Assembly: GCA_051942245.1 (NCBI GenBank)
Contig: JAVECL010000031.1
Location: forward strand, 1 to 64,000
DNA from: Trypethelium eluteriae
Lineage: Eukaryota
Length of the DNA: 64,000 bases
Reading direction: 5' to 3'
Part shown: positions 1 through 64,000 of the stretch, piece after piece
Layout of the letters: every line of letters begins with the position of its first letter
Numbering within the stretch: the first letter of the stretch is position 1
The notes under the pieces: model-generated
The model's input: only the letters and a program-made list of their open reading frames with translations
Told to the model about the DNA's origin: nothing
Databases searched by the model: none
Program-made: the position numbers and the translations under genes

Positions 1-982
1 CCCCATCTCAAAAGGACGATACCAAGAATTGGCTTTCGAGGCCATTAGGGTCACTGGGCTCGTTCCATTGCACCTCGAAGTCCTCTCACCCTTCCAGCCT
101 TTCAGCGTCATGATAGGTAGCTGGCCTAGTCTCATCAAGCAGGTTTAGCGGTTAAACCACTTCAGTCTGATGCTGCGAAGGTGAAAGGGGGTGTTGATGT
201 TCCGCACAACTGAAGGTCAAAAGGACTCGATTTGAACCTCTCTGGATAGCCTGAGGTGGAGGCGCTGTATAAAACTCATCGAGATGAGTGCGAAGGTAAA
301 CTACTAATCAGCTAGTGAAATGAGGATCTACATAGTAGATTCGAGAAACTCGTGCATGGACCCTCGCGCAGAGCGTAGCGAGATTACGCGGGAGGCTAGG
401 TTGATTGGATCAACTTCATGGAGAACATCATGAACACCATCCGGGGGAAATCGTTTAGCTGGACGGAGGTACTCTGCTACCTCTAACCCGAACCAAAGTA
501 GACCACTGAACCAAATTTGAAACCCTCTCATCCACAGACTCCAATTAGGTCCGCAGTGCTGGGTGGACAGCAAAGAGCAAGGGCGGGTTGAAGATGGCTG
601 GAATGATTTTGAAGGTATCTTCCAGGTTGTTTCGTGTGGTACTGCACATACTGAACTGCGGTGTGGAGTACGATAGAGTGGAGTGACCTCTGCCCGATCG
701 GGCCGTGCGGGACGAGCGGAAATCTCGGTCAGACCTCCATCTCAATCCTTTCAATATCGTATCTTACCACACGTACCATGCTACTCCCACCACTCCCTTC
801 CGCACTTGATCCGCACCAAGCCGCTGCGGCGTATACCGATGTGCAAAATTCGGAGAATGCGTTACGGATGATTGGAACTTCGCGGCTCTGCCAATCTGGT
901 GGTCAGCACGTCACAGCAAAGCATTGCCAGCCAAGTCCGCCATCACGCGTTCAAGCCACATCCTCCCAAAGGACAGGGGCCA

Positions 983-2758
983 ATGCTACGCAAGCGGGCG
1001 CGGAAAGCATGTCTACCATGCCACAAGCGCAAGGTGAAATGCAATGGAGCTTGGCCGTGTGACGTCTGTCAAGGCTATGGGTACGATTGCGAATACGCGG
1101 CGGAGTCGGAAAAGCCGGGAAAGAAGTTGCAGATTGACGTAAAGACGACGTCCACGGTGATGACCGATGCAATGGCTGGCAAAGACCTCAGATCAGATCA
1201 TAATCCTCGCGTCACTGAATCTGTCCCCAACGACTTGAAGAATAGGCATGTTCCTGGAAAGTCCTATGTACTGGTCGAAGTTCCGAATGGCAAAGCCCTC
1301 AAACTCTCATCAGCTCCCTTTCCCGAGTCTCTGATCTCACGATATACAACGTCTTATAGTGCCGTAGCATTCCCACGAGACCTTGGCCATTCCTTCCGAA
1401 TGCCCAGCGCGCCTAGGTTGCATTGCTTTGCCTGGCATATGGGTACCAGAAGAGAGAGCCAACCGTCATTGGGTGATCGATTGTTTGACCAAATATCTCT
1501 TCAAGATGCCCTGAAGTATGCCAATATCTATTTTGAGCGCGTTCATCCAGTCCTAGCGATTCTGGACCAGTCCCATGCCATACAGACATGTAACAAGGCA
1601 TGGAATCTGAAGCAAATGCCAATTGATGTAGAGGCTACCGTTTGTGGGTTGGTTGCTCTTGGATCCCTATTTGAAGCTCATTCAAAGGCATGGGAAAAGG
1701 AGTCCGGGGTCGTTCACCAGGCACAGCACCTTCTTGAGATCAGTGTATCCCAACCGCCGTCGCAGTTGTCCCTCAAGTTTGTCATTGCCTGGGTACTGCG
1801 GGCCGTGTATCTACGCTGCACATCCAGGCCACATCTCTCTTGGATGGCTAGCTGTAATGCCATACATCTTGCTGAAGCAATTGGACTTCATCAAGAATTC
1901 AGAGAAATGGATGCACTACAACAAAGATCTCAAGAGGCGATTGGTGAAGAAACGGCCTACCGTCGGAGAGCTTTTTGGATTGCCATATCGTTGAATCGTC
2001 TCTTCTCCATGGAGTATGGACGATCTCCGCTAAGGCTGGACTTCGTAAGTTGTTTGCCAATCACCGAAGATGACAATCTGGCATCTATGAATGATTTCAT
2101 AGCCATCTGCGAACAGCTACCAAGCTTCTCGAATGACGCGACACAACCCGATCGCGAAGTTGAGTCACTAAAGATCCACATGGAACGACTTTCACGAATC
2201 AGCGTCCACGTGCCACCGTTGGCTCTGGTCAAAGCCGAAGTATGCTTCGTACTGTATCGGCGAATGCGTTTTCTTGAGAGCCGTATGACAGCAACTCAGA
2301 CAGAAACGGTCTTGAGCATCATTCTAGCCGGACTCGAAGAAGCACAATCGCTCACCAATATTGGCTCGAGTTGGTGGAACGTCGTCGGAGTTTCGTTCCA
2401 AAGCGTCTGTGTCCTCCTTGCTATAGATAATCCGGCAAGCCTAGCACTGCTGCCAACCGCGATGAACACACTTGGATCAATCGCACGTGCTTACAACACG
2501 AATTTGGTGCGAGAAGCGCTTCATACAGCCGCTCAACTTATTCATGGGCTCCGCACGAAGAAGATGGAAGAAGTTCGGGGCATAGAACAGGCACTAGATG
2601 TTTCTGGTGTTCATCAAATTCCGGAGCCCGACGCACAAGACATCCAGATGATGCCTGAGTTACCATGGGGCCTGGATTGGCCGATTGAGTGTGACGGAGG
2701 ATGGATGGAGATGCTCTTCGATCCGGACATGTTCCAAGATATAACAAGCATTCAATGA
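983..2758 (+). CDS. Zn2Cys6 transcription factor with fungal-specific TF domain, RDR1-like
   Basis: First ATG at 983 within ORF 872..2758. Binuclear cluster RKACLPCHKRKVKCNGAWPCDVCQGYGYDCEY. SAVAFPR..PRLHCFAWH and RRRAFWIAISLNRLFSMEYGR segments recall yeast Rdr1-family regulators. Single exon. Confidence 0.88.
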   Translation: MLRKRARKACLPCHKRKVKCNGAWPCDVCQGYGYDCEYAAESEKPGKKLQIDVKTTSTVMTDAMAGKDLRSDHNPRVTESVPNDLKNRHVPGKSYVLVEVPNGKALKLSSAPFPESLISRYTTSYSAVAFPRDLGHSFRMPSAPRLHCFAWHMGTRRESQPSLGDRLFDQISLQDALKYANIYFERVHPVLAILDQSHAIQTCNKAWNLKQMPIDVEATVCGLVALGSLFEAHSKAWEKESGVVHQAQHLLEISVSQPPSQLSLKFVIAWVLRAVYLRCTSRPHLSWMASCNAIHLAEAIGLHQEFREMDALQQRSQEAIGEETAYRRRAFWIAISLNRLFSMEYGRSPLRLDFVSCLPITEDDNLASMNDFIAICEQLPSFSNDATQPDREVESLKIHMERLSRISVHVPPLALVKAEVCFVLYRRMRFLESRMTATQTETVLSIILAGLEEAQSLTNIGSSWWNVVGVSFQSVCVLLAIDNPASLALLPTAMNTLGSIARAYNTNLVREALHTAAQLIHGLRTKKMEEVRGIEQALDVSGVHQIPEPDAQDIQMMPELPWGLDWPIECDGGWMEMLFDPDMFQDITSIQ

Positions 2759-3157
2759 CCTCAACAAATTCTTTGTAAGGGGCAACCATTACAGTATATC
2801 TCTAAGGATTCTGCATTGTCCAAGGCGACGAAGTGATCAAGACACTTCGAAACCCAGCCTGGTACATCAATGCGGCGCTACCTTCCAGGACCCAAGAGAA
2901 ATAGTCGGCACCGACGTCTTAGAGAGAAATCTGGACATTCATTAAAGATCTGACTACAGAGCACCTATTTCAGGGATTACATGGTCACCAACTGTTACAA
3001 CGTCCGTTTTCGTCGTGCAATCTGGATACTGATATATGGGATCCAACTTCAACCCCATATAAAGTATCCTCCAAGCTGGACCTCGCTCTCAGGAATGGCC
3101 TGATGTCCGAAAGAGTTGATGAAATTTGCTTATGCAAAAATGGAGCGCAATCTCTGA

Positions 3158-4156
3158 CTACCAAAGAATCTGAGGGGTCCAGGGCGTCTTTTGCATGCGG
3201 AATGAAGAGCCTAAAGGATCGAGGTACTCCGAGGGTTCTTTCAACTTAGGAATCAAAACGTCGTCAATGATATGAGCGACGCCGCCATAGATGATAAGAT
3301 CTTGCCGCACGATCCGAGCTTGATTGACATATGTCTCTCCGGACTCATCTGTATGGATGTGTACTGATGAGCCTTGTACGGTCTGCAGGGTGCTCTCGCT
3401 CTCGGCCATTGACTCGTGATAGAGAACTTTACCCGGTACGGCGTGGTATTCCAGGATGCTGGCCAGTTGGCTTGGTCTCAGAAGGCCCAACAGTGGGTTG
3501 AGTCTTTCGAATGCCAAATTATGTGGAATGAAGACAGTTACATCTTTCAGACTCTCAAGTAATGTGACAGAGTCTGCAACGTCCATGGCCTCAAGAAACT
3601 CCGACAAATTACCCAGTTGGGCCGTGGTCGAAATGTTGTGGGGCAAAACCATAGATGAGTTCAGTGTGTGAATGATGCCATCATCGAAACGGATGTCCGC
3701 CTCATCTACACCGCCAATGACCTGAAGCCCTGACTCCACGACCATTCCCGTACCCCCGTTCCGAGACAATTTTACGGCTGCGCCCTGGGTGACATTGGTC
3801 AAGATTGGAGGTTGTAGGAAAGAATGTACCACTTGTTTCTCGTTTGAACTTGGGATCGAATCTGCCGTGTATGTACCATCAAGTACGTGATAAGTCAACA
3901 GGGCACGGGCAATAAATGGTTCGACCTCGCTGACGTTAAAGCCCCATTTTGCAAGGGCACGGTAGGCGTCATCGGTAGGGGCAATGAGAGTAATGTTTGA
4001 AAATGAGTCGAAGGATTCCAGGAGGTTGAATTGCTTCAAAAGGTCGTGAAGAATAGAGAGTGAGGGATGCGAGGACAAGGTTGACTTTAGCGATTCAGTC
4101 GCGGCAGTGGAAAGGAAGCTGGCCCCGAAGAATACAACGGCTGCAAGGAGCTGCAT
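3158..4156 (-). CDS. elcF: Secreted fasciclin (FAS1 x2) protein, ElcF/CTB11-like
   Basis: ATG at 4156 followed by a hydrophobic signal (MQLLAAVVFFGASFLSTAATE). Two FAS1 repeats: ITLIAPTDDAY..LLTYHVL..GIIHTLN and VTVFIPHNLAF..ILEYHAV..GVAHIIDDVLIP. Divergent from the laccase gene. Confidence 0.88.
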   Translation of the reverse strand: MQLLAAVVFFGASFLSTAATESLKSTLSSHPSLSILHDLLKQFNLLESFDSFSNITLIAPTDDAYRALAKWGFNVSEVEPFIARALLTYHVLDGTYTADSIPSSNEKQVVHSFLQPPILTNVTQGAAVKLSRNGGTGMVVESGLQVIGGVDEADIRFDDGIIHTLNSSMVLPHNISTTAQLGNLSEFLEAMDVADSVTLLESLKDVTVFIPHNLAFERLNPLLGLLRPSQLASILEYHAVPGKVLYHESMAESESTLQTVQGSSVHIHTDESGETYVNQARIVRQDLIIYGGVAHIIDDVLIPKLKEPSEYLDPLGSSFRMQKTPWTPQILW

Positions 4157-4699
4157 GTTCAATTGAGTCTCTACCTCTTCACTTTTCAAATTGGCCAACG
4201 TATGACGGCTGAGGGCTCTGAGTTCTCAAAAATCTCTCCAGAACGATGCAGCAGGTCTGTACGGTAGTAAATTCTGGGCGTTGACATTGACCTGCAAGCT
4301 ACACAGTTCACTACTCTACCTAACACCGATGGACGCCATAATCTTAGAAGGCCGAAGCTCTTGGACTTGCGGTGTCGCGAATGCATAGGGTGTGAGGTCC
4401 GATAGCTTTGCCGTATCTGCGGCATGAGATGCTTGAATTTGCCCTTCCAGAGGATTTCAAGTTTCCGAGTCGCATCCAGAGTAGTAGTGGTAGAGTGCTC
4501 TGGAAAAGCTCCGACCGCTCTTTCTGACCCCTCATTCGTCAACATCGCGCGACTACAACGCTTTTCGCCTCAACGATGGCTCAAGCTACGACAGGTGGAT
4601 CATAGACAAGGAGTATGGTCCGCCCTACGGGCTTTGTGAGAGAGGGATGACGAGACCGATTGGGCGGTTAATGTCCGAGATATTCGGAAACGGCCGATC

Positions 4700-4710
4700 T
4701 CGCTGACCGG
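4700..4710 (+). promoter_or_regulatory. Putative cluster-1 TF site TCGCTGACCGG (TCGnTGAnCG; AflR-like TCG-N5-CGR)
   Basis: In the fasciclin/laccase divergent promoter. The same core recurs in all cluster-1 biosynthetic promoters. Confidence 0.65.
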
Positions 4711-4872
4711 TGGATGGAGTGTCGCTAGAGTACCGCAAGTTTTTTGTAGAACATGCACAATTGCAAACAAGGGCATGGATAGACCTAAGCTAGGAAGTAA
4801 AGGTCGAATGTGGTAGTATTTTCTTTCTCCTGTCATACTTCACCCTTTTTTTTTCTTGCGGTAAAATTCAGC

Positions 4873-6824
4873 ATGCTTTCTTTGGCGGGTCAAGCATTTC
4901 GTTTTCTTTGCTGTTCTTTGGCATTTCTTCAAAACCGGAACTTTTGCGAAAATTCAGAGCATGCCTTATCGAAGAATGTGGTTCATTTCCAGGTAGACCT
5001 GACCGCTGGAGAAGTAAACCCTACTGGTGCTGGCTTCCGTAAAGTCATCCTCGTCAATGATAGTTTCACCGGCCCTTCTCTACGTTTGAGCGTAGGGGAC
5101 CACGTGGAATTTCTTGTGCGAAATTTCCTACGAGTGGATACTTCGGTTCACTTCCATGGCATAAGTCAAAAGGAATCGCCATGGGCTGATGGGACGCCCG
5201 GGTTGACACAGAAGGAGATCCGGCCCGGAGCTTCGTATCTCTACAAATGGCAGGCTGATCAGCCTGGTGTCTATTTCTATCATGCACACAATAGGGGTCA
5301 AATCATGGACGGATTATACGGAGCGATCATCATTGATGCTCATCCCGAAGCAGAGCGTCCATTCCATCTCATCAGTCGTGACCCTGCTGACCAAAGTGCC
5401 ATGCGCGCAGCGGAGAAAAGGCTACAACCATTGGCAATCTCTGATTGGAGTCAGCTCACGTTCTCTGAGTTCTATAGGGTTGAACGAGAGGCGAATATTG
5501 ACTTCACATGCATGGATGCGATTGTTGTTAATGGGGCCGTAAGTTACAAGTCTAGACCCCAATACAAGCCAAGATATTGATGTCTGACATCCGCTGATAG
5601 GGATCCCAATATTGTCTAGATCGCCAATCCCTCGATGACTTCACCAACCCTCTGGTAAAGGCTATTCTCGCAGCTACTGGCGAAAAGGGCATTACCGACA
5701 AAGGCTGTGTGCCGCCTTTGCAGCTCTTCCAGGGTAATTTCACGCTCAACCTCGATGCGCTCCCGCCCGAGGCCTACAGAAGATGTATTCCAGGCGTTGG
5801 AGGGCAGGGAAACTTCACTGTACATGCACACTCGGGAGAGAAGTGGGCGGCCCTGACCTTCATCAACCCTGGCGGTCTGTACCCTCTCAAGGTGACAATC
5901 GACAATCATCCGCTTCACGTCTATGCCGTCGACGGCCAGTACATTTATCCACAGACCGTGGACCAAATTCTTGTCAACAATGGAAACCGCATTTCGGTAT
6001 TTGTTAAACTTGACCAGGGAGTCGGAAGGTACACTATTAGAATCGCTAACGATCTATTGGGGCAAGTGCTAGGCGGTTTCGCGGCGCTCTCCTACAACGG
6101 AGCGACAGAAGAGCCCGCTGAGAGCCGTCCAATGATGAACTATGCCGGCCAACCGCTTTCGGAAACAATCCGGAAATTCTCCGAGGATACAGCTCGCCCA
6201 TATCCGCCTCTTAGGCCAGCTAGGTCAGCAGATAGGACTCGTAAGTTTTTAGTTAGAAAGCTTGGACGTCCCTATGGATCGTACGAGTGGACGCTCTCAG
6301 GACATCAAGGCTACAATATCAGTGAGGAAGATAGATCACCTCCCGTTCTTTTCCAGGACCCCGACAGATTCAACTCGAGCGAAACTGTTATGAAGACCAA
6401 GAAAAATGAGTGGGTGGATCTAATCCTCGAAGTGGAAGGCCCGTTTGCGCAAGCACACCCGATGCATAAGCATGGTAACAAAGCATTCGTCATTGGTTCT
6501 GGAGTTGGTTCTTTCCCTTGGGCCACTGTCGCTGAAGCGGCAAGAGAGTTGCCACCCAGTACCTTCAACACCGTTGACCCACCTTACAGAGATAGCTTCA
6601 ATACTATCGAAGGGGTAAATAGCAATACCTGGCTAGTTCTGCGGTACAAAGCTGAGAATCCCGGAGCATGGCTCTTCCACTGTCATATCCAGACACATCT
6701 GACCGGAGGTATGGGAGCCATGATACTAGATGCGGTAGATGAGTTTCCTAAGATTCCTCGCGACTATCTAGAATGGAACGGATTCAAAGAGCCAAAGGTG
6801 GCACCCACGGAAGAGGGTACTTGA
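4873..6824 (+). CDS. elcG: Laccase-like multicopper oxidase (phenol-coupling type), ElcG/CTB12-like
   Basis: Exons 4873-5538 and 5601-6824 (GT..AG intron, frame preserved). All four Cu motifs present: VHFHG, FYHAH, HPMHKHG, WLFHCHIQTHLTGGM. Confidence 0.92.
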
Positions 6825-7597
6825 TTCATGGCCTATTTACTATGTGCAAAATTGTCATTATAGATTTAGTGGTTCTCTTCGATCAGAAATTATCAAATTG
6901 CTGACCGTGGATCCCTCTCAACCATCGCTTGATACGCAACTCAAGTATTCACAGAGTACTGGCGTTAGTAGCTAGCCTGATCTCTAGCTTGGGCTGAGAC
7001 TACAGCTCAATGACTGAACCATCGATCACGGGCCGATGGCTACTCCAAAACTATGAATCGCGTTCATCTTCACTGTGACTCCCTGAGTAGAATGAAGATC
7101 TTAAACCTGCTTGGCCGTCAAAGGCCACATTTCACCTCACAATTCTTACTGATCATCTACCAGCAGTCCCGCTTCGTCCCATTGATCTATTCGCTCCCCA
7201 GGTTTCGCTTCTCTTTTGAAACTGCACTCCTTCTTTCTTGACCGCTCGCAATTAACTTTCCGACTAGCACAAATGTGCCTTGTCCAAAGTTGGGATACGG
7301 AATATGTACATAGAGCGAGAAGTTTGAAGGGAGCCTTGTCGCACGTCGGCGGCGGACAATCAACTAAGGTACTCTATGAGGCACGGGTGATAAGGTAGAG
7401 AGTATCGTACCTTAGGAGAGGTAGGTACCGGGCACGGAGTACTCACGCGCATCACGTCACGACACGGAGTACGGAGTGCTCCGTACCCTTAGTAGCTGCC
7501 TAGCAAGGGTGGCACCAGCCTCGGTCGAGAAGCTTGTCCCTTCATCCCATTGCTCCGCACACCATCCACTTGCAAACCCATCCCGGCAACGACATCA

Positions 7598-7608
7598 CCG
7601 GTCATCGA
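7598..7608 (-). promoter_or_regulatory. Putative cluster-1 TF site TCGATGACCGG
   Basis: CCGGTCATCGA on the + strand, ~185 bp upstream of the OMT ATG. Confidence 0.62.
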
Positions 7609-7791
7609 AGTTCGGGAATCGGAAGACATCCAGTGTTCTCGCACGTCAAACAGACCGCAATGGATTGGAATGTGCACAGAATAAGGGACATGGGGCCTTT
7701 CCCAATGGCCAGAAGCTTGACGACCGACATTCCAGATTTAAGCAGTGTGGAAGGATAGTCTCTGTGCATCGCAGTGCGTTGGATTGTCAAC

Positions 7792-9333
7792 ATGCCGGGT
7801 CGAGTCGAAGACCAAGACATATTCGAGCTTGCTGCCACCATTTTGTCATCCACGGTGGATCTCAACAAATTCTTGAGAAAGCGGAAACTACAAGCTCTGT
7901 CGTTCGACAATCCAGCACCAAATGTGTCTTTGTCGCCCGAAAATGCTGCCTTTCATAATGCGAAAAGTACTATTGTCGAGGCTGCAGAGCGCCTCATTGA
8001 TATAGTCCGTGGACCGCGAGATGTGCTTATCGAACTGTCGTTTCAGGTACCTGCCCTCCACTCTTGTTCCTGTTTTGAGAACCGTCGCTCGGTTACTTGC
8101 TCGCCCTTGGATGTAGGCCAACTCGCTAATGTCATGCACAGCATTGCGCTTCTGCATCCTTGCAAGTCATCTTACGATATGGAATTCACCACTCCGTCCC
8201 TCTGAACGGCGCGACCACGTACGCCAAAATCGCAGAAGCTGTGGGCCGAGGCTTGTCCCCAGCATTCATTGAGCGGATCCTACAGCATGCCATGTCATTT
8301 GGCCTCTTCTCCAAAGCGACCTGTGGTCATGTATCACACAATACGGTCTCTTCGCTTTTAGTTACGGATTCGGATCTCGAGGCATGGCTATACCTATGTG
8401 CCAACATCGCTTACCCTGCTGGGGCGCAAATTCCCAAAGCCATCGACCAATATGGAGTCAGCGCAGAAGCCAACGAGACAGCATATAGCGTTTCAATAGG
8501 CCGGAAGATCTCTCAGTTTGAGCACTTTCGCGAACCAGACGGCCATGATGAACACGAAATGTTTGCACGAGCAATGAGAGGCATCTCAGCTGGAGGAGCA
8601 TACGACGTGCGGCATGTTGTGGATGGAGGCTACCCCTGGCATGAGCTCGAGGAGAGAGAAGGGACTCTATGTGTGGATGTCGGTGGAGGACCTGGCCACG
8701 TCTCGATGGCATTGGCTAGGAAATACCCCAAACTACGCTTTGAGGTTCAGGATCTCCCCGAGACTGTAGAAGTCGGGGCCCGAAACTGCCCCGAGGAACT
8801 AAAGGATCGATTTAACTTCCGAGCACATGACTTCTTCAAACTCCAGCCAGAGCATGACGTGTCTAATGGGCAGGCGATTGTGTACTTTGCGAGATTCATA
8901 TTACACGACTGGAGTGACAAATATGCCCGTCAAATATTAGACCCTCTAGCGAAGGGAATGCGAGCGCAGGATCGCTTGATCCTCAACGAAGTCGTTGTTC
9001 CGGAGCCCGGAGAGATGGCTCGCCAAATCGAGAGGAAATGCCAGTACGTATTGGACTCCCCCAGCCGCACTGGCTCGACTCCAAAATTCGTTGCTGACCA
9101 TCATTCTTTTCTTCACTAGTGACCGAGATCTACTTATGCTCATGAATCTCAATGGCCGAGAACGTACTTTGAGTGCGTTCAATGACCTATTCCAAGCAGT
9201 AACTCCGAGACTTCGCGTCTCCAAAGTACATCGGCCACCTCAAGGCGAGCTGTCGCTTATTGAGGTCGTACTAGATGATGATGATGGAACAAAAGTGGAC
9301 TGGAATGCCACAAACGGTATCTCTCATACTTGA
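7792..9333 (+). CDS. elcD: SAM-dependent O-methyltransferase, ElcD/CTB2-like
   Basis: Exons 7792-8046, 8142-9043, 9120-9333. SAM motif VDVGGGPG, catalytic ILHDWSD, C-terminal DLLMLMNLNGRERT. Confidence 0.9.
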
Positions 9334-10220
9334 GCGGGGTATCATACGTGGAAATAGCTCTTCACCCTGGATGTCCTGAATTCGAGCATCAGGCTGCTCG
9401 ATAGCCATTCCGATAGCGTCGTCCTAGGGACAGATGAATATTTGTTTCAATACGTCGACTGTTCTCGGCTTCTCGCGGTCAACTTTACCCTGAGTAGAAA
9501 ATCTCGATTACATGACGGAAATGGGATCCATCAAGTGATTTGATCTAGGAAACTCCAAAACTATACTTCAGTGTTGAAGTCGTAAACTTCTCGAGCTTAA
9601 GAAGTTGATTACTGACAGAAATTTCGGATCAATACTACTACATTTCCTTTTCACAAAGTCAACAAGGGAGCTGAAAAGCTGGACCTGGACCCAAGCAGCG
9701 GGAAGCTTGGTTCATCTACGCAATTAGGACACCACTCAAGGTAAGCAACGAGGTCTCGTAATCATTAGCGTGGCATTACCTGAGACCGTTCTCTGCCGAG
9801 ATGACCAAAATATTGGTTCCATCAAGCGCAGTGTAAACAGATCTTATCTCTATTAGAGTATCCTGGTCTTAATAATCGGGCCGGAATGTGGAAGAGCTCA
9901 CGGCAGTACGCAAAAGCCTCCAGGAATTACCACCATCCTCTCTGGTCTAGCAAAGTCTCGATTTGCCGATCTTCGACCAATAGCCATCAACGCTTTGTGA
10001 AACTTTGCCATCCGCTTCCAGAACCCGTTGTGCACTAGCATTGCAAAGGTAAAGCGACCAAAGTAATCTGATGGTGCGCCTCGGCCTTCGGGCCCACCCG
10101 CGGCTAAGTAGAGTACAGAGACACTGCCGTACGATACACGTCTTGTCGCAACGTGACGCTACGGATAAGCTGTTTTGCGTCTAGCCGGTGGAGAGGATGA
10201 CACTTTGACGAGGACTCAAG

Positions 10221-10250
10221 GATCGTGATCATGATCATGATCATGATCAT
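10221..10250. repeat. (GATCAT)n hexamer microsatellite, self-complementary
   Basis: GATCGT followed by four perfect GATCAT units. Confidence 0.8.
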
Positions 10251-10963
10251 GACCCTGGGGCCGGTCAGCCAAATGTGAAGTAATGCCAGTATCGAGTCAA
10301 CGCCGCCTGCTTGACAGTGTAGGACTTAGAGAAGATTACGTATCTTACATGAAACGTCTACGAGGATACCTGAGCTGTGCAACTGTTGCGGAATATCTGA
10401 GCCTAGGCCTCATTCGGTGCGAGGATAGACAAGTCAGGCAAGACCAAGTGGCCCAAGTGCGGGGCGATACGGGGAGCTCTGCTACGGACGCCAACTGAAA
10501 GAAGGCCGATTCGCACCTCCAAATTCCCAATCTTCTGGGTCTTGAGGCACCGGCACTTTCTCCCACTTGAGGACTTGCCCTTTTGCCAAGATGATATCTA
10601 AGCTCCACGGTGCCTCTTGCTTCGTGATTGGACTGATGGCCGGGGTCACCTCCGAAGGCGAGCTCCCGACCATCGCCGTCTACCTGTGGCCTTGTTCTGC
10701 CCAGCTAAGGCCAGCGGATTGACTCCGGGAGGACGACCATGTCAACAAGCTGGCAGCCGTATAAGTGCCACTGCGGGCTACTATGTGCATTGCCGTCTTT
10801 GGGAGGAATCGCGAAAGACGATGTCGTGCCTTGCTTGAACTTCAGAGCTTAAACCGTGGCCCTACAAGCCTTTCCCGGTCCTTCTTTTTTCCTACCAAAC
10901 TTGGGAGTTACAATTGTTCTCTAACCCGACTGCTGGATGAACATGATTCGCTAGCAAGCTGAG

Positions 10964-12280
10964 ATGGCCAGCCGAAATCACAGGGATGGCGAGCACCGGC
11001 GAAAAATCCGAGAATCATGCAATAGCTGCAGTTCCCAGAAAATCCGCTGTGGCAAGCAGCGCCCCAGCTGCGCTCGCTGTGTTGCCAAAGGCCTGCAGTG
11101 CAATTACAGCTATTCCCAGCGAACTGGACGACGGGCGCCATCTTCAAACACATCGAGATCGAATTCCACCACGATGGCTTCCATTGCACCGCCAGTCACT
11201 CCGATGGCATGTGAACCTGACCCATTGGTTGGGGTCAGATCTGCGTCCATGACGCCTCCGATTCCACCCTTGGCTATCCATGGCGTTGATGCATTCTCCC
11301 TTGATCCAGTTCAAGACAGCTCGACGAATGCTTTCGATGATACCGAAGACGTCTTCCAGGATTTCGGCTCGACCCTGCCGCTGGATCTCTTGTGGTCACC
11401 AACAACGGACGTGACTACAACGTGCAGCAATCTTATCAACAGCACCGGAACGGCGGGTCCGGCCCACACTGCCGGCTCTTTACCTCCATATCCACAGTCG
11501 TACAACAAATGGCAGAGCCTGCAAACCCCTGCTTCTACCGCTGTACCGGAATCATTTAGCACGACTTCAGAGTTTGCTCAAGAACCAAGGACAGAGCATG
11601 AGAGACCGCCGCCAGAGCCTTACCATAGTGGTCAGGACTGCATGGCCCTAGCTCTACAAGTTGTGTATGACCTGCACGTTCCGCGAGAGCACTGCAGAAC
11701 GGCCGCCTCCTCAGACCCTATGACATGCATACAGACGTTCAAAGATGAGCCGCGAGACGTCGATTCGGTTTTGTTTCTGAACCGCGATGCCATCAAGTCG
11801 GTCAACAAGATCCTGGGCTGTCCATGTTCGGCGGATCGTAGTGTTGCCTTGGCCTGTTACCTTGCAGCCGCCAAGATAATAGAGTGGTATGGTGCGGCCA
11901 TAGGTATTTCCGTGGATGCTTCACGCGACGATGGCCACGAGAATGGTGCCAATGGCTTCCTCGACGACGAAGTTAAGCTACGACCCATGTCGGATCGAAT
12001 TATCTCGCGACCAATTTTTATGGGTAGATATTGTCTGGATGCGGAGGTACATCGTTCTGTCCGCGCCAAAGTTGTTCTCAGTGAACTCAGAGAGCACATT
12101 CAGCCTCTGATGAGCCGCTTACCCAGATATCACATTTCGCAAGCAAGCGGCAAAGGAGCGAAGCACGGAGCTCCTGTTGCCTCGCCTTTCTCTAAAGATA
12201 ATGACAATTCATCCTGCATGCTTCGAAACCAGGTGAGAAAAATAATTCGTGAGGCTAGCAACATCAACAAACACCTATAA
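10964..12280 (+). CDS. elcR: AflR-type Zn2Cys6 pathway-specific transcription factor, ElcR/CTB8-like
   Basis: RKIRESCNSCSSQKIRCGKQRPSCARCVAKGLQCNY. AflR-like C-terminal region (VDSVLFLNRDAIKSVNKILGCPCS..KIIEWY..AKVVLSELR). Single 438-aa ORF in the middle of the cluster. Confidence 0.9.
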   Translation: MASRNHRDGEHRRKIRESCNSCSSQKIRCGKQRPSCARCVAKGLQCNYSYSQRTGRRAPSSNTSRSNSTTMASIAPPVTPMACEPDPLVGVRSASMTPPIPPLAIHGVDAFSLDPVQDSSTNAFDDTEDVFQDFGSTLPLDLLWSPTTDVTTTCSNLINSTGTAGPAHTAGSLPPYPQSYNKWQSLQTPASTAVPESFSTTSEFAQEPRTEHERPPPEPYHSGQDCMALALQVVYDLHVPREHCRTAASSDPMTCIQTFKDEPRDVDSVLFLNRDAIKSVNKILGCPCSADRSVALACYLAAAKIIEWYGAAIGISVDASRDDGHENGANGFLDDEVKLRPMSDRIISRPIFMGRYCLDAEVHRSVRAKVVLSELREHIQPLMSRLPRYHISQASGKGAKHGAPVASPFSKDNDNSSCMLRNQVRKIIREASNINKHL

Positions 12281-12950
12281 ACTCTTGGGCGACTCACAGC
12301 CAGGGCATTCGGTGCCCTTCGTGAATAGGAGGCCTCCAGGTACTCAGTTTGGCGCTTGGAATCACGGATCGAGCTCTCCTCTTCGACTCAGAAAGAGGTT
12401 CTCGAAGCATGGACAGCGGTATTCTCCGATTTTCTAGCCGTATGGCGCTCACCGACGCTTACGCAGTCGCACGTGCAAGGAGGTCATTATGGGTGGACCA
12501 TTTCTCGGAAGGAGTCGTTCTTGGAATACCCCAATACCCCCGCTTCTGGGTGGAGCTACAGTACAGCACATATTTTGTAGGAAGATTTGATAACTGCCAT
12601 GGCCCGGGGTAGACGGATCTGAGGATCACGTAATAGACTATCGGAAAATGGAGTAACTGATGTTCGGTAGCAACGCCTATCCAGGTTGCGTCATCAGTGT
12701 GGTTATAACTAATAAGTTTGCAATTTATCTATCAGCAATCGCAGTGAAATGACTCTGCTCTTGACTTCTGCCTCTAAGAACATGGTGTAGTAAGACGAGG
12801 TACCAGACTAGTTGCATTACGGACCTGCTAACCTGTAGAGTCTTGTCCATTGTCAAAACACGTGCTCCCCGATGCGCTGAGTACGGAACAAAGTTGGCTG
12901 AAGCCGAAACCCGAAGCTTTCGGACTTGATTTGCCATATGGCAGCACCAG

Positions 12951-12960
12951 CGGTCACCGA
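12951..12960 (-). promoter_or_regulatory. Putative cluster-1 TF site TCGGTGACCG
   Basis: CGGTCACCGA on the + strand, ~190 bp upstream of the FMO ATG. A second copy CGCTCACCGA lies at 12446-12455. Confidence 0.6.
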
Positions 12961-13148
12961 GATGTGTTATGGGTACACCACTACCGGCGATTCTGCTCTT
13001 CTCGTCATCAAACGCTCTTCTGTTAAGCTGACGTGCAACCAGATCAGCCCAAGTACCACCCTCCTCAATGCAAAGAGGCACACAGTCAGCCATTTCTTGC
13101 GTGTGAGTTCAATCATCGGAGTGAGTGCGCACGATATCATTTCGAACC

Positions 13149-14762
13149 ATGATTTTGTCCAAAAGCTTTCTCGTTGCCTTCACTGGCTTGGCGTCTTCGG
13201 TAGCTGCGGAACTTACAGTGGCAATCTACGGAGGGGGAGTTGCAAGTGCTACTCTTGCTCAGGCCCTGAAGGGATACGATCACATCAATCTTCAGTATTA
13301 TGACCCTGCTCTCAACCTCACACCCACATCTTTCCGTCTCTTGGGCCTGAGTCCTAAAGCCTGGACAGCTCTGGATCTCATTGGTGAGGAGGCTGGTGGA
13401 GCGATCAATCGTGCAACATGGTATCCTGAGGATCCTAGCATTATCATTGTAGTACGTCCTAGTCGTCACTTCAACAGGAGCTGAGACCCGGAGGCGCCCG
13501 CTAACAGGGCTTTTTAGGGACAAGGATCAGATGCCGGAACTGTCGTCCTTGACTATGACAAGCTTCCAAACACAACGCACCATCCTGAGGTCGCCGTAGT
13601 CGATCCAGCTCCTTTCCTGATGGAGATGCTGAACGGAACGGATAAAGGACGTCTGCATCCCAACACGACGCTGCTCGAAGTCAAGAACCTTCCCAAATCA
13701 TCGCGGCATCCTCTTGAGTTGTCCTTCGATGACGGTACTACCCTTCAAGCCGACGTATTGATCGGCGACGATGGACCCGTTGGTTTCATGAGACCATATG
13801 TCCTTGGCGCTGAGAATCTTGCTTCGTATCCAGTCTTCATGAACTTTCTTTCAGCCGTCGGCCATGTTCCGCCCAAAGACGCCCATAAATTACTAGGTAG
13901 CCCGTATGGGGACATAGATTCACAACGTCGCTTTGAAAGAGTTGGAAAGGGGAGTTGGTTCTTGAACGCGTACTTGGATCAATTCTTTACTTGTCTGGGT
14001 TCATTCTATACCACAGAGAATTACAACCTATCACAATTCACCCGCCCTACCTCAAAGGACGAGCTTCAGTCTAGATTTGGCTCCTTTGAAGATGGTGATG
14101 GCATTGTCGAGGTGAGTTATGTTCTTTACTTTCCTATTGCTCCACACAGGAGTCGTGCTCGCGAACGATTTGATCCCTGACCGTGAACCCAGGTCCTTAG
14201 CAGATTCTCCGGTCTTCGACTGATCCCGGAAATCGAGCATCCTAAAGCTCCAACCTATGTCAAAGGTCTTGTGGCTATGACTGGAAATGCTGCACATACA
14301 ATGACAAACTTTCAGCAGCTTGGTCCGGGTCAGGAGCTTGAGGATGCCATGATTCTTGGCACTTTATTGCGCGAAGCTCACGATCATGATGACTTGAAAG
14401 CTGCTCTGCAGGCATATGACGAAACGCGCCGACCGCGATCTCAGAGAGTAGCTCACCAGGGGAAAAGGCTTGGTTTGCTTTGGACCGGCATGGTAGATGG
14501 AGTCGGAATCGACCCAGAGAGATTGAGACAAGCATTTCTGGACTGGCGGGAGGAAAGTGAGAGTTTCGATCTTGTGAAGCACAAGGCCGAAGCTTTGAGA
14601 ATAATGAGGAAGAATGTGAAGGCAATCGGAAAAGGCATAGGCAAGGGGCTGGGTCTGGGATTGGTCAAGCAGTGGTCTGGTCTTGAGCGAATGTCAGTGT
14701 CGGGGGCGTCTTGGTGGGTGCAACAGATGTTGGGTCAATTTCAGCAGGAGCCTTTAGGTTGA
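13149..14762 (+). CDS. elcH: FAD-dependent monooxygenase with N-terminal signal-like peptide, ElcH/CTB7-like
   Basis: Exons 13149-13451, 13518-14111, 14193-14762. Rossmann-like VAIYGGGVAS, DG motif ADVLIGDDG, GD-like motif VAMTGNAAH..GPGQELEDA, ALQAYDETRRPRS. Confidence 0.8.
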
Positions 14763-15426
14763 CTGCTTTCCTACCATTGGCCACGCATCAAAAAGTGTTG
14801 CGGAATTTCACATCGTCGCTAACACAGACAAGATTACTTATGCAGTACGGCGTCATGGTAGGAGATTGGAACTATAGTACTCGGAAATGGCTCAAGCTAG
14901 GTCGCAATTGGTCTAAGCTCATGCCAGGCCTTCGTTTGCATCCTAATATTGACATTTTGTCTTGCGGTCAATTGCATTCCATGGTCAGTTGGCATTGATG
15001 GTATTTACTCTTACAGACACTCGTGCTGCGGCTGGTGCCAAGTCTGTCCGGACTTGGAGCCAAACTTGGAAATTTAAATACCTCTTGTATCTTCGAACCC
15101 GACCTCAGAAGATTTGATAATATGCTTTTCACTGCGGCCACAGGAGAATTGCCAAGTATTCACGCTCAGTAAAAGGGCAATGGGAGTTTCCACTTCGAAG
15201 TAGTATTCATCAATAAAAGGTATCGTCGTAGAGAGCAATGCGAGAAGATTCGGTATTTCAAGTGGAATTAAATAAATACTTGACTGTGTTGACGATTGAA
15301 CGCCGAAACGAACAATGATCGCTGTTCTGCTTGCATCTTTATAGATGATGACCGCCTTTAGCCCCTTCAGTCACAAACATCAGACAGTAATCTCCTTGAT
15401 CATCCCTTTGCAGTCGTCAGCTAGGC

Positions 15427-17292
15427 TTAATAATTTTGGGGTAGCTTAAATCCACCCGGAACCTGTTTTTGAAACAATTGCGTGGGATCATATTTTTTGC
15501 TTGTCTTCCACATCTCCTCAATTGTACCTTCGCTACGACTCCCAATCGGGTCTTGCCAGCTATCCGAGTAGGTCAGTGGTAGATAGTCCCTTTGCACACC
15601 CAGAGCCTTCGCTTTCTTTGTCGCAGCGGCAAAGAGGTCCCTCACTGCGCTCTGAAACGGGCCATCTGTATCCATTTCGGAACCGTCTACTGCCATCGCC
15701 CAGTGGATAAAAAACATATTGCCTTCCGTTTGTATTGGACCAAGTGAGTCGACTGCACCACGTCGCTCAGACATAATCGTCGGCAACGGTTGATAGGCAA
15801 TCGAAACCTGGAAACCGGGCAAAGCGACAAAGGGGGCAACGGTCTGGTTTGCAAGTTGGAAGAACTCTTCCATCATTACAGCCGAGTTACCAAAGCTAAT
15901 GGTGGCGAATTGCCAGCGCTTCTTGTACGTAGATAAGGCAGCATACTCCAGAGTGAAGTCTGAGTGGTTGTCGACCCGCAGAGTATTGTCAGGTCCACCA
16001 GGGAAGATTGGAATGCGTTGGATATCGGTAAAGGGCTTAAACACTTCCGGAAATGGCTCGGGTGGGTCGCTCTTAGTATATTGAAGGCTATTGCCGACGA
16101 TCCATGCCCTCGTCATGTTGGTAATGACCAGGGTGTTGATGAAATGGACGTACTCGTCATAGGGGTGTGAAGCGATGAGACTCTCCAAGGCTTTGAAATT
16201 GGCCTTCCTGGTTCCTGCAGAGTGGAATGTCTGACCACCCCAAAATTGACCTTGCGGGAACGTTTTCAGTGTAATGGATGTGACGATGCCATAGTTATTG
16301 GAGCCGCCTCGGAGGGCTTTCCAGAGATCCGCATGCGAAGTGGCATTGGCATCAACAATGTCGCCGTTTGCGAGTACCACCTAAAGAAGTCAGACTAGGG
16401 TGACCTATCACATAAATTTGTCAGTCTTGCATACCTCAAAGTTCTCAACCACATCGCAGGTAAAACCATAGCGAGGTGAGAAGTACGAAATTCCACCTAT
16501 ATGTACCTTGGTTAGTATCGTGGATAGCTTTAAAAGGATTAGATTGAACATCTACATACAGCCCGTGGTCAAGCCACCAACGCCTACGCCACCTACTCTA
16601 CCTCCAAGTGTGGCCAAGTCAAACACATCAAGAGTTGCGAAAACCTGGTCCCATGTTTGACTAGGAGAGACAGTGATGGTCTTGTGATCTGGCGCGAGGC
16701 CAAGAGATGGCATGTTTGACAGATCGATGACCACACCCTGCTCTATGTTTGCGGCTCCAGCGTATGGAGTGTGTCTGCCCGCCTCCCTGTTAGCTTAGAC
16801 GTATGAGACGAGTAAATCTAGGGAAGCATTGACTCCAAACTTACCCTCCTCCGCGAACTGCAAATTGGCACTTATCCTGCCATATATTTGCACCAGAAGA
16901 AAGTATTGATATAGCAGTGGAGACTTCTTCGGAAGATTCAGGTAAAACGATACAATTGGGATGGATATCCACGTTTTTCAAGCTCCAATAGGAACCAACA
17001 GAATCTGAGTAAGCAGTGGCGTTGGGAAAGACGACGCGATCTTTCATCTGCTTGGATATTGCTCCGCACTTGAGGGGAAGTCAATGAAAGTCCTCAGTTC
17101 ACAGAGGTCCGAAGGAGAACTCACGCACGACCCAGAAGACGACACCGCAGCCCAAGGGCTAACGAGGCCATGCTGTCTGCTGTGTTCGTAGGAGTTTGGA
17201 CGAGCAGAGGCCTGCGAGGCTTCACCAGCATTGTAGGGTCCTACTCTAGGCAAACTCAAGATCCACTGTGGGAGATTGCCAATGACAACCAT
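15427..17292 (-). CDS. elcE: Berberine-bridge-enzyme-like FAD-linked oxidase, ElcE/CTB5-like (multi-exon)
   Basis: Exon pieces join to SC-CGAISKQMKDRVVFP..YWS..HPNCIVLP..FAVRGGG-H (flavinylation motif), GGRVGGVGVGGLTTG, LWKALRGGSNNYGIVT and C-terminal KKYDPTQLFQKQVPGGFKL. Confidence 0.87.
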
Positions 17293-17553
17293 TTTGCGGA
17301 GACGGTAATAACGAGCATACAGGTCAAAGACGCATCGAACTTCGCAGCATCAAGAGAGCTATTGAATTTGCAGTGATATCAGCAGCTTAGCCCGCCTCGA
17401 ACGGTCCCGGACAGCCAAGCCAGCACGCTCTCAAGTGGAACATAGTGTCGTACACGGTTGACATCGGATGCCATTGACCTCTCCACGCTTCCGAGCTGCT
17501 CTTCGGAAGTCCGATATGGTAGCTAAAAGGTGCCTCGGGGAGCGAATAGTGTC

Positions 17554-17564
17554 TCGGTGAGCGA
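17554..17564 (+). promoter_or_regulatory. Putative cluster-1 TF site TCGGTGAGCGA
   Basis: In the BBE/MFS divergent promoter. A related TCGGGGAGCGA lies at 17535-17545. Confidence 0.65.
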
Positions 17565-18342
17565 GATCCGTGCGCATGCAGAAATCATCGTCCATCTTGA
17601 GGCGCTGGTCGTGAATAGAAGACAATAGCCCAGTAGTCCGTACCTTCAAGTAGAGTATGGTTTCGGCGGCTGAAATCGGCTCTCGGGAAATTACTCGCCT
17701 AACTCGGCAAAGTTGGCATTGTTAAGGCGGGACTCGAGGGGTCAGGGATCAAGGGCCAGGGACTAGGGGCCTCCTTTCCCCATCGTTTCACCACCAACCC
17801 CGAATTCTCGACATAAGGAGGCTTGAAAGGCTTGGGACTTGCGGGGTGCCCAGAATTGCCCGACGTGTGGAAGATGAAGACGACGTCAGGGAGCCGAGGC
17901 AGACATCTCCAACTACTCTAGACTGAATAGCCAGACATAGCAAGTTTGAGTCGTGACTGGGCAAGTCTTGTGGAAGCCCATATGCCAGAGTAACTGTCAA
18001 GCCAGATAATTGAAGAGAATGCGGGGCTCGACGAAGTATTGATCCACGCAGAAACTGTCCACGTCAGGTTACATGGACGCGATAATCTAGACCTGAGATC
18101 GGGACTAGGAAGAGTAGGGCAGCTGCTCTGTACGTCCCGTTTCGTTGTGTAACTTGGCCATCGTAAAGCTCGTGACAAATGACACAGTGTACACTGTTTC
18201 CCTTGATAACCAACCTGTCTGCGGAATGAGGTAGGTGGAGTTGCCGTACTCTATTGATCTTCTTCCGGAACAACACATTGACAGCTTCCACCGACATACA
18301 GTACAAGAGCAGCGTCAAACACTTCTGGTAGGTGCAGCGACC

Positions 18343-20692
18343 ATGGCGAGTGACCTGACCAGCACAGAGGTCCAAAGACGCAACGACCCTGCGAATCCAT
18401 CGCAGCACGTAGAGCAGGATAGTTCCAAGTATTCTGACAGGCTGAAGTTCTTGTTACTTTTCGCAGCGTACGCATCTCTCTAGCATAATCAACCAACGTC
18501 TTGCAGATGGTGACAGCTGCTCTAGTCTATGTCTGGCTGTCCTCTGCCAAGCTCTTGTAAGTCCCTACTTGCTCCAGTGATAGCTCTAAAATCGCTACAC
18601 ACGAGCTATCAGACTGATGTCGTTCTAGGACAATACAATCATTGCCACCGCGATTCCAAGGATAACCGACGAGTTTAAGTCACTCGAAGATGTTGGGTAG
18701 GCTCGTCATTCACTCCCTATCGTACGTTTTTAGTCACGAGAATCTGACTTCCATATAGCTGGTATGGCTCGGCTTATCTTGTGAGTGGAGATGCTCTCCA
18801 ACTACACTTCTCGGTGCGTATCTGACTCCTGTCTTCACCCGAACAGCTCACTACGTGCGCCTTTCAACTTTCGTACGGCAAGCTATACAACCTCTTCCCT
18901 ATCAAATGGGTGTTCCTAGTAGCACTTGGTATCTTCGAGTTGGGCAGCCTTGTTTGTGGCGCAGCACCAAATTCTGTTGGCTTGATAATGGGTAGGGCTG
19001 TAGCCGGCATAGGTTCTGGAGGCATATTCTCAGGGGTCTGTCTAACCAACGCCACAAGAGTGCTCCATAACCTGATTCTTGCTGATTGCTTTCTGCCTTC
19101 GAATAGGCCACTCTTATCATTGCAAATTCAATTCCCCTAAATCAGCGACCTATCTACAATGGAGTCCTGGGAGGCATGTACGCCATTGCAAGCGTGGCAG
19201 GGCCTCTGTGAGTGGTCTCTTTTCGCACAACGCTAAACTAGAAGCTACCTGCTGATCGCTGTCTTTTCTCTCCACAGGATGGGAGGAGCCTTCACCGGTA
19301 GGAGCAGTCCTACCTACCGCATTCCACACCCTATTCGGACGCGCTAATTTCTCCTACATCATCTAGAATATGTCACCTGGCGACTCTGCTTTTACATTAA
19401 CTTGGCATTTGGTTTCTTGACTGCGATCGCTGTATTTCTTTTCATGACACAAAAAGATGCTGGTAAAAATCCTAGATGGTCGCTTCCGCTCAAGGAGAAG
19501 TTTCACAGTTTGGATGTTCTCGGCCTTGCAGCTCTCGTTCCCACAATAGTCTGTCTGCTGCTAGCTTTGCAGTGGGGTAATTCAAAGTATCACTGGAAGA
19601 ACGTTAGAATCATCGTATTGTTCATTCTGTCAGGACTTCTTTTCGGCGTATTCGTCGGACTTCAAGTTTGGCAGAAGGATCGAGCTACCGTGCCAATAAG
19701 TGTCATGAAGCGGCGCACCATATGGGCCTGTTCAGTCTTTTCATTCCTCATTTTTGGCTCCTTCTTGGCAATCACTTACTACCTTCCAATCTGGTTCCAA
19801 GCCATCAAAGGAAACACCGCTACCCAGAGCGGGATTCACAATCTTCCGAGCATACTAGGGACTGTCATCCTATCTTTTGTGGCAGGTGGACTTGTCTTTG
19901 CTCTCGGTTACTACACGTGGGCTTGTATCATCGCAAGTATACTGGCGTCTGTGGTGAGTCCAAGATCGCTCTATCGTTGAACGCTAGCCCATGAGATTGA
20001 CGACAAGCGAAAATTAACCTGAAGAGTCATATAGGGAGCCGGCTTACTCTCTACACTGACCCCTGAATCGAACTCAGCATATTGGATCGGTTATCAAGTG
20101 GCTTATGGCGCCGGGATTGGCTTCGTAAGTCTCTTAATCTGTGTCCAAAACGACGGAAGCCGACTGTACTTCTTACTCTCGTCAAGGGCCTGCAACAACC
20201 TCTCATCGCCGTACAGACTGCCTTGCCGGACTACCAAGTCTCGGAGGGAACTGCTATCATAATATTTGTGCAGACATTTGGTGGATCAATATTCATTTCT
20301 GTGGCACAGAATGTGTTCAATAATAAACTCATCGAGAATGTTATCGCTCAGAGAATTCCGGTTGATCCTGTCTCCCTCTTATCACAAGGCGCGACCCACA
20401 TTTCGAGTCTAGTAGATCCCGTATACCTGGACCGGTTGAAGTCGGCATACAATGAGGCGATCACACAGGTATAACACATTCCGATTCCGGTGAAATTGAC
20501 ACCGTACACTAAAGCGTATCAAAACAGACATTCTACGTCTCGGTTGCCACGGCAGGTCTGAGTATTTTCGGCAGCGCATTCATACCTTGGTTGAGTGTGA
20601 AGGAGAAGAAGCCCAAAGGGACATTTGACCGCAATGATGAAAGGCAATCGACCGAGAAAGATGCTCAAAGCGGTCAGACTTCGGGTGAGTAA
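18343..20692 (+). CDS. elcC: MFS efflux transporter, DHA2 (14-TMS, AflT/CFP-like), ElcC-equivalent; many introns
   Basis: Spliced segments [84 protein letters not shown]. Last exon 20528-20692 ends in TAA. Confidence 0.87.
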
Positions 20693-21053
20693 CAGTATTT
20701 TCATTGTTGGTAGGCGCAGGGCAGCGCCCCCATTACCTAGGGTGAAACGCTCCAGGGATTGCTTTTCGTAATTCTGGAATAGGGAGTACACGTACAATAG
20801 GATCTGCATCTAGTGAATTATAGTGCAAGCATTGACAGATGCCACGTCAAGCAAAATCAAAAGTTCTTTGCGGAATCTGTCAAATATCTAGAATCACGAA
20901 GCTCTAGATCAGTAGCATTATTGCCTGTCAGTAGACTTGGAATGAAAGGCACTGAATGAGCTCAAAAATTGGGGCAATGTGCACCGGGGAAAGTAAATCT
21001 ACCGGCATTTGCCGAGAACACCAGCTTTTGAAGGTATGCTTATAAGGCGACTT

Positions 21054-23849
21054 CTACATATCCAACACCTGCAAATCGTCGAATGGACGCTGGTCGAACA
21101 TCTTCTTTGACCCAGCAAAACTCCTCATTAGGCTTCCGAAGGCACGTTTTCTGAGGTCTTTCTCAAACATGCCCACCCTTTCTGCCGTCAACGCTCCTAC
21201 TCCCCCATCGGCGATTAGTCTTGCCAACTCTGCCGCATCTCGGAGTGCGGTATTAGCTCCGACACCACCGCAGGGCGACATTGCATGAATGGAGTCTCCG
21301 ATTAATGTTACAGTGGACGATGGGTCCCAGCATGGTATCTCTGGAGTCGCTGAAGCGACGCGCAAAGTCGAACACTGCTGGACATCTTGCATCTCGAAGA
21401 TCGACCTCAACGAGGAGTCCCACTCTTTCGTGAGTTCCAGGCTCTGACGTGCCGATTCTTCCGGTCCGCGCTCCAACGTAGCAACCTCGGCTGCGTTGCC
21501 ACTACTTGCATCGGTAAATATCTCTTTACGCCCGATCAACACCCAATAGACGTAATCCTCCGGGAGCTGCTGCATCTGGGCTCTATTTTGGGCTTCGAAC
21601 CGTATAGGTTCTGAGAGCAAAGTTAAGGGGCTATCACCAATCAAGATCGACTGGATCAAAGGTGCTCTGTCAGTGCATACCGTCATCCATTGTAATGCCC
21701 GCTTAGGATATCGCTGAAGTAGAGCTGGTGTGATGGTGGTTTTGCCGTATATACACATTGCGCCCGTGTCCACGAATTTGTGCTTTGGCAGATGCTGTTT
21801 GCGTATGATGGATCGAGAGCCGTCTGCACCGACCAGTAAACATCCAGCTGCCTGCGACCCGTCTCTGAATTTTGCGGTCACAGTGCCAGTATCTTGTCTA
21901 CTTTCATAGGACGTCAATTCTCTTCCGAATATGACCCTATCCTCAATCCCGGTCATGAGTACGGATCGAAAGGTTGCTCGATCGACCGTATAACTCGCTC
22001 GCAGCCCCTGGCGGCCCGAAAGACCTCCGCCAGCACGGCTTCTGATGCACACCCCACTGATTGGGTCGTAGTCCGTTTCGCCGACCGCCGAAACCGCGCA
22101 AGATAACTCAAAGGCTTTGTACACCGAGTCAGGGAGACTTTCTCGAAGCGCTTCAGAGGCGTCAGCTTCGAGCTTAAGTCGGTATCCCTGTGGCCGATAT
22201 GCCTCAGACAGGTCTCTCTCGAAGACAAGGAAGTCAATTCCCGCCTTCCTAAGGCCTTGTGCGAGACAAAGCCCGCCGATACCGGCTCCTATGATGAGAA
22301 TTGGCATCTGATTCCTGTCTGATTTTTGGGTGGCGTTGACATTCTCAATGTTTCCATTGATTGGTAAAGAGATGCCATCAAGGACGTGGTCATCTTCATG
22401 TGAGCTTTTTACGTGCCCATCATAATCTCCATTCGCGACAATGGAAGTCGATGAGTGTACTCCGTTCACATGAACTTCTTCTCGAAATGCCACCTGCAGA
22501 ATACCCATATTACTTCCCAATGGTTGCTCGACATGCAATATTTGAAGTCCTGCACTTCGAGTAAGTTGTTTCCAATCCTCGATCTCTCTCTCCTTAGCAT
22601 TGAAAACCTGCATCATAGTCAAGTCCCTGACCCGGAGTTGACGCTCCTGGAGGATTGGAATGGTGCCTGGCTGGGGTAGGACTGTGTCCATGATAAGAAT
22701 ACGAGCATCCGGTTTGTTCAGGGACTTTTTGAGATGTTCTAAAATTTTCGTCGCCTCAGCATCAGGCCAATCATGAATAATCATTCTTAACAGATACACA
22801 TCAGCATCAGTGACAGGTTGACGTTGGAAAAAATCATGGGCCATGAAGTCAATGCGCGATGAAAGAGTCACGTCCGAAGAGTCCAAGGACTTTTTGGCGT
22901 TGGCGATAGTCTCCGGCAGATCTTGCACAATGAATTTCAGATGAGGATATTGCTTGGCCAGAGCGATACTTCCGTGTCCAGTTGATCCCCCAACGTCGAC
23001 TACAGTAGCGCCAGATGGGAGTTTGGCCCAATCGAATCCGTTTACGAGATGTTTGAAGCTAACACCCTCTGTTGACGCAACGTTTCGCATGTAACCCGAA
23101 AACATGGTATTCATCTCCTTCTGTTGACGGAGGTGATCAAAAAAAGGCTGTCTCACGTCCATGGCCAAATTGAACGCGGTTTCGTTTTTTGCTTCGGTAT
23201 TCCCCCAGCGTTTTGTGGCTTCGGGGAATTGGTAGGCTGTTGGAGCTGAATAATTCGTCATCCATCGAGCCCAGTTCATGAAACTCTCATCTTTAACCAG
23301 AAGAGCTGAGCTGCGACTGTGAGCAACAGTCCCGGGCTCAGGTTCGTGGAGAAATCCATGGACCATGGCCATCCTGGCGACACCCTTGAGCTGAGACTCT
23401 GGAACATCTGCTGATGAAGCTAACTGCGAATAGCTGACCTTTCCTAATAGCGGAATGTGTTTGAGCACCTCCAGGCTGATAAGCCATTTGAGGCAGACTA
23501 GGTGCTGATACTGTTGGGTACAAAGTCATCAATAGGCACGGTAGTTCAGACATATTTAGCCAACGTGATCACTGGAGTGTGGACCTACATTGGCGGCCAA
23601 ATGCGGAAGATAGTCTCTGGGATCCGTCGCAAATTGCAAAAGTCGTGTAGCTGCTTCAGCTAACTCCTTGAGAGGCCTTTGCAGAGCATCATGGGCAGGA
23701 ACAGGCGAATTTAGCGCAAACAGGTCCTGGGTAGCAGTAGCCTCTTGTCCACTAGACGTCTGTAAGATTTCGAGGATTTCTTCACCAGCGGAAGAGGCTT
23801 CATGAAGTGTATTGTGAAGAATCGTCTTCGCATTCACGTCCTTAATCAT
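21054..23849 (-). CDS. elcB: Bifunctional O-methyltransferase / FAD monooxygenase fusion, ElcB/CTB3-like
   Basis: Exons 23849-23589 and 23510-21054. OMT half has VDVGGSTG and IIHDWPD. FMO half has ILIIGAGIGG, LVGADG and TLIGDSIHAMSPCGGVGANTALRDA. Divergent from the PKS. Confidence 0.93.
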
Positions 23850-24038
23850 GATGAACTAGGGAATAAAGCCAGAGCACCTAGAATTACCAGCAGTTAACAA
23901 GAGAAGAAAATTTGAGCCAACGTGCTCCACAATTTTGGAAGAGGGTAGCTTACTAGACGGAGCTCAGCTACAGGAAATAGGTAATTTCCAGAGGGGTATC
24001 TTCGGCAAAAGCCTCACTCTTGGTTCTGCTCCTTTTGT

Positions 24039-24049
24039 TCGGTGATCGG
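24039..24049 (+). promoter_or_regulatory. Putative cluster-1 TF site TCGGTGATCGG
   Basis: In the OMT-FMO/PKS divergent promoter, ~190 bp from the OMT-FMO ATG. Confidence 0.65.
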
Positions 24050-24763
24050 ACCTATTTCCCGGATGCTGTGTTAGAGTAGCTCAGGTAGATCGGTGTGCAT
24101 TCTCCGAGAGAGCTGGTGGGTACAGGTCGCACTAGGTTTGGTTCGGCATTCATCTGAGCGGCAAGACAGACGAGGCTAATCGTCGGAGTATGGCAGTCCA
24201 TATCTGAGACAGGATAACGGAGCAAGTAGAGTACCGCGGTCCCGTGAAGATGCACAGAGATGCGGTAGTCCACACGGTTGACAGGAGAATACTCATCTTT
24301 CCATGACGGCCATCCCCGATCGCTGATCTTCCCGGAGCGTCGCAAAGTCGCTTGCCGCTGATGATAGCAGAGAGTCCATGCAAACACTAGGCTACCATAC
24401 TCCCAATCAAGGAGGAAGGTAGAGTGACTTCTCGCCATGTGATGATCGTTTTCGGAGTCGTTCAATTCTGACCTAGTCGAGATGCATTCACGGTACTCAA
24501 AGTCCGGCAAGGTCCGTTAAAGTGCAAACAAGGAATCTTGTAGGAACTTTATAGTCTGGTGTGCCCGTGGGTAAAGTTGCTAGTACGTGCATTGAGCCAC
24601 TTGGTATCGAGATAGCCACGCAAGAGGTGTTGGTTCCCGGATCTCTGACAAGAGGTCTCAGAGTATGGACATCGTCTTCGCTGAGTTATCGATCCGGTAA
24701 ATTACGAGACTCTTCATTCCCATAAAGTCGTCTCTGCAGTCGCTTCGAAGCATACCCTTCACA

Positions 24764-27700
24764 ATGGCGGCCTCGATACGAGTCTATGTTTTTGGCGACC
24801 AGACATACGACATCGGTGATCCATTGTCCAAATTGCTCCACACGTATGACAATCCACTCCTGGCAGATTTCTTTGAGAGAAGTTGTCAGACATTGAAGAA
24901 AGAGGTCGCCAGACTTGAACGGAGCAAACAGCTGGATTGTCCTCGGTTTTCGAAGCTGACCAATTTGATTCCATTGTGGCGGGCAGGCACATTAAACCCA
25001 GCTTTAAGCCAAGCATTGACTTGCATCTGTCACTTGGGTGCTTTTTTGCAGTAAGTAAGCTCCACTCAGTTACGGGCTAAGATTTAGTAGGTGCTAAACG
25101 TCATTTTGATCAGTGAACATGGATATGCTGGCAGGACATTTCCAACGCCACAAGATGCCTGTCTGACTGGACGCTGCACAGGCTCACTGTCTGCTGTGGC
25201 TGTCAGTTGTTCATCTAGCCCATCAGATCTGCTCTCGCTGGGAGTGCAAACAGTGGCAGTGGCATTTCGAGTTGGAGCGTGTGCTTGGGATGTCGGCAGC
25301 CGTATCTACTCCAAGCAAGATTCAGCGGGCCTTTATCAGTCATGGACAGCGGCAATAATAGGTGCAAGTGAAGACGAGCTTACACGCTCAATCGAGGACT
25401 TTGCTCGCGAAAAGGTGCGTGCTATTTCCTCATCTTCCATCGGAATGAATTTAGCATGATCGGTCTCGAGGATATTAGACTGCTTCTGGCTTAGTGTTAT
25501 CACGTTATCATGCTCACGCTTGCTGACTGAGTCACGTGAACAGGCGTTGACCAAGATCGCGTCTCCTTACATCAGTGCTCGCATCGCGTCAACCCAGAAC
25601 AGCGTCTCTGCTCCACCAGACGTACTCGACCTTTTCCTTTCAGAGCTATCCCACGCCCGTCGTACCATCGTTCGCATCAATATCACAGCTCCCTACCACG
25701 CCAAGCATCTCTACAGCGACGAGGATGTTGATGCACTCCTGTTTGACCTGGCCGACGGTCAGATTCGCGCTCGGCCCGCGACCAGTGCGATTCCTATCGT
25801 ATCTAGCACGACAGGGCAGACGATCTCACCAGTCTCTTTTCTCGACGCACTGAAACTTGCCACGCAGGATTGTCTGCAGAATGCTATTAGATGGGATCTC
25901 ATGGCTGGCAGGGTGACCCGTCACATCCAGTCGTTGGGGGAGAGTGGTAGTTTTGCCATCCATCCGATCGCAGCCACCTCTGATGGCCTTGGACCTTCGA
26001 TCCACAAATTGCTCGGCAATACCATCCGAGAACGTACCTCCCTATTGGCAGAGCCACAGCTCCTAGGTCCCCACGAGTTGTGCAATTCTCCTACAGCCAA
26101 GTCCAAGATCGCTATTGTTGGCATGTCCGGTCGTTTCCCACATGCCCAAAGTATGGACGCCCTATGGGACATTCTGGTACGTGGAGTGGACACACATGAG
26201 CTTGTGCCTCCATCTCGATGGAATGCCAATACTCATGTTGGCGAGGTTACAACAACCTCCGCGACCAAGAATGTCAGTGGGACCGGATTTGGATGCTGGC
26301 TACAGGATGCTGCGGACTTTGATGCTCGATTCTTTAACATGTCACCACGAGAAGCGCCTCAAGTGGATCCTGCTCAACGCATCGCCCTTTTGACCGCGGC
26401 GGAAGCCCTTGAGCACGCTGGCATTGTGCCAGGTCGCACTCAGTCCACACAGAAAGACCGTGTAGGCGTCTACTTTGGTTCGACGAGCAATGATTGGATG
26501 GAAACCAACTCAGCCCAGGACATTGATACCTACTTTATCCCTGGCGGCAATCGTGCCTTTATACCGGGAAGAATTAATTATCATTTTAAGTTTTCTGGTC
26601 CAAGTTATACTATTGACACAGCTTGCAGCTCTAGCCTTGCTGCGATTCATTTGGCTTGCAATGCTCTGTGGAGGGGCGAAGTTGATACCGCTATTGTCGG
26701 CGGTACGAATGTACTGACGAATCCTGACATGACTGCAGGTCTTGATCGCGGCCATTTCCTATCAAGGACTGGTAACTGCAAAACGTTTGACGATCTGGCT
26801 GATGGTTATTGTCGAGGCGAGGCTGTTGCTACTGCGATCCTGAAACGATTCGAGGACGCCGTTGTGGATAAGGACCCCATTCAAGCGTGTATCCTGGCTA
26901 TTGCGACGAACCATTCTGCCGAGGCAGACTCTATCACGCGTCCTCATGTCGGTGCACAGCAAGCTTTGTTTGAAGGAGTACTCGCCGAAGCCGGCGTACA
27001 CGCAAATAGCATCAGCTATTGTGAGATGCATGGGACTGGGACTCAGGCAGGAGATGCCGGCGAGACACTGTCTGTGCTGGAAACACTTGCTCCTATTAGT
27101 CCTCAGTCAGCGGTCAGGAATAACCATCAACCCCTCCACATTGGTGCAGCAAAATCAAATGTTGGGCACGGTGAAGCTGCTGCAGGCGTGACAAGTCTAG
27201 CAAAAGTGCTGTTGATGTTAAAACATTCGACGATTCCTCCGCATTGTGGAATAAAGACTAAAATAAATCACAAACTCCCAGACCTCCCATCCAGGAACAC
27301 TTTCATTGCAGAACAACCTGTCCAGTGGCCCCGACCGAAGGGCTCTGCTCGGCAGGTGTTGTTAAACAATTTTTCGGCTGCTGGCGGAAATACAGCTCTC
27401 GTCCTCGAAGATGCACCACAAGTCCCAAGATCGGATGAGGCCGACCCTCGGGCACATCATGTTGTTGCAGCGTCAGCCAAGACACCAGCATCACTGGAGA
27501 ACAACCTCAAGAAGCTGATTACATGGATCGATGGACAGGATGACTCTACTAACTCAGTTCTTTCCAGATTATCTTACACGACCACTGCTCGTCGCATGCA
27601 TCATCCACATAGGGTCATGGCGGTCGGATCTGATCTGACATCCGTCAAAAAGTCACTCCAAGCATCGTTGGAGGGGAAAGACGGCAGTTCTCGTCCAATA

Positions 27701-30700
27701 GGCACACCTGGCTTCGTCTTCGCGTTTACCGGCCAGGGAGCTCATTTTGCTGGCATGGGAAGTGATCTCTACTCCAAGCTTGCCGACTTTCGGGCGGACA
27801 TCCAACGTTATGATCAAATTTGTTTACGTCTAGAACTGCCATCCATTCGATCCCTTTTCGAGAGCGCAAACGATGCACACAGCAGAGCGACTCCTACAAT
27901 GCTTCAGTTAGCATCAGTATGTTTTCAAATGGCTCTATTTCGCATGTGGCTATCTTTTGGTGTAGCTCCAAAAGCAGTCGTCGGTCACAGCCTCGGGGAA
28001 TTTGCAGCCTTATACGCAGCTGGCGTTCTGTCACAAGCCGATGTAATCAGTCTAGTTGGACGTAGAGCTCAGCTACTGGAGTCCCATTGCGAAGAGGGGA
28101 GCCATGCCATGCTCGCAATCCGGTCAAGTGCTACAGGTCTGGCTAGTTTGCTCGGGCCTCCTGGAGATAGCTACGAAGTATCTTGCTTTAACGGCCGGGA
28201 GAGCACGGTTCTGGGTGGGACAAGGGATCAGATGAACAAAGTCCGCCCATCTCTCACCAAGCGAGGCCTGTCGCACACTTTCCTCGAAGTGCCGTACGCC
28301 TATCACACATCTCAAGTTGATCCAGTCCTCACCTCTCTCGACTCCCTGGCTCGAGGCATAAGATTTGCGGAACCTGTCATCCCCGTAATTTCTCCGGCCT
28401 GCGGAAAGGTCATCCACCAGAGCCGAGACTTTGGATCGGACTTCGTTGCACGACATTGCAGAGCAAGTGTAAACATGTTAGAAGCTTTGAAGCTTGCAAA
28501 GGAGGAGGGCCTACTCGAGGAAAAGATGATTGGCGTTGAGATTGGGTCGGCTCCGGTTGTTGTCAAGATGATCAAAGAAGTTGCCGGATCATCTTTCCAA
28601 ACTTTTGCCTCTATTCAGAAAGGAGAGGATAGCTGGAAGCTATTAAGCGATGCGCTTTCGAAATTCTATATCAAAGGAGTCGAAGTCGACTGGACCGCAT
28701 ACCACAAGGACTTTGAGTCTTGTCAGCAATGTCTGGACCTCCCCTCATATAGTTGGGACTTGAAAGAGTATTGGATCCAATATGTGCACGATTGGTCCCT
28801 CCGTAAAGGAGATCCGCCACTTCGCATTGGGCCCACTAAGCTTGAGAGTTCTTCCATCCATACAATCATTCAGGACAAGTTGGCCGACAAAGGTGGAGAA
28901 CTCATTGTGGAAGCCGATCTCAGTCGGCCCGACCTTCACCCTATGGTCCAAGGACATAAGGTCTATGGTGTACCTCTGTGCACTCCAGTACGTTCTCCCT
29001 TTTCGTTTTTCTTATTTTCTCTTCGAACCCTCACCCATTTGAGACAAATTCGTTCGCACCACCTGTCAGTCAGCTCATGTACTCCACAGTCTGTGTATGC
29101 GGATATCGCTTTAACGATTGGAGAATATGCCAAGGAGATACTGGAACCCACCAACTGTTCATTTGGCGTGGAAGTCGCCGATATGACCATTCAAAGCGCC
29201 CTGGTCGCCAATTCCGACGGAAAGCCGCAACTTTTGCGTACTGTTGCTCGTTTAGACTCTAAGGACAGGAGTGTTTCTTGCACTTTCTCAAGCGTCAATG
29301 TGAGTCTGCAAGCACACTTAAGCGTAGCGTATCGCTAATGGGGTGATCTTAGAAAAATGGCAAAATCACAGAACAGCATGCCCACTGTCTGCTTCGCCTA
29401 TTTGATGTCAATGTTGCTCGGCAAGCTCAGGAAGTCACTGCTGCTCAAATCAAGTCTCGTATCAGCTCACTTAAGAGCCAGGTTGGCAATTCTGGACTGA
29501 CCTTCAGATTCAGCAAGGCAATGATTTACAAAATGGTTGGACAGCTCGCCGATTTTGACCCAAATTATCGCGGCCTTGTGGAGATTACTTTGGACAACGA
29601 TGCACTTGAAGCGACCGGAAGCGTTAACTTTGCCAACGTTTTGAAAGAGGGAAGCTTTCATACGAATCCAGCTTACATTGACGCACTTTCTCAACTCGGC
29701 GGGTTTGTGATGAACGGCAATGAAGGAGTCGACCTCGACAAAGAATTGTTTGTCAATCATGGCTGGAGATCGCTTCAGCTGTTTGAAAGCATTGACCCTT
29801 CCAAGATGTACTCCACCCACGTCAAAATGACCGAGGGAGAGGACAAGCTCTGGAGCGGCGATATAACCATATTTGACGAAGATGCAGTCGTTGGCACCTT
29901 TGGTGGTGTCGCTGTAAGCACCTTTCCCCTCCTCTCTTGTCCAAACAACAGTTCGAGCTGATTTTTTGGGGTAGCTTCAAGGAGTACCGAAGCGACTGAT
30001 GCAATATATCGTGAATGCTGCTAACAAGCGAATCTCTGCTCCCACATCAAGCAAACCAAGCACGGCCACCAGTGGCCAGGATTGCGCACAGACTGTGATC
30101 AAAAAGACTACAACGCATAAATCTACAATCGCACAGAGGTCTGTAGAAACACCTGCAGTGACTATCGCCTTACAGATCATATCTCAGGAAAGCGGAATTG
30201 CGATGAACGAGCTGACTGATGAGTCCCGTTTTGATGACATTGGGGTAGATTCGCTGCTATCTCTGATGGTCAGCAGCAGGATCAGAGATGAACTTGGAAT
30301 TGACTTAGAATCTTCTATCTTCCTCGAATTCAACACAATCGGCGGTTTCAAGACATACTTGAAGGGACTGAATGGTCAGGCTGAGGAGTCTACTACTATC
30401 ACGGAAACGATGGAGGAAGAGATTGTTCCTATCCGCAGTGACACTTTAGACATCGATACCCTGGGAATGGAGGCCAATTGGAAGAGCGCGCTCACCATCA
30501 TAGCCGAGGAAAGCCAAATCGACGTTGCAGATCTCACCAATGATGTATCGTTTGCGGATATCGGCGTGGATTCGCTTTTGTCGCTCGTCATCTGCAGTCG
30601 TATGCGGGATGAACTTGATCTCGAAATTTCCGATAGATCACTCTTTTTGGAATTTCCCAACGTTGGAGGATTGAAGAATTACATAACAGGCGAATCTCAG

Positions 30701-31779
30701 GCCTCCGAGACTGGAAAGGAGACTTCTGGATCGGAACCAAGCATGACCCCCCCTTCGGGTGGCTCGTCTCCTTCGAGCATTAAGGACTTCGCAAATACAC
30801 CGGATACCGAAATTTTGGATACATTTACCGATAATTCTGTGCTTCACAGTCATCAAGTGTTGCCCCCTGTTAAACCGGCCTGGTCAATTACTTTACAAGG
30901 CAGCTCGAAACGAGCCACCAAACGGCTCTTTCTTTTCCCTGATGGCTGCGGTGCTGCTACTTCATATGTAAAACTTCCAAGGATAGCGAGCTCCACTGCA
31001 ATTATTGGATTCAACTCCCCTTTCATGAGGTAAGTCATCGACGAGCTAGCCATTAGTGATTTGATATTGACCATGTTTTCCCTTCAAGGAACCCACATGA
31101 AATGGACAGCCGGCGACTTCCTGAAATTGTGCTATCCTACATTGAAGGTGTTCGCAAGCATCAGCCGAGCGGACCTTATCATCTGGGCGGCTGGTCTGCC
31201 GGCGGCATTTTAGCTTATGCTGTAGCGCAGGAACTCATGGCTTCCGGGGAAGAAATTGCAACGCTGACTTTGATCGATTCGCCCGCGCCGACGGACGGTC
31301 TTGACAGATTACCTCGACGCTTCTTCGATCACTGCTCGAAGGTTGGCATTTTTGGTCTGGAAATGGATGTAAATGCTGGCCAGAATGGATTGCCACCAGA
31401 GCCTTCCAGGATGCCAGAATGGCTGATGCCCCACTTTGAAGCAACAATTGAGCTGTTGCATGATTATCACGCTCCACCAATGCCGGTCGATGGTAGCAGT
31501 CCAGGTAGAGTTACCATTATCTGGGCGGGTGCATGCGCTTTTGACGGCAAGAAGTATGCGTATCTTCCGCCTGCAACGGCTGAGGACGAAGATACTGAGG
31601 GTATGAAATTTCTCACGGAAAGGAGGACGGATCTGGGACCTGGTAAATGGGCGCAGCTGTTCCCTGACCGTGATGTTAGCGTGTTCGTCGTAGATGATGA
31701 GCATCATTTCAGTATGATGAGAGCTCAAGGCGGAGAAAGGTTGGGGGAGTTGATTCGAGAATCCATGGGGCCCACTTAA
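24764..31779 (+). CDS. elcA: Non-reducing PKS SAT-KS-AT-PT-ACP-ACP-TE, CTB1/ElcA-like (probable nor-toralactone synthase)
   Basis: Multi-exon. [51 protein letters not shown], two ACPs IGVDSLL, TE GGWSAGG..HHFSMM. Flanked by the full perylenequinone tailoring set. Confidence 0.93.
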
Positions 31780-33851
31780 GACCCCGGCCAGTATCTGACT
31801 ACCTGTCGGCATACCCTGCTTGAATTTTTGTTCTCAAGCTTTTGTTTCTCTTGATGTATTTAACGTAGAAGCATGTACTGTACGCAAGTATAGAATCATT
31901 GCACATCTGCTTCCACAATTTGTAATTCCGCCTTACATGCAAGCATGCTTTTTCAAGATCATTTATCACCTCTACGCGTACCCTTGTTCTCAATCATATA
32001 TCTTGCGTTTTGCCTTCATCCAGTACCTGACCAATCTCTTCAGCTCATAGAAAGACAATATCCCCTTTGCAACGTGTCTTATCCCGATCGCGTTTCCAGA
32101 TCGGCGAAGGCGGGCTAAGCAACACTGCATTGAATCATTGATTTGGCAGTGCGTATTGTACAAGTATTAAACTCTATCCCAACTTCTAGTGAGGGTCCGC
32201 TTACTGATTCTTCGTAGGCATGTTTCAGGGGTATCAAAAGCAGAAATGTTCACATGCCGTTCAACCCAATGAAAAAGAGTATGAATACGACTTTCATCCA
32301 GACGTGCCGGCCACTGCTGTCCAATGTGTATATATGGTCCCATGGTAGAGGAGCTTCGTAGTCCGGCTTCAGCAGTTTTGAGAAGCGCGGTTTCTTCACC
32401 TCCTCCTTAGTTTCTCTCCAGAAGTAGCCCAGCTCGCAGATGGGAGATTGCCCTCTGCCTCGATAGCCGATGGCCCTGATCTGATCAGAAGTGATGGTCG
32501 TTATTATCTAATATGACCCTATCTGACTTGCAGCCTTTTTTGAGAAGCGAAGTCGTTGATCGAAGCTACACAATATTTGTGGTGTTCAACGTATTCAGGA
32601 AAGCTGAGCGGATTCTAGGGCATTTAACTCTTCGCCTCTAATCGTACTGCAGGGGTGCCGTTTCCCTTGCAACCTCACCAAAGATTGGATTTGAAGGTTT
32701 GGTGTAGTCAGATCTCCGGCTCAAGGAATCTCCAGCAGTCTGGGCTTCCACTTCCCCACGACCCTGCAAGAGCAGCTTTTCAGACCACGCACGCGTCGAT
32801 TAAATGTAATTGTCCGAGTTCGACTTTCTAAGAGACTAATAAGCCTGAGACCAGCGTGGAAAAGGCATACTTAAGCTTATAACGTTAAACTCCACTATTG
32901 ATAAAGCCTTCCGCCTCTGGTATTGGTAATGGTATCGTTGGTAGATAGGCTACATCACTAATCCTGCCGGACATGTCATGCGAGAAGGAAAGTAAGTTGA
33001 ATCCTGACGTAGCCATGCAGGTCTTGGGCAGAAGCTCCGCGCGTAATCAATAAGATCAGTATCTGCTATTCATCCAGCTTATTCGCTCGAATACTCTACA
33101 CGTTGTCCCATAAATAATTAATGACTCATAGATTTTATTCCCAGTACGTAGAGACTAGGCTCTAGCACCAGTTTTTGGCTGAGTGGTGAAATCCCTTTCA
33201 ATTCTCTTTCCCACAACCTAGTTATAAGGTATTAGAGCAGTCCTCTTATTTCTATTCCGAAATTTCTATGTGTGAAATGATGCGTTAGAATGGTCAGAAT
33301 CATTGTGATGAAGGGGTACCTATGGACGCATATCGTAAGCAAGGAATCCTATTGTATAGCTGCATTTGGGTCGACTGTTAACATTTGAACAAGAGGGAAG
33401 TGAGTTTGGAGTTTCAGGTTCGCAACTTAAAAGATAGAAGAAACAAATGCTTTCGATAGCGCAATTGCTCGAGCAAAGGCCATGTCCGTCCCACATTCGC
33501 CCCGGTATGCAATCTACTTAGGATGTGTTGCCTCAAGTGAATCCTCTAAGCTTGATTTTGATGTCCTTGGTTGCTAGTTAATAGTTGGGCGACTCAAGGC
33601 TACGTCAGATTGCGCTCTTATGGAGATCAAACTTGATGTACATTTTTTGCACGAATTTATATATTCAACAGGGCGGCCAGCGATTGTGAAAGCGAGTTTA
33701 GCATTCAGTATCTACGTCTAATTCTTGAATCTGAATGAGTGCTTGTAAGATGTTCCATTTCGCTTCTATTGCCTAGAATCTACTACGGACGCCAGTTTTG
33801 GGTTTGCTATACGTTTCGAACACTAATGAGCAAATCTACAAGCGAAAGCGC

Positions 33852-34384
33852 TCAGACGCCAACCTAATGATATTAGTCTACGATGTGAAGGTGGGAGAAA
33901 GACAATACGAACCTGCCACGTGATAAGGGTGCTCTTCCCTTTGCTGGGTGCACCGGATGCATATGCCGTGATTTTGTTGAGCCAAGCATATTCAGTACTT
34001 GCAGTCTCGAAGGTCAACAATACATTGGGTACATGGGCCTTCTCGGTGACCATAATGCTAGCGCCATCGTCTGTCTGCATAGTGTAGACTGCATCTACAT
34101 TTGATACCCCGCTCTCACTTGTGACACTCCATATGGTACCTCCATTGACTTTGCCTAAGAAGAGAAGATGATCAATCTCCAGGCCGATGGTATGCCTTTG
34201 GCGCGTTTCTTTGAATCTTGTGCTTACCGTTGAGCTTCGGACCTGCGAATGTTCCCCCAGTGATGGTGACCACCCTTCTTTGCCCTAGAGCAGTAGCTCC
34301 AACAATGACGGGAGGAGCAGCTTCAAGGTTGATATTGCACAAGTAGGTCAGAGCTGGGGGTGGTGGGGTAGATGCATCCGCCAT
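33852..34384 (-). CDS. phnH: DUF3237-family protein, PhnH-like hydroalkoxylase candidate
   Basis: Three exons (first intron 34227-34155; tiny last exon VGV*). GQRRVVTITGGTFAGPKLNGKV..VDAVYTMQTDDGASIMV..LTFETASTEYAWLN fits the DUF3237 pattern. Confidence 0.72.
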
Positions 34385-34785
34385 ACTGTTAGTGGATAAG
34401 GCAAGCCGAGCCTGTCGATAACTTGGAAGAGCTGCAAGAAACTTGAGAGAAGATGACTCGAAGCTATGAAACGACACCTGAAGGCTTCACGGATGTAAGA
34501 TAAGGAAATCGCTCTCACCGTCTCTTCCTTTTTTGGGTCGGGGGCCCGCACTTTATGCTGTTACTATTCGATCAAATCCCTGGCCAAATGCTGAGGACCC
34601 TGCGGCTGTAGGGAGAGGTCGAGAACGCCTCGGGACGCGCGAGCTTGCAACACACATACTCCCGGAGCTTGCAGTTTCGTGTAAACAGACGACAATTAGC
34701 TATCTACGAGTAAGCTGACTCAAACCCATGCTTTGGGTGGACGGATGCAGTGGCGCATGGAAGTTCTGTCCACCAATTGATCCTG

Positions 34786-34801
34786 CGGATTCCGGGTTCC
34801 G
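34786..34801 (+). promoter_or_regulatory. Putative cluster-2 TF site CGG-N3-CCG-N4-CCG
   Basis: CGGattCCGggttCCG in the centre of the DUF3237/FMO divergent promoter. An extra CGGgaaCCG lies at 34810-34818. Confidence 0.65.
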
Positions 34802-35186
34802 TGGGATACCGGGAACCGACCAGGTGGGCCGCCAGAGGTAACGGGCCATTCCACAAACTTTTAGTGAGGAATCTAACTGTTGTTTGTGCAGTTAGTTAGA
34901 AGTTTGTGTTACTGTACAGGCCGAAACAGTCAACAGCAACGATCGTTCCTTTTGACGGACACCAAGCCGCCGAGGTTGAGCGAGCCTTGGGTCAGCTCGT
35001 AGCACTGGGCTAGACGCAAATGTGTTGCAGGGATATATTTAAATTTATATCTTAGATCAAAACTCCAGTTCGCACATCAAGTGCTGAAAGACCTCGTGCT
35101 AGCTAAAGTCTGCAAACCGCGCGTTGAATTACTACAGTTCAGATCAAGAGCTCTGAGAGACCAACCAAACAGAAAGCATTGGAAAA

Positions 35187-36856
35187 ATGACTGCACAGGA
35201 TCTTCACGTCATTGTCATCGGTGCTGGTATGTCATTGCAATCTCAGAAAATGTTGCGCAAAAGAAAAATTTCGTGATACTGATCTTGTCTAGGCATTACC
35301 GGCCTCCTGACCTGCCAGGGTCTCAAGAAGGTCTGGCTCTATCCTCATCCACACACGAAAGGTATTGAGAATTGACTGGTACCGCTTTCACAGGCTGGAA
35401 TACGGTATTCCCTCTTCGAAAGAGATGTCTCGATGAACTATCGCAGTAATGAATGGACTATGGCTATCCATTGGGCACGACCCCTACTCAAAGATATACT
35501 GCCGGAGGAGATCTTCACAAAGCTAGCTACAATCGCGTGCAATCCTACTGCCGGAATTCATTCTGGCCTCTACCCCATCATAAACGGGGAGACAGGCGAT
35601 ATGATCACCGGCGTGCCATACACAGACGGCTTGCGAGTCCCACGCAGCAAGATGCGGGCAATGTGCGCTGAAGGAGTTGATGTCCAGGTAAGTCGTCACT
35701 CTTTTGCCAGGATGTGCATTTGCACGTAAAGGCGTTTGCGTGCATCAGCTCCTCGGCAAAAACCGGCTGGCTTGAAGTGACCGTATGCTGAGATCGAACT
35801 ATGAATAGTACGGCAAAAAACTTACCGACGTTGCGTTCAACGAGAGTGGTAATGGAGTTATTGCGACCTTCGCCGACGGAACGCTTGTGTCTGGGACCAT
35901 GATCATAGGAACAGATGGACCTCGGTCTCGAGTGCGCGAAACTGCTATGAACAGTGCCGACAACGCCGCAGTGACCAAGTTTCCCATCTTCCATACCAAC
36001 ATGACCGTGTGCTACGGCGATGCCGAGAAAGCACAGTTTGTACGGCAGAAGTTCCCAACGAGTTATTTGGCGCTGAGCCAGAGATCATTCCACGCATTTC
36101 AGTCAAGTAAGTGGAGAGACCATTCCTGCACCACGGCTGCTTTCTCCATAGGAGGCCAGGCTAATGACGAGTCACCGCAGTCTCCAGTATGCCTGACGGC
36201 CCTGACCATCCGGAATCATGGATCTTCCACATGGCCATGGCATGGCTTGGTGAGAGCGACAACTCGATGAGTTACCCAGAACGACTAGCAATGATCAAGG
36301 AGCGGGCCAAAGGGCTTGGCGAGCCTGCTCGCTCTGCGTTCTTGTGGGTGCCGGATGACACTGAAGTGCACAAGGCCGATATCAGCTACTGGGTCAGCCA
36401 GACTTGGGACAATCGCAAGGGACGGTTGACTTTGGTTGGAGATGCCGCGCATCCGATGCCGCCATGTGAGATATCCCCTTTCATTCGATTTCGGTGCTTG
36501 ATGGCGCAATCACCATGTGCTCTCGATTCATCACCTACTCAACTTTTGCACGAAGCTTTACTAACTTCGAGCTACTAGATCGCGGCCAGGGGCTTAACCA
36601 TTGCATTTGCGACGTCTCCCATCTGCTGGAAGGCTTGAAAGGTCTTCGGGATGGGAGCACGTCTCTTGCTGAGGTCGTCCGCGTGTACGAGAAGGAAATG
36701 ATTCCCCGTGGAAAGGAAGAGGTTAGCTGCTCAGTGGAAAACGGACTAACGCTCCATGACTGGAACAAAATCCAGGAGAGTCCGGTCTTCAGGCGTGGAT
36801 TCAAGCCTATGGACGGGCACAGCAATGTCAAGGAAGAAATTGTGGAGCCAGCTTAA
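35187..36856 (+). CDS. phnB: FAD-dependent monooxygenase, PhnB-like (multi-exon)
   Basis: MTAQDLHVIVIGAG-ITGLLTCQGLKK-AGIRYSLFERD..NEWTMAIHW, IIGTDG, TLVGDAAHPMPP..RGQGLNHCICD. About five GT-AG introns. Confidence 0.8.
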
Positions 36857-37787
36857 ACTCAGATCTCGGATGCACGTAAATAGAAATTTGCTGGCGTTTG
36901 GTGCTATTCAGTGCGGGGGGATAGTTAGTGAAGTGGGACTAAGAATTTAATTTTAGGATTACTCCATTCATTGATCTGCCAAAAAAAAAAAAAAGAAAAA
37001 GCTCCCTGGACTCCACAGTCGCGCAACATAACTCCTATCAGTAGCTTATTCATTCTGAAATCTTGGTTTCATCCACTACGAGCAACGGTAAGATCAGGAC
37101 GCCAGTATGAGGCGGGACCTGGAACTTAGTCAACAGTACATAATGGCATGCCTTACGATACTGCAACACGCCTCATTTCGATGGGTTCGCATTCCGCATG
37201 TCAGGTATCGTAGGTAGGTAGTCCGGCAACGCGTTGTGAATGCTTCTCCAGGTGGCACCCCATCACAACTCAGTGCCGGCCCAAGAGATTGATTGGTGAA
37301 AATTCTACGCACGGAGTCTTCGTAGGATCTCGCGCTAAGGGTCGCACACGACGCACACGTGTGGAGGGTAGCGTAGATGCAGATTCATACCCTGAAAAGC
37401 TCGGTTATTCTCGCTTGATTTGCGAACGCATGGCCTGCTAGGCCGCTGAGTTGAGACAGTGTTGTTGGTGGTCGGGTGGGCGGTCCCTCTACTCTACCTA
37501 CTCTAACCATGTTCATCCAGTGCGCCGGGAAGTCTGATCTGCAGGGTTCAGCCGTCGATGCACTACTAAAGTGGGACCTGCAGCTGAGACCTCGCGCCCA
37601 CGAGGAGCTTACCGACGGCCGAGAGCGACTAATGCAGCATTGCACGTGGATCCCTGGTTGAGTCGCTAGGTGCCGAGGTACTAAGTCGACTTCGACTTCC
37701 GAATCGCGTTGTCAGCGATGCATGCTGTGGCTGTGCTCATTGGCGAGCAATGCGGGTTAAGGTGGGTACACTAGCCATTCTTGCTTT

Positions 37788-37810
37788 CGGACGGCGGACC
37801 CCGGAGGCCG
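37788..37810. promoter_or_regulatory. Putative cluster-2 TF site, symmetric CGG-N4-CGG-N3-CCG-N4-CCG
   Basis: CGGacggCGGaccCCGgaggCCG, ~350 bp upstream of the OMT-like gene. Matches the motif on both strands. Confidence 0.65.
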
Positions 37811-38159
37811 TGTTGGAATGGCTTCCATAACCATCGTGCCCATCTATCTCGAGCGGGACTCGTTGGCGGAGGGGAGGGTCCCGGCGCGGTCCGAATGCTT
37901 GGGGTTAGTATGGTCAAGCCCCTCCGGATTATTCTTGCGTAGACCTTGCTGCTGGTGTGCTTAATCAGGGACTGGTCCGAGCCAGAGCTGAAAGCTGCCG
38001 TCCACAGTCCGTCAGGCAAAGACATCCCCGCGATGTTGGTATAGCTCATTCAGACTGCTTGTTGGCGACAGTGCTGGTGTCCGTAGATTGATTTCATAAC
38101 GTAGCACATTTGTCTGTCCGGTTAGAGACTCTTGCATCTCCAGACCTACCACGACCACA

Positions 38160-39831
38160 ATGTCTACCAAGCATTCAGATGACCTCGTGCACACCGCCGA
38201 GGAGATCCTTACGCGCACCTCGCAACTTGCGAAACAGCTCTCCCAACGCTCCATTACCCCTCCCAGCCTTGCCGTCGGCGCTAACTCCGATCTGTGGACT
38301 ACGCACGATGGAGAGATTGAGGCCTTACGATCCGCTACACTCGCATTGACGCAGCGTCTGGACAATCTGCTTGAGGGTCCTCACGGCGTCATTCATGAAT
38401 ACGTTTCGACCAACTGGGAGTACGGTGCGCTGTACACGCTACTTGAGTTTGATATCTTGGATAAGATTCCTCTCGACGGCTCTTCAGTGCCGGCTACTCG
38501 ACTTGCGGAACAGGCTGGACTGCCATGGGAGAAGCTCTTACGTATCTGTCGCCTAGTTGCAACTACCGGCATATTGCAGGAACCTGAAGAGGGTCTTTTC
38601 GCCCATACAGCCATCTCGGAGATATTGGTGAAAGACCCTGGGTTCAGCAGTTGGGTTGGATTCCAGTATGTTACCCCACACGCTCATCTATATGCCCAAG
38701 GATGCCGTCGCCAATGTGGCATCCACTTCGAAGTCTCGACTGACATTGGTTGCACTTCTTTTTTAGATTATTCGAGACGAGAGTCGCGAGCGCGAATCTT
38801 GCAGATTCGCTCAAGAAGCCTAATCCATACTGGACCGGCCAGGCTGCATTCGAGTACGCGTAAGTATCAATAATCTGTCGACAAGACGCGCACCTGGAGG
38901 TGATCTTGCCGAAATAAAGTCCAAACTAAAAGCCGAGTGTGTAGGTGGGGAATGCCCATGTACACCTGGCACGCAAAGAATCCCGAGAAAGGCAAACGGT
39001 TTGCCCAAGCCATGCAAAGCGTATCACAGGGTAAGCTCACAAGTCTCTCGCTCGAATATCGTGTCCATACTGATGAAATTCATTCAGGCCTCGACCCAGG
39101 AAATGGTATGATAATTGACTGGCTCACCGATCGTCGAAATGCGGGTCAAGATAGCAAAGGCCGTCTTATAGAGGTTTCGGGAAAGACCGGATCTTTCTCT
39201 CAGCAGCTTGCCACTATTTTCCCGAATCTCAATTTTGAGGTTCAGGACACATCGTTGGAGCTGCTTCGGCAGGGAGAGCAAAAGATTGATCCGAGCCTTG
39301 CTGAGCGTGTGCAATTTCGTCAGCGTGATCTCTTTACCCAGCGCTCCGCTAAGGAGATGGAGGAGAGCGAGCGCAGTTTCACATCCACAGTTTTTCTCTT
39401 ACGCGGCGTGTTGTGGAACCTTCCTGACAGTGAAGCCATCAAGTTACTGCAGAGCTTCTTACCGGCAATGCAACGTCACGATAGGCCATTGCTCCTCATC
39501 AGCGATCTAGTCTCTCCCAAATGGGGGACTTTCGAGCCCCACGTTGAGAGAGCCTTCCGGCGCCGAGACGTGACCCTCATGACAATGCACAATGTAAAGC
39601 AGCGAACTGCGACTGAATGGGATGAATTGATCCGCAGCGCTAGTCCACAATTTAAGGTAAGTGCTGTTGCAGCAGTTCATGTATTACGACTCTTCCATTC
39701 CATCTCTCCACTCAATTGTATACTGCTGGCTGACCATGTATGCATGTCTGTAGGTAACTTACCGCGAAAAATATTCGTCACACAGCTGTCGAGGTCTGTG
39801 GCAAGTTGAACTAGGCGACCATTCAGGTTAG
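38160..39831 (+). CDS. O-methyltransferase-fold protein with degenerate SAM/catalytic motifs (AflS/AflJ-like or non-methylating enzyme)
   Basis: Multi-exon. OMT dimerisation/wHTH region (LLRICRLVATTGILQEPEEGLFAHTAIS). SAM motif reads IEVSGKTG and the catalytic motif reads VLWNLPD. Last exon 39754-39831. Confidence 0.8.
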
Positions 39832-40215
39832 CAAACTAGCGGACGTGGTCAAGGCTCTTTCATGTGAACAAGATCTAGCAATTCAGTTTAGCCTTGAAAT
39901 GCCAGAAAACTCCGTGATAATTTAGGGGTACATCTTTCGACGATCATTTGTGTTAGGAGTTGCCTTAATCCATTGCACTGTTTGGGTAAGCTAGATCCAT
40001 CCCGGAACGGGTTTTTAGCCTATGGATTTTTAATTCAGCCGTCCGATTACGAAATCTTGAGACACTTGCCTTACTCTGTAGACTGCACATTCCCAAGCAT
40101 TGGAGAAACTGAGTAAATTGCTGATGATATCTGTACAAAAGGCGGCGATGCTCAATATCGCTTAAAGAAAGGTTTCACACCCTTAATACATTATGGCAGA
40201 TGATGTATCAATGTT

Positions 40216-40703
40216 CTACGACGTTACTTGGCCATCTGCGACATGCTCCTCAAACCAACCCATCGCAAACTTGGTCCTCTTAGGATCAGCAAAATTGGCA
40301 TGATCAGGATTGACGACGTTGATAAAGTGCGGATCTTGCCGTGCTCGAAGATAGTCTTTAACGTCCTTGAAAACAATCTGTATGACGGCGTCACAGTCGG
40401 ATATGCTTTCAGTCGGGAAACGGTCGCCATAGATCGTGTTGAACATAGGTTTTGACTCGGTAGTGTTATGTTGCTTTTTGGACGGAACATATCAGTCTCA
40501 CCGCAGAGGTGGACAATGGGAGTAGCTAAGGAACCATAATTGCTCACCATAGTGTAAGACACAATGTCATTTTTTGCTAACAGAGCCTTGAGATATCCCG
40601 CGTGAGTCTTGCTGATGTAGTCATGATAGTCTTTCTCCTCCATACCCTCCTTCCTGCAACTGAAAATGGTGATTGCATACAGCTTTCGACTCTGGACTGC
40701 CAT
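40216..40703 (-). CDS. EthD-domain protein (AurZ/CTB10-like dehydratase)
   Basis: Exons 40703-40548 and 40473-40216. ITIFSCRKEGMEEKDYHDYISKTHA..YTMQHNT..DCDAVIQIVFKD..DPHFINVVNPDHANFAD is the fungal EthD pattern. Confidence 0.87.
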
Positions 40704-42035
40704 CTGTGCTAGTAGTTTTTCAGACGAGACACCGAGACTTGCTTTGAAATGAGCGATAACAAATATGTGTGCAAGCAAAGAGAGGCGCACTACTCTGTAC
40801 AGCTATTGGAGCAAGCTTAGAAGTGCAGGCGAGACGTCAGAACTAGTACTGTATCAGACAATACTCCGCTGCGCTTAGATGTAGGACCGTCTGCAAGACT
40901 CCTTCTGCCAGAGAGGCCACAGAAGATCCGGTTTTCACACGGTGAGAAGGCCGACCCGGGCCCCGGAATCCCATTTCTTGACTAATTAATGCCCGAACGT
41001 TCGGAAGAAGCTAGTGCATGCGAGCACACCAAGCAATAAGCGCAGACTCTCGATCCAGTGTTTGAGTCTGATATCAGCTCTTCCAAATACTCCAGAACAA
41101 GCACGCAGTGCCCTGAATCATCGTCCCTGACGATGTACCTCAGCCACGGCCTAGAAGAGCTGTCGAATGAGACGCAAAAAGAACACGCGAGGCGCACAGC
41201 TACTCCACGTTGTTGATGGCGCGTGGCTGGGGACCGTATCGCTGACATGAGCAGTCCCAGCTAACGTCCCAGGGTGCCCGGTTGCAAGCACTGACAACGA
41301 CCTAAGTCAACCGCATTCGCATCAGTCAAACGAGACAGAACCGCTCTGGTGGGCCGCTTGTTGATAACTCATCTACCCAACACCCTACTGCAAAGTGCAT
41401 GTGGGCAGAGCGGCGAAGACCCTGAGGGGGCCAGGATGCCGGGGTGCCGGGATGCCGGGGTGCTGCCGAATTCCTGCTCCTGCTCCTTCCTTAGCTACTG
41501 TTGCTGCTGCCCTTGCGCGTTGGCGCGCCCGCTCTGATCACCACGGCCTTTGCTATTCTTGGTACTTATCTGGAATCGACAACGTGCTCACGCACACGCT
41601 CCAAAGTTTCAGGCCCTTGTCGCTCATCTCGTACGCTCTGTCCACGCGAAAGGTCCGAAACGAGGATTCGTTATGGGCCGGTTACCTCAACTCCACGGTA
41701 CCCTCTTACCCCAGCTGGAAAGCCTACGCGTCTTGGGACGATGGGTCCTTACCAAGCCCCAACCACCAAGCTCCTCAGCCAAGGGTCGTACCGAGACGTC
41801 GCAACGACACAGCAAGCTAGAGAGAGACGGACGGTGAGAATTCAAAATGATAAACCAGGCGTTCTTCGACTGGTGTTGAGGTGGCGTCCGCTAAGAATCG
41901 AAGATTACTAGTCTTTCATTCCTTCCAACGTCTTCCACAACCGCTCCCGCCCTCAGCCCGCTCACATCATTCCCTACCGAGTTAATCCGAACAGCATCAT
42001 GCACGCGAGACCGGCGCCTTTATCATGATCAATTT

Positions 42036-42051
42036 CGGCCTCCGTCGTCCG
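42036..42051 (+). promoter_or_regulatory. Putative cluster-2 TF site CGG-N3-CCG-N4-CCG
   Basis: CGGcctCCGtcgtCCG, ~235 bp upstream of the PKS2 ATG. A one-mismatch copy CGGgccCCGgaatCCC lies at 40957-40972 near EthD. Confidence 0.65.
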
Positions 42052-42284
42052 AGGCGGCATGGAGCTGCTGCCTGCAGGTGAGGCATAGGGCATGGTCCAT
42101 GCAGCCGCCCAGAAGTTTGCTTCTTTGGGTGGTACTTAACGGTTGTATCATAGCTCGATAATCATAGGCATTGTTTACAACCTACATATAGGCTCAGGCT
42201 CGGTCTCAGGCTTAGGTTCTGTATACCTCCATGCCTACTCAACTCCCAGGCCTCAACACGTCTCAACACGTCTGAACACCAAAC

Positions 42285-45200
42285 ATGGCTCCCATTACTG
42301 GAGCCGATAGTCTCCCGAGGGAAAGCCAGATACTTCTCTTCGGTGACCTCAGTTTAATCCAGTTCGAGGAACCCTTGCGTCGCTTGTTGCATGTCAAAAC
42401 CAATGCTTTGCTTACTTCTTTCTTTGACCGTGTTAACTATTCTCTCCGGAGGCTAATTGAAATTCTCCCTATCAAACAACAAAATCTTTTCCCTCATTTC
42501 ACCACACTTATCGATCTGCTCTCCAGATTAGGCGAGACTCCGGGCACAGCAGTCCTGAGGTTTTGCCTGCTGAGCGTTCATGAAGTGGCCCAATTCATCG
42601 AGTAAGTTACAGCCAGTGGACTCTGTGCCCAGATCCTGTTATCTATTCTCACCCGTCCACGCTGTGTTTGCTGATCGTGAATGGCAGATACTATGGGGAT
42701 GGATCCAGATCATATCCATCGCCATCCAACACCTATGTGATTGGCCCGTGTACTGGTGGCTTCGCTGCTGCAGCTATCAGTTGTTCACAAAACCTCCCCG
42801 ATGTTATACCTAATGGAGTGGAAGCAGTGACTGCAGCATTCAGGACTGCCCTTCGCTCGTATCTGATCGGCGACGGTCTCTCAAGAGCACAGTCTACCCA
42901 GTCAAAGTCCTGGTCAGCTGCTCTGAGTGCTCAGGGTGACCTCGATATCGAGGGAATGTTAAACGAATATGCAAAGACCAAGGTCAGAAACTTATATGGT
43001 ACACATTTCTTGCAAGAAACTTACCGTACTCGACCACAGACGCCCCTTCGTGACTCGACACTCTGGCTAAGTGCCACCACTCCCGGTAAAGCAACGACCT
43101 TGAGCGGACGGCCTTCTGTCCTGCAAGATTTTGTATCGACAAATTCGAACAGGCTCAAATCTCGCTTCCTGGATATTCATTCGCCATATCATGCAGCTCG
43201 ACTTTTCGACGCTGATGATGTAGAGCAAATTGTGGGCAAAATCCATCATCAGTCCAGGACCCGGCAGATACCTAGGATTCCTCTACTTTCATCATCGACT
43301 GGAGAGGTCGTCGAGGCTCCCGATTTCCCCAGCTTGCTTCGAATTGTGATAGAGGAAGCACTGCGAGAACCCATCCGGTGGGAGGCAGTATTATCGTCAT
43401 GCCGCACGCTCTTAGCAGAAACGCGGACAAAAAGTTGCACTATTTTGCCTTTTTCGAGCAACGCTGCCTCGATGGTCTCTACGACACTGGCCAAAGATAC
43501 AAATATCCACATTGACGTTGAAGATTTGTCGTCTCAGGCTACCCACAAAATTCCCTCAGCGCCCACGGGCCGCTTCGAGCATTCTAGGATCGCTATTGTC
43601 GGCTACTCTGGCCGTTTCCCATCCGCGGAATCGAATGAAAAATTCTGGGAGCTGCTAAAGGCCGGTCGTGATGTGCATCGCGAGATCCCGGCCGATAGGT
43701 TCGACTGGAAAGCACACTGGGATCCCACTGGGAAGAAGAAAAATACGAGCCGTGTCAAGTATGGATGCTTCATAGACGAGCCAGGTCTCTTCGATCCACG
43801 CTTCTTCAACATGTCTCCACGCGAGGCTGAGAATACCGACCCGGCTCAGCGGTTGGCCATCACAACGACCTACGAGGCCATGGAAATGGCAGGTATGGTA
43901 CGCAATAGAACTCCAAGCACCCAACAAGATCGTATCGGAGTCTTTTTCGGTACTACCAGTGATGACTGGAGAGAGGTAAATAGCGGACAAGACGTTGGAA
44001 CATATTTCATCCCAGGTGGGAACCGGGCTTTTGTGCCAGGGCGTATCAGGTGAGTAGCCAGATCATAATTCTTTATCTTCTCTTTGAACATTTGACGAGA
44101 GTGAGAAAGAGACTGACTTGATTATCAGTTACTTTTTCCGTTTCTCTGGACCCAGTCTTAGTATCGATACAGCCTGCTCGTCAAGTTTCGCCGCCATTCA
44201 GGCTGCATGCAGTTACCTTTGGAAGGGTGACTGTGATACCGCTGTTGCTGGTGGCACAAATGTCCTCACCAATCCGGACAACTTCGCTGGTTTGGATCGG
44301 GCTCACTTTTTGTCAACAACCGGTGAGTCAATTTTGTTTCAAGCTCTCTACAGGGCTATTGAAGGGCTATAATTTCTAATTAGATCATCCATTCAGGAAA
44401 TTGCAACGCCTTCGACGACGGAGCTAATGGCTACTGTCGTTCGGACGCCGTTGGCTCGGTCATTCTCAAGCGTCTTGAAGATGCTGAGGCAGACAACGAC
44501 CCTATCTTCGGAGTCATTGTTGGCACGAATACAAACCATTGTGGACAAACGGACAGTATTACGCGTCCGCACGAGGGTGATCAATCTAGCGTATTCAAGC
44601 GCATCATTCGACATAGCGATATTGACCCACTTGACGTGAGCTATATTGAGATGCATGGCACCGGAACGCAGGCTGGCGATGCTACCGAGATGAATTCAGT
44701 CATGTCGGTCTTCGTGCCCGAGTACAAGAGAACGACCGAGCGACCAGCTCGACCCTTGTATATCGGGTCGGCCAAGGCAAACATCGGGCATGCGGAGTCA
44801 GCGTCGGGTGTATCATCGCTGATCAAAGTGCTCATGATGATGAAGCACAGCGAGATTCCTCCTCACTGTGGTATCAAGACCAAGATCAACCACAACTACC
44901 CGCTGGACCTTGCCCAGCGTGGCATCAACATCGCATTTGAGACGACCCCGTGGCAACGCAAGGACAAGAAGCGGGCTGCTTTCCTCAACAACTTCAGCGC
45001 TGCTGGCGGAAATACGGCAATACTAGTTGAAGATGCCCCCGAGCGGCGCTCGAAGCAAATTGGAGCTTCGACCACTGAGAAAGACTCTCGCTCCGTTCAC
45101 ATTGTCGCCGTGACCGCCAAGACGTCTAAGTCCTTGACTGGCAACATCAACTCTCTGATTGCTTACCTCGAGAAAAATCCTTCCACCTCGCTTGGGGCTC

Positions 45201-48200
45201 TATCTTACACAACTACCGCTCGCCGCATGCATCATAACTACCGAGTTTTCGTCTCAGGATCCGATGCCACTTCTATCTCCTCGGCTCTCAAGTCCCGGGC
45301 CTTGGAAAGCGAAACAACACCTATCAAGCCTATCTCAAACGCCCCGAAGAAGTCACCCCGCGTCGTATTTGTATTTACTGGCCAGGGAACTCTTTACGCG
45401 GAGCTGGGAAGATTGCTCTTTGATACTAATGCAGCTTTCCGCAGCAGGATTCACCAACTCAACCGTCTCGCGCAAAGCCAGGGCTTTCCAGGCTTCCTCG
45501 GTCTGATTGACGGATCTGTCGCCAACCTTCAGGTTGTTGGAGCGGTTGTGTCACAGCTTGTGCACGTATGCATCCAGATCGCACTCTCTGAACTCTGGAA
45601 GAGTTGGGGTGTCGAGCCTGCTGCCGTAATTGGTCATAGCTTGGGCGAGTATGCAGCCCTCTATGCCGCAGGCGTGCTCAGCGTTGCTGATACCATTTAC
45701 CTTGTGGGCACGAGGGCGGTCCTTCTGGAAAAGCGATGCACGGCTGGTACCCATGCCATGCTTGCCATCAAAGGCTCGCAGGAGGCTGTGCTTGAGATGA
45801 TCCACAAGAGTTCTGAAGGCGAGACCGACAGGAAGAAGAATTGTGAGTTGGCTTGTGCAAATCAGCCTACAGGTCACGTCGTTGCGGGGCCCGTTGATAA
45901 GATATCTAAGGTCGCTCGTGCGGCTGCAGATGTCAACATTGAGACGGTGCGGCTCGATGTTCCTTTTGCATTCCACTCGGCTCAGGTAGAGCCCATCCTC
46001 TCCGAGTTCGAACAGGCTGCGGCGCAAGGAGTGGTTTACCATCCCCCAACCGTGCCTGTTCTCTCACCACTACTGGCAAAACTTGTGCCCGTAGGTGACA
46101 GCACTACACTCAATGCTTCATACCTTACTGCTGCATGTCGAAACATGGTAGACTTCAAAGGTGCTGTTTCTGCCGCTGTCTTGGCAGATGATGCCCTAGC
46201 CGCGGCTGATCGTACCATCTGGCTCGAGATTGGACCCCACCCTGCCTGCAGTGGTATGGTCAAGGGTACACTCGGCTCGCACTCAAAGACGGTTCCAACG
46301 CTGCGCAAGCAAGTCGATGCATACAAAACGTTGGCAACAGCCCTTGAGATGCTCTATCTTTCTGGTATTGAACTTGATTGGAATGAGTATCACCGCGACT
46401 TCCCCACTGCACAAGAGGTACTTGACCTTCCGATGTATGCATGGGATTCGAACACATACTGGATTCAATATCGCAACGACTTCTGTCTAACGAAAGGAGA
46501 CGACATGATGCCACTTGCTCTTGAGGCGCCCGTTCCGGAGCGCAAGCCGGTGGGCAAGTATATTTCGCCATGTGCGCAACAGGTCGTTGAAGAGTTCCAC
46601 GGTGCGGAGGAATCCTCGCTCATTGTCGAATCTGATATCTTCGATGAGAAATTGCTGCCAGTCCTTGCCGGCCATTTGGTGAACGGGGCCCGCTTGTGTC
46701 CATCTGTAAGTCTCATTCTGAAATGCCTCCTCGATATCCGTGGATATTTACTGACGCTTCTGCGACCACACTTAGTCCATGTACGCCGATCTTGTCTTGA
46801 CTATGGCAAAATATATGGTGCTCGAAAGCCCTAACAAGCTCCCAATCGCTACCACTGGCCTTGAGGTATTTAATGTCAGGATCGACAACCCCCTCATTGC
46901 TCGGACTACCGAAACTACTCACCGATTCCGTGCCTCGGCCACGGTAGAATGGCATACCAATGTCATTTCCTTTTCCATCTTCAGCGTCGATGGCTCCGGA
47001 AAACGTACCGCCTCCCACGCGAAACTTGATGTACGTATTACTCCTGAACAACATTGGTCCGACGAGTGGAAGCGCAACACGCATCTCATCACATCACGCA
47101 TCGAGGCGCTGGCTGAAAGCAAGGAGAGCCACACCATCAAACGTGGAATGGCGTACAAGATATTTGGCGCCCTGGTTGAGTATGGCAGTGAGTATCAAGG
47201 CATGGCAGAGGTTGTCATGGACAGCAAGCGTCTAGAAGCGTATTCGACGGTCCAATTCCAGGTTGGACAGCAGGGATTCCTGGTTAATCCAAAGTGGATT
47301 GATAGCGTTGGAGGCGTGGCTGGCTTCATCATGAACGCCAACGATGCTGTCGACAGCCGGACGCAGGTGTTTATTAATCACGGATGGGAGAGAATGCGGA
47401 TTGCAGAACCACTTGAAGAAGGCAAAACCTATCGGGCGTACAATCGCATGCAGTTGGTTGAGAAGACGACCTACGCTGGGGATACATACATTCTAGAGGG
47501 CGACCGGATCGTGGCTATCTTCGAGGGCGTGACGGTATGTTTTCTTGAATTTCCCTTGTCTGTGCTTGTTATATGAACGCTTTCTTCCTCGCTGGCGATG
47601 ACATGTGGATGTTTTACTGACCTATCCCTAGTTCCAAGGCGTCCCTCGTCGTGCACTTGATCACCTTCTCCCGGGCAAGACAAGTCCAGCGAGTGCAAGA
47701 CCGGTCCCACCGAGTCAACCAGCTCCACAGGTTCAGGCAAAGGCAGCAGCACCGAAACCCAAAAGCCACGTATCTGCACCCGCGCTGCAGCCAAAAACCA
47801 AAACTGCAGAAACATCATCCGGTGTTCTTGGCCGAATTCTGGCTCTCATTGGCGAAGAGATCGGCGTTACACAATCCGAACTTAAGCCAGAGGTTGATTT
47901 CATGGAACTGGGAATCGACTCGCTGCTCTCACTGACGATCACGGGAAAGATACGCGAAGAGCTCGGGTTGGAATTTCCTACTTCACTCTTCATTGATCAC
48001 CCAACCGTTGGAGATCTACGAGCTTTGATCGGTGGTGGAGGCGATGGCTTGGTCGTATCGGGCTCCAGCTCCAGTAGCGATGACGAGAGTGAGGAAACAC
48101 AACTTACTAGTGCTTCAGGTGAACAGGATCCACAAGTCCAGGATGATTCTTCCAGTCGCACTCGTGCTGCCCTCATCTTGAGGCAAATCATTTCCGAGGA

Positions 48201-49383
48201 AACTCGCGTTGGCATTGATGAGCTGACAGCATCGACAAGTCTTGTCGACATTGGGGTGGACTCTCTACTGAGCTTGACCATTACCGGAAAATTGCAGGAG
48301 CTCTTGAACGTGGACATTCCTTCGAGCACTTTCATGGAGTGCGACTCTCTGCAGGAAATCGAGGATGCTGTATGCAAGGAACTTGGGCTCCCAAAAGTGA
48401 CCGCGAAGAAGCCTGAGCCAGCCAAGAGCCATCCTGCGACATCGAACACACTAGCAAACTGTAACGGGCCAAACCCACAGATCCGATCATCGCAGCAAAG
48501 CAGTCAAAGTCAGGATACCGCCGATTCTTCCCTCCCGCAAGCAAGCTCGATCTTGCTCTCAGGCTCGCCACAAACTGCCCGACTGATCGTCTTCCTCTTC
48601 CCTGACGGCTCTGGTTCAGCGTCTTCGTACGCTGCGCTAGCACCCGCTATTGATACCAGCAGCATCGCCGTCTACGGATTAAACTGCCCATGGCGCAAGA
48701 GCGGAGCCGAGATGACTCGCCTGGGCCTCACAATGTCCACGATGGTCTCGAGATATGTGGCTGAGGTAAGACGACTTGTACAACAAACCACAAAAGCACG
48801 AGGGAAAGCCATTCCCGTTGCCGTAGGTGGATGGTCAGCCGGGGGCATTCTGGCTGTCGAAGCCATACGACAATTGCAACAGCACCAAGACGGCGACCAA
48901 ATGATAAAAGTTAGCCAGTTACTCCTTTTCGATTCTCCCAACCCAATCGGCCTACAGAATCCGCCTCAACGAATGTACGATTTCTTCGACACATTAGGCA
49001 TCTTTGGCGGTGGTGGCGGCGATAAGGCTAAATCTAAGACGCCCGAGTGGCTTCGTCAGCATTTTGATGCGTTCCTTCGCATCTTGGACGATTACGAGCC
49101 AACTCCTCTTCCCGATGCACCGGCTTCACTAATTGTGTACGCGAAAGATGGAGTGTGCAAGGACCCTAACGGGCCGAAGATGGAGACGCGGCCAGACGAT
49201 CCTCGGGAGATGCTGTGGCTGTTGAACAACAGGACAGACTTCTCGGCGGAAGGCTGGGCGAGTGTCTTGGGTCGGGGGAAGCTGAATGTGAAGGTATTGG
49301 AGGAGGTTAATCATTTTACTCTTATGGACCCGGGGCCAAAGATGAAAGAGGCGGGTCATATTGTCACGAAATTTCTTTCTTAG
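42285..49383 (+). CDS. Second non-reducing PKS SAT-KS-AT-PT-ACP-ACP-TE, probably PhnA-like
   Basis: Multi-exon. [45 protein letters not shown], ACPs LGIDSLL and IGVDSLL, TE GGWSAGG..NHFTLM. The PhnA-like assignment is inferred from neighbouring genes. Confidence 0.92.
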
Positions 49384-51337
49384 GACGTTAAAGGGCATCT
49401 GTAATGATTTGGCGAGGAAAGTTTGAGAATTTAGAACGATAGACTCTGGTCAGTCAAAGATTGACTAGGTTTGGAAAGGCATAGATTGTGGGTAGTGTTT
49501 TTCTGAGCGACACAAGGTTTTCTGTTTTCAGTGGTATCGGCGTCAAGAACATTGCCTGGTTCTATAGACTAGGAATATGGAATTCATTTAAAGATCTTTT
49601 TTATTCAAACCTTCAGTACAGAACGATAAACGTGATGTAGCAATTCAGATGGAGTACATAGCTTGGTAGGGAGATATCCAACCAGTTTCTCAAGCTACCT
49701 TACCCAGTATGCCCACTGCTACAGCAACGCTCACGTGACCAGCGGTGGGCTACACCATCCAGGTTCCTTCCGTACTAAGGTATCAACAAAGAAGGATATA
49801 TCCTACCAAACATCGCGCGTGGGGAAAGACCTTTCGTCATGAAACATAATGGAAGACTACAATATGCCAGCTGCAAAGGCGTTGTACCACTCTGAAGCGG
49901 CTCAGTCCAGAAAGCGTGGACGGACAAACAGCAACCCCATGGAGAATGGATTCGATCTAGCGACGGAGGACCGCCACGGTGTTTCGGCGACTAGAGTACA
50001 AGGACGACCAAGCAAGACGGATCTCTCTCCCAGCTCCCGAAGAGATACTGGTTAAGTCATACGCCTACGCAAGATTGCGCGTCGCATCCGCGAGCTACGA
50101 AGATCGCTGGATGAAAAGCCAACCTTTCAATAGCTTTGGAGACATTCTTGAATCAATGGCAATATGAGAAGATTCTCAGTGTACAATCATCGCCCAACAA
50201 TCCACGAGGTTCATATCAGAGCGACCAGCATCCCCGCCGAAAAATCAACCGTCCAGTACGGTGGCCCCAGGAGGAGAGACGCTACCTCGAGGTGATTCGT
50301 AATCCATGTTAAGAACTTTCGCGACGTGGGTACCGGAATTTGAATGTTACCCTGTAAGTGGAAGTCATTCGGTCACCCATCTGGTTGTACTCGTGTATGC
50401 TGACGCGTGTAGGGCTCTTTTGGCGTCACGCGATAGATACGAGTACGCGCGCGGATTCCGATGGTTGGCAAGTCAGCTGATTAGGTAGATATAGGTGCCT
50501 TTAGGTACCTAACCTAGAGGTATCTTAAGGTACGGTACCTAGTAGCTAATTGACCAGATCGCGCCCATCGAACACACTTTGTCAAGCGCCACCCTGTGAT
50601 TTTTTGTCCGGAGTCAAACACTTCTGAATCCAAGATAGAGAACGTCCCAGTCTTTTCAGTTTTAGAACGACTAGTACCCACCTGCATGTATTCGTTCTAA
50701 AGGAAACGGATAGCTCCTTGTCGTTAAGCAACCACTTCTCTGTCCCCAACTAAACCTCTCCGCAGTCGACGGATGCCTGATATCTAGGTACCATTGAAGC
50801 AACCCCACGTAATCTTTGGCTCATGCATGACCGCTTATCGGGATACGTGAAAGGGATAAGCGCTCTCGATGAGATGGAGGCTAGCAAGGTGCATTATTTT
50901 AGGATGACCGAAGACATTGGTTGAAGTCGATACGGTCTGACTTGTCATTAAGTGTTAGGTACGAAGCATTGTTTGTCGTAAGTTGAAAACCTCCACTCGT
51001 CCACAATCCTCCAAACCCCCAGAAGTAGTCGCCCACGTACTCAGGCCTTGAGGGGTGTCAGAGCATTAGACAGATGGATAACAACTCGAAATTCGGCTCC
51101 GAAGTAACATCTACAGGCGGTGGGTAATGAAAATTTGCTGACGTGCTTGATAATGTCTGAAACTTTTTGAAAGTATCAAGCTTCTAAACGATCTATATGT
51201 AGCCTTGCGGCCATCTATGCCTGGCTCAACCCCATTCTAACTTTGCGCCTTGACACCGGGCTCTTCCATGGAGATCCGCTCTATTGCCAAGCCTAGTCGT
51301 TTTAACGTCACATATGCGCCTTAATGCTTTTCTAAAC

Positions 51338-54202
51338 TCAGGAAACTCCTGACCTATAATGGGTATCCTCGTCTTGGTCTCGACTCCCTTCTGTCCGTGG
51401 TCTCTTTCTCCACCGCGTCGTCGTACGCTCTGGCACACTCTGCGCCTGTTGCTGCAGCTGCACGTCTGCCTGTCCTTGGCTCCCATCCCACATAGCAGGA
51501 CTCGACGTTCCCATTTGGTTCAAGAATTGCGAGATGTCGAATGGGGTATCCGGAATCGTGGGTGTTGGGGCGATGGATGAGGTGTTTGACGAATTATTTG
51601 TGTTCGCCATTGATGCTGCTGAAGACCACACCGAATCTGTTGGCAGAGTCCATGAAGATCTCGAAGATGGGGGAGCTAGACCGAGGTTGAATGGAGAGAC
51701 GCCGCTGTTGTAGAGGTTGAGATTTGGCAAGCCCATGGCATTTGACGAGGCATCGAGGAGCATCGGAGAGGTCTGGGCAAGTAGCGGCTCCGACGTGTAC
51801 ACATCGCCGTCACCAGTAGCATCGGCAAGGCTTGTATCGGTCGGACCAACGATCGCACGGATGATATCCACGAGATGCTGCGTGATCCGGCCAACTCGAG
51901 TGCCATAGGCATCCATCCTTCCACGCGTTGAGGTCGGCGGTGGTGCATTCCGGAAGCAGAGAAGCAGGGCTTCAAGCAATGAGATGTCTTCATTGATTTC
52001 TTGCTGTCCCTCATCGTTCTGAGATGCAGGTGATGTAGATGGTGACTTTGTGCCACCCGATCCTATACCGAGAATGTGCTTTGCAAGCACGAAGAGTGCT
52101 GCAGTGGGGAATACGCTTGTGAGTCGGTGAAGTGGCAGTGGCGCCGAGATCGGGGCCTGACCGAGACTGGAGCTCGCGGGTGTCAAAGGTGCAGTCCGCT
52201 GCATCGGGTCGGTAATAGATGAAGGTGACGAGGCGGAAGATGATTGCGGTCGGACTTCTGGGGATGTGAAAGCTGAGGTGCTGAGCAGGCGATCTAATCG
52301 CTCTGTCAATGCCTCATTCAGATGATGGTAGCAGGATGTAGCCACAAGAAGACAGCTAAGGCGGGCATCATATAAGACTTGTGCAGGGATGGGGCAAGCT
52401 CCATCACTGGAGCTGTCAGTATTTAATGCTCGGATGCGCGTGCCAAGGAAAGACAGATGCAGTGAGACTTCGTCCACGGTGCTGGGTCTAGTAGATGAGG
52501 GAATTTTGTGTGTTTGTGACCATGCTTTCAATTTCTGCTGCAAGCGGGCGAGCGCAATCGGTCGTTCAGCCGTAGAAACTTCAATTGTACTTGTAGGGCA
52601 GAGCAGGCCATGAAATTGATCCTGCATCTTGGCCAGCTCCCAATGAGGTGCGTGAGCGTGAGGCTGGCTCGACAGGGCTCCCTGAGCCTGTGTAGCAGAG
52701 GTGGTGGCTGGACGACCTTCGGAGTAGTCGTTAGGAAGCCAGCTGAGCGCTCCAGATGCTGTAGTTGAGTACCTGTCTCGAATGTAGAGGGACCTGAACA
52801 CTTTGAGTCGCTCGTCTGTCTCGCCGGCTGAAAGATTCGAAGGGGCAAATCCGTAGCCTGCCTGCTGTAGACCCGTGGTTTTTGCCAGCATGCACGCCTG
52901 GGCGAACATGGAGTCGCCGAGAGTTTCATTATGATATTGCTGTGCGAGGAGGCTCTAAAGGACAATCAACGGCGTTAGTTAAGTTCCACAAACGATAGTG
53001 CCAAGTCAAGTGAGATCGGCCATGGCAAGACGGTCGGTAAACTTACGAGAAGAGCCAAGGCCTGCACGTTGACGAGGCGTTGGGACATAAAGAAACTTGG
53101 CTTCCTCGCAGCAACGTGTGCTGCCTGGAGAATGGGTCGCACGAAGGGGTCGTCGCTATGGACTGGATGCTCAGCACCAAGCGTAAGGAGGATTATGAGA
53201 TTAAAGCATAAGGCCCACGGTTCGGATGTAGGGCTGGATGGGTCTTTGTAGACGCGTTCGACTGCCTCGTAGACGCTTTCGCGAGAGAAGATATCTGTGG
53301 CGTAGTCGGCTTGTTTGAGGAAACTGTCCAACATGACGGAGAGAAATTGTCTAGGCGGTAAGCAGATGGTATCCTGCTGTCCTAGTCTGGACCCGAAGTC
53401 CAGGCTGTTGTCGGTCCCTGTATCGAGCAGCATCTTGTTAAGCAGACCGCCAACGACCTCGACATGGTTGCCAACATGCGAGCTCAAGTCGGCTGCAAAG
53501 TCGCGACATAGTGCGACGGGCGTCCATGGGCCATGGTATCTTTCAATCAGCGTGTCGCCGTCTCGAACAACATGGCCAGGGGTGGTGGGCGGGGTGGTCA
53601 AAGGTACTTTGTCGTCGAAGTTGTTTGGAACTCGGTCTACTGATGCGGATTCCCCCTCAACGTCGAGCTTCCGCCGTTCGCCAATATTCGACTCCTTGAA
53701 CATAGCCGTCAAAGAAGACAATTCCCCCTGCATTGTGATCAGGCGATCTTGAATGTCGTCGAAATTCTGGCATCTGCACATCATCCACGTGAGACATTTG
53801 CCGACGTCATACTCCGATGGTAGAGTCAGATTCACTTACAGCACTTTGACATGGTTCACTCTCTTGGGAGGTGAGGAGTAGACGCATTCGACTTGATCGC
53901 GGTAACAGCTGCTGCATTGTGGCTTTTCCCTCCTACATCGGATCTTGCGGGTGCGGCAGCTGTTGCAAGCGCCATCGTGGGCTGTCCAGTTCTAGAGACA
54001 GAGCACGTTAGCATTTTCTTTGTCGACCTCAACATCGAGTGCCCTCTTGCATACGATGGCTAGCGCTTGGGGTGTGCTCTTTTCGAGACTTGATTCCCGG
54101 GGTGCTTGGTTGTCGATCGACACGACACCCCACTGAGATCGGTCGTCCCTGGGCAGACCCAGGCTTTCCAAAACATGGGTTGGCCAATGGAGAGCCTTTC
54201 AT
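51338..54202 (-). CDS. Zn2Cys6 transcription factor with fungal-specific TF domain (cluster-2 regulator); 5' end uncertain
   Basis: An exon at ~53990-53840 (absent from the ORF track) encodes HDGACNSCRTRKIRCRREKPQCSSCYRDQVECVY. It splices to ORFs 52975..53835 and 51338..52909 (NVQALALL..FAQACMLAKTTGL..ERLKVFRSLYIRDR). The start ATG is tentative. Confidence 0.82.
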
Positions 54203-55673
54203 CCTTTGACAGACGTCTACTGAGGATGGTTGACGTGACCATCGCATGGCAGAGTGGACTTTTCTTTGCGCAGTATTGGAGAGACAGAGAGTGTGTAGCA
54301 CGGGTACGAGGAGCGGTGGGACTGACTGAATCACTTGCCTCTTTCTTGGACGTGCCCGCCATCGAACTCTAATAGCGGATGTGGGTCTCCTTGCTCATAG
54401 GCCTGGTCGTTGCTTGACTTAGGTCTTCCCCAGTCTGCTCGTCGGGTTGCTCAATTGCGGATCAAGCTGAGGGTTCGCGGGGTCGACGGCAGCATTAAAC
54501 AGCAACGATGGTCACACAGCAATACAGATTCGAAAGAGTATTTGAGCTTAACAATGCACATTAGGAAGTCTGCCCGCCTTATCAACATTGGCTGCCCACG
54601 TTTACGACCCAGGCTGACTGACTAAGGCTTCCTGCCGCATGGACATCGCATTTCGTACCGTCACCCTCGTGGGAGTGAGACAACGCCACCAACAATAAGA
54701 AACGAGCCCGAAATGGGATCAACGATTGAGCGGAGAGGGTCCAAGCGTCAGACTCTCGTCCATGCAGGGTCTGGTGGATCCGGTCAGACGGTGGGCACGC
54801 ACGCATGGACCCATGGTATGGTGGAGCGGGTGGAGTGGGTGGCTTTTTTGCAGAGCAGAGTAAGATGACGCCATGCTAGTGCGATGAGTAGCGTACCCTC
54901 CCAGACGGGACAGTGGAACCATAGGAGCGGTCAACGACCTGGAGCTGGATCTGCCAGGTGGGACCCTAGAAGCTGCGGAGGTGAGCCAGAGTCAGAGCGC
55001 GAGCCAGCATCAGAGTCAGAGCCAATGCCAGAATCAGACCCTGATCCGGACGAGAGCTGCGTCGGCCGCCTAAATTTGGAAAATGGCCCACCATATTTGA
55101 GTCGCGTAGATGATGATGAATCGGTGTATCTAATCTCTTCTCCAAACAGAGACATTTAGCCTAAATTTCTGGGCCAGTGAGGAAGATGAGAAATGCGTGA
55201 AATGCGTGAGATTCGTGAAATATCTACCTAGGTAGGAGAATCGCCCAACTGCTCATTATAGAGACCATATCGTACACTTACTATAGGATGGTGATAACAC
55301 CCAAAATTGGTACCTTGAGATGAATGTAATTTCCTTCTCAGTCTTCACCAAAATAGCCTCTCGAGCAGTGCATTTGTGCGCAGGTGTGTTTTCACCGGTG
55401 CCCAGTTGAGCGGGTATCACCCGAGCATCGTACTCCATAGGTACTCTAGAATATAGTATTTCCCAGTTGAGAAGGTAGAGCTCATCGCACATGGTTATCA
55501 CGTTTCTTTCTTTTATTTGCTTTTTCTCTCTTTTTTTTTTTTTTTTCCTTTTTTTTCGAAAAGCAGCACTACACACACACGGAATCTCGCGAGCGCGTGC
55601 ATCTACGGGCTGATGTCGGCAAACACGCACCTACGATTTATCTGAAGGCGAAGTGAGAAGCACGGTGCGAGAT

Positions 55674-55799
55674 CGGCGGCCGAAAGCCGACTTGCGCCCT
55701 GCACTGGCGGACGTTGGGACGGCTGGTAGCACATATCGTGGGAATATTAAGTAAGACTCCCAGGCTTCCTTTCAGCCCCCAACCGGGTCCCGAAAACCG
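55674..55799 (+). promoter_or_regulatory. Two putative cluster-2 TF sites CGG-N3-CCG-N4-CCG
   Basis: CGGcggCCGaaagCCG (55674-55689) and CGGgtcCCGaaaaCCG (55784-55799) upstream of the prenyltransferase. Confidence 0.65.
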
Positions 55800-55990
55800 A
55801 AAATGGTTTCAATATTGTAGATGACAGGATCGTTAAAAAGTTACGGTTCGTCTCCATGAGAATGTACCTTCTCTGTGAATCAGGTAGAGTTGAAGAAGAG
55901 CTTTCCTCACCTGGTTTTACGAAAGAATACCCCAATTTCTGATTTTTCTCTCTCTCGACCTTATACAACTCCCACAGTCAGGTAGCAAAG

Positions 55991-57385
55991 ATGGCGGTTG
56001 CGGCCCAGTCCCCAATCTTCCAGTCCATGGAGTCAGAGACTTCAAAGTCTAGGGCCGTGGACATGGCCAGTACGTCGCAAGGTCTGCCGTACTGGTGGAG
56101 TACCAGTGGACGCGATCTTGCCAACATGCTTCACGAGGCCAATTACCCCGAGGAAGTTCAACGTCACTTCTTGAGCTACTATCGAGATATCATTTGCCCC
56201 CGACTGGGAGGCCAGCCTGGCGAGGATTCTGTCAAGAGCGGGGTGGGCTGGGATGGGAACCCATTGGAATATAGCTTTGAGCTGAAAGGCACGACCAAGA
56301 CCCAGGCTGTTCGTTTCGTCGTTGATCTCACCCAGCTCCGCCCAGCGGACAGGAGCAGTCCTCTGAGCATGGACACCACGCAAAAAGTGGTGGACATGAT
56401 GGCAGACAAGGCACCGGGATTTGATGAGAACTGGAGCAAGTCGCTGCAGCGATGGTTCGTCTATGACCACCTATCTGAGGACGAACAAAAGGCCTTGATC
56501 GCCAAGGCAGGACAACAGACTTCTGTCATCCTGGGTTTCGACATATTCAAACGCGTTGCTGGCCCCGATGGGCTGCCGGTCATGGCCAAAGTCTACTACC
56601 CTCCCTGCTACACTGCCGCAGCCAAAGGAATTACCCGTTGGCAAGCCGTCCGTCAAGGTATCCAGCAACTTCCAGGCGTTAGCTCCTATCCCAACATCCT
56701 GAAGTCAACCGAGATCATCAACGACTACCTGTCTGACAAACCCAGAGAATGGCAGATGGGCACCCGGTACTTGGCCACTGACCTCGTTGGTCCGGAAAAG
56801 GCGCGCATGAAGGTGTACATGCGCTGCTTTGGACGGACCTTCGATGACATCTGGGACTACTACACCCTTGGCGGCCGAATCACCGGTGTCGAGGAAGATA
56901 AGGAGAAGTTCCGGGACATGATGAATTTCGTAAGCGGCACAAACAACTATGATGCAGAGATCTCCAAGCAGGACCCGCTGGACGAGACCCGATACCGATC
57001 GGCAACTGGCAAATTGACGGCCATTTACTTCTCAATCTCGGCCGACAACCCCATTCCGGCCCCCAAACTCTGCATCTACCCTGCCAACTTCGCACCCAAT
57101 GACGAAGTCATTGCCAAGGGACTGGATAAGTGGTTGACCAAATATGGGTGGCACCATGAAGGGGCCTCCATGGAGGAACAAGTGAAGAGAGTCTTGTACG
57201 TGCTTTCCCGCTAATCTGATTCGAGTGACGCTTCTAATCAAGGAAATAGTGACCATCGCCCACTGGGAAAGAAGACAGGTATTTTCACTTTCATCGGCAT
57301 CGGAAGGAAGGAGGATCCAACCAGCAAGGATCTGAGTATCCAAGTCTACGTGACCCCTGAGCTTTATGAGACCCCGCGGTACTAG
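55991..57385 (+). CDS. phnF: DMATS/ABBA-family aromatic prenyltransferase, PhnF-like
   Basis: Exons 55991-57195 and 57250-57385. YWWSTSGRDLANMLHEANY, WDGNPLEYSFE, AKVYY, LATDL..ARMKVY, YYTLGGR, PKLCIY..ND, IQVYVTPE. Confidence 0.85.
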
Positions 57386-57819
57386 ACGGCTGTGTTTGAA
57401 ATGTAGTGCACGGATATTCACCCTTTTTCGAGCCAATTGGGCAGTGGCGGTCACTGTGGGGTGGTTGTGTCTCCTGTCACAATTCTCTTGACGCTCTACG
57501 ACAATCTCATCTACCAGGCGAAAAAGTAAAAGGAGGGTGGGACTGGTGTCTTCGATTGTGTGACTTTGGTCTAGATAGAATACTACAAGAGTCTGAACTT
57601 CATGTTAAATGGTCAAATTGTATTACCAAGTCTGATTGTACGAGGTCGTTGCGTTCTTGCGGGGGGAATGTTCAGAGCAAACCGAATCTATCATCGAGTT
57701 GACAATGCTTCCGACAATCGAACCTGAGCGTAAGTCGTACTTGATCATCAAAGTCCCTTTGCACCCTCATGCGGCAGGTTTACGTTTGTCTTTAGTCGGC
57801 TATGTAGGTAGCTAATATA

Positions 57820-57871
57820 ACGTGTTTCACAAGTGAGCTGATCACCCGGGCGAGCTGATCAACCCCACCAC
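57820..57871 (+). repeat. Left terminal inverted repeat
   Basis: ACGTGTTTCACAAGTGAGCTGATCACCCGGGCGAGCTGATCAACCCCACCAC, with an internal direct repeat GAGCTGATCA x2. Confidence 0.95.
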
Positions 57872-57910
57872 GCGTCGCGCGTACGAACCTTTAATTCTCA
57901 ATTGACAACC

Positions 57911-59554
57911 ATGCAAGCTTCTAATAAGTCTAATCTTGAGGGAAGACTTTTATTAGCTATTCAAGCCTATAAATCCGGTGAAATTAAAAGTCTTCGTAAA
58001 GCTGCTGCTTTATACAACGTCCCATACGCAAGCCTTAATACACGCTACCACGGTACTCCTTCACGACGCGATACTCGACCAGCAACACGTAAACTTACTT
58101 TTACTGAAGAAGAAGTTCTTATTCAGCGTATTCTCGACCTTGATATTCAAGGATTTCCACCTCGAATATCTGTCGTACGAGAAATTGCAAATCTTATCCT
58201 CGCAAGCCGCGAAACAACCCCACTACAAACTGTCGGCAAAAATTGGCCTACAAACTTCGTGAACAGCTGCGATCAACTTCGTACGACATATAATCGAAAG
58301 TATGACTATCAACGATCACAATGCGAAGATCCAGTCGTTATCCAGGGTTGGTTCAATCTCGTACGAAATATGATTCGGAAATATGGAATACTTGATGATG
58401 ACATCTACAACTTTGATGAGACTGGCTTTCAAATGGGGGTTATTGGAACTGCAAAAGTTGTTACAGGGACTGAGAAAAGAGGTCGTACGAGGACTGTACA
58501 GCCAGGGAATCGAGAATGGGTGACTGTCATTCATGGAATTAATGCAAAAGGCTGGGCGCTTCCGGCGCTAATCATCCTAAAAGCAAAGCTTCACCAAGCA
58601 ACCTGGTATACTAATAACGACCTACCACGCGACTGGCGCATTGCTGTAAGTGAAAATGGCTGGACTGACGATCAGATTGGCTTTGAATGGGTTCAGCACT
58701 TCCATAAGCATACTGAGCGTCGTACGAAAGGTCAATGGCGCCTCCTTATCCTTGACGGCCATGGAAGCCACCACAGTGCTAGATTTGAGAATTTTTGCAA
58801 GCAGAACAAGATCCTTACGCTCTGTATGCCTGCACACTCATCTCATATCTTACAGCCACTTGATGTGGGCTGTTTTAGTCCACTAAAGCGAGCGTACGGT
58901 ACGCAGGTTGAAGGACAAATGCGACTTGGCATCAACCACATCACAAAAGAGGACTTTCTATCAATCTACTATATCGCGCACACTCAAGCGATTACAGAAA
59001 AGAATATCCTTAGTAGCTTCTCAGCAACTGGACTTGTTCCTTTCAATCCAGATTATATTCTTTCAACCCTAGATCCTGTCGTACGAACCCCAAGCCCGGT
59101 ATCTACACATGAGTCAATCTGGGAGTCAAAAACACCTCGTACGATGCCTGAAATCAAGCGCCAAGCAAAGCATATCCAAGAGCAACGCCGACTTCGCAAA
59201 AATAACTCAAAATCTCCATCGGATAGTGCCTTTAATCAGTTATTAAAAGGTTTTGAAGTGGCTGTACATGAGAGAGCAATTTTGATGGCAGAGGTCAAGG
59301 AACTCCGAGCTGCAAACAAGCGGCAGACACGCCAGCGAAACCAACATCGTACGACTATTGCAGATGGAGGTACCTTGAGCATCAGTGAGGGTCAGAACAG
59401 GGTTACTGAAGGCCAATTGGAGGAGCAAATTCAGAATGAAGTACGAATTGTTGAAGCGCGTGCTGGTCCAAGTCAGCCAAAAACACGTGCTGCACCTCGC
59501 TGCAGCTTGTGTAAATCACTTGAGCATAACGCAAAGACTTGTACAAGACGTTAG
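57911..59554 (+). CDS. Fot1/pogo DDD transposase (HTH-psq, CENP-B-like HTH, DDE_1, C-terminal CCHC)
   Basis: ATG at 57911. SLRKAAALYNVP, YNFDETGF, LLILDGHGSH, LQPLDVGCF, RCSLCKSLEHNAKTC. No internal stops. Confidence 0.95.
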   Translation: MQASNKSNLEGRLLLAIQAYKSGEIKSLRKAAALYNVPYASLNTRYHGTPSRRDTRPATRKLTFTEEEVLIQRILDLDIQGFPPRISVVREIANLILASRETTPLQTVGKNWPTNFVNSCDQLRTTYNRKYDYQRSQCEDPVVIQGWFNLVRNMIRKYGILDDDIYNFDETGFQMGVIGTAKVVTGTEKRGRTRTVQPGNREWVTVIHGINAKGWALPALIILKAKLHQATWYTNNDLPRDWRIAVSENGWTDDQIGFEWVQHFHKHTERRTKGQWRLLILDGHGSHHSARFENFCKQNKILTLCMPAHSSHILQPLDVGCFSPLKRAYGTQVEGQMRLGINHITKEDFLSIYYIAHTQAITEKNILSSFSATGLVPFNPDYILSTLDPVVRTPSPVSTHESIWESKTPRTMPEIKRQAKHIQEQRRLRKNNSKSPSDSAFNQLLKGFEVAVHERAILMAEVKELRAANKRQTRQRNQHRTTIADGGTLSISEGQNRVTEGQLEEQIQNEVRIVEARAGPSQPKTRAAPRCSLCKSLEHNAKTCTRR

Positions 59555-59627
59555 AAGTGTAATCTAATACTTTTTGAATCTATATAATCTAGTTGTGGAT
59601 AATTAATGGGTACAAAAGCATTGAGGG

Positions 59628-59679
59628 GTGGTGGGGTTGATCAGCTCGCCCGGGTGATCAGCTCACTTGTGAAACACGT
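59628..59679 (-). repeat. Right terminal inverted repeat
   Basis: Exact reverse complement of 57820-57871. Confidence 0.95.
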
Positions 59680-60559
59680 TAGTACGGGCCTGATTACATC
59701 ATCCACAGTCCGCCCCTTCCTGCCATAACACTTCGTTCACTGGTTGATCCGCCGGAAATCCTCGCAAAGGCGATCCGTCTTCAAGACATTAAATACCTGT
59801 GCAGAATACTTAGGCAGGTGGTCCGTCACAGTACATCGAAAGCGAGTATGCTCCTGTACTTGAACCCCAAGAGACTGAGTATTCTGACAAAGAGATCGCG
59901 AAGCTGCTAATTTTAGAAGCAAGAGATGCTCCTTGGATCTGCTCCACCTCGTACAAATTTGAATCGGCGACCTCAAAACCCGTTCATGACTACTCTTTTC
60001 GAGGAATGGATCAGAAATATGTGACTTCCGCGCGGTGGGCCTAAGGAGTTCTGCTGCTTCTGGCCCCCAAACTTCACTGCTGGCTAGCCAATCAGTGCAT
60101 AGAGAAGCCGCCTTGGGGGCTGATCTTGGGAACCGTCATGGACTAATCCTGACCGTTCTGTGCTGAAGCTTAATCCTTTTGAGGGTGCAATACGCGAATT
60201 GCCTCTACAATGGATCCTTCAAAGGCTCAGCTTGGTGTTTAAGATCCTCGCTTAACCCATTTGCCTTGTTTCTTTCTTTCAACTGCAAAACAGGCAACGA
60301 GGCTTAGTTGGTCAAATGTCGAAAGCCTATAAAATGAAAAGCCGAAGCCTCAACGATCTGAAAACCTGTACAGGTGATGTTCGCTAGGTCAAAGATTCTG
60401 CACGAAGCCTTGCGTGCACTGGTGAAGTTTTTTGAGCCATAACCATGCAGGCAAGCTGACTGGCCATACTACCTGATAGCTCCTTAACCTGGCGTTCTCT
60501 CTCACTCTTCAGATCTTGGATTTGCCCAAATACTGCTTTCCGTGCTCAAACAGGCTAAA

Positions 60560-63500
60560 ATGCCAAAGGACAAATCAGATGCAAAGTCGGACGGAAGGTG
60601 GCAGGATGGCACATGGAAGCCAGTCGTGGATCAATTTGGGATCTGGTCCAATTCGAGATTGGCATCACACGCAATAAAGGCTTTGTCCGCGGAAAAGAAT
60701 CCTATCACAGGTTCGGAATCTCAATCTCAGCTTGCGAAAACTGCTACGGCGATGTTGAGGAATGGCATGGCCATACCTCCGCTTCCACCGAGCGACTTCG
60801 ACACAGCGTTAGACAACTTGACGAGGTTACACGATTTTGAGAGATGGCCGTCTGAATTCACGAAGCTGCGGGACACCTTCGAGGTCTGGAAGAAGCAAGG
60901 TATTGATGTTCAAGACCAGATTAGCTCGCTGCACGCTCTCATTTTCAGCGAAACTGGACACGCTGCACTGGAATTTGCAAAGCATTATCATGCTCTGCTT
61001 GTTTCTGCCGGTGTGCTTACTTCCAACGAGTATCTGATTCGCGCTGATGGTACCAACGATCGAGCTTTGAATCAGATGCAAGGTCGCGGCATGTACATAC
61101 TTCGCAACGCGGAGAAGATGTCCCACGAAGGCATGGTGGAACTGAGCTCGAGAATGCGGGATAATATGGTCATGGTCGCCGGGTATGCTGATACCGAGAA
61201 GAAGTTACCCAAGGATCTCAAAGAACGCTTCTTCTTGAAATTCGATTTTCTTCAAGAGCTATCCAAGAATTCAGTTTCGATCATCATGGCCAGGCTTGAG
61301 TCTTGGTCAAAGGAGCACTTCAAGGAAACTATGACTCTGGAGGGGGGGTTCAAGGGTCCCTACGCCCGGACGTTTGCAGCCAGGATTGCCGAGAACGAAA
61401 AGAAAGTTAAGGGCACGATCGAGGAAAGGCTGAAGATTGAACTCAAAGACGTAACAGACAGACAGGTCCTTCGAATTGGAATAGCAGATGCTCGTGGAGC
61501 TGAAGCGGACCCTTTCAAGATCTCGAAAGAAGATCTACTGGGGGAGGAACCGGACATCGGCACGTATGAGACGGACGCTTGGCGCGAATTGCAGGGTATG
61601 ATCGGCCTGGAAGACGTAAAAGCATCCATGCGATCATTCATCAACGGTACATTGCTGGATTTTCATAGAGAGATTGACGGCTACAAACCACTTCGCCCGG
61701 GTTTGTGCAAGCTTTTCCTCGGGCCACCAGGAACGGGTAAGCTACTGTGTCTCATTCCTGGTATACGCCATTGTAAGCTATGATCGTGACTTACCTGACA
61801 ATGCAGGCAAAACGACCGTTGGCAAACTCTTCGGGAAAGTTCTTTGTGGACTGGGCATGCTATCGTCTGAGGACTTTGTCTTCAAGAATGCAACAGATTT
61901 TATTGGTAGCTTCATTGGCCACTCTGAAAAGCAGACAAAAGATATTATTAGAGGGGCTAAGGGCAAAGTTCTCATGATAGATGAAGCATACATGCTGGAT
62001 CCGCATCGGAACAAGTCTGCAGGAGGTCCTGATCCTTTTCGGCAAGCCGTTATTGATACGATCGTTGGAGAGGTCCAGAATTCTCCCGGAGAAGACCTTT
62101 GTGTAATCATGTGCGGCTATAAAGAGCCAATGGAGCGTATGCTTGAAAAAGCCAATCCGGGCCTAGCTCGCCGCTTTCCCCTGGCTGACGCTTTCATGTT
62201 CCAAGAGTACAGTCTCGAGCAGCTGGCACAGGTGCTTGACCTCAAATTACAAGCGGAGGGCTTGAAGATGACGGACGACGCAAAATCCGTCGCTCTGGAC
62301 ACGCTCAAGCTTGCCAAACAGCAAGCGAATTTTGGCAATGGTGGAGAAGTCATGAACCTTCTCGGTCGCGCGATGGCACGCTACCGGACTCGTTTCGGCG
62401 AGATGACCCCTGAGGAGAGGACAGGAATAGTCTGTTTCCAGCCAGTAGACATCGATCCAAAACAGCAGCACAATCCCGACATAGAGAAAGCCATCGAGGA
62501 ATGGTTCAAGGAGCTGAATGAGGTCACGGATTCCAAGACCCGCTTCCAATCGCTTGCGCGCCGTGCCGCTGCTATTCGAAAGACTGGCCGAGATCCGGCA
62601 TCATCAATGCCATTTCATTTCATGATTAAAGAGACCCAGGGCGCTGATCCAGTGAAGATAGCCAAGAAGATCGCTTGGCTCTACCTTTCGCTCAATTTGC
62701 TTTTTACCAACGATGTTGTGGAAGTATCGGCGCAGGATATGATTGCCAGTCATCTCAGCAGATCTGTAGGAGTCGGAAGCAGTGACTTCTTCGGTGTAGA
62801 GAGAGAGATGGCATCGTTGAGTCCGTCCGAGATCATCGCAGCGTCTCTCGGAAAGGTTCTGCTCATTCACAACGCCCACTATCTCGCCCAGTCCGGGGAT
62901 GATCAGGCCAGCATCTTCGCCAGGAATTTCAGAGCCGAACTTATCGATTCAGCAACCAAGCCTCAATTCGCTTGTAAGGTAGTCATTGTACTTGCAGGGG
63001 ATGAAAGAACGATGGATCGCATGCTCCAAGCAAGTCCTGGGCTTGCGAGCCGGTTTCGAACTCACCTGCGAGTTCAAGGCCTCTCAAGTGAAGCTCATAT
63101 TTCGATGCTCAAGAGCCGCTTAGAAAAGGAAGGCATATCTGTCGCATTGGCAGAAGATGACGAATCGAATATCAAGATCGCGTTCCAAGTGTTGTCCAGG
63201 TCCAAGGAATGGAAAAGCAGCGAGGAAGTACGACTCATTGCTGAGGAACTTGTTGGTGATGCCATAGAAACTAGTGCAGAAACCGATGCACCCTCCCTTG
63301 ACGGATCCGAGATACTCAAATGCCTAAAAAGAAGATTCCCCGGTCAACTACGAAATCCTCCTCCGCGCAAACAGCCACCGGAAGCAACGGCGCCTCTTCC
63401 TAGCCGTATCGAAGACAGTGAACGGCTATTCCGAACACAGACTGTCACTCCAGCGCAAACTTGCGGCAGCATGAAACTAAAGAAATCCATACCTGACAAA

Positions 63501-64000
63501 TTTCAGTACCCTAAGTTGCCGGAAGGCCGCTACATACGCATCCTCAGTCTACTGCCGCCTGAGACCCAGGGTCACAGTGAGGATCCTGATAATCCCAAAA
63601 ACCCTAATGTTACCAAAAGCGTTACCAGCTATGAGAAACGCGACGATGTGATCAAGTGTGGCCTTGAGGAACTCCGACTGGGAAACCTGCCTGATCAGCG
63701 ACGGCCCTTCGATGCGATCTCCTACACTTGGGGAACAGAAGACAAGACAGAAATGATCGAATGCAACGGCAAGGCAATCTGGGTTACACCGAACTGCGCG
63801 GGCGCATTGCGCGCCTTGCGTCAACCAGGACGGCCGCGTAAGCTGTGGATTGACGCGATTTGTATTAACCAGGACTCGGACACGGAGCGAGACTCCCAGG
63901 TCTCCCAAATGGGAGACATATATAGGGCCGCGATGCAGGTTTACATCTACCTTGGTGCAGCCTCTCCTGAAACTAATGCAGCGCTGGTTTCCCTGCAAAA
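60560..64000 (+). CDS. CbbX/SpoVK-type AAA+ ATPase repeat protein fused to a C-terminal HET domain (3' truncated by window)
   Basis: Exon 60560-61736, intron 61737-61806, then an open frame to the window end. Walker A GPPGT-GKT, Walker B VLMIDEAY, ANPGLARRFP. From ~63500, in the same frame: YIRILSLLPP..FDAISYTWG..LWIDAICINQD..ERDSQVSQMGDIYRAAMQVYIYLG. Confidence 0.87.

Follow-up and report, generated by a model that had tools for sequence, protein, structure and literature searches.

Two tail-to-tail polyketide pigment gene clusters, of probable perylenequinone and herqueinone type, in the lichen fungus Trypethelium eluteriae

The window (the whole stretch of 64,000 nt analysed here, from Trypethelium eluteriae contig JAVECL010000031.1) carries two complete NR-PKS loci, arranged tail to tail with 2.07 kb between them and with one Zn2Cys6 regulator each. 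Pfam domains, tblastn and Cys6 motifs thus bear out what a sequence-only reading had claimed. Cluster 1 occupies positions 3161-31779 and cluster 2 positions 33852-57214. The two blocks of genes are not interleaved and, as they converge 3' end to 3' end, have no common promoter. Domain content was established for both by Pfam on stop-to-stop ORFs, and the same order, SAT-KS-AT-PT(PS-DH)-ACPx2-TE, was found in 24701-31776 (+) and 42276-49380 (+). The predicted genes of cluster 1 are as follows.

3161..4225, minus strand: fasciclin-domain protein, ElcF/CTB11 counterpart (Pfam Fasciclin E 2.7e-37, two stretches; first Met 4156)
4801..6821, plus strand: laccase-like multicopper oxidase, ElcG/CTB12 counterpart, at least 2 exons (ORFs 4801-5577 and 5601-6821; Pfam Cu-oxidase_3 E 2.5e-32, Cu-oxidase_2 E 1.6e-27, Cu-oxidase E 6.1e-12)
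7425..9116, plus strand: O-methyltransferase, ElcD/CTB2 counterpart, 5' exons approximate (Pfam Methyltransf_2 E 1.4e-16, ORF 8130-9116; canonical motifs VDVGGGPG and ILHDWSD)
10964..12280, plus strand: Zn2Cys6 regulator with AflR domain, ElcR/CTB8 counterpart (Pfam AflR E 4.4e-21, Zn_clus E 6.2e-8; Cys6 motif 11018-11101, first Met 10964)
13518..14759, plus strand: probable FAD monooxygenase, candidate ElcH counterpart, a weak call with approximate exons (Pfam FAD_binding_3 E 0.0012 only, ORF 14187-14759)
15430..16794, minus strand: FAD-linked (BBE-like) oxidase, ElcE/CTB5 counterpart, 5' end approximate (Pfam FAD_binding_4 E 1.7e-6, ORF 16555-16794)
18826..20471, plus strand: MFS transporter, ElcC counterpart, several exons (Pfam MFS_1 E 8.9e-6 in ORF 18826-19137 and 1.4e-5 in ORF 19348-19977, both under Pfam's own cut-off)
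21057..23525, minus strand: fused O-methyltransferase and FAD monooxygenase, ElcB/CTB3 counterpart (Methyltransf_2 E 3.1e-30 and FAD_binding_3 E 1.5e-19, single 823-aa ORF)
24764..31779, plus strand: NR-PKS1, SAT-KS-AT-PT-ACP-ACP-TE, ElcA/CTB1 clade (Pfam domains; stop-to-stop ORF 24701-31776)

PKS1 is open and collinear with full-length relatives (tblastn), sharing 97% identity with its relative in Viridothelium virens (a lichen fungus of the Trypetheliaceae, which the window as a whole matches exactly or almost exactly), 65% with an elcA-like PKS of P. nodorum and ~58% with Cercospora CTB1, and its best solved relative is CTB1 (6fij, 1451 bits). A tree of the PKSs (49 rows, 766 columns, quick search) places it within the Trypetheliales branch of the ElcA/Shiraia/Elsinoe clade (SH-aLRT 99), adjoining the CTB1 clade. 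The ElcH-like, BBE-like and MFS assignments are based on weak Pfam scores, and the 317-aa ORF 15430-16380, on the same strand in the BBE-like region, gave no Pfam match. Domains and tree together support the earlier proposal of a pathway to perylenequinones, red pigments activated by light, for cluster 1, which is of the elsinochrome/hypocrellin (elc/CTB) kind. In such a pathway the ElcA-clade PKS would provide a naphthol monomer, which the OMT-FMO fusion and the OMT would tailor; the laccase, the BBE-like oxidase and the fasciclin protein would then couple two monomers, with the MFS pump and the AflR-type regulator rounding off the set. A perylenequinone cluster of V. virens, with eight core genes reported in an excerpt of PMC12074606, is already known and published.

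On the far side of the junction, the predicted genes of cluster 2 are the following.

33852..34384, minus strand: DUF3237 protein, candidate PhnH-like hydroalkoxylase, 3 exons, 136 aa (each half matches Pfam DUF3237, E 3.1e-8 and 8.1e-8)
35187..36856, plus strand: FAD-dependent monooxygenase (FMO), candidate for the PhnB role, ~6 exons (motifs; weak Pfam FAD_binding_3 E 9.2e-4)
38160..39831, plus strand: OMT-fold protein, possible PhnC counterpart, open frame in 5 exons, methyltransferase motifs degenerate (Pfam Dimerisation E 1e-4, Methyltransf_2 E 4.5e-9)
40219..40703, minus strand: EthD-domain protein of ~140 aa in 2 exons, oriented divergently to PKS2 (Pfam EthD E 2.2e-10; ATG 40703)
42285..49383, plus strand: NR-PKS2, SAT-KS-AT-PT-ACP-ACP-TE, PhnA clade (Pfam domains; ORF stretch 42276-49380)
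51341..53967, minus strand: Zn2Cys6 regulator, position of the 5' exon and start codon approximate (Cys6 motif 53884-53967)
55991..57214, plus strand: DMATS-type aromatic prenyltransferase, candidate for the PhnF role (Pfam Trp_DMAT E 2.9e-75, covering 4-355 of the 357 profile positions)

All of these genes have an open frame once introns are placed. PKS2 comprises six exons (42285-42602, 42662-44083, 44124-44324, 44393-46753, 46755-47534 and 47632-49380), is open, and is collinear with PhnA across all six (tblastn). Its identity is 98% to the V. virens relative P0241, 95% to that of T. subeluteriae and 64% to PhnA (over 94% of an 816-aa query). In the tree it belongs to a 17-row clade that includes PhnA (SH-aLRT 99) and stands apart from the alb1/wA-type PKSs, with Lophiostoma macrostomum among its nearest outside relatives. 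Among solved structures, PhnH is the closest to exon 2 of the DUF3237 gene, its main exon (6jjs, E 9.4e-14), and the second closest to exon 1 (E 0.0017), after 4pux. The FMO has a GAGITG Rossmann motif divided between exons 1 and 2, as well as a GDAAH motif. The solved relatives of the DMATS include GliD1 (E 6.2e-22) and DMATS1 (E 5e-21), and its atlas matches are clusters of aromatic prenyltransferases (0.95). The regulator shows no Met ahead of its Cys6 motif in the same frame, and its same-strand ORFs 52978-53835 and 51341-52954 gave no Pfam match. Three of the cluster-2 genes are transcribed: contigs of a second public run (X2) show spliced GT..AG joints at both introns of the PhnH-like gene (33861-33909 and 34154-34226) and at two of the FMO gene (35686-35806 and 36107-36180), and a further X2 piece falls on PKS2 at 45211-45456.

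Like the herqueinone (phn) system, cluster 2 combines a PhnA-type PKS, an FAD monooxygenase, a prenyltransferase and a PhnH-type DUF3237 protein, here together within 24 kb, and these four parts match the known pathway logic (PMC8727740, PMC11969235, PMC9608606). The gene content therefore supports a prenylated-phenalenone (phn)-type assignment, as had been proposed. PKS2 would make a heptaketide prephenalenone, which the FAD monooxygenase would close to a phenalenone; phnA and phnB are sufficient for phenalenone according to an excerpt of PMC8727740. O-prenylation by the DMATS and a Claisen shift may follow, after which the PhnH-like protein would form the trimethyl-dihydrofuran ring. Such a ring is described as arising through O-prenylation, Claisen rearrangement and cyclisation (PMC9608606, excerpt), and PhnH is a DUF3237 hydroalkoxylase of ~150 aa (PMC11969235, excerpt). 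The OMT-fold and EthD proteins could perform further tailoring, perhaps an oxidative loss of carbon that leads to sclerodin or to pigments of trypethelone type.

It is also conceivable, if unlikely, that cluster 2 leads to something other than a phenalenone. PKS2 would then build a different aromatic compound, of heptaketide or naphthopyrone type, for instance a pigment of the fruit-body wall, and the DMATS, DUF3237 and OMT-fold proteins would perform a different chemistry. An identity of 64% to PhnA is short of orthologue-level certainty, the PhnA clade also includes uncharacterised PKSs and has inner branches with SH-aLRT of 83-90, the single FMO of cluster 2 is only a candidate relation of PhnB, and the related PKS35 of Fusarium neocosmosporiellum yields a red perithecial pigment of non-established structure (PMC6568001). 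The OMT-fold protein, moreover, lacks canonical motifs. However, the four phn-type parts lie together, PhnH and Fur21 are the only enzymes reported for furan ring closure in the excerpted text of PMC11969235, and prenylated phenalenone derivatives are made by relatives in Trypetheliaceae and Lophiostoma: an excerpt of PMC9608606 records sclerodin and trypethelones from mycobiont cultures of T. eluteriae, and sclerodin from Lophiostoma bipolare.

Cluster 2 had earlier been described as devoid of a transporter, a laccase and an intact OMT, and as a possible borrower from cluster 1. The in-frame stops in the OMT-fold gene lie in introns and its frame is open (exons 38160-38665, 38767-38859, ~38946-39030, 39088-~39674 and ~39754-39831, placed by gaps against the full-length relatives P0362 and P0367), but its motifs are indeed degenerate, with motif I reading LIEVSGKTG (SGKTG, not GxGxG) and the catalytic LHD replaced by LWN. 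Its best solved relative is HpiI (7bqo). Its closest full-length relative, P0362 of Metarhizium acridum, lies on a contig of 82,870 bp, a length that matches the contig of the M. acridum PhnA-clade PKS (P0262), indicating that the OMT-fold gene travels with a PhnA-type PKS. The lack of a transporter agrees with our Pfam results among the ORFs scanned. Cluster 2 nevertheless need not borrow, because counterparts of the phn-type parts are already present in it, and the elc laccase, which requires its own BBE-like partner in order to work (PMC6354827, excerpt), argues against lending of that enzyme.

Between the two clusters lies a single stretch of between-gene DNA.

31780..33851, no strand: spacer of 2,072 nt on which PKS1 and the PhnH-like gene converge with their 3' ends

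The PKS1 stop codon is at 31777-31779 and the DUF3237 gene (33852-34384, minus strand) is the next CDS. None of the five ORFs of at least 70 aa overlapping 31780-33825 had a Pfam match. That an assembly artefact joined two unlinked loci here is barely credible. The spacer is somewhat AT-richer (GC of 32001-34000 is 0.448), and no support for a false join was found; it is also free of repeats by which an assembler might be led astray. A public DNA run (X1), put together with a different assembler, has a 41,678-nt contig that spans 26000-41653 unbroken and departs from the window at only 23 letters and 6 gaps; since its sample is possibly the same or closely related, this supports the assembly and does not represent an independent strain. 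In addition, the protein collection assigns P0122 and P0241, the relatives of PKS1 and PKS2 in V. virens, to a contig of one and the same length (163,984 bp).

The idea of a co-inherited island fared less well. In Trypethelium subeluteriae the orthologues of PKS1 (89%) and PKS2 (95%) are on different contigs (767,193 bp for the former, 133,615 bp for the latter) and their locus tags differ by ~5,800, although separate contigs in this metagenome-derived assembly are not proof of a large distance. Bathelium and Bogoriella have a PKS1 orthologue and no PKS2 orthologue among the matches listed. A point against our own reading of cluster 2 is that a genome bin of T. eluteriae, the species known to make trypethelones, has no PKS2 orthologue among the 120 matches listed (proteins of 1429-4080 aa), its single match, P0326 (53%), being in another clade.

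The one hint of coupling, and a weak one, is a heptamer found around both clusters.

4312..55448, no strand: TAGAGTA heptamer, dispersed, 17 copies, candidate cis-element (shuffle test)

Shuffles gave 3.96 +/- 2.0 copies, and 17 or more in 0/100. Eleven copies are spread across 5 of the 6 cluster-1 promoter regions (reached in 0/2000 simulations) and three across 2 of the 4 cluster-2 promoter regions (36/2000), two upstream of the OMT-fold gene and one upstream of the DMATS/regulator pair. Two more are in other non-coding DNA and one in 44.5 kb of gene bodies; the spacer holds one, at 33092. On this basis one could picture a functional supercluster, co-regulated (for example by light through a common cis-element) and exchanging enzymes or intermediates: the DMATS or OMT-fold protein acting on cluster-1 naphthols, the MFS pump serving both pigments, or the perylenequinone as a substrate of the EthD protein, which resembles CTB10. 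Hybrid products, as proposed earlier, might then arise. Adjacency, the missing transporter of cluster 2, and precedents such as the fumagillin/pseurotin pair and a three-cluster case, reported to be co-regulated, would fit. So would the EthD protein, whose only solved relatives at E<=1 are six sequences of CTB10, a cercosporin-pathway protein (best 9iwu, E 7.7e-10); with the cluster-2 heptamers, this is compatible with some coupling. Yet we regard such a unit as quite improbable. The genes of the two clusters do not intermingle, there is a separate regulator for each, and the T. subeluteriae orthologues are on different contigs. TAGAGTA was picked post hoc from ~26,000 gapped words, could be a general promoter word of the species, and is missing from the PKS2/EthD and PhnH-like/FMO promoter regions, and the AflR-type site TCGN5CGA, at 13 copies vs 16.6 expected, shows no enrichment. 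CTB10 is absent from elc-type clusters in Table 2 of PMC12074606 (excerpt), Pfam on ORFs found no CTB9-like dioxygenase in the window, and the elc laccase is tied to its partner.

We therefore suggest, with a probability of roughly two in three, that these are two separate, self-contained pigment clusters of a Trypetheliaceae lichen fungus, one of elsinochrome/hypocrellin and one of herqueinone type, and that their adjacency, itself confirmed, is lineage-specific and neutral. The earlier interpretation is thus supported in part. A neutral neighbourhood, as is usual in cluster-rich fungal genomes, is most likely, rather than a functional unit: with ~70 clusters per genome in the family (PMC12711211) and X1 contigs totalling ~36 Mb, chance placement would, by rough estimate, leave ~0.7 cluster pairs <5 kb apart per genome. 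The juxtaposition had been called undescribed; this does not hold for the perylenequinone cluster, in print for V. virens, but does for its neighbour, since our literature search found no description of a phn-type cluster in a lichen or of the pairing. Beyond the DMATS gene, the right border is marked by an intact transposon.

57818..59681, plus strand: DDE (pogo/Tc5-like) transposon, intact, with 59-nt terminal inverted repeats, 97% complementary

Its unbroken 570-aa ORF carries DDE_1 (E 1e-34) and HTH_psq domains (Pfam).

Scanning the stop-to-stop ORFs of the window against Pfam resolves this fungal locus into two blocks of secondary-metabolism genes, hereafter clusters 1 and 2:

3161-31779, block 1 (cluster 1): fasciclin protein, three-domain multicopper oxidase, O-methyltransferase (OMT), Zn2Cys6/AflR-domain regulator, weakly scoring FAD monooxygenase (FMO), FAD_binding_4 oxidase, MFS transporter, fused O-methyltransferase/FAD monooxygenase, and the NR-PKS PKS1 (24764-31779, + strand)
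33852-57214, block 2 (cluster 2): DUF3237 gene, FAD monooxygenase, OMT-fold gene, EthD gene, the NR-PKS PKS2 (42285-49383, + strand), Zn2Cys6 regulator, and DMATS prenyltransferase

Both NR-PKSs have the architecture SAT-KS-AT-PT-ACP-ACP-TE. The PKS1 gene stops at 31779, and on the opposite strand the coding sequence for the DUF3237 protein reaches its end at 33852, so the distance of ~2.07 kb given for the two loci in the sequence-only reading is exact and the blocks are convergent, 3' to 3'. Each block is contiguous, with neither interleaved genes nor promoters common to the two pathways, and the spacer holds no Pfam match on its ORFs and no repeats in a repeat search. That each locus has its own regulator also holds, with two separate genes encoding a Zn2Cys6/AflR protein in block 1 and a Zn2Cys6 motif in block 2. 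To the left of the fasciclin gene, outside the range considered earlier, a third gene for a Zn2Cys6 regulator (872-2755, +) also encodes a Fungal_trans domain.

Cluster 1 had been proposed as a perylenequinone cluster, and its gene set agrees. The 1292-aa ORF of PKS1 is 97% identical to its relative in Viridothelium virens, 89% in Trypethelium subeluteriae, 77% in Bathelium mastoideum, and 74% in Bogoriella megaspora, while the nearest PKSs outside Trypetheliales are those of Shiraia (67%), Sphaceloma/Elsinoe (64-65%), P. nodorum (elcA-like, 65%), and Cercospora (CTB1, ~58%). A search among longer proteins returned paralogues only (≤51% identity), because the length of the true orthologues is below 2262 aa. 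In a quick-search tree of 49 PKS rows and 766 columns (LG+G4, SH-aLRT support only), PKS1 falls in a Trypetheliales branch of the Elsinoe/Shiraia/P. nodorum (ElcA) clade (SH-aLRT 99), which is sister to the CTB1 clade (100 for the joint group). Its best solved relative is CTB1, at 1451 bits vs 1066 for norsolorinic acid synthase. PKS1 is an ElcA/CTB1-clade enzyme with SAT-KS-AT-PT-ACP2-TE domains. Beside it, an OMT-FMO fusion of the ElcB/CTB3 kind carries Methyltransf_2 and FAD_binding_3 in a single 823-aa ORF, and a separate OMT (ElcD/CTB2) has Methyltransf_2 on its own ORF with canonical motifs. The coupling trio is complete, with three Cu-oxidase domains, a fasciclin domain (E 2.7e-37), and a BBE-like oxidase, the last being the weakest call of the three (FAD_binding_4, E 1.7e-6). 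The regulator carries AflR and Zn_clus domains, and the MFS transporter is present with MFS_1 at E ~1e-5, under Pfam's cut-off.

These genes agree with the elcA-H plus elcR set as described in the available part of PMC6354827. Eight core perylenequinone genes, in an order unlike that of P. nodorum, are reported from V. virens and Bathelium mastoideum in PMC12074606, which, in the portion available, also says (citing Mathey and Lukins 2001) that perylenequinones occur in lichens of Trypetheliaceae. Cluster 1 is this already published cluster. Its parts list equals that of the elc cluster of Parastagonospora nodorum and of the V. virens and B. mastoideum clusters (ElcA-clade NR-PKS, OMT-FMO fusion, OMT, BBE-like oxidase, laccase, fasciclin, MFS, Zn2Cys6), with the addition of a possible ElcH-like FMO; its genes are arranged in another order than in P. 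nodorum, a difference that PMC12074606 itself notes for V. virens.

For cluster 2 the closest comparison is the phn cluster of Penicillium herquei (PhnA, PhnB, PhnF, PhnH, PhnC). The 816-aa ORF of PKS2 is 98% identical in V. virens and 95% in T. subeluteriae, and several exons of the V. virens proteins are 100% identical to the window by tblastn. On these identities the window comes from V. virens or a nearly identical fungus, a lichen-forming dothideomycete in Trypetheliaceae. PhnA matches the PKS2 query with 64% identity over 94% (rank 16 among the 120 matches listed) and is collinear with it across all six exons, at 54-93% identity per exon (tblastn). In the tree the two share a 17-row clade (SH-aLRT 99) apart from alb1/wA-type PKSs, and the nearest relatives of PKS2 outside the family are those of Lentithecium and Lophiostoma (97). 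Identity, collinearity, and tree all place PKS2 among the PhnA-clade NR-PKSs. The DUF3237 gene has three exons encoding 136 aa, vs ~150 aa for PhnH, and the Pfam match falls on both halves of the gene; among solved structures exon 2 matches PhnH itself best (6jjs, E 9.4e-14) and PhnH ranks second for exon 1 (E 0.0017), which together point to a DUF3237 hydroalkoxylase of the PhnH kind. Adjoining it, the FAD monooxygenase gene is intact, open with six exons placed, starts at an ATG at 35187, and carries GAGITG and GDAAH motifs; it is a candidate for the PhnB role, as the DMATS gene is for that of PhnF (DMATS family, E 2.9e-75 by Pfam); an Atlas search with the DMATS protein returned only generic prenyltransferase clusters. 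The regulator has its Cys6 motif at 53884-53967. Within its region (53800-54200, -), a stop lies 8 codons upstream of the Zn2Cys6 motif with no in-frame Met between them, and its start codon must therefore be in a further upstream exon.

According to the parts available of three sources, phnA together with phnB, an FAD hydroxylase, is enough to make the phenalenone core (PMC8727740), PhnH is a DUF3237 enzyme of ~150 aa performing intramolecular hydroalkoxylation (PMC11969235), and the trimethyl-dihydrofuran ring arises by O-prenylation, Claisen rearrangement, and cyclisation (PMC9608606). The enzyme types of this route are therefore found together in the window. Cluster 2 had been correctly named as a prenylated-phenalenone type by the sequence-only reading: its PhnA-clade PKS and PhnH-like DUF3237 protein are matched by direct comparison, while the FMO, DMATS, and OMT-fold protein would be phn-type candidates by enzyme type. 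The likeness to phn extends over a PhnA-clade NR-PKS of equal domain order, the FAD monooxygenase, a DMATS-type prenyltransferase, the PhnH-like DUF3237 protein, an OMT-fold protein, and a regulator. The differences are that a single FMO was found in cluster 2, that an EthD/CTB10-like gene is present, that in the OMT-fold protein GxGxG is replaced by SGKTG and LHD by LWN, and that the host is a lichenised dothideomycete. Herqueinone biosynthesis uses a second FMO, PhnG.

The Fusarium falciforme row of the tree, which we take to stand for the PKS35 type, falls outside the 17-row PhnA clade holding PKS2. The PKS35 (PKSN) cluster of Fusarium neocosmosporiellum is phn-like and non-Penicillium, with five phn homologues and a red perithecial pigment as its product, and so, from what is available of PMC6568001, shows that clusters of this kind are able to give fruit bodies their colour. 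The figure-legend key of that paper lists no prenyltransferase, in contrast to the DMATS of cluster 2.

Part of cluster 2 is transcribed. Contigs of X2, a second public run which we presume to be RNA (one run, depth 2-5, 97.6-99.5% alike to the window), contain four GT..AG joints oriented as the genes are; the DUF3237 and FMO genes account for two each, and one further piece falls on PKS2. Three cluster-2 genes are therefore transcribed and two of them spliced. The same contigs do not cover PKS1 (26000-31779) or the OMT-fold and EthD genes, whose expression they neither support nor contradict. At window position 34459, which lies upstream of the PhnH-like gene, 75 bases from its start codon, X2 has 7 additional letters, and in the spacer, at 32673, the public DNA run X1 has 5; at both points the window and the sequenced samples differ slightly in length.

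The sequence-only reading had described cluster 2 as lacking an intact OMT. Alignment to two full-length relatives, P0362 (Metarhizium acridum) and P0367, gives the following gene:

38160-39831, + strand: OMT-fold gene, with introns at 38666-38766, 38860-~38945, 39031-39087, and ~39675-39753

The in-frame stops near 38871-38903 fall inside introns, and a broken gene is accordingly rejected. The gene is open, yet the protein has LIEVSGKTG as its SAM motif I and VLWNLPD at the catalytic-His motif, so that SGKTG stands for GxGxG and LWN for LHD. Among the best 100 representatives from a whole-library search, GxGxG is missing in 60 of the 79 rows spanning motif I, and the second motif most often reads LWN (38 rows). 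The protein belongs to a sizeable fungal subfamily with an xGKTG glycine-rich loop and LWN for LHD, which may have a role other than methylation. It retains the D of EVQD and a DLF motif, presumably for SAM binding. Among solved structures HpiI comes closest, followed by GedA and LepI, with weak E-values; LepI is an OMT-fold pericyclase with retro-Claisen activity, according to the accessible part of PMC11969235. In Metarhizium acridum, source of the closest full-length relative, the contig carrying it is equal in size to the contig of that species' PhnA-clade PKS.

An EthD protein (40219-40703, -) sits inside this phenalenone-type cluster, its gene having a common promoter region with PKS2. 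At E≤1 the solved relatives of this protein are all CTB10 (six sequences), CTB10 being a helper in formation of the cercosporin methylenedioxy bridge. Clusters of the elc type are without CTB10 in Table 2 of PMC12074606, as far as the source is available, and a CTB9-like dioxygenase was not found in the window.

The adjacency of the two clusters is real in this species. A 41,678-nt DNA contig of X1 spans 26000-41653, and hence the spacer, and differs from the window by 23 letters and 6 gaps; X1 may come from the same source as the window. The V. virens relatives of PKS1 and PKS2 each lie on a contig of 163,984 bp. The further proposal of a co-inherited island fares poorly. Orthologues in T. 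subeluteriae are on contigs of 767,193 bp (Q9165_001783) and 133,615 bp (Q9165_007574). Bathelium and Bogoriella are present among the PKS1 matches listed, whereas among those listed for PKS2 Bathelium is absent and Bogoriella is represented by nothing closer than a 51% paralogue. These are hit tables with length limits, giving contigs and locus tags rather than synteny maps. In them adjacency was not found to be kept in related species, and they argue against a conserved island. As a rough estimate, ~70 clusters per genome in Trypetheliaceae (PMC12711211), spread over ~36 Mb, would by chance give about 0.7 cluster pairs within 5 kb of each other per genome.

Adjoining clusters as such are already known in fungi, as the literature available indicates. 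The fumagillin/pseurotin locus of Aspergillus fumigatus, judged from partial sources, resembles the window in having at least two biosynthetic clusters on one chromosome stretch, but its genes are intertwined and their regulation is common, whereas the blocks here are separate and convergent, each with its own regulator, and by the hit tables their adjacency is not seen in the nearest sequenced relative, T. subeluteriae. The claim that this juxtaposition is undescribed stands in part. A literature search of limited coverage found neither a phn-type cluster from a lichen nor a perylenequinone cluster beside a phenalenone cluster, and the available text of PMC12074606 does not mention an adjoining phn-type cluster in V. 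virens, but the perylenequinone half is published there. Cluster 2 is a new example of a known, phn-type cluster.

Nothing requires cross-talk between the clusters, because cluster 2 has phn-type parts of its own. Enzyme borrowing had been suggested; the blocks are not interleaved and their adjacency is unsupported in relatives, and lending of the cluster-1 OMT, which has canonical motifs, to cluster 2 would be pure speculation. The elc laccase, for its part, is active only with its cognate BBE-like oxidase (PMC6354827, part available). A sequence that might link the two clusters came from a word search over ~26,000 gapped triplet pairs in the window. The heptamer TAGAGTA is ~4x over-represented, with 17 copies vs 3.96±2.0 in shuffles, none of 100 shuffles reaching 17:

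4312-24233: 12 copies of TAGAGTA
33092: one copy
37490: one copy
37499: one copy
49992: one copy
55442: one copy

Cluster-1 promoter regions (7.4 kb) hold 11 copies, in five of six regions, a number reached in 0 of 2000 simulations. Cluster-2 promoter regions hold 3, in two of four regions, which 36 of 2000 simulations reach; two further copies are in other non-coding DNA and one in the 44.5 kb of gene bodies. On this distribution TAGAGTA is a good candidate for a cis-element of cluster 1, perhaps as binding site for the cluster regulator or a light-response factor, while as a link to cluster 2 it is weak, and it could instead be a promoter word used throughout the species. For the AflR-type site TCGN5CGA no enrichment is seen in the window (13 copies vs 16.6 expected), and a palindrome guessed from enriched words, AGAGTACTCT, was rejected with 1 match vs 1.85 expected. 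Together with the CTB10-like EthD gene, TAGAGTA leaves the door to coupling slightly open. Overall, the adjacency and both cluster types stand, but the 'supercluster' or 'phototoxin island' is unsupported: the two pathways look independent, and the locus corrects the idea that neighbourhood implies such an island.

The cultured mycobiont of T. eluteriae has yielded sclerodin along with many trypethelones, and sclerodin is also known from Lophiostoma bipolare (PMC9608606, part available). The occurrence of these compounds in the family and in Lophiostoma makes cluster 2 a natural candidate for sclerodin/trypethelone chemistry, but the T. eluteriae genome bin shows no PKS2 orthologue among the matches listed. 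Cluster 2 offers a concrete, transcribed candidate for the prenylated phenalenone-derived pigments of Trypetheliaceae, and since genetics is hard in lichen fungi, heterologous expression of the defined seven-gene set is the practical route. A more detailed joint reading is a long shot, to which we give roughly one chance in fourteen. Cluster 2 would be the sclerodin/trypethelone pathway of Trypetheliaceae lichens; the OMT-fold protein, without catalytic His and glycine-rich SAM loop, would act as a non-methylating pericyclase for the aromatic Claisen shift between O-prenylation by the DMATS and PhnH-type closure; the EthD protein would serve oxidative carbon loss; and the OMT-fold and DMATS genes would answer to TAGAGTA, so that both pigments come on together. 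Two side leads are the heptamer marking cluster-1 promoters and the fungal OMT-fold subfamily in which the residues typical of methyltransferases are missing.

At the right edge of cluster 2, 600 bp past the DMATS gene, lies an apparently intact DDE (pogo/Tc5-like) transposon of 1,864 bp (57818-59681), with 59-nt terminal inverted repeats that are 97% complementary and an unbroken transposase ORF of 570 aa. Past it, a gene with AAA ATPase, AAA lid, and HET (heterokaryon incompatibility) domains (61620-63998, +) runs off the window end.

Follow-up and report, generated by a model that had tools for sequence, protein, structure and literature searches.

Distribution of a three-triplet promoter motif in a phn-type phenalenone gene cluster of Trypethelium eluteriae and its candidate Zn2Cys6 regulator

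According to PMC10954478, Zn2Cys6 (zinc cluster) proteins bind DNA as dimers that occupy two triplets. AflR (TCG-N5-CGA or TCGG-N3-SCGA) and GliZ (TCGG-N3-CCGA) have a pathway-specific site which is repeated within the promoters of one biosynthetic cluster (PMC12501005; bioRxiv 10.1101/2020.04.17.047639), and the TCGG-N3-SCGA site is described as bound by two AflR monomers, ACG being tolerated at the second site (PMC12501005). The drug-responsive element of Tac1, CGG-N4-CGG, is reported with two triplets followed by a T-rich tail (PMC10370356). The Aro80 site is presented as four CCG repeats 7 bp apart, in a single orientation and with a 10-bp period on one helical face, which are bound pairwise by one Zn2Cys6 protein (PMC7947893), and yeast zinc clusters are reported to bind according to half-site density, where more than two CGG contribute and no spacing or orientation rule is given (PMC10250231). 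Recovery of conserved cluster regulator sites from sequence only is rare, with one study finding a conserved CGG dyad in one of eight clusters with a C6 transcription factor (TF). Among phenalenone clusters, those of Penicillium herquei (phn, herqueinone) and Fusarium (PKS35) contain PhnB, PhnF and PhnH homologues and a non-reducing polyketide synthase (NR-PKS) with two ACP domains (PMC6568001); in the literature searched, no binding site was found for either. The window analysed here is a 64-kb stretch of contig JAVECL010000031.1 of T. eluteriae, a species that produces trypethelones (PMC9608606), and contains two neighbouring biosynthetic clusters, named 1 and 2.

Gene content of cluster 2

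By homology and domain order, cluster 2 is a phn-type phenalenone cluster, with seven genes in the limits marked by the motif CGG-N3-CCG-N4-CCG. The first, on the reverse strand (33852..34384), has two introns, spliced in RNA contigs, and encodes a DUF3237 protein, a PhnH-like hydroalkoxylase whose best match of three in the PDB is PhnH (6jjs, E 5.7e-14). It is followed on the forward strand by the gene of a FAD monooxygenase (FMO; 35187..36856), the PhnB orthologue, also with two introns and a spliced form seen; its exon in the window is 100% identical to gene model P0180, which is 79% identical to PhnB over 404 aa. The O-methyltransferase-like gene (38160..39830, forward) and a gene encoding an EthD-domain protein (40224..40703, reverse) precede the gene of the polyketide synthase PKS2 (42285..49383, forward), whose architecture SAT-KS-AT-PT-ACP-ACP-TE fits a PhnA-type NR-PKS as judged by domain order, and which is PhnA-like by architecture and context. 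The last two genes encode a TF with a Zn2Cys6 domain and a middle homology region (51338..54362, reverse) and a DMATS prenyltransferase, the PhnF orthologue (55991..57385, forward), which is 66% identical to PhnF over 401 aa and groups with it in a clade of support 99 (quick tree of 38 of 121 DMATS rows). The first-pass annotation had attached DUF3237 and DMATS to PKS2 through the motif, and the PhnH, PhnF and PhnB homologies give this assignment independent support. Cluster 2 would give the pigments known as trypethelones a specific genomic locus in a lichen fungus that can be cultured.

Like the P. herquei and Fusarium clusters, cluster 2 has the three Phn homologues and the two-ACP NR-PKS, and like the F. 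vanettenii/solani group it has a member of the orthologous TF family. It differs from P. herquei phn and Fusarium PKS35 in having only seven genes within the motif-marked limits, which hold no second, intact O-methyltransferase and no oxidoreductase. In an alignment with GedA and the cluster-1 methyltransferase, the O-methyltransferase-like protein shows a degenerate glycine-rich SAM motif and a replaced His in the catalytic His-Asp pair, and Atlas shows only a methyltransferase dimerisation domain. A degenerate O-methyltransferase gene is also present in a syntenic phn cluster (locus L005), and by its sequence the T. eluteriae protein is probably an AflJ-type co-activator. The DUF3237 and FMO genes are transcribed, as seen in the spliced RNA contigs; run X2 covers only parts of these two genes, and coverage gaps elsewhere are uninformative. 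As for strain variation, run X1 shows 14 differing positions and a single 2-bp gap over 9.9 kb; none falls inside a motif site, and their number is too small to inform. No Rfam match to a structured RNA was found in the whole window.

Motif sites and their statistics

A scan of the window finds eight strand matches, at 34786 (both strands), 37788 (reverse), 37795 (both strands), 42036, 55674 and 55784, which form five non-overlapping loci and include every exact copy previously noted. The site at 34786..34801, readable on both strands with a CCGG centre, is in the divergent promoter of DUF3237 and FMO, 409 and 386 bp from their respective ATGs, and adjoins a one-mismatch site on the reverse strand (34803..34818) that the first-pass annotation had missed. 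The site at 37788..37810 is a symmetric array of four triplets on both strands, CGG-N4-CGG-N3-CCG-N4-CCG, made of two overlapping exact sites and located 350 bp upstream of the O-methyltransferase-like gene. The one-mismatch copy already listed at 40957 (40957..40972, forward) is confirmed, 254 bp upstream of the EthD gene, and the exact site at 42036..42051 (forward) is 234 bp upstream of the PKS2 ATG. The other two exact sites, both forward, are at 55674..55689, which includes a GliZ-type TCGG-N3-CCGA and a TCGG-N3-TCGG of the type found in cluster 1, and at 55784..55799, 302 and 192 bp upstream of the DMATS ATG. The motif thus occurs in all four promoter regions, as had been claimed, but the sites of the fourth region serve DMATS (192-302 bp) and not the TF (1.3-1.4 kb). 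Autoregulation of the TF finds no support, its ATG being 1.3 kb from the closest site. The five exact loci and the two near sites all fall between 150 and 450 bp ahead of an ATG. This zone, which was chosen post hoc, accounts for 36% of the DNA in the promoter regions (p 0.006 and 0.0008).

The promoter DNA of cluster 2 comprises 5,569 bp in four regions whose limits were drawn by the analyst and include 95-160 bp of first exons. The earlier expectation of about 0.04 chance matches agrees with shuffles of this DNA (0.03-0.05). In the whole window, dinucleotide shuffles give a mean of 0.28 matches and a maximum of two, and none of 100 reached the eight observed; the remaining 58,431 bp, which together with 62,974 bp of other loci served as background, contain no exact match. 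With one mismatch allowed there are 24 strand matches where 9.7 would be expected. The cluster-2 sites themselves account for most of this surplus, and the other loci (12898, 17555, 25287, 40414, 46677, 48948 and 62527) are at chance level in number. A test over all triple patterns of CGG and CCG with spacers of 0-12 used 1000 shuffles per k (k=2, 3 and 4); none had five loci covering four regions, and the maximum was three loci. Among all 64^3 x 169 three-triplet patterns, only the motif and its reverse complement have at least five strand matches in all four regions, and a three-triplet pattern of that strength appeared in 0 of 60 trinucleotide shuffles. The motif at these five loci is non-random, and its copies are not duplicated repeats, since their spacers differ.

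The signal resides in the triple: plain dyad analysis leaves pairs marginal after correction (E 0.05-0.19), and each pairwise sub-motif is enriched only within the triple. The CGG-N10-CCG pairs contain the central triplet in 6/6 cases in cluster-2 promoters against 0/11 elsewhere, and the CGG-N3-CCG promoter pairs lie inside triple sites in 7/9 cases, or 9/9 allowing one mismatch, against 0/11 elsewhere. The third triplet is statistically real, and the motif carries more information than the two triplets of a canonical two-half-site element. It combines an inverted pair of AflR/GliZ spacing with a Tac1-type direct repeat on one 7-bp lattice, the CG steps of the triplets being at 0, +7 and +14, on three helix faces 120 degrees apart. 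A general palindrome of four half-sites was rejected, as the fourth position is CGG at only one of five exact loci (37788).

One metagenome scan gave nine loci (L001-L009), of which L003 and L004 repeat L002, L006 is identical to L005, and L001 and L008 have short upstream DNA (83 bp only and <90 bp). In the 62,974 bp of non-redundant comparison DNA the only exact match is in L007, from another fungus, 294 bp upstream of the ATG of a broken DMATS gene with its best matches (68-70%) in the PhnF clade; none of 500 shuffles of its 868-bp region gives a match, and the site closely resembles that at 55784. No exact motif was found at those DMATS loci with upstream DNA that do not belong to the PhnF clade (L002-L004 and L009), nor in three promoter regions of the syntenic phn cluster L005/L006, where L005 shows CTCGG-N3-ATT five times (five reached in 0/1000 shuffles). 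The motif search in other phn promoters is therefore positive at L007 and negative at L005, so that one of two PhnF-clade loci with usable upstream DNA carries the motif and it is not universal in phn clusters.

Candidate regulator and alternative readings

The TF gene begins at 54362 and not at 54202, as first annotated. Its zinc cluster exon (about 53840-53990) encodes an intact domain (PF00172, E 3.6e-11) followed by a coiled coil of four heptads; the public model P0001, which has no zinc cluster, is an annotation error and not a real loss. In 11 genomes, TF orthologues are one to seven gene numbers from phnB or phnF orthologues; these TFs show high conservation of both the zinc cluster and the linker. 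By this linkage, the TF is a conserved member of phn-type clusters. The motif is probably bound by the TF of the same cluster (51338-54362). It would serve this phn-type (atrovenetin/trypethelone) cluster as its upstream activating sequence, on which the TF, probably assisted by the degenerate O-methyltransferase-like protein, would bind 190-430 bp upstream of each of six enzyme or accessory genes and turn all of them on jointly. We give about even credence to this activating site with three zinc-cluster contacts, in which all three triplets would be major-groove half-sites for zinc-cluster heads; three heads would fit without clash because the CG steps face three sides of the helix. The most economical assembly would be one coiled-coil dimer with the head of a second dimer, and the four-triplet array at 37788 could take two full dimers.

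A true trimer would be a bolder variant, and we consider it distinctly improbable that the phn-cluster TF family is a three-headed regulator in which the long coiled coil, with Leu/Phe at a and Ile/Val at d, would trimerise or build some obligate assembly of higher order, with three zinc clusters wrapping the DNA on three half-sites 7 bp apart. In a three-copy model of residues 14-93 of the V. virens orthologue, self-association through the coiled coil, which speaks for the three-contact activating site, scores 0.34 (best control 0.02), a narrow pass of the mark of 0.32, which is reached by 21/30 solved homodimers and 0/23 monomers, and among eukaryotes by 17/29, by 1/7 without an older relative and by 0/30 monomers. 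Contacts agree at >=90% with pLDDT >=72. In this model, run only with three copies, 24 of the 25 best-defined contacts join two copies only; the result may echo known Gal4-type dimers and does not settle the stoichiometry. The family pattern R-h-x-x-h-E/Q (R in 24/26, followed by E/Q, and I/V at the d position in 20/26) resembles R-h-x-x-h-E, described as a trimeric coiled-coil motif (PMC6173795), and is not diagnostic because dimeric Gal4 shares it. Matches of the family coiled coil to trimeric coiled coils in the PDB (E 0.05-0.9) are below significance and were not used.

The triplets could also form an ordinary dimer site, which is unlikely though of appreciable weight: the cluster TF would use two zinc clusters only, on the outer inverted pair CGG-N10-CCG, the Put3/Tea1 spacing, and the central CCG or CGG would be a spacer preference exerted through the linker or DNA shape. 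The motif can be reduced to the palindrome CGG-N4-CG-N4-CCG (6 matches against 0.08 expected), which makes the sites readable on either strand, and the solved relatives Gal4, Hap1, Ppr1 and Put3 are the closest PDB matches, in line with the dimers on two triplets described for zinc clusters (PMC10954478). However, in 6/6 cases the central CG belongs to a complete CCG or CGG (estimated at ~0.44 each by chance), the mismatch of the near sites 34803 and 40957 falls in an outer triplet and leaves the middle one intact, and the 37788 array carries the 7-bp lattice on to a fourth triplet.

It is more doubtful that the cluster-2 sites are targets of the AflR-type TF of cluster 1 (10964-12280), acting either by itself or jointly with the cluster-2 TF on a composite element. 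Both clusters would then make up one regulon, and the AflJ-like cluster-2 protein would be the partner of the cluster-1 TF. Cluster-1 promoters contain no exact triple site and no excess of CGG-N3-CCG (1 against 1.34), the 34786 and 40957 sites have no TCG-N5-CGR, the gene of the degenerate O-methyltransferase is itself conserved in phn clusters (L005), and the motif recurs at the phnF-type gene of another fungus. Nevertheless, cluster-1 promoters are enriched in TCGG-N3-TCGG (5 against 0.31 expected) and TCG-N5-CGG (10 against 3.1), and the former is also in cluster 2, at 37612 (37612..37622, reverse) as a stand-alone dyad with no third triplet in the O-methyltransferase-like promoter, and at 55680 and 55790. 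Within every triple site there are two dyads of AflR spacing that overlap, and 6/12 CG-N5-CGG dyads inside the sites have a preceding T (p 0.045). The earlier description of cluster 2 as a separate regulon is overstated, because the cluster-1 dyads are related and share the 7-bp lattice, and because AflR-type dyads are, formally, present in every cluster-2 site.

A functional motif with its regulator gene at another place in the genome, or one acting as loosely grouped CGG half-sites that follow no fixed grammar, is very improbable: dense arrays of half-sites that obey no spacing rule are often used by zinc clusters (PMC10250231) and targets may lie outside the window, but spacing and orientation are fixed here against a null that preserved CGG/CCG counts, and the TF travels with the cluster. 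An origin of the motif by chance, or from low sequence complexity in GC-rich promoters, deserves almost no credence; it is already largely refuted by the look-elsewhere tests, and the site positions and the out-of-sample match also speak against it, even though the motif was defined post hoc and 0.28 matches per 64 kb extrapolate to about 100 or more chance matches per fungal genome.

Comparison with described zinc cluster sites

The locus supplies a phenalenone cluster with a precise cis-element and a candidate activator. If the three triplets are contacted, the Zn2Cys6 grammar would no longer be limited to two half-sites and would include a fixed arrangement over three faces, and the adjoining motifs of the two neighbouring clusters would become a natural test of how cross-talk is avoided or used. 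If the TF is three-headed, the binding geometry would go beyond the monomer and dimer modes described for the family, and its nine bases would make the motif a highly specific barcode of phenalenone clusters. As the AflR and GliZ sites, the cluster-2 motif is repeated within the promoters of one biosynthetic cluster and contains the same CGG-N3-CCG inverted pair, but it adds a third triplet at fixed spacing and lacks the strict 5' T or 3' A described for them, and the candidate TF, with its coiled coil and middle homology region, is not AflR-type. Its direct-repeat half has a spacing identical to the Tac1 element, which as described has no inverted third triplet (PMC10370356). As in the yeast half-site-density mode, more than two triplets contribute, but under a strict rule of spacing and orientation. 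Multi-triplet Zn2Cys6 sites have a precedent in Aro80, likewise with more than two triplets at fixed spacing, from which the cluster-2 motif differs by its mixed orientation, its 7-bp period and its three helix faces.

The triple motif in the promoters of cluster 2

The triple motif, CGG-N3-CCG-N4-CCG, shows eight strand matches in the whole window, which form five non-overlapping loci at 34786, 37788/37795, 42036, 55674 and 55784; shuffled windows contain 0.28 matches on average and two at most. The first-pass annotation had listed all five, together with a one-mismatch copy at 40957, which was also recovered, and the cluster-2 promoters contain a further one-mismatch copy at 34803. These promoters were taken as four regions (5,569 bp, limits set by us), and the coverage of all four claimed for the motif is confirmed. 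Over all CGG/CCG triples with spacers of 0-12, none of 1000 shuffles at each of k=2, 3 and 4 attains five loci in four regions. No exact triple motif was found in the remainder of the window. All six enzyme or accessory genes have an exact or one-mismatch site, without exception 192-426 bp upstream, and the site nearest to the TF gene is at least 1.3 kb away. The zone of 150-450 bp, picked post hoc, takes up 36% of the promoter sequence, and the five loci falling in it give p 0.006. At 37788 a fourth triplet produces a symmetric array, and this fourth position is unconserved in the four remaining exact sites. The motif is almost certainly a real, functional cis-element. The EthD-PKS2 intergenic region also shows a short CCGG-rich 8-bp tandem repeat (41426-41460), which supplies additional half-sites.

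Cluster 2 and its probable zinc-cluster regulator

The window is fungal and, according to Pfam domains, holds two NR-PKS clusters. In cluster 2 (33852-57385), comparison was made with the phenalenone (phn) genes of Penicillium herquei: the DUF3237 protein has the hydroalkoxylase PhnH as top PDB match, the DMATS shows 66% identity to the prenyltransferase PhnF, and the monooxygenase PhnB is matched at 79% identity by P0180, the FMO gene model, whose exon agrees with the window at 100%. Spliced transcripts of the DUF3237 and FMO genes are present in RNA contigs. By sequence similarity cluster 2 is a phn-type cluster and, since T. eluteriae makes trypethelones and phenalenones according to PMC9608606, it is likely the trypethelone cluster. 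AflJ acts as a co-activator, and the gene at 38160 encodes a methyltransferase fold in which the SAM and catalytic motifs are degenerate, which suggests a putative AflJ-type co-activator. The motif-marked cluster, 33852-57385, contains neither a catalytically intact O-methyltransferase nor a ring-cleaving oxidase; because methylated and ring-degraded trypethelones are described from this species (PMC9608606), those steps must be coded outside cluster 2, possibly in cluster 1. Right after the DMATS lies an apparently intact pogo/Fot1-type DNA transposon (57818-59681) with a DDE_1 ORF of 570 aa, 59-nt terminal inverted repeats (97% complementary) and TA flanks, followed at 60488-63400 by an AAA-ATPase-like gene with a visible Walker A and, at the window end, a HET-like domain gene.

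The Zn2Cys6 TF gene (51338-54362, reverse strand) has an intact zinc cluster, and its final exon is 100% identical to a T. eluteriae protein. Its ATG, previously placed at 54202, is at 54362 according to model P0298 from V. virens. In the stretch 53840-54362 the public models P0001 and P0297 lack the exon of the zinc cluster through an out-of-frame start. The first intron may have a GC donor, which would agree with homologue N-termini. Eleven genomes have an orthologue 1-7 gene numbers away from one of phnB or phnF, namely two Leptodontidium, Leptodophora, Pseudogymnoascus, two Podospora, Stylonectria, Recurvomyces, V. virens, T. subeluteriae and T. eluteriae. In Polytolypa and Xylogone, TF and phn matches are on separate contigs, and P. 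herquei, T. stipitatus and A. niger are absent from the TF-family rows with a name (among 150 representatives, of whose unnamed rows 10 were looked up by name). Conservation is strong in the zinc cluster, the linker and a coiled coil of four heptads. This TF is the probable binder of the element.

The motif in other fungi

A DMATS-alignment scan of metagenome contigs gave nine loci. Locus L007 (2108-4500) shows a broken phnF-type DMATS, with its closest proteins in the PhnF clade, divergent from an intact pyridine-nucleotide oxidoreductase, presumably phnG-like. It contains one exact triple site 294 bp upstream of the DMATS ATG, closely like the 55784 site, and none of 500 shuffles of this upstream region yields one. 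As the site persists despite the decayed DMATS, it may serve the oxidoreductase. Loci L005 and L006 contain a syntenic PKS-EthD-OMT-like-FMO-DMATS cluster, in which there is no exact triple site and only one with one mismatch. The L005 promoters show instead CTCGG-N3-ATT five times across all three regions (4771, 4798, 4823, 7597 and 9604), absent elsewhere in 21 kb; none of 1000 shuffles reaches five. This element is similar to TCGG-N3-TTTR, a variant that bioRxiv 2020.04.17.047639 describes for the nsc cluster. A highly reducing PKS (13345-20909) lies less than 2 kb from this L005 cluster, a further instance of adjacent clusters. The DMATS loci outside the PhnF clade with upstream DNA (L002-L004, L009) have no triple motif. 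Sought at phn-type loci as the first-pass annotation proposed, the motif is thus present in L007 and absent from L005, one of two informative PhnF-clade loci, which is evidence for function and also for element turnover between clusters.

Binding mode, other explanations and known systems

The most likely reading, to which we give even chances, is that the cluster TF activates the six genes via the triple element with three zinc-cluster contacts. The assembly would be either a trimer or one dimer joined by a single head of another; a truly unusual three-headed mode is improbable. On stoichiometry the protein evidence is weak: the coiled coil shows the R-h-x-x-h-E/Q pattern, which dimeric Gal4 shares, and beta-branched d positions (R-h-x-x-h-E as defined in PMC6173795). 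A three-copy model narrowly passes the mark of 0.32 (score 0.34 vs 0.02 for the best control), a mark calibrated on two copies and microbes, which 21 of 30 solved homodimers and none of 23 monomers attain, and on eukaryotes 17 of 29 (one of seven without older relatives). Contact agreement is at least 90%, pLDDT at least 72, and 24 of the 25 best contacts are between two copies; the model supports self-association and not a trimer, probably through likeness to solved dimers.

The main rival, a two-headed dimer on CGG-N10-CCG with the spacer read, is unlikely. The third half-site, already claimed as part of the motif, is statistically real: a central CCG or CGG is found in six of six CGG-N10-CCG pairs in cluster-2 promoters vs 0 of 11 elsewhere, and nine of nine CGG-N3-CCG pairs lie within triple sites (seven exact, two one-mismatch) vs 0 of 11 elsewhere. 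Cross-regulation between the clusters has a rather smaller probability. None of the six promoter regions of cluster 1 holds a triple site; they carry an AflR-like element of their own, with TCGG-N3-TCGG five times (0.31 expected) and TCG-N5-CGG ten times (3.1 expected), covering all six regions at 4700, 7339, 7598-7622 (four CG steps on a 7-bp lattice), 9966, 10081, 12904, 17535, 17554, 17676 and 24039. These dyads have the 7-bp geometry of the triple motif and adjoin an AflR-type TF (10964-12280), cluster-2 promoters contain three TCGG-N3-TCGG, and six of 12 dyads inside cluster-2 sites have a 5' T (p 0.045), so that the proposed separate regulon is not borne out and cross-talk is possible; however, two cluster-2 sites have no AflR-type match and CGG-N3-CCG is not in excess in cluster-1 promoters. 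Cluster 1 itself (872-31779) looks cercosporin/perylenequinone-type, with an NR-PKS whose top PDB match is CTB1, an O-methyltransferase/FAD fusion, laccase, fasciclin, the AflR-type TF and MFS. Reading of the element by another regulator is less probable still, next to a linked and conserved TF. Chance origin is hardly credible, as the enrichment of this post hoc motif stands against shuffled backgrounds: among 64^3 x 169 triplet patterns only the triple motif and its reverse complement have at least five strand matches in all four regions, and none of 60 shuffles produces any pattern that does so.

Cluster-specific Zn2Cys6 sites are well known. Multi-triplet sites are known too: four CCG repeats 7 bp apart for Aro80 (PMC7947893), three widely spaced triplets in the CARbox (PMC12719309) and half-site arrays without grammar in yeast zinc clusters (PMC10250231). 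Gsm1 reads overlapping CCGG (PMC10954478). A search of main texts, with few subscription papers covered, found neither a published site bound in a phenalenone cluster nor a three-triplet element of fixed layout and mixed orientation. With CG steps at 0, +7 and +14, the last two turned by 240 and 120 degrees round the helix, the triple motif is an inverted pair like that of AflR (PMC12501005) and GliZ (bioRxiv 2020.04.17.047639) overlapping a CGG-N4-CGG direct repeat like that of Tac1 (PMC10370356).

Follow-up and report, generated by a model that had tools for sequence, protein, structure and literature searches.

Why is a transposase gene studded with one 8-bp palindrome, TCGTACGA? The gene belongs to the element at 57820-59679 of the window, the whole 64,000-nucleotide stretch of Trypethelium eluteriae DNA that was analysed, and this element is an ordinary Fot1-type pogo transposon (Table 1). 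Fot1 is DD35D, and the window transposase shows the same spacing (D282 to D318, 35 residues between). HTH_psq, HTH_Tnp_Tc5 and DDE_1 all score above the Pfam cut-off in the ORF, the left TIR holds two 13-bp direct repeats (57835 and 57852, 17 bp spacing), and TA flanks the element on both sides. The TA duplication, TIR direct repeats, HTH_psq, CENP-B-like HTH and DDE_1 domain are likewise those of the Fot1 subfamily (pogo, IS630-Tc1-mariner), to which PMC7325037 assigns TA duplication, short TIRs with direct repeats, HTHs and DDE_1; unlike the subfamily as described, the window element has a palindrome laid over its ORF and throughout its body. Eight other ends in the genome, four left and four right, all lie at contig ends, are preceded by TA and are 100% identical over 139-140 bp with differing flanks, so the element probably spread recently; it is intact and, judged from its sequence, appears recently active. 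A tryptophan dimethylallyltransferase gene (Trp_DMAT by Pfam, 55991-57343) is found ~480 bp before the element, which probably sits in a secondary-metabolite cluster. In a different pogo family (L028, 1372-1440 and 3490-3545), the TIR repeats are spaced 17 bp apart and are based on the palindrome CGTGCACG.

Table 1. Features of the pogo element in the window and a copy of the hAT family outside it
Feature	Position	Strand	Remark
Left TA target-site duplication	57818..57819	.	sequence
Left TIR	57820..57871	+	52 bp, perfect inverted match
ACGCGT, MCB-like site in short leader	57870..57875	.	
CGTACG core in leader	57880..57885	.	one mismatch vs 8-mer TCGTACGA
Transposase ORF, intact	57911..59554	+	547 aa, DD35D
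DNA-binding domains HTH_psq + HTH_Tnp_Tc5	57938..58264	+	Pfam
TCGTACGA, Val-Arg frame, aa 88	58173..58180	.	kept in diverged remnant L010
TCGTACGA, Arg-Thr frame, aa 123-124	58279..58286	.	CGTACG in same column in 19/80 relatives
TCGTACGA, Val-Arg frame, aa 150	58359..58366	.	CGTACG in same column in 31/80 relatives
TCGTACGA, Arg-Thr frame, aa 191-192	58483..58490	.	0/80 relatives
DDE_1 catalytic domain match	58511..59020	+	Pfam
TCGTACGA, Arg-Thr frame, aa 270-271	58720..58727	.	CGTACG in same column in 42/80 relatives
CGTACG core, Ala-Tyr-Gly frame, aa 328	58893..58898	.	same column in 46/80 relatives
TCGTACGA, Val-Arg frame, aa 390	59079..59086	.	
TCGTACGA, Arg-Thr frame, aa 409-410	59137..59144	.	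0/80 relatives
TCGTACGA, Arg-Thr frame, aa 479-480	59347..59354	.	0/80 relatives
Zinc-knuckle pattern CX2CX4HX4C, C-terminal	59501..59542	+	identified by eye
Right TIR	59628..59679	-	
Right TA target-site duplication	59680..59681	.	
hAT family, RIP-damaged copy	L160:1266-3682 (G000:C1230)		at least 24 other ends

The first-pass annotation had reported eight perfect copies of TCGTACGA in the element and a single copy elsewhere in the window; all eight are exact, from 58173 through 59347, and the only other one lies at 6279. These nine copies compare with a mean of 0.52 and a largest count of 2 in 100 shuffles. The additional CGTACG cores noticed near 57880 and 58893 are both present, and 10 of the 20 CGTACG in the window fall inside the 1.86-kb element. 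The sites had been described as falling in two reading frames of the transposase, and indeed three are in the Val-Arg and five in the Arg-Thr frame, with the core at 58893 adding a third. Codon-preserving shuffles, which had been proposed as a check, yielded a mean of 0.12 and a maximum of 3 copies, and stricter shuffles in which codons and all dinucleotide counts were fixed yielded a mean of 0.66 and a maximum of 5; eight copies were reached in 0 of 20000 shuffles of either kind. Both shuffles rule out protein constraint, codon bias and dinucleotide bias as the cause. The protein permits TCGTACGA at eight places, all of which are used, and amino-acid shuffles reached eight permitting places in only 4 of 10000 trials (mean 1.88). 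An insertion target site was rejected, as none of ten end flanks fits TCG-TA-CGA. The earlier proposal of a DNA-level signal embedded in the coding sequence is thus supported by every null model tested.

Positional conservation was followed in the best 80 of 204 related metagenome loci, which share 38-53% amino-acid identity with the window transposase; 62 of them fall into a single cluster when grouped at 70% nucleotide identity. CGTACG occurs 284 times in these 80 relatives against 53.5 expected, and 61 of them are individually enriched. Position is conserved in part: four sites of the window element are shared with 19-46 loci that are only ~53% identical in DNA, and three are private to it. 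Near the site at 59079, a site in the Arg-Thr frame is shifted one codon further along in 27 relatives, and relatives also carry sites of their own at different codons, with each of the three frames represented. When 13 representatives were subjected to the codon and dinucleotide shuffle, a clear excess was found in the clusters L043/L044/L059 and L057/L067, L056 and L082 were borderline, and no excess was seen in L047, L060, L068, L080, L083 or L052, the group of the last having lost most of its CpG. The motif-rich trait is patchy on a pogo tree drawn by quick search from 27 of 81 rows and two outgroups.

Several further loci touch on individual sites. The remnant in Table 1 (L010, G000:C74:23901-24138) is short and 78% identical, and a RIP-damaged pogo of the same clade (L249:3300-4950, G000:C785) has a modest purine/pyrimidine shadow of the word (12 pattern matches, 9 of them TA-centred) that takes in the aa 150 position. 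Homologs P0003-P0008 and many close homologs have Ser-Tyr-Gly in place of Ala-Tyr-Gly at aa 328, which would lengthen CGTACG to TCGTACG. Loci L091-L094 and L096 have CpG observed/expected ratios of 0.08-0.17 and high CpA; their host mutates CpG rather than CpA.

The specificity of the word is narrow. In a motif-rich set, which was chosen on outcome so that the contrasts between variants alone are informative, TCGTACGA occurs 21 times against 0.83 expected and CCGTACGA 9 times against 1.59, and core mismatches occur 0-1 times. Only the outer base varies, from T to C, giving a specificity of YCGTACGR. Among ten CGNNCG words only CGTACG is enriched (41 against 5.9), and TACGA outside CGTACGA is found 21 times against 24.7 expected. 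The word is the same across pogo lineages that are ~45% identical, whereas their TIR repeats differ. Four-fold degenerate positions within sites showed no extra conservation in the large cluster (0.81 against 0.77, p=0.33; 62 members, of which 42 were kept below 90% identity).

A second superfamily in the same genome carries the same word. A genome search for paired sites returned 25 matches against 7 for the control, all of them with the terminal sequences of one family, a hAT element of ~2.45 kb with 14-bp TIRs, subterminal repeats and an 8-bp target-site duplication (three distinct left/right flank matches). Pfam found no hAT domain in the damaged copy itself; Dimer_Tnp_hAT was found in five of nine homologs scanned, these five being the longest, and a BED-like finger is present in homologs. 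Each hAT end contains TATCGTACGATA twice, giving four perfect copies among 19 CGATA-type units. All ten hAT copies read are RIP-damaged (GC 0.20-0.28), and the assembly contains no intact hAT site cluster, with three dispersed pairs beyond the window element (control 2). The right-end repeat has 11 letters, TCGTACGATAG, in common with a promoter element of Pseudocercospora fijiensis.

Because transitions preserve purines and pyrimidines, the pattern YYRYRYRR of TCGTACGA can be sought in damaged copies. It occurs 28 times in the hAT body against 6.8-8.4 expected, a count reached in 0 of 1000 simulations and ranking first of 256. Across 6-7 copies, 18 body sites are compatible with TCGTACGA, none of them intact, and an outer C or G appears in any copy at 3 of the 18. 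The three closest homologs show the residue required by TCGTACGA in 25 of 35 cells, compared with 2 for the residue that the rival TTGTACAA would need. Tripeptides permitting TCGTACGA rank first of 256 palindromes both in the 30 closest hAT homologs (161 against 38) and in the 27 closest pogo homologs (125 against 49), counts that are inflated by relatedness among the rows; in a CYP51 control TCGTACGA ranks 103 of 256. The evidence is thus strong that the hAT body carries ~20 mutation-eroded copies of TCGTACGA, with the ancestral reading inferred. At ~1 per 100 bp the sites are denser than in pogo, and hAT homologs just ~41% identical show the same trait. The hAT and pogo transposases have no domain in common. 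In neither family do the body sites have the TA flanks or CGATA units that accompany the sites at the hAT ends.

Elsewhere the word is not enriched. Genome-wide, TCGTACGA occurs 432 times, at or below the expectation of Markov orders 2-4 (470-550; 243 at order 1), which rules out a sink or enrichment of the HIP1 type. Fifteen other pogo segments contain one CGTACG in 14475 bp, and no excess was seen at 30 reverse-transcriptase loci representing few independent families (pattern 314 against 330) or in 116 AT-rich windows. The seven damaged pogo controls are non-independent, four of them being one family. No further family with the word was found in the 20 smallest contigs or in 182 kb of AT-rich islands, and two other hAT relics lack it as an enriched motif; when 179 one-kb windows from repeat-rich islands were ranked, the top two proved to be a further copy of the hAT family described above. 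Single host sites are biased neither towards promoters nor in their flanks (42 sites in 40 stretches, drawn from the first 50 in the list of 432), 24 of the 42 lie in open frames of at least 150 aa (background 46-62%), and Pfam matched 4 of 137 open frames near host sites, none of them sterol genes. On these counts, we conclude that the TCGTACGA excess is a selected DNA signal common to two superfamilies rather than protein constraint, a target site or a mutation sink.

What reads this signal is harder to say. Of the roles that the first-pass annotation had offered, binding by a host factor or another trans-acting protein fits best, binding by the element's own transposase is weakened, a chromatin or methylation role is possible, and a mutational sink is unsupported. 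That a protein binds TCGTACGA is likely. The reading that we favour, while giving it slightly less than an even chance, is that a host-encoded activator binds the palindromes, which are under selection as its sites, and drives or licenses transposase expression. A sequence-specific, probably dimeric host protein would bind the palindromes and activate transcription or open chromatin, and its sites would have been laid over the transposase ORF through synonymous codons and tolerated amino-acid changes. They would sit within the ORF because only ~90 bp separate the left end from the start codon. Lone genomic sites, which are common, would be idle, the dense cluster being what counts, and the hAT clade would exploit the same protein independently. 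The YCG-TA-CGR form resembles the everted CG(A/G) pair bound by zinc-cluster dimers. The clade appears to use host-type sites already, because ACGCG/CGCGT occurs upstream of the ORF match in 36 of 48 relatives (L043-L122; downstream in 1 of 41), and the ACGCGT of the leader is presumably an MCB-like site; cell-cycle control of transposase expression is possible.

The host activator is favoured by the occurrence of one word in transposases unrelated by domain and by its constancy while TIR repeats differ. Further support comes from P. fijiensis, which like the host of the window element belongs to the Dothideomycetes; the host CYP51 is 94% identical to a Trypethelium protein, and this puts the host in the Trypetheliaceae. 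In P. fijiensis, six copies of a promoter repeat increase cyp51 expression 3.3-5.6-fold whereas three copies do not, and the effect moves with the promoter when promoters are exchanged, the assay concerning a 19-bp repeat rather than the 8-mer alone (PMC6637983). The palindromic core named for this repeat in PMC8252799 is the same as TCGTACGA. In these two sources, Pfcyp51 element A consists of tandem 16-20 bp promoter repeats whose copy number raises expression, whereas the 8-mers described here are dispersed and lack conserved flanks.

Several observations weaken the same reading. The host sites show no promoter bias and their genome count is not raised, synonymous positions in sites are not extra-conserved, and several lineages of the clade lack an excess. 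YCGTACGR is also absent at seven of nine sterol or fatty-acid gene loci, CYP51 included. Weakly in favour of the reading, one ERG4/ERG24-family gene is preceded by the 10-mer CTCGTACGAT and the other by CCGTACGAT, so that YCGTACGA-T stands upstream of both, and two TCGTACGA (L179:1501 and 1862, G000:C33) precede a DUF1295/steroid-reductase-like gene; the sterol-gene matches were picked out after the fact and are close to chance. A genome search for the ERG6 family found no match.

Nor do the flanks fit the known regulators. TCGTACGA shares TACGA with the SrbA site ATCATACGAT (PMC3305660) and with the SR DRE, a direct repeat of CGAATACGA (PMC13583232, PMC6420630). Unlike SrbA and SR sites, pogo sites lack AT flanks. 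SrbA was rejected since its ATC..GAT flanks are absent, T following CGTACGA in 2 of 16 pogo half-sites, where it is the least enriched base; these flanks are present at four hAT end sites only, and these end sites, ATCGTACGAT, differ at a single position from the SrbA site of high affinity (PMC3305660). SR (FgSR/MoSR) was rejected since core mismatches, and TACGA outside CGTACGA, are unenriched; PMC13583232 and PMC6420630 report it in Sordariomycetes and Leotiomycetes only. We consider it moderately supported that the binder is host-encoded and activating, and the case for a sterol or hypoxia regulator weak.

Among the alternatives, the best survivor is one in which the binder is the hAT transposase, through its BED finger region, activating or shielding its own copies, the pogo clade having accumulated the word to borrow this service; we regard it as unlikely though worth serious attention. 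The four perfect TATCGTACGATA are interspersed with CGATA-type subterminal repeats, where a transposase would ordinarily bind, and this placement also weakens the host-activator reading. Homologs of the hAT have a BED-like finger, the hAT itself has denser sites than pogo, and the trait is patchy on the pogo tree. BED and Hermes domains of hAT transposases bind subterminal repeats (PMC8097297), and a transposase can switch on its cognate copies, provided that the motif is clustered (bioRxiv 10.64898/2026.08.24.746577). However, neither TA flanks nor CGATA units accompany the body sites as they do the end sites, the pogo element appears recently active despite the RIP damage in every hAT copy read and the lack of an intact cluster in the assembly, and the P. 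fijiensis enhancer is left unexplained. The trait is moreover common to hAT homologs ~41% identical, whereas transposon-encoded specificities are reported in both sources to be family-specific.

It is quite improbable that a host protein instead coats the element body and acts at transposition or defence rather than on transcription, blocking self- or nested insertion, helping the ends to pair, or hindering RIP or methylation. The sites are evenly spread over the whole body of both elements, as would suit coating, and the excess is restricted to cut-and-paste elements, retroelement loci showing none. A local shield against RIP-type change was not seen in the relatives, however, where such change affects 108 of 428 positions within 10 bp of sites (0.25) and 873 of 2985 beyond 100 bp (0.29). 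Coating is further disfavoured by close relatives from four runs in three studies, whose differences are chiefly C>T and G>A changes, by the heavy mutation of the hAT copies and by the presence of sites in the leader and at the hAT ends.

We hold it very unlikely that each transposase binds the word itself, the match between pogo and hAT being convergence or chance, although internal or subterminal self-binding sites do occur in DNA transposons. Plant Spm and Mu are cases in point (bioRxiv 10.64898/2026.08.24.746577). Here, the word is absent from the pogo TIR repeats, the transposases share no domain, the zinc knuckle is found in motif-rich and motif-poor pogo relatives alike, and a first rank of 256 in the hAT set is unlikely by chance. 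That the excess reflects a sink of mutation or repair in the manner of HIP1, or follows from RIP avoidance or codon-pair bias, is scarcely credible and already largely refuted: the word does lack CpA and TpG, the dinucleotides that RIP chiefly targets in relatives (C to T rate 0.29 at CA against 0.13 at CG), and its synonymous positions lack extra conservation in one cluster, but the excess survives the codon and dinucleotide shuffle, is restricted to one of ten CGNNCG words and is missing from host DNA and the other repeats surveyed, amino-acid content is skewed too, and the two CpGs of the word are eroded rather than created in mutated copies.

Known systems resemble the signal only in part. 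HIP1 of cyanobacteria is an 8-bp palindrome found in coding DNA in any frame and genome-wide, whereas the TCGTACGA excess is confined to two transposon clades. The retroelements Ty1 and Tf2 use host regulators through a few sites near the promoter. In plants, VANC of VANDAL elements is a further transposon-encoded regulator with motif clusters, beside Spm TnpA and the AtMu1 transposase. The motifs of TnpA and AtMu1 are, like ours, short words that accumulate in the elements and matter as clusters; each is specific to its family, reported at the termini and recognised by a protein that the element itself encodes (bioRxiv 10.64898/2026.08.24.746577). Unlike the anti-silencing motifs of the TnpA/VANC type, TCGTACGA is common to a pogo and a hAT clade and lies within coding sequence in three frames. 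In the full-text literature, outside of which most subscription journals fall, no palindrome laid over transposase genes in three frames and common to pogo and hAT was found, and the accessible parts of PMC7325037, PMC8608569, PMC6710886, PMC6737239 and PMC5371812, TIRs in figures excepted, make no mention of the word in a transposon.

A regulatory code laid over a transposase gene and common to unrelated superfamilies thus appears to be undescribed in the literature searched. More specifically, the two superfamilies might share one cis-acting "licence" word that reshapes the protein, with pogo hijacking the hAT transposase or both using whatever activates the P. fijiensis promoter repeat linked to azole resistance; we consider this doubtful, if far from idle. 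The purine/pyrimidine shadow test recovers lost motifs from RIP-damaged repeats. The word may lead to the protein that acts on the cyp51 promoter repeat of P. fijiensis, and it may account for some of the DNA transposon insertions that raise the expression of neighbouring genes. If the activator is truly shared with the P. fijiensis promoter, such elements would be portable enhancer cassettes.

What the first reader, a model, noticed from the sequence alone, without database searches (positions are those of the whole stretch)
60560..64000. Triple CbbX-type AAA+ (dead-live-dead) fused to a C-terminal HET cell-death domain
Seen: module 2 has intact Walker A/B (GPPGTGKT, MIDEAY). Module 1 (ALIFSETGHAALEFAKHY..YILRNAEKM..VMVAGY) and module 3 (PFHFMIKETQGADPVKIAKK..GKVLLIHNAHYL..VIVLAG..PGLASRF) keep the scaffold but have lost both motifs. 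The same frame continues into a HET-6-like domain. Known: HET is a cell-death effector domain usually found alone or N-terminal to NACHT/NB-ARC in fungal NLRs. Tandem CbbX-like AAA modules occur at the C-terminus of fungal NFX1-type helicase proteins. Inference: a non-NLR immune or allorecognition architecture in which AAA+ oligomerisation, or a decoy of the helicase AAA region, activates HET.
Basis: partly seen in the sequence, partly recalled or inferred. Interest (0 to 1): 0.75.

Follow-up and report, generated by a model that had tools for sequence, protein, structure and literature searches.

The report
Triple AAA+ ATPase fused to HET
A lichen-fungus gene joins three CbbX-like ATPase modules, only the middle one still able to bind ATP, to a HET cell-death domain; it belongs to a small, undescribed fungal family that looks like an alternative to the usual NLR immune receptors.

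Summary
One gene starts at ATG 60560. A 70-nt intron (61737-61806) splits the Walker A of module 2, and the frame stays open to the window's end.

The protein has a disordered N-terminus and three SpoVK/CbbX/EccA-type AAA+ modules. Module 1 lacks both Walker motifs. Module 2 is intact. Module 3 lacks Walker A, Walker B and the lid NGRD. A ~120-residue linker leads to a HET domain (Pfam E 8e-24) that the window cuts at profile position 93 of 146.

The deposited model (V. virens, 444 aa, partial) covers module 2 only. A Trypethelium orthologue (1700 aa, 82-86% identical) shows the whole protein, with HET followed by a HET-6-like tail.

Sixteen other database proteins carry the fusion. All 15 that could be placed in the trees share one clade (support 99). 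Its sister groups are AAA-only and AAA-TPR-CHAT proteins, and the cassette descends from the C-terminus of NFX1-type helicases.

Module 1 is dead in 11 of 11 family rows. Module 3 is intact in 6 of 16, partly decayed in 8, and fully dead only here and in the orthologue.

Function is untested. My best reading is an ATP-gated, NLR-like death switch. No paper found describes this architecture. The nearest precedent is a 2026 preprint on Tiamat ATPase-HET-6 fusions. I rate it a new variant of a known kind.

The parts
60560..61736 (+). Exon 1: 392 codons plus 1 base. Encodes the N-terminus, module 1 and the start of module 2.
   Evidence: The ATG and the open frame are shown. The sequence is 86% identical to residues 1-392 of orthologue P0003, which has the same start Met.
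60560..60769 (+). N-terminal ~70 residues with no recognised domain, modelled with low confidence.
   Evidence: pLDDT is below 50 for residues 1-59. Pfam finds no family in exon 1.
60806..61549 (+). Module 1: a pseudo-AAA+ domain (exon-1 residues ~83-330) with Walker A and Walker B lost.
   Evidence: It aligns to AAA1 of NFX1-type proteins, E 1e-16 to 7e-24. SETGHAAL and ILRNAEK stand at the Walker positions. The model has five strands and a lid. The best fold match is CbbX 3zuh_A, E 1.1e-8, TM 0.51.
61574..62453 (+). Module 2: an intact SpoVK/CbbX/EccA-type AAA+ domain, with the intron inside it.
   Evidence: NCBIfam SpoVK scores E 1.2e-46, EccA 1.8e-40 and CbbX 6.1e-36. Pfam finds AAA and AAA_lid_6. 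By sequence, the closest PDB entries are EccA1 9lur and CbbX 3zuh/3syl, E 5e-20.
61721..61814 (+). Walker A of module 2 (GPPGTG|KT), split by the intron.
61737..61806 (+). Intron of 70 nt: GTAAGC...CTGAC...CAG.
   Evidence: The sequence is. The frame shifts by +1 between the two ORFs. The spliced peptide GPPGTGKTT is present in P0123 and P0003. Loci L001 and L003 break between exons at the same place.
61807..64000 (+). Exon 2, open to the end of the window. The gene continues beyond it.
   Evidence: ORF 61620-63998 is 3'-open. Orthologue P0003 has 577 further residues.
61968..61991 (+). Walker B of module 2 (VLMIDEAY).
   Evidence: IDEAY is kept in 16 of 16 family rows that cover it.
62526..63353 (+). 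Module 3: a pseudo-AAA+ domain (exon-2 residues ~240-515).
   Evidence: It aligns with the intact AAA3 of relatives. Each of the three NCBIfam AAA+ models (SpoVK, EccA, CbbX) matches exon 2 in two stretches. The model has five strands and a lid. Tandem-AAA proteins (p97, Cdc48, Rix7, Drg1) align over 517-579 columns.
62631..62654 (+). Degenerate Walker A of module 3 (ETQGADPV where relatives have GPPGxGKT).
62868..62873 (+). Degenerate Walker B of module 3 (HN where relatives have DE).
63036..63056 (+). PGLASRF of module 3, the retained putative arginine-finger motif.
   Evidence: That this Arg acts as a finger is an inference from AAA+ knowledge (recalled).
63216..63227 (+). Lid of module 3: SSEE where relatives have NGRD.
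63354..63707 (+). Linker of ~118 residues. It is the least conserved part.
   Evidence: pLDDT is below 50 for residues 517-560 and 595-610. It is 74% identical to the orthologue, against 88-92% for module 2.
63708..63998 (+). First two thirds of the HET domain, cut by the window end.
   Evidence: Pfam PF06985, E 7.9e-24, profile positions 1-93 of 146. The window keeps 15 of 16 family-conserved residues, including Glu693 at nt 63885.

Best explanation
I read this as one protein-coding gene for a non-NLR, NLR-like regulated-cell-death switch.

Shown by the calls:
- The chain is ordered N-terminus, pseudo-AAA1, live AAA2, pseudo-AAA3, linker, HET. In the orthologue a HET-6-like tail follows.
- The fusion is conserved and has a single origin.
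- Only module 2 keeps the ATP-binding and hydrolysis motifs.
- HET keeps its conserved residues.

Inferred:
- The AAA+ cassette is the nucleotide-gated assembly module. Modules 1 and 3 are non-catalytic scaffold positions. Two chains could give a six-module ring, or six chains could give stacked rings.
- At rest, the cassette keeps the HET-6-like half apart or auto-inhibited.
- A non-self or danger cue lets ATP-bound module 2 drive assembly. The cue might be sensed by the tail or by the pseudo-modules.
- Assembly clusters the TIR-like HET domains, and they kill the cell, possibly by consuming NAD+.
For: Gene model and continuity. establish the model. There are 793 open codons across the AAA3-HET junction. 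Metagenome locus L001 likewise has 688 codons without a stop from AAA2 into HET, and the same exon break.

Domains.

Family.
- 9 of the 120 listed long homologues carry HET.
- All 9 have HET C-terminal to the AAA modules.
- My own HET profile finds 16 other proteins among the 266 stored.
- All 15 HET rows fall in one clade of 20 rows, support 99, in FastTree (149 rows) and in IQ-TREE (52 rows). The other 5 rows end within 54 residues after AAA3.

Effector swapping. The neighbouring clade holds AAA-TPR-CHAT proteins: 3 of the 10 scanned, and a fourth by its precomputed domains. This is the pattern expected of an immune scaffold.

Constraint. Identity to the orthologue is 88-92% in module 2, 90% in HET, 86% in module 1, 78% in module 3 and 74% in the linker. 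There is no stop in 1123 codons.

HET residues. 15 of 16 conserved positions are kept, including the Glu.

Literature (passages read).
- HET alone induces death and is remotely related to TIR (PMC4986451; PMC9815663; PMC10197012; PMC12881547).

Features typical of immune gene families. Distribution is patchy across Dothideomycetes and Sordariomycetes. Some copies are decayed: L003 has 29 stops and L002 has one in-frame stop. A paralogue exists in the same species (P0050, 29% identical).
Against: No experiment or expression data bears on this gene. No RNA run was listed, which says nothing either way.

No sensor repeat domain (WD40, ANK, TPR) is present in the orthologue, so the trigger is unknown.

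The biochemical activity of HET is still listed as not determined in the 2025 review.

Module 3 is decaying in this lineage, and the deposited annotation is a partial model. Loss of function in this species is therefore not excluded.

AAA+ proteins of this type (CbbX, EccA, SpoVK) are remodelling or chaperone ATPases, not known death switches.

The structure models rest on shallow alignments of 11 and 22 sequences.
Confidence: 0.5

Rival explanations
1. Integrated decoy or guard. The AAA cassette copies the C-terminal cassette of the NFX1-type helicase. A parasite factor (a mycovirus, for example) that attacks the helicase would also bind the copy, and that binding would release HET.
For: The cassette is homologous to the helicase cassette module by module. 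Module 1 is dead in 11 of 11 family rows, and module 3 is altered in 10 of 16, as expected if catalysis is dispensable.
Against: Module 2 keeps IDEAY in 16 of 16 rows and the full GPPGTGKT in all 11 rows that cover it, counting the window's intron-split copy. The HET clade is old and distinct from the helicase clade. Identity to helicase cassettes is only 31-39% in modules 2-3 and 21-26% over module 1. Nothing is known about what the helicase cassette does.
Confidence: 0.12
2. The HET-6-like half is the complete sensor and effector, as in stand-alone HET-6. The AAA cassette is an attached chaperone or remodeller that folds, localises or recycles it, or the protein has a non-immune housekeeping role.
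For: Residues 1004-1397 of the orthologue align with 7 stand-alone HET proteins at 24-29% identity. The tail resembles Het-6_barrel clusters (a lead only). The closest solved relatives are remodelling ATPases, namely CbbX and EccA1.
Against: The neighbouring clade swaps HET for TPR-CHAT, which fits a signalling scaffold better than a dedicated chaperone. The patchy distribution and the pseudogenes argue against a housekeeping role.
Confidence: 0.15
3. The gene is losing function in this lineage. Module 3 has lost all its motifs and the locus sits beside a transposon, so the gene may be silent or on the way to becoming a pseudogene.
For: Module 3 is fully degenerate only in the window and its orthologue, which sit on a long stem of 0.49-0.55 changes per column. 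A DDE_1 transposase ORF lies about 1 kb upstream. Related loci L002 and L003 carry stops. The deposited model is partial.
Against: There is no stop or frameshift in 1123 codons. The same state is kept in a second genus at 82-86% identity, with the highest conservation in module 2 and HET. Dead module 1 has been kept throughout the family, so dead modules can still be functional scaffolds.
Confidence: 0.12
4. Two neighbouring genes, one for an AAA+ protein and one for a HET protein, have been read as one.
For: The deposited annotation ends inside module 3. Gene callers in ENA split relatives into pieces.
Against: One open frame of 793 codons spans module 2, module 3, the linker and HET. The same is true in L001. 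Nine independently annotated proteins carry both parts. The splits in the ENA calls coincide with intron-like breaks, not with the AAA-HET junction.
Confidence: 0.02

Closest known systems
Fungal HET-NACHT-WD40 NLRs (HET-E, HET-D, HET-R of Podospora)
   Same: Both combine a HET death domain with a P-loop NTPase oligomerisation module in one chain. Both belong to patchy, fast-evolving gene families (passages).
   Different: The NTPase here is a triple SpoVK/CbbX-type AAA+ cassette, not a STAND NACHT or NB-ARC domain. HET is C-terminal, not N-terminal. There are no WD40, ANK or TPR repeats.
[quoted passage not shown]
   Same: Both have an N-terminal ATPase with a whole HET-6-like protein at the C-terminus, occur in filamentous fungi, and are read as sensor plus death effector.
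   Different: The ATPase fold is unrelated (GHKL/MORC-like against AAA+). This family was not mentioned in the passages I read. I did not read the whole preprint or its figures.
NFX1-type (ZNFX1-like) SF1 helicase proteins of fungi with three C-terminal AAA+ modules
   Same: The three modules are homologous and collinear.
   Different: Those proteins have a helicase N-terminal to the cassette, all three modules are intact (4 of 4 checked), and there is no HET. This gene has no helicase, and modules 1 and 3 are dead.
CbbX (red-type Rubisco activase) and EccA1 (ESX-1 AAA+ ATPase)
   Same: These are the best solved relatives by sequence (E 5e-20) and by fold for module 1. The architecture of N-terminal helix, alpha/beta core and AAA_lid_6 is the same.
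   Different: Both carry a single AAA+ module per chain. (This is recalled. The solved chains of 286-309 residues fit one module, and EccA's TPR N-terminus is also recalled.) Scores are far below the equivalog cut-offs (158.9 against 422.95). Neither has a death domain.
AAA-TPR-CHAT proteins (P0038, P0092, P0093, P0100), in the clade next to the HET family
   Same: They share the AAA2-AAA3 cassette, in a clade next to the HET family, with a C-terminal effector-type domain.
   Different: The effector is a CHAT caspase-like protease behind TPR repeats. Module 1's alpha/beta core is missing, and module 2's Walker B reads DD, not DE.

Membership tests
SpoVK/CbbX/EccA-type AAA+ (PF00004 + PF17866) | Walker A GxxGxGK[ST] | tested here: met
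   Module 2 has GPPGTG|KT across the intron. Modules 1 and 3 do not have the motif.
SpoVK/CbbX/EccA-type AAA+ (PF00004 + PF17866) | Walker B hhhhDE | tested here: met
   Module 2 has VLMIDEAY. Module 1 has YILRNAEK and module 3 has LLIHNAH, so neither meets the feature.
SpoVK/CbbX/EccA-type AAA+ (PF00004 + PF17866) | AAA_lid_6 lid after the alpha/beta core | tested here: met
   27.3 bits against a cut-off of 24.3, at residues 156-198 of exon 2.
SpoVK / EccA / CbbX equivalogs (TIGR02881, TIGR03922, TIGR02880) | Whole-protein score at or above NCBIfam's curated cut-off | tested here: not met
   158.9 against 422.95, 139 against 466.65 and 124.2 against 459.25. The gene is a superfamily relative, not an orthologue of any of the three.
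HET domain (PF06985) | Score above Pfam's gathering threshold | tested here: met
   85.1 bits against 22.5, E 7.9e-24.
HET domain (PF06985) | Conserved residues of the family, including the Glu thought to matter for function | tested here: met
   The window keeps 15 of 16 positions that are invariant or nearly so in alignment A3, including Glu693. That this is the literature's 'functionally relevant glutamate' is my inference.
HET domain (PF06985) | Complete domain | tested here: inconclusive
   The window ends at profile position 93 of 146. The orthologue has positions 1-146.
HET domain (PF06985) | Induces cell death | not testable with these tools
   This is known for other HET domains from the literature only.
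Fungal NLR / STAND | NACHT or NB-ARC nucleotide-binding domain | tested here: not met
   Pfam finds no such family in the window's protein or in the 9 relatives. nSTAND3 is listed for only 2 of the 9, and below its cut-off.
Fungal NLR / STAND | C-terminal WD40, ANK or TPR repeats | tested here: not met
   None is found in orthologue P0003 or in the other 8 relatives. The window itself ends before the C-terminus.
NFX1-type helicase with triple AAA | SF1 helicase domain (AAA_11/AAA_12) N-terminal to the cassette | tested here: not met
   Exon 1 has no Pfam family. The start Met is shared with the orthologue. The next ORF upstream is a transposase.
NFX1-type helicase with triple AAA | Three collinear CbbX-like modules | tested here: met
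HET-6-like whole protein (HET + Het-6_barrel) | HET followed by the C-terminal region of stand-alone HET-6-like proteins | tested here: inconclusive
   This was tested on the orthologue only. Residues 1004-1397 align to 7 stand-alone HET proteins. The link of the tail to PF26639 Het-6_barrel rests on the atlas (score 0.98, no alignment) and on a precomputed label for P0009. The Pfam copy at hand gave no such hit.

The most novel reading that the evidence does not exclude
SpoVK/CbbX-type AAA+ cassettes form a second, non-STAND scaffold of fungal innate immunity. The same ATP-gated module is wired to interchangeable death effectors, either a HET-6-like half or TPR-CHAT. It works with a single live ATP site flanked by pseudo-ATPase modules that serve as the sensing or assembly surface. 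The NFX1-type helicase proteins from which it derives would be the ancestral nucleic-acid-sensing form.
Probability: 0.3. Interest if true: 0.75.

Novelty: new variant of a known kind. Interest (0 to 1): 0.55.

Why it matters
HET-domain genes are among the most numerous and least understood genes of filamentous fungi. The reviews I read call them 'mysterious players' and list HET's biochemical activity as not determined.

A HET-6-like protein hard-wired to a classical AAA+ cassette with exactly one live ATP site offers a tractable handle on that problem. It predicts that HET is activated by nucleotide-driven assembly, and this can be tested with one Walker A mutant.

Together with the neighbouring AAA-TPR-CHAT proteins and the Tiamat-HET-6 fusions, the family suggests that fungal immune receptors are not limited to STAND NLRs.

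It also gives a natural series for studying how pseudo-ATPase modules are kept in AAA+ assemblies: module 3 intact, partly decayed and fully dead.

In practice, the deposited annotation hides the architecture in this genome.

Tried and rejected
- **Whole genome.** None is held for this window, so I could not read the rest of the gene or count paralogues.
- **Translation start.** My first translation started one base late. I corrected it.
- **Expression.** No RNA holder was listed, so nothing can be said about expression.
- **HET self-association.** Complex prediction on two copies of the orthologue's HET-6-like part (residues 1015-1400) gave no verdict: score 0.00, controls not run, my alignment not used.
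- **Defence-system models.** PADLOC found no family for the window's protein and only a weak TRIP13 hit (E 0.0016) for the orthologue.
- **Earlier notes of this scan.** None were found, by sequence or by words.
- **PF26639.** The Pfam copy at hand does not report it, so the 'Het-6_barrel' label could not be confirmed by alignment.
- **Foldseek on the 730-residue model.** TM-scores were low (0.26-0.37). It shows two AAA folds in tandem but says nothing reliable about how the modules pack.
- **Arginine-finger idea.** I considered that module 3's retained PGLASRF completes module 2's ATP site. That Arg is not conserved across the family: P0004, P0006, P0007, P0124, P0126, P0131 and P0199 lack it. 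I keep the idea only as speculation.
- **Literature.** Six full-text searches found no description of an AAA(SpoVK/CbbX)-HET architecture. 'HET domain' with 'SpoVK' returned 0 papers. Subscription journals and supplements were not searched.
Full report
**Gene model.** In 60488-64000 the + strand holds two long open frames, 60488-61783 and 61620-63998. The second runs off the window. They are joined by a canonical 70-nt fungal intron, 61737-61806 (GTAAGC...CTGAC...CAG). Its length accounts for the +1 frame shift between the two frames. The ATG is at 60560 (my first try was one base off).

Three results confirm the splice. It rebuilds GPPGTG|KTT. It is present in a deposited protein that is 100% identical to the window (P0123, named 'P-loop containing nucleoside triphosphate hydrolase protein, partial [Viridothelium ...]'). 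It is also present in a 1700-residue protein of Trypethelium subeluteriae (P0003). P0003 matches exon 1 at 86% over residues 1-392 and exon 2 at 82% over residues 394-1123.

The deposited Viridothelium model runs only from Met243 of exon 1 to residue 293 of exon 2, which is module 2 alone. The public annotation therefore hides the architecture. Both genera belong to Trypetheliaceae, Dothideomycetes.

An independently assembled contig of a public DNA run covers 60500-64000 in one piece with four base differences and no indel. It may stem from the same source DNA.

**Domains.**
- Pfam finds HET at residues 634-722 of exon 2 (E 7.9e-24, 85.1 bits, profile 1-93 of 146, so cut by the window end). 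It also finds AAA (residues 20-105) and AAA_lid_6 (156-198). It finds nothing in exon 1.
- NCBIfam places module 2 with SpoVK, EccA and CbbX (E 1e-46 to 6e-36), far below their equivalog cut-offs.
- The closest solved sequences are EccA1 (9lur) and CbbX (3zuh, 3syl), E 5e-20.

**Module 1.** Exon-1 residues 83-392 align collinearly with the first AAA module of NFX1-type helicase proteins, E 7e-24 to 1e-16 in the better rows. The AlphaFold model (11-sequence alignment, mean pLDDT 71) shows five parallel strands and a helical lid. Residues 1-59 are disordered. Foldseek's best PDB match is CbbX 3zuh_A (E 1.1e-8, TM 0.51), and every other listed hit is an AAA+ protein.

**Modules 2 and 3.** The model of exon 2 (22 sequences, pLDDT 79) shows a second five-strand core plus lid for module 3, and a low-confidence linker. 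Tandem-AAA proteins such as p97, Cdc48, Rix7 and Drg1 align over 517-579 columns, so both modules are AAA folds. The TM-scores are low (0.26-0.37), so the packing of the modules is not settled.

**Motif states** (MAFFT alignment of 25 rows).

| Module | Window | HET family | NFX1-type proteins |
|---|---|---|---|
| 1 | Walker A and B lost | no Walker A or B in any of 11 rows covering it | both present in 4 of 4 |
| 2 | intact | GPPGTGKT in all 11 rows covering it (the window's copy split by the intron); IDEAY in 16 of 16 | intact |
| 3 | both motifs and lid NGRD lost | 6 of 16 keep GK[ST] and DE; 8 of 16 have one motif altered; 2 of 16 lost both | intact |

- The 6 rows with module 3 intact are P0004, P0005, P0008, P0009, P0010 and P0126.
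- The 8 rows with one motif altered are P0006, P0007, P0050, P0124, P0125, P0127, P0131 and P0199.
- The 2 rows with both motifs and the lid NGRD lost are the window and P0003.

So 'dead-live-dead' is true here. Across the family the picture is dead-live-variable, and this lineage is the end point of the decay.

Identity between the window and its orthologue is 88-92% in module 2, 90% in HET, 86% in module 1, 85% in the N-terminus, 78% in module 3 and 74% in the linker. The dead modules are therefore still constrained, module 3 less so.

**The C-terminal half.** In the orthologue, HET (1027-1177, full profile) is followed by about 520 residues. Seven stand-alone HET proteins align to residues 1004-1397 at 24-29%. 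Fourteen tail-only gene calls match residues 1159-1699 at 37-47%. Some lie on contigs of the same length as AAA-HET fragments, so they are probably the same genes split by gene callers.

The language-model atlas puts the tail next to clusters labelled PF26639 Het-6_barrel (score 0.98). This is a lead without an alignment. The Pfam copy at hand did not report that family.

The window keeps 15 of 16 family-conserved HET residues, including Glu693. The reading 'AAA cassette plus a whole HET-6-like protein' is thus likely but not proven for the tail.

**Family and origin.**
- A search among longer proteins listed 120 hits. Nine carry HET, and in all nine HET lies C-terminal to the AAA modules.
- The exhaustive representative search found 54,170 relatives of the AAA part at E up to 0.001.
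- A HET profile built here detects HET in 17 of the 266 proteins then stored, that is 16 besides the window's own.
- Named members come from Trypethelium, Viridothelium (a 29%-identical paralogue, P0050), Bathelium, Neocucurbitaria, Meristemomyces, Cercophora and Microdochium. These span Dothideomycetes and Sordariomycetes.

On trees of the AAA2-AAA3 region, all 15 HET rows fall in one clade of 20 rows with support 99. This holds in FastTree with 149 rows and in IQ-TREE quick with 52 rows. I thinned helicase-type rows to one in four and dropped P0123 and P0268. The other five rows in the clade are short and end within 54 residues after AAA3 (coordinates), so they may be truncated calls.

Next outside are three AAA-only proteins. 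Beyond them is a clade with AAA-TPR-CHAT proteins. Helicase-linked cassettes lie outside both. The roots are midpoint or a single outgroup, so direction is inferred.

**DNA-level checks in relatives.** Three of the 80 metagenome loci match from AAA2 into HET.
- L001 has the same exon break and 688 codons without a stop, from AAA2 into HET.
- L002 has one in-frame stop and a frame change inside HET.
- L003 is collinear over 1373 residues but carries 29 stops.

The fusion is therefore real at the DNA level, and the family includes decayed copies.

**Mechanism.** Shown by the calls: one chain; one live ATP site flanked by two conserved pseudo-ATPase modules; an intact-looking HET; a single origin for the fusion; and a different effector (TPR-CHAT) in the neighbouring clade.

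From the literature (passages read):
- HET alone triggers cell death.
- HET is a remote TIR relative with a conserved glutamate.
- HET's activity is still undetermined.

Recalled, not from a call: CbbX assembles into hexamers only with ATP and its ligand, and TIR enzymes need self-association.

Inference: module 2 gates an assembly that clusters HET, and modules 1 and 3 serve as scaffold or sensing surfaces. Either a dimer forming a six-module ring or a hexamer of stacked rings is possible. My confidence in this reading is about 0.5.

**Rivals.**
- Integrated decoy of the helicase cassette: weakened by the strict conservation of module 2 and by the age of the clade.
- Chaperone or housekeeping role for the cassette.
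- Functional decay in this lineage.
- Two separate genes: essentially excluded by the 793-codon frame.

**Novelty.** Six full-text searches found no description of this architecture. Dyrka et al. 2014 mention a single 'UNK/AAA/TPR' protein in passing. The fusion proteins already sit in public databases as hypothetical proteins.

I rate it a new variant of a known kind: HET death effectors coupled to an NTPase switch. It is moderately interesting. It would be more so if the AAA cassette proves to be a general non-STAND immune scaffold.

**Context.** The gene lies about 1 kb downstream of an intact pogo-like DDE_1 transposase ORF. It sits beside a secondary-metabolite region with two non-reducing polyketide synthases, a DMATS prenyltransferase and an AflR-like regulator.

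Noticed in passing
window 57842-59554 (+): A 570-codon open frame with DDE_1 (E 1e-34) and HTH_psq domains. It is an apparently intact pogo/Tc5-like transposase, about 1 kb upstream of the AAA-HET gene.
   Followed up: partly
window 21054-31779, 42584-49383 and 55943-57214: A secondary-metabolite region. It holds two non-reducing PKS genes in several exons (SAT-KS-AT ... ACP-ACP-TE), an O-methyltransferase/FAD-monooxygenase ORF on the minus strand, and a DMATS-type prenyltransferase. Further left are an AflR-like regulator (10955-12280), a laccase-like ORF (5601-6824) and a Zn2Cys6 factor (872-2758).
   Followed up: partly
window 61286-62687: The deposited protein for this locus (P0123, 444 aa, 'partial') covers only module 2 and ends inside module 3, although the frame stays open. 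The public annotation therefore misses modules 1 and 3 and HET.
   Followed up: yes
P0004 (Neocucurbitaria) against P0005 (Cercophora): These two family members come from different classes yet are 59% identical over 1700 residues. Members within Dothideomycetes are only 39-40% identical, and NFX1-type orthologues across the same classes are 46-47%. This suggests old paralogy with differential loss, or horizontal transfer.
   Followed up: no
L003 4836-9918; L002 103-3952: L003 is a full-length collinear copy with 29 in-frame stops, so it is a pseudogene. L002 has one in-frame stop in module 3 and a frame change inside HET, which may be an intron.
   Followed up: partly
P0038, P0092, P0100 (AAA-TPR-CHAT): In these neighbouring-clade proteins the alpha/beta core of module 1 is missing. 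Module 2's Walker B reads IIDDAH (DD, not DE), while module 3 is intact. This is a different pattern of module decay from the HET family.
   Followed up: no
window 61174, 61970, 63232, 63402: There are four single-base differences between the window and the public run's contig, and no indels. I did not check whether they change residues.
   Followed up: no
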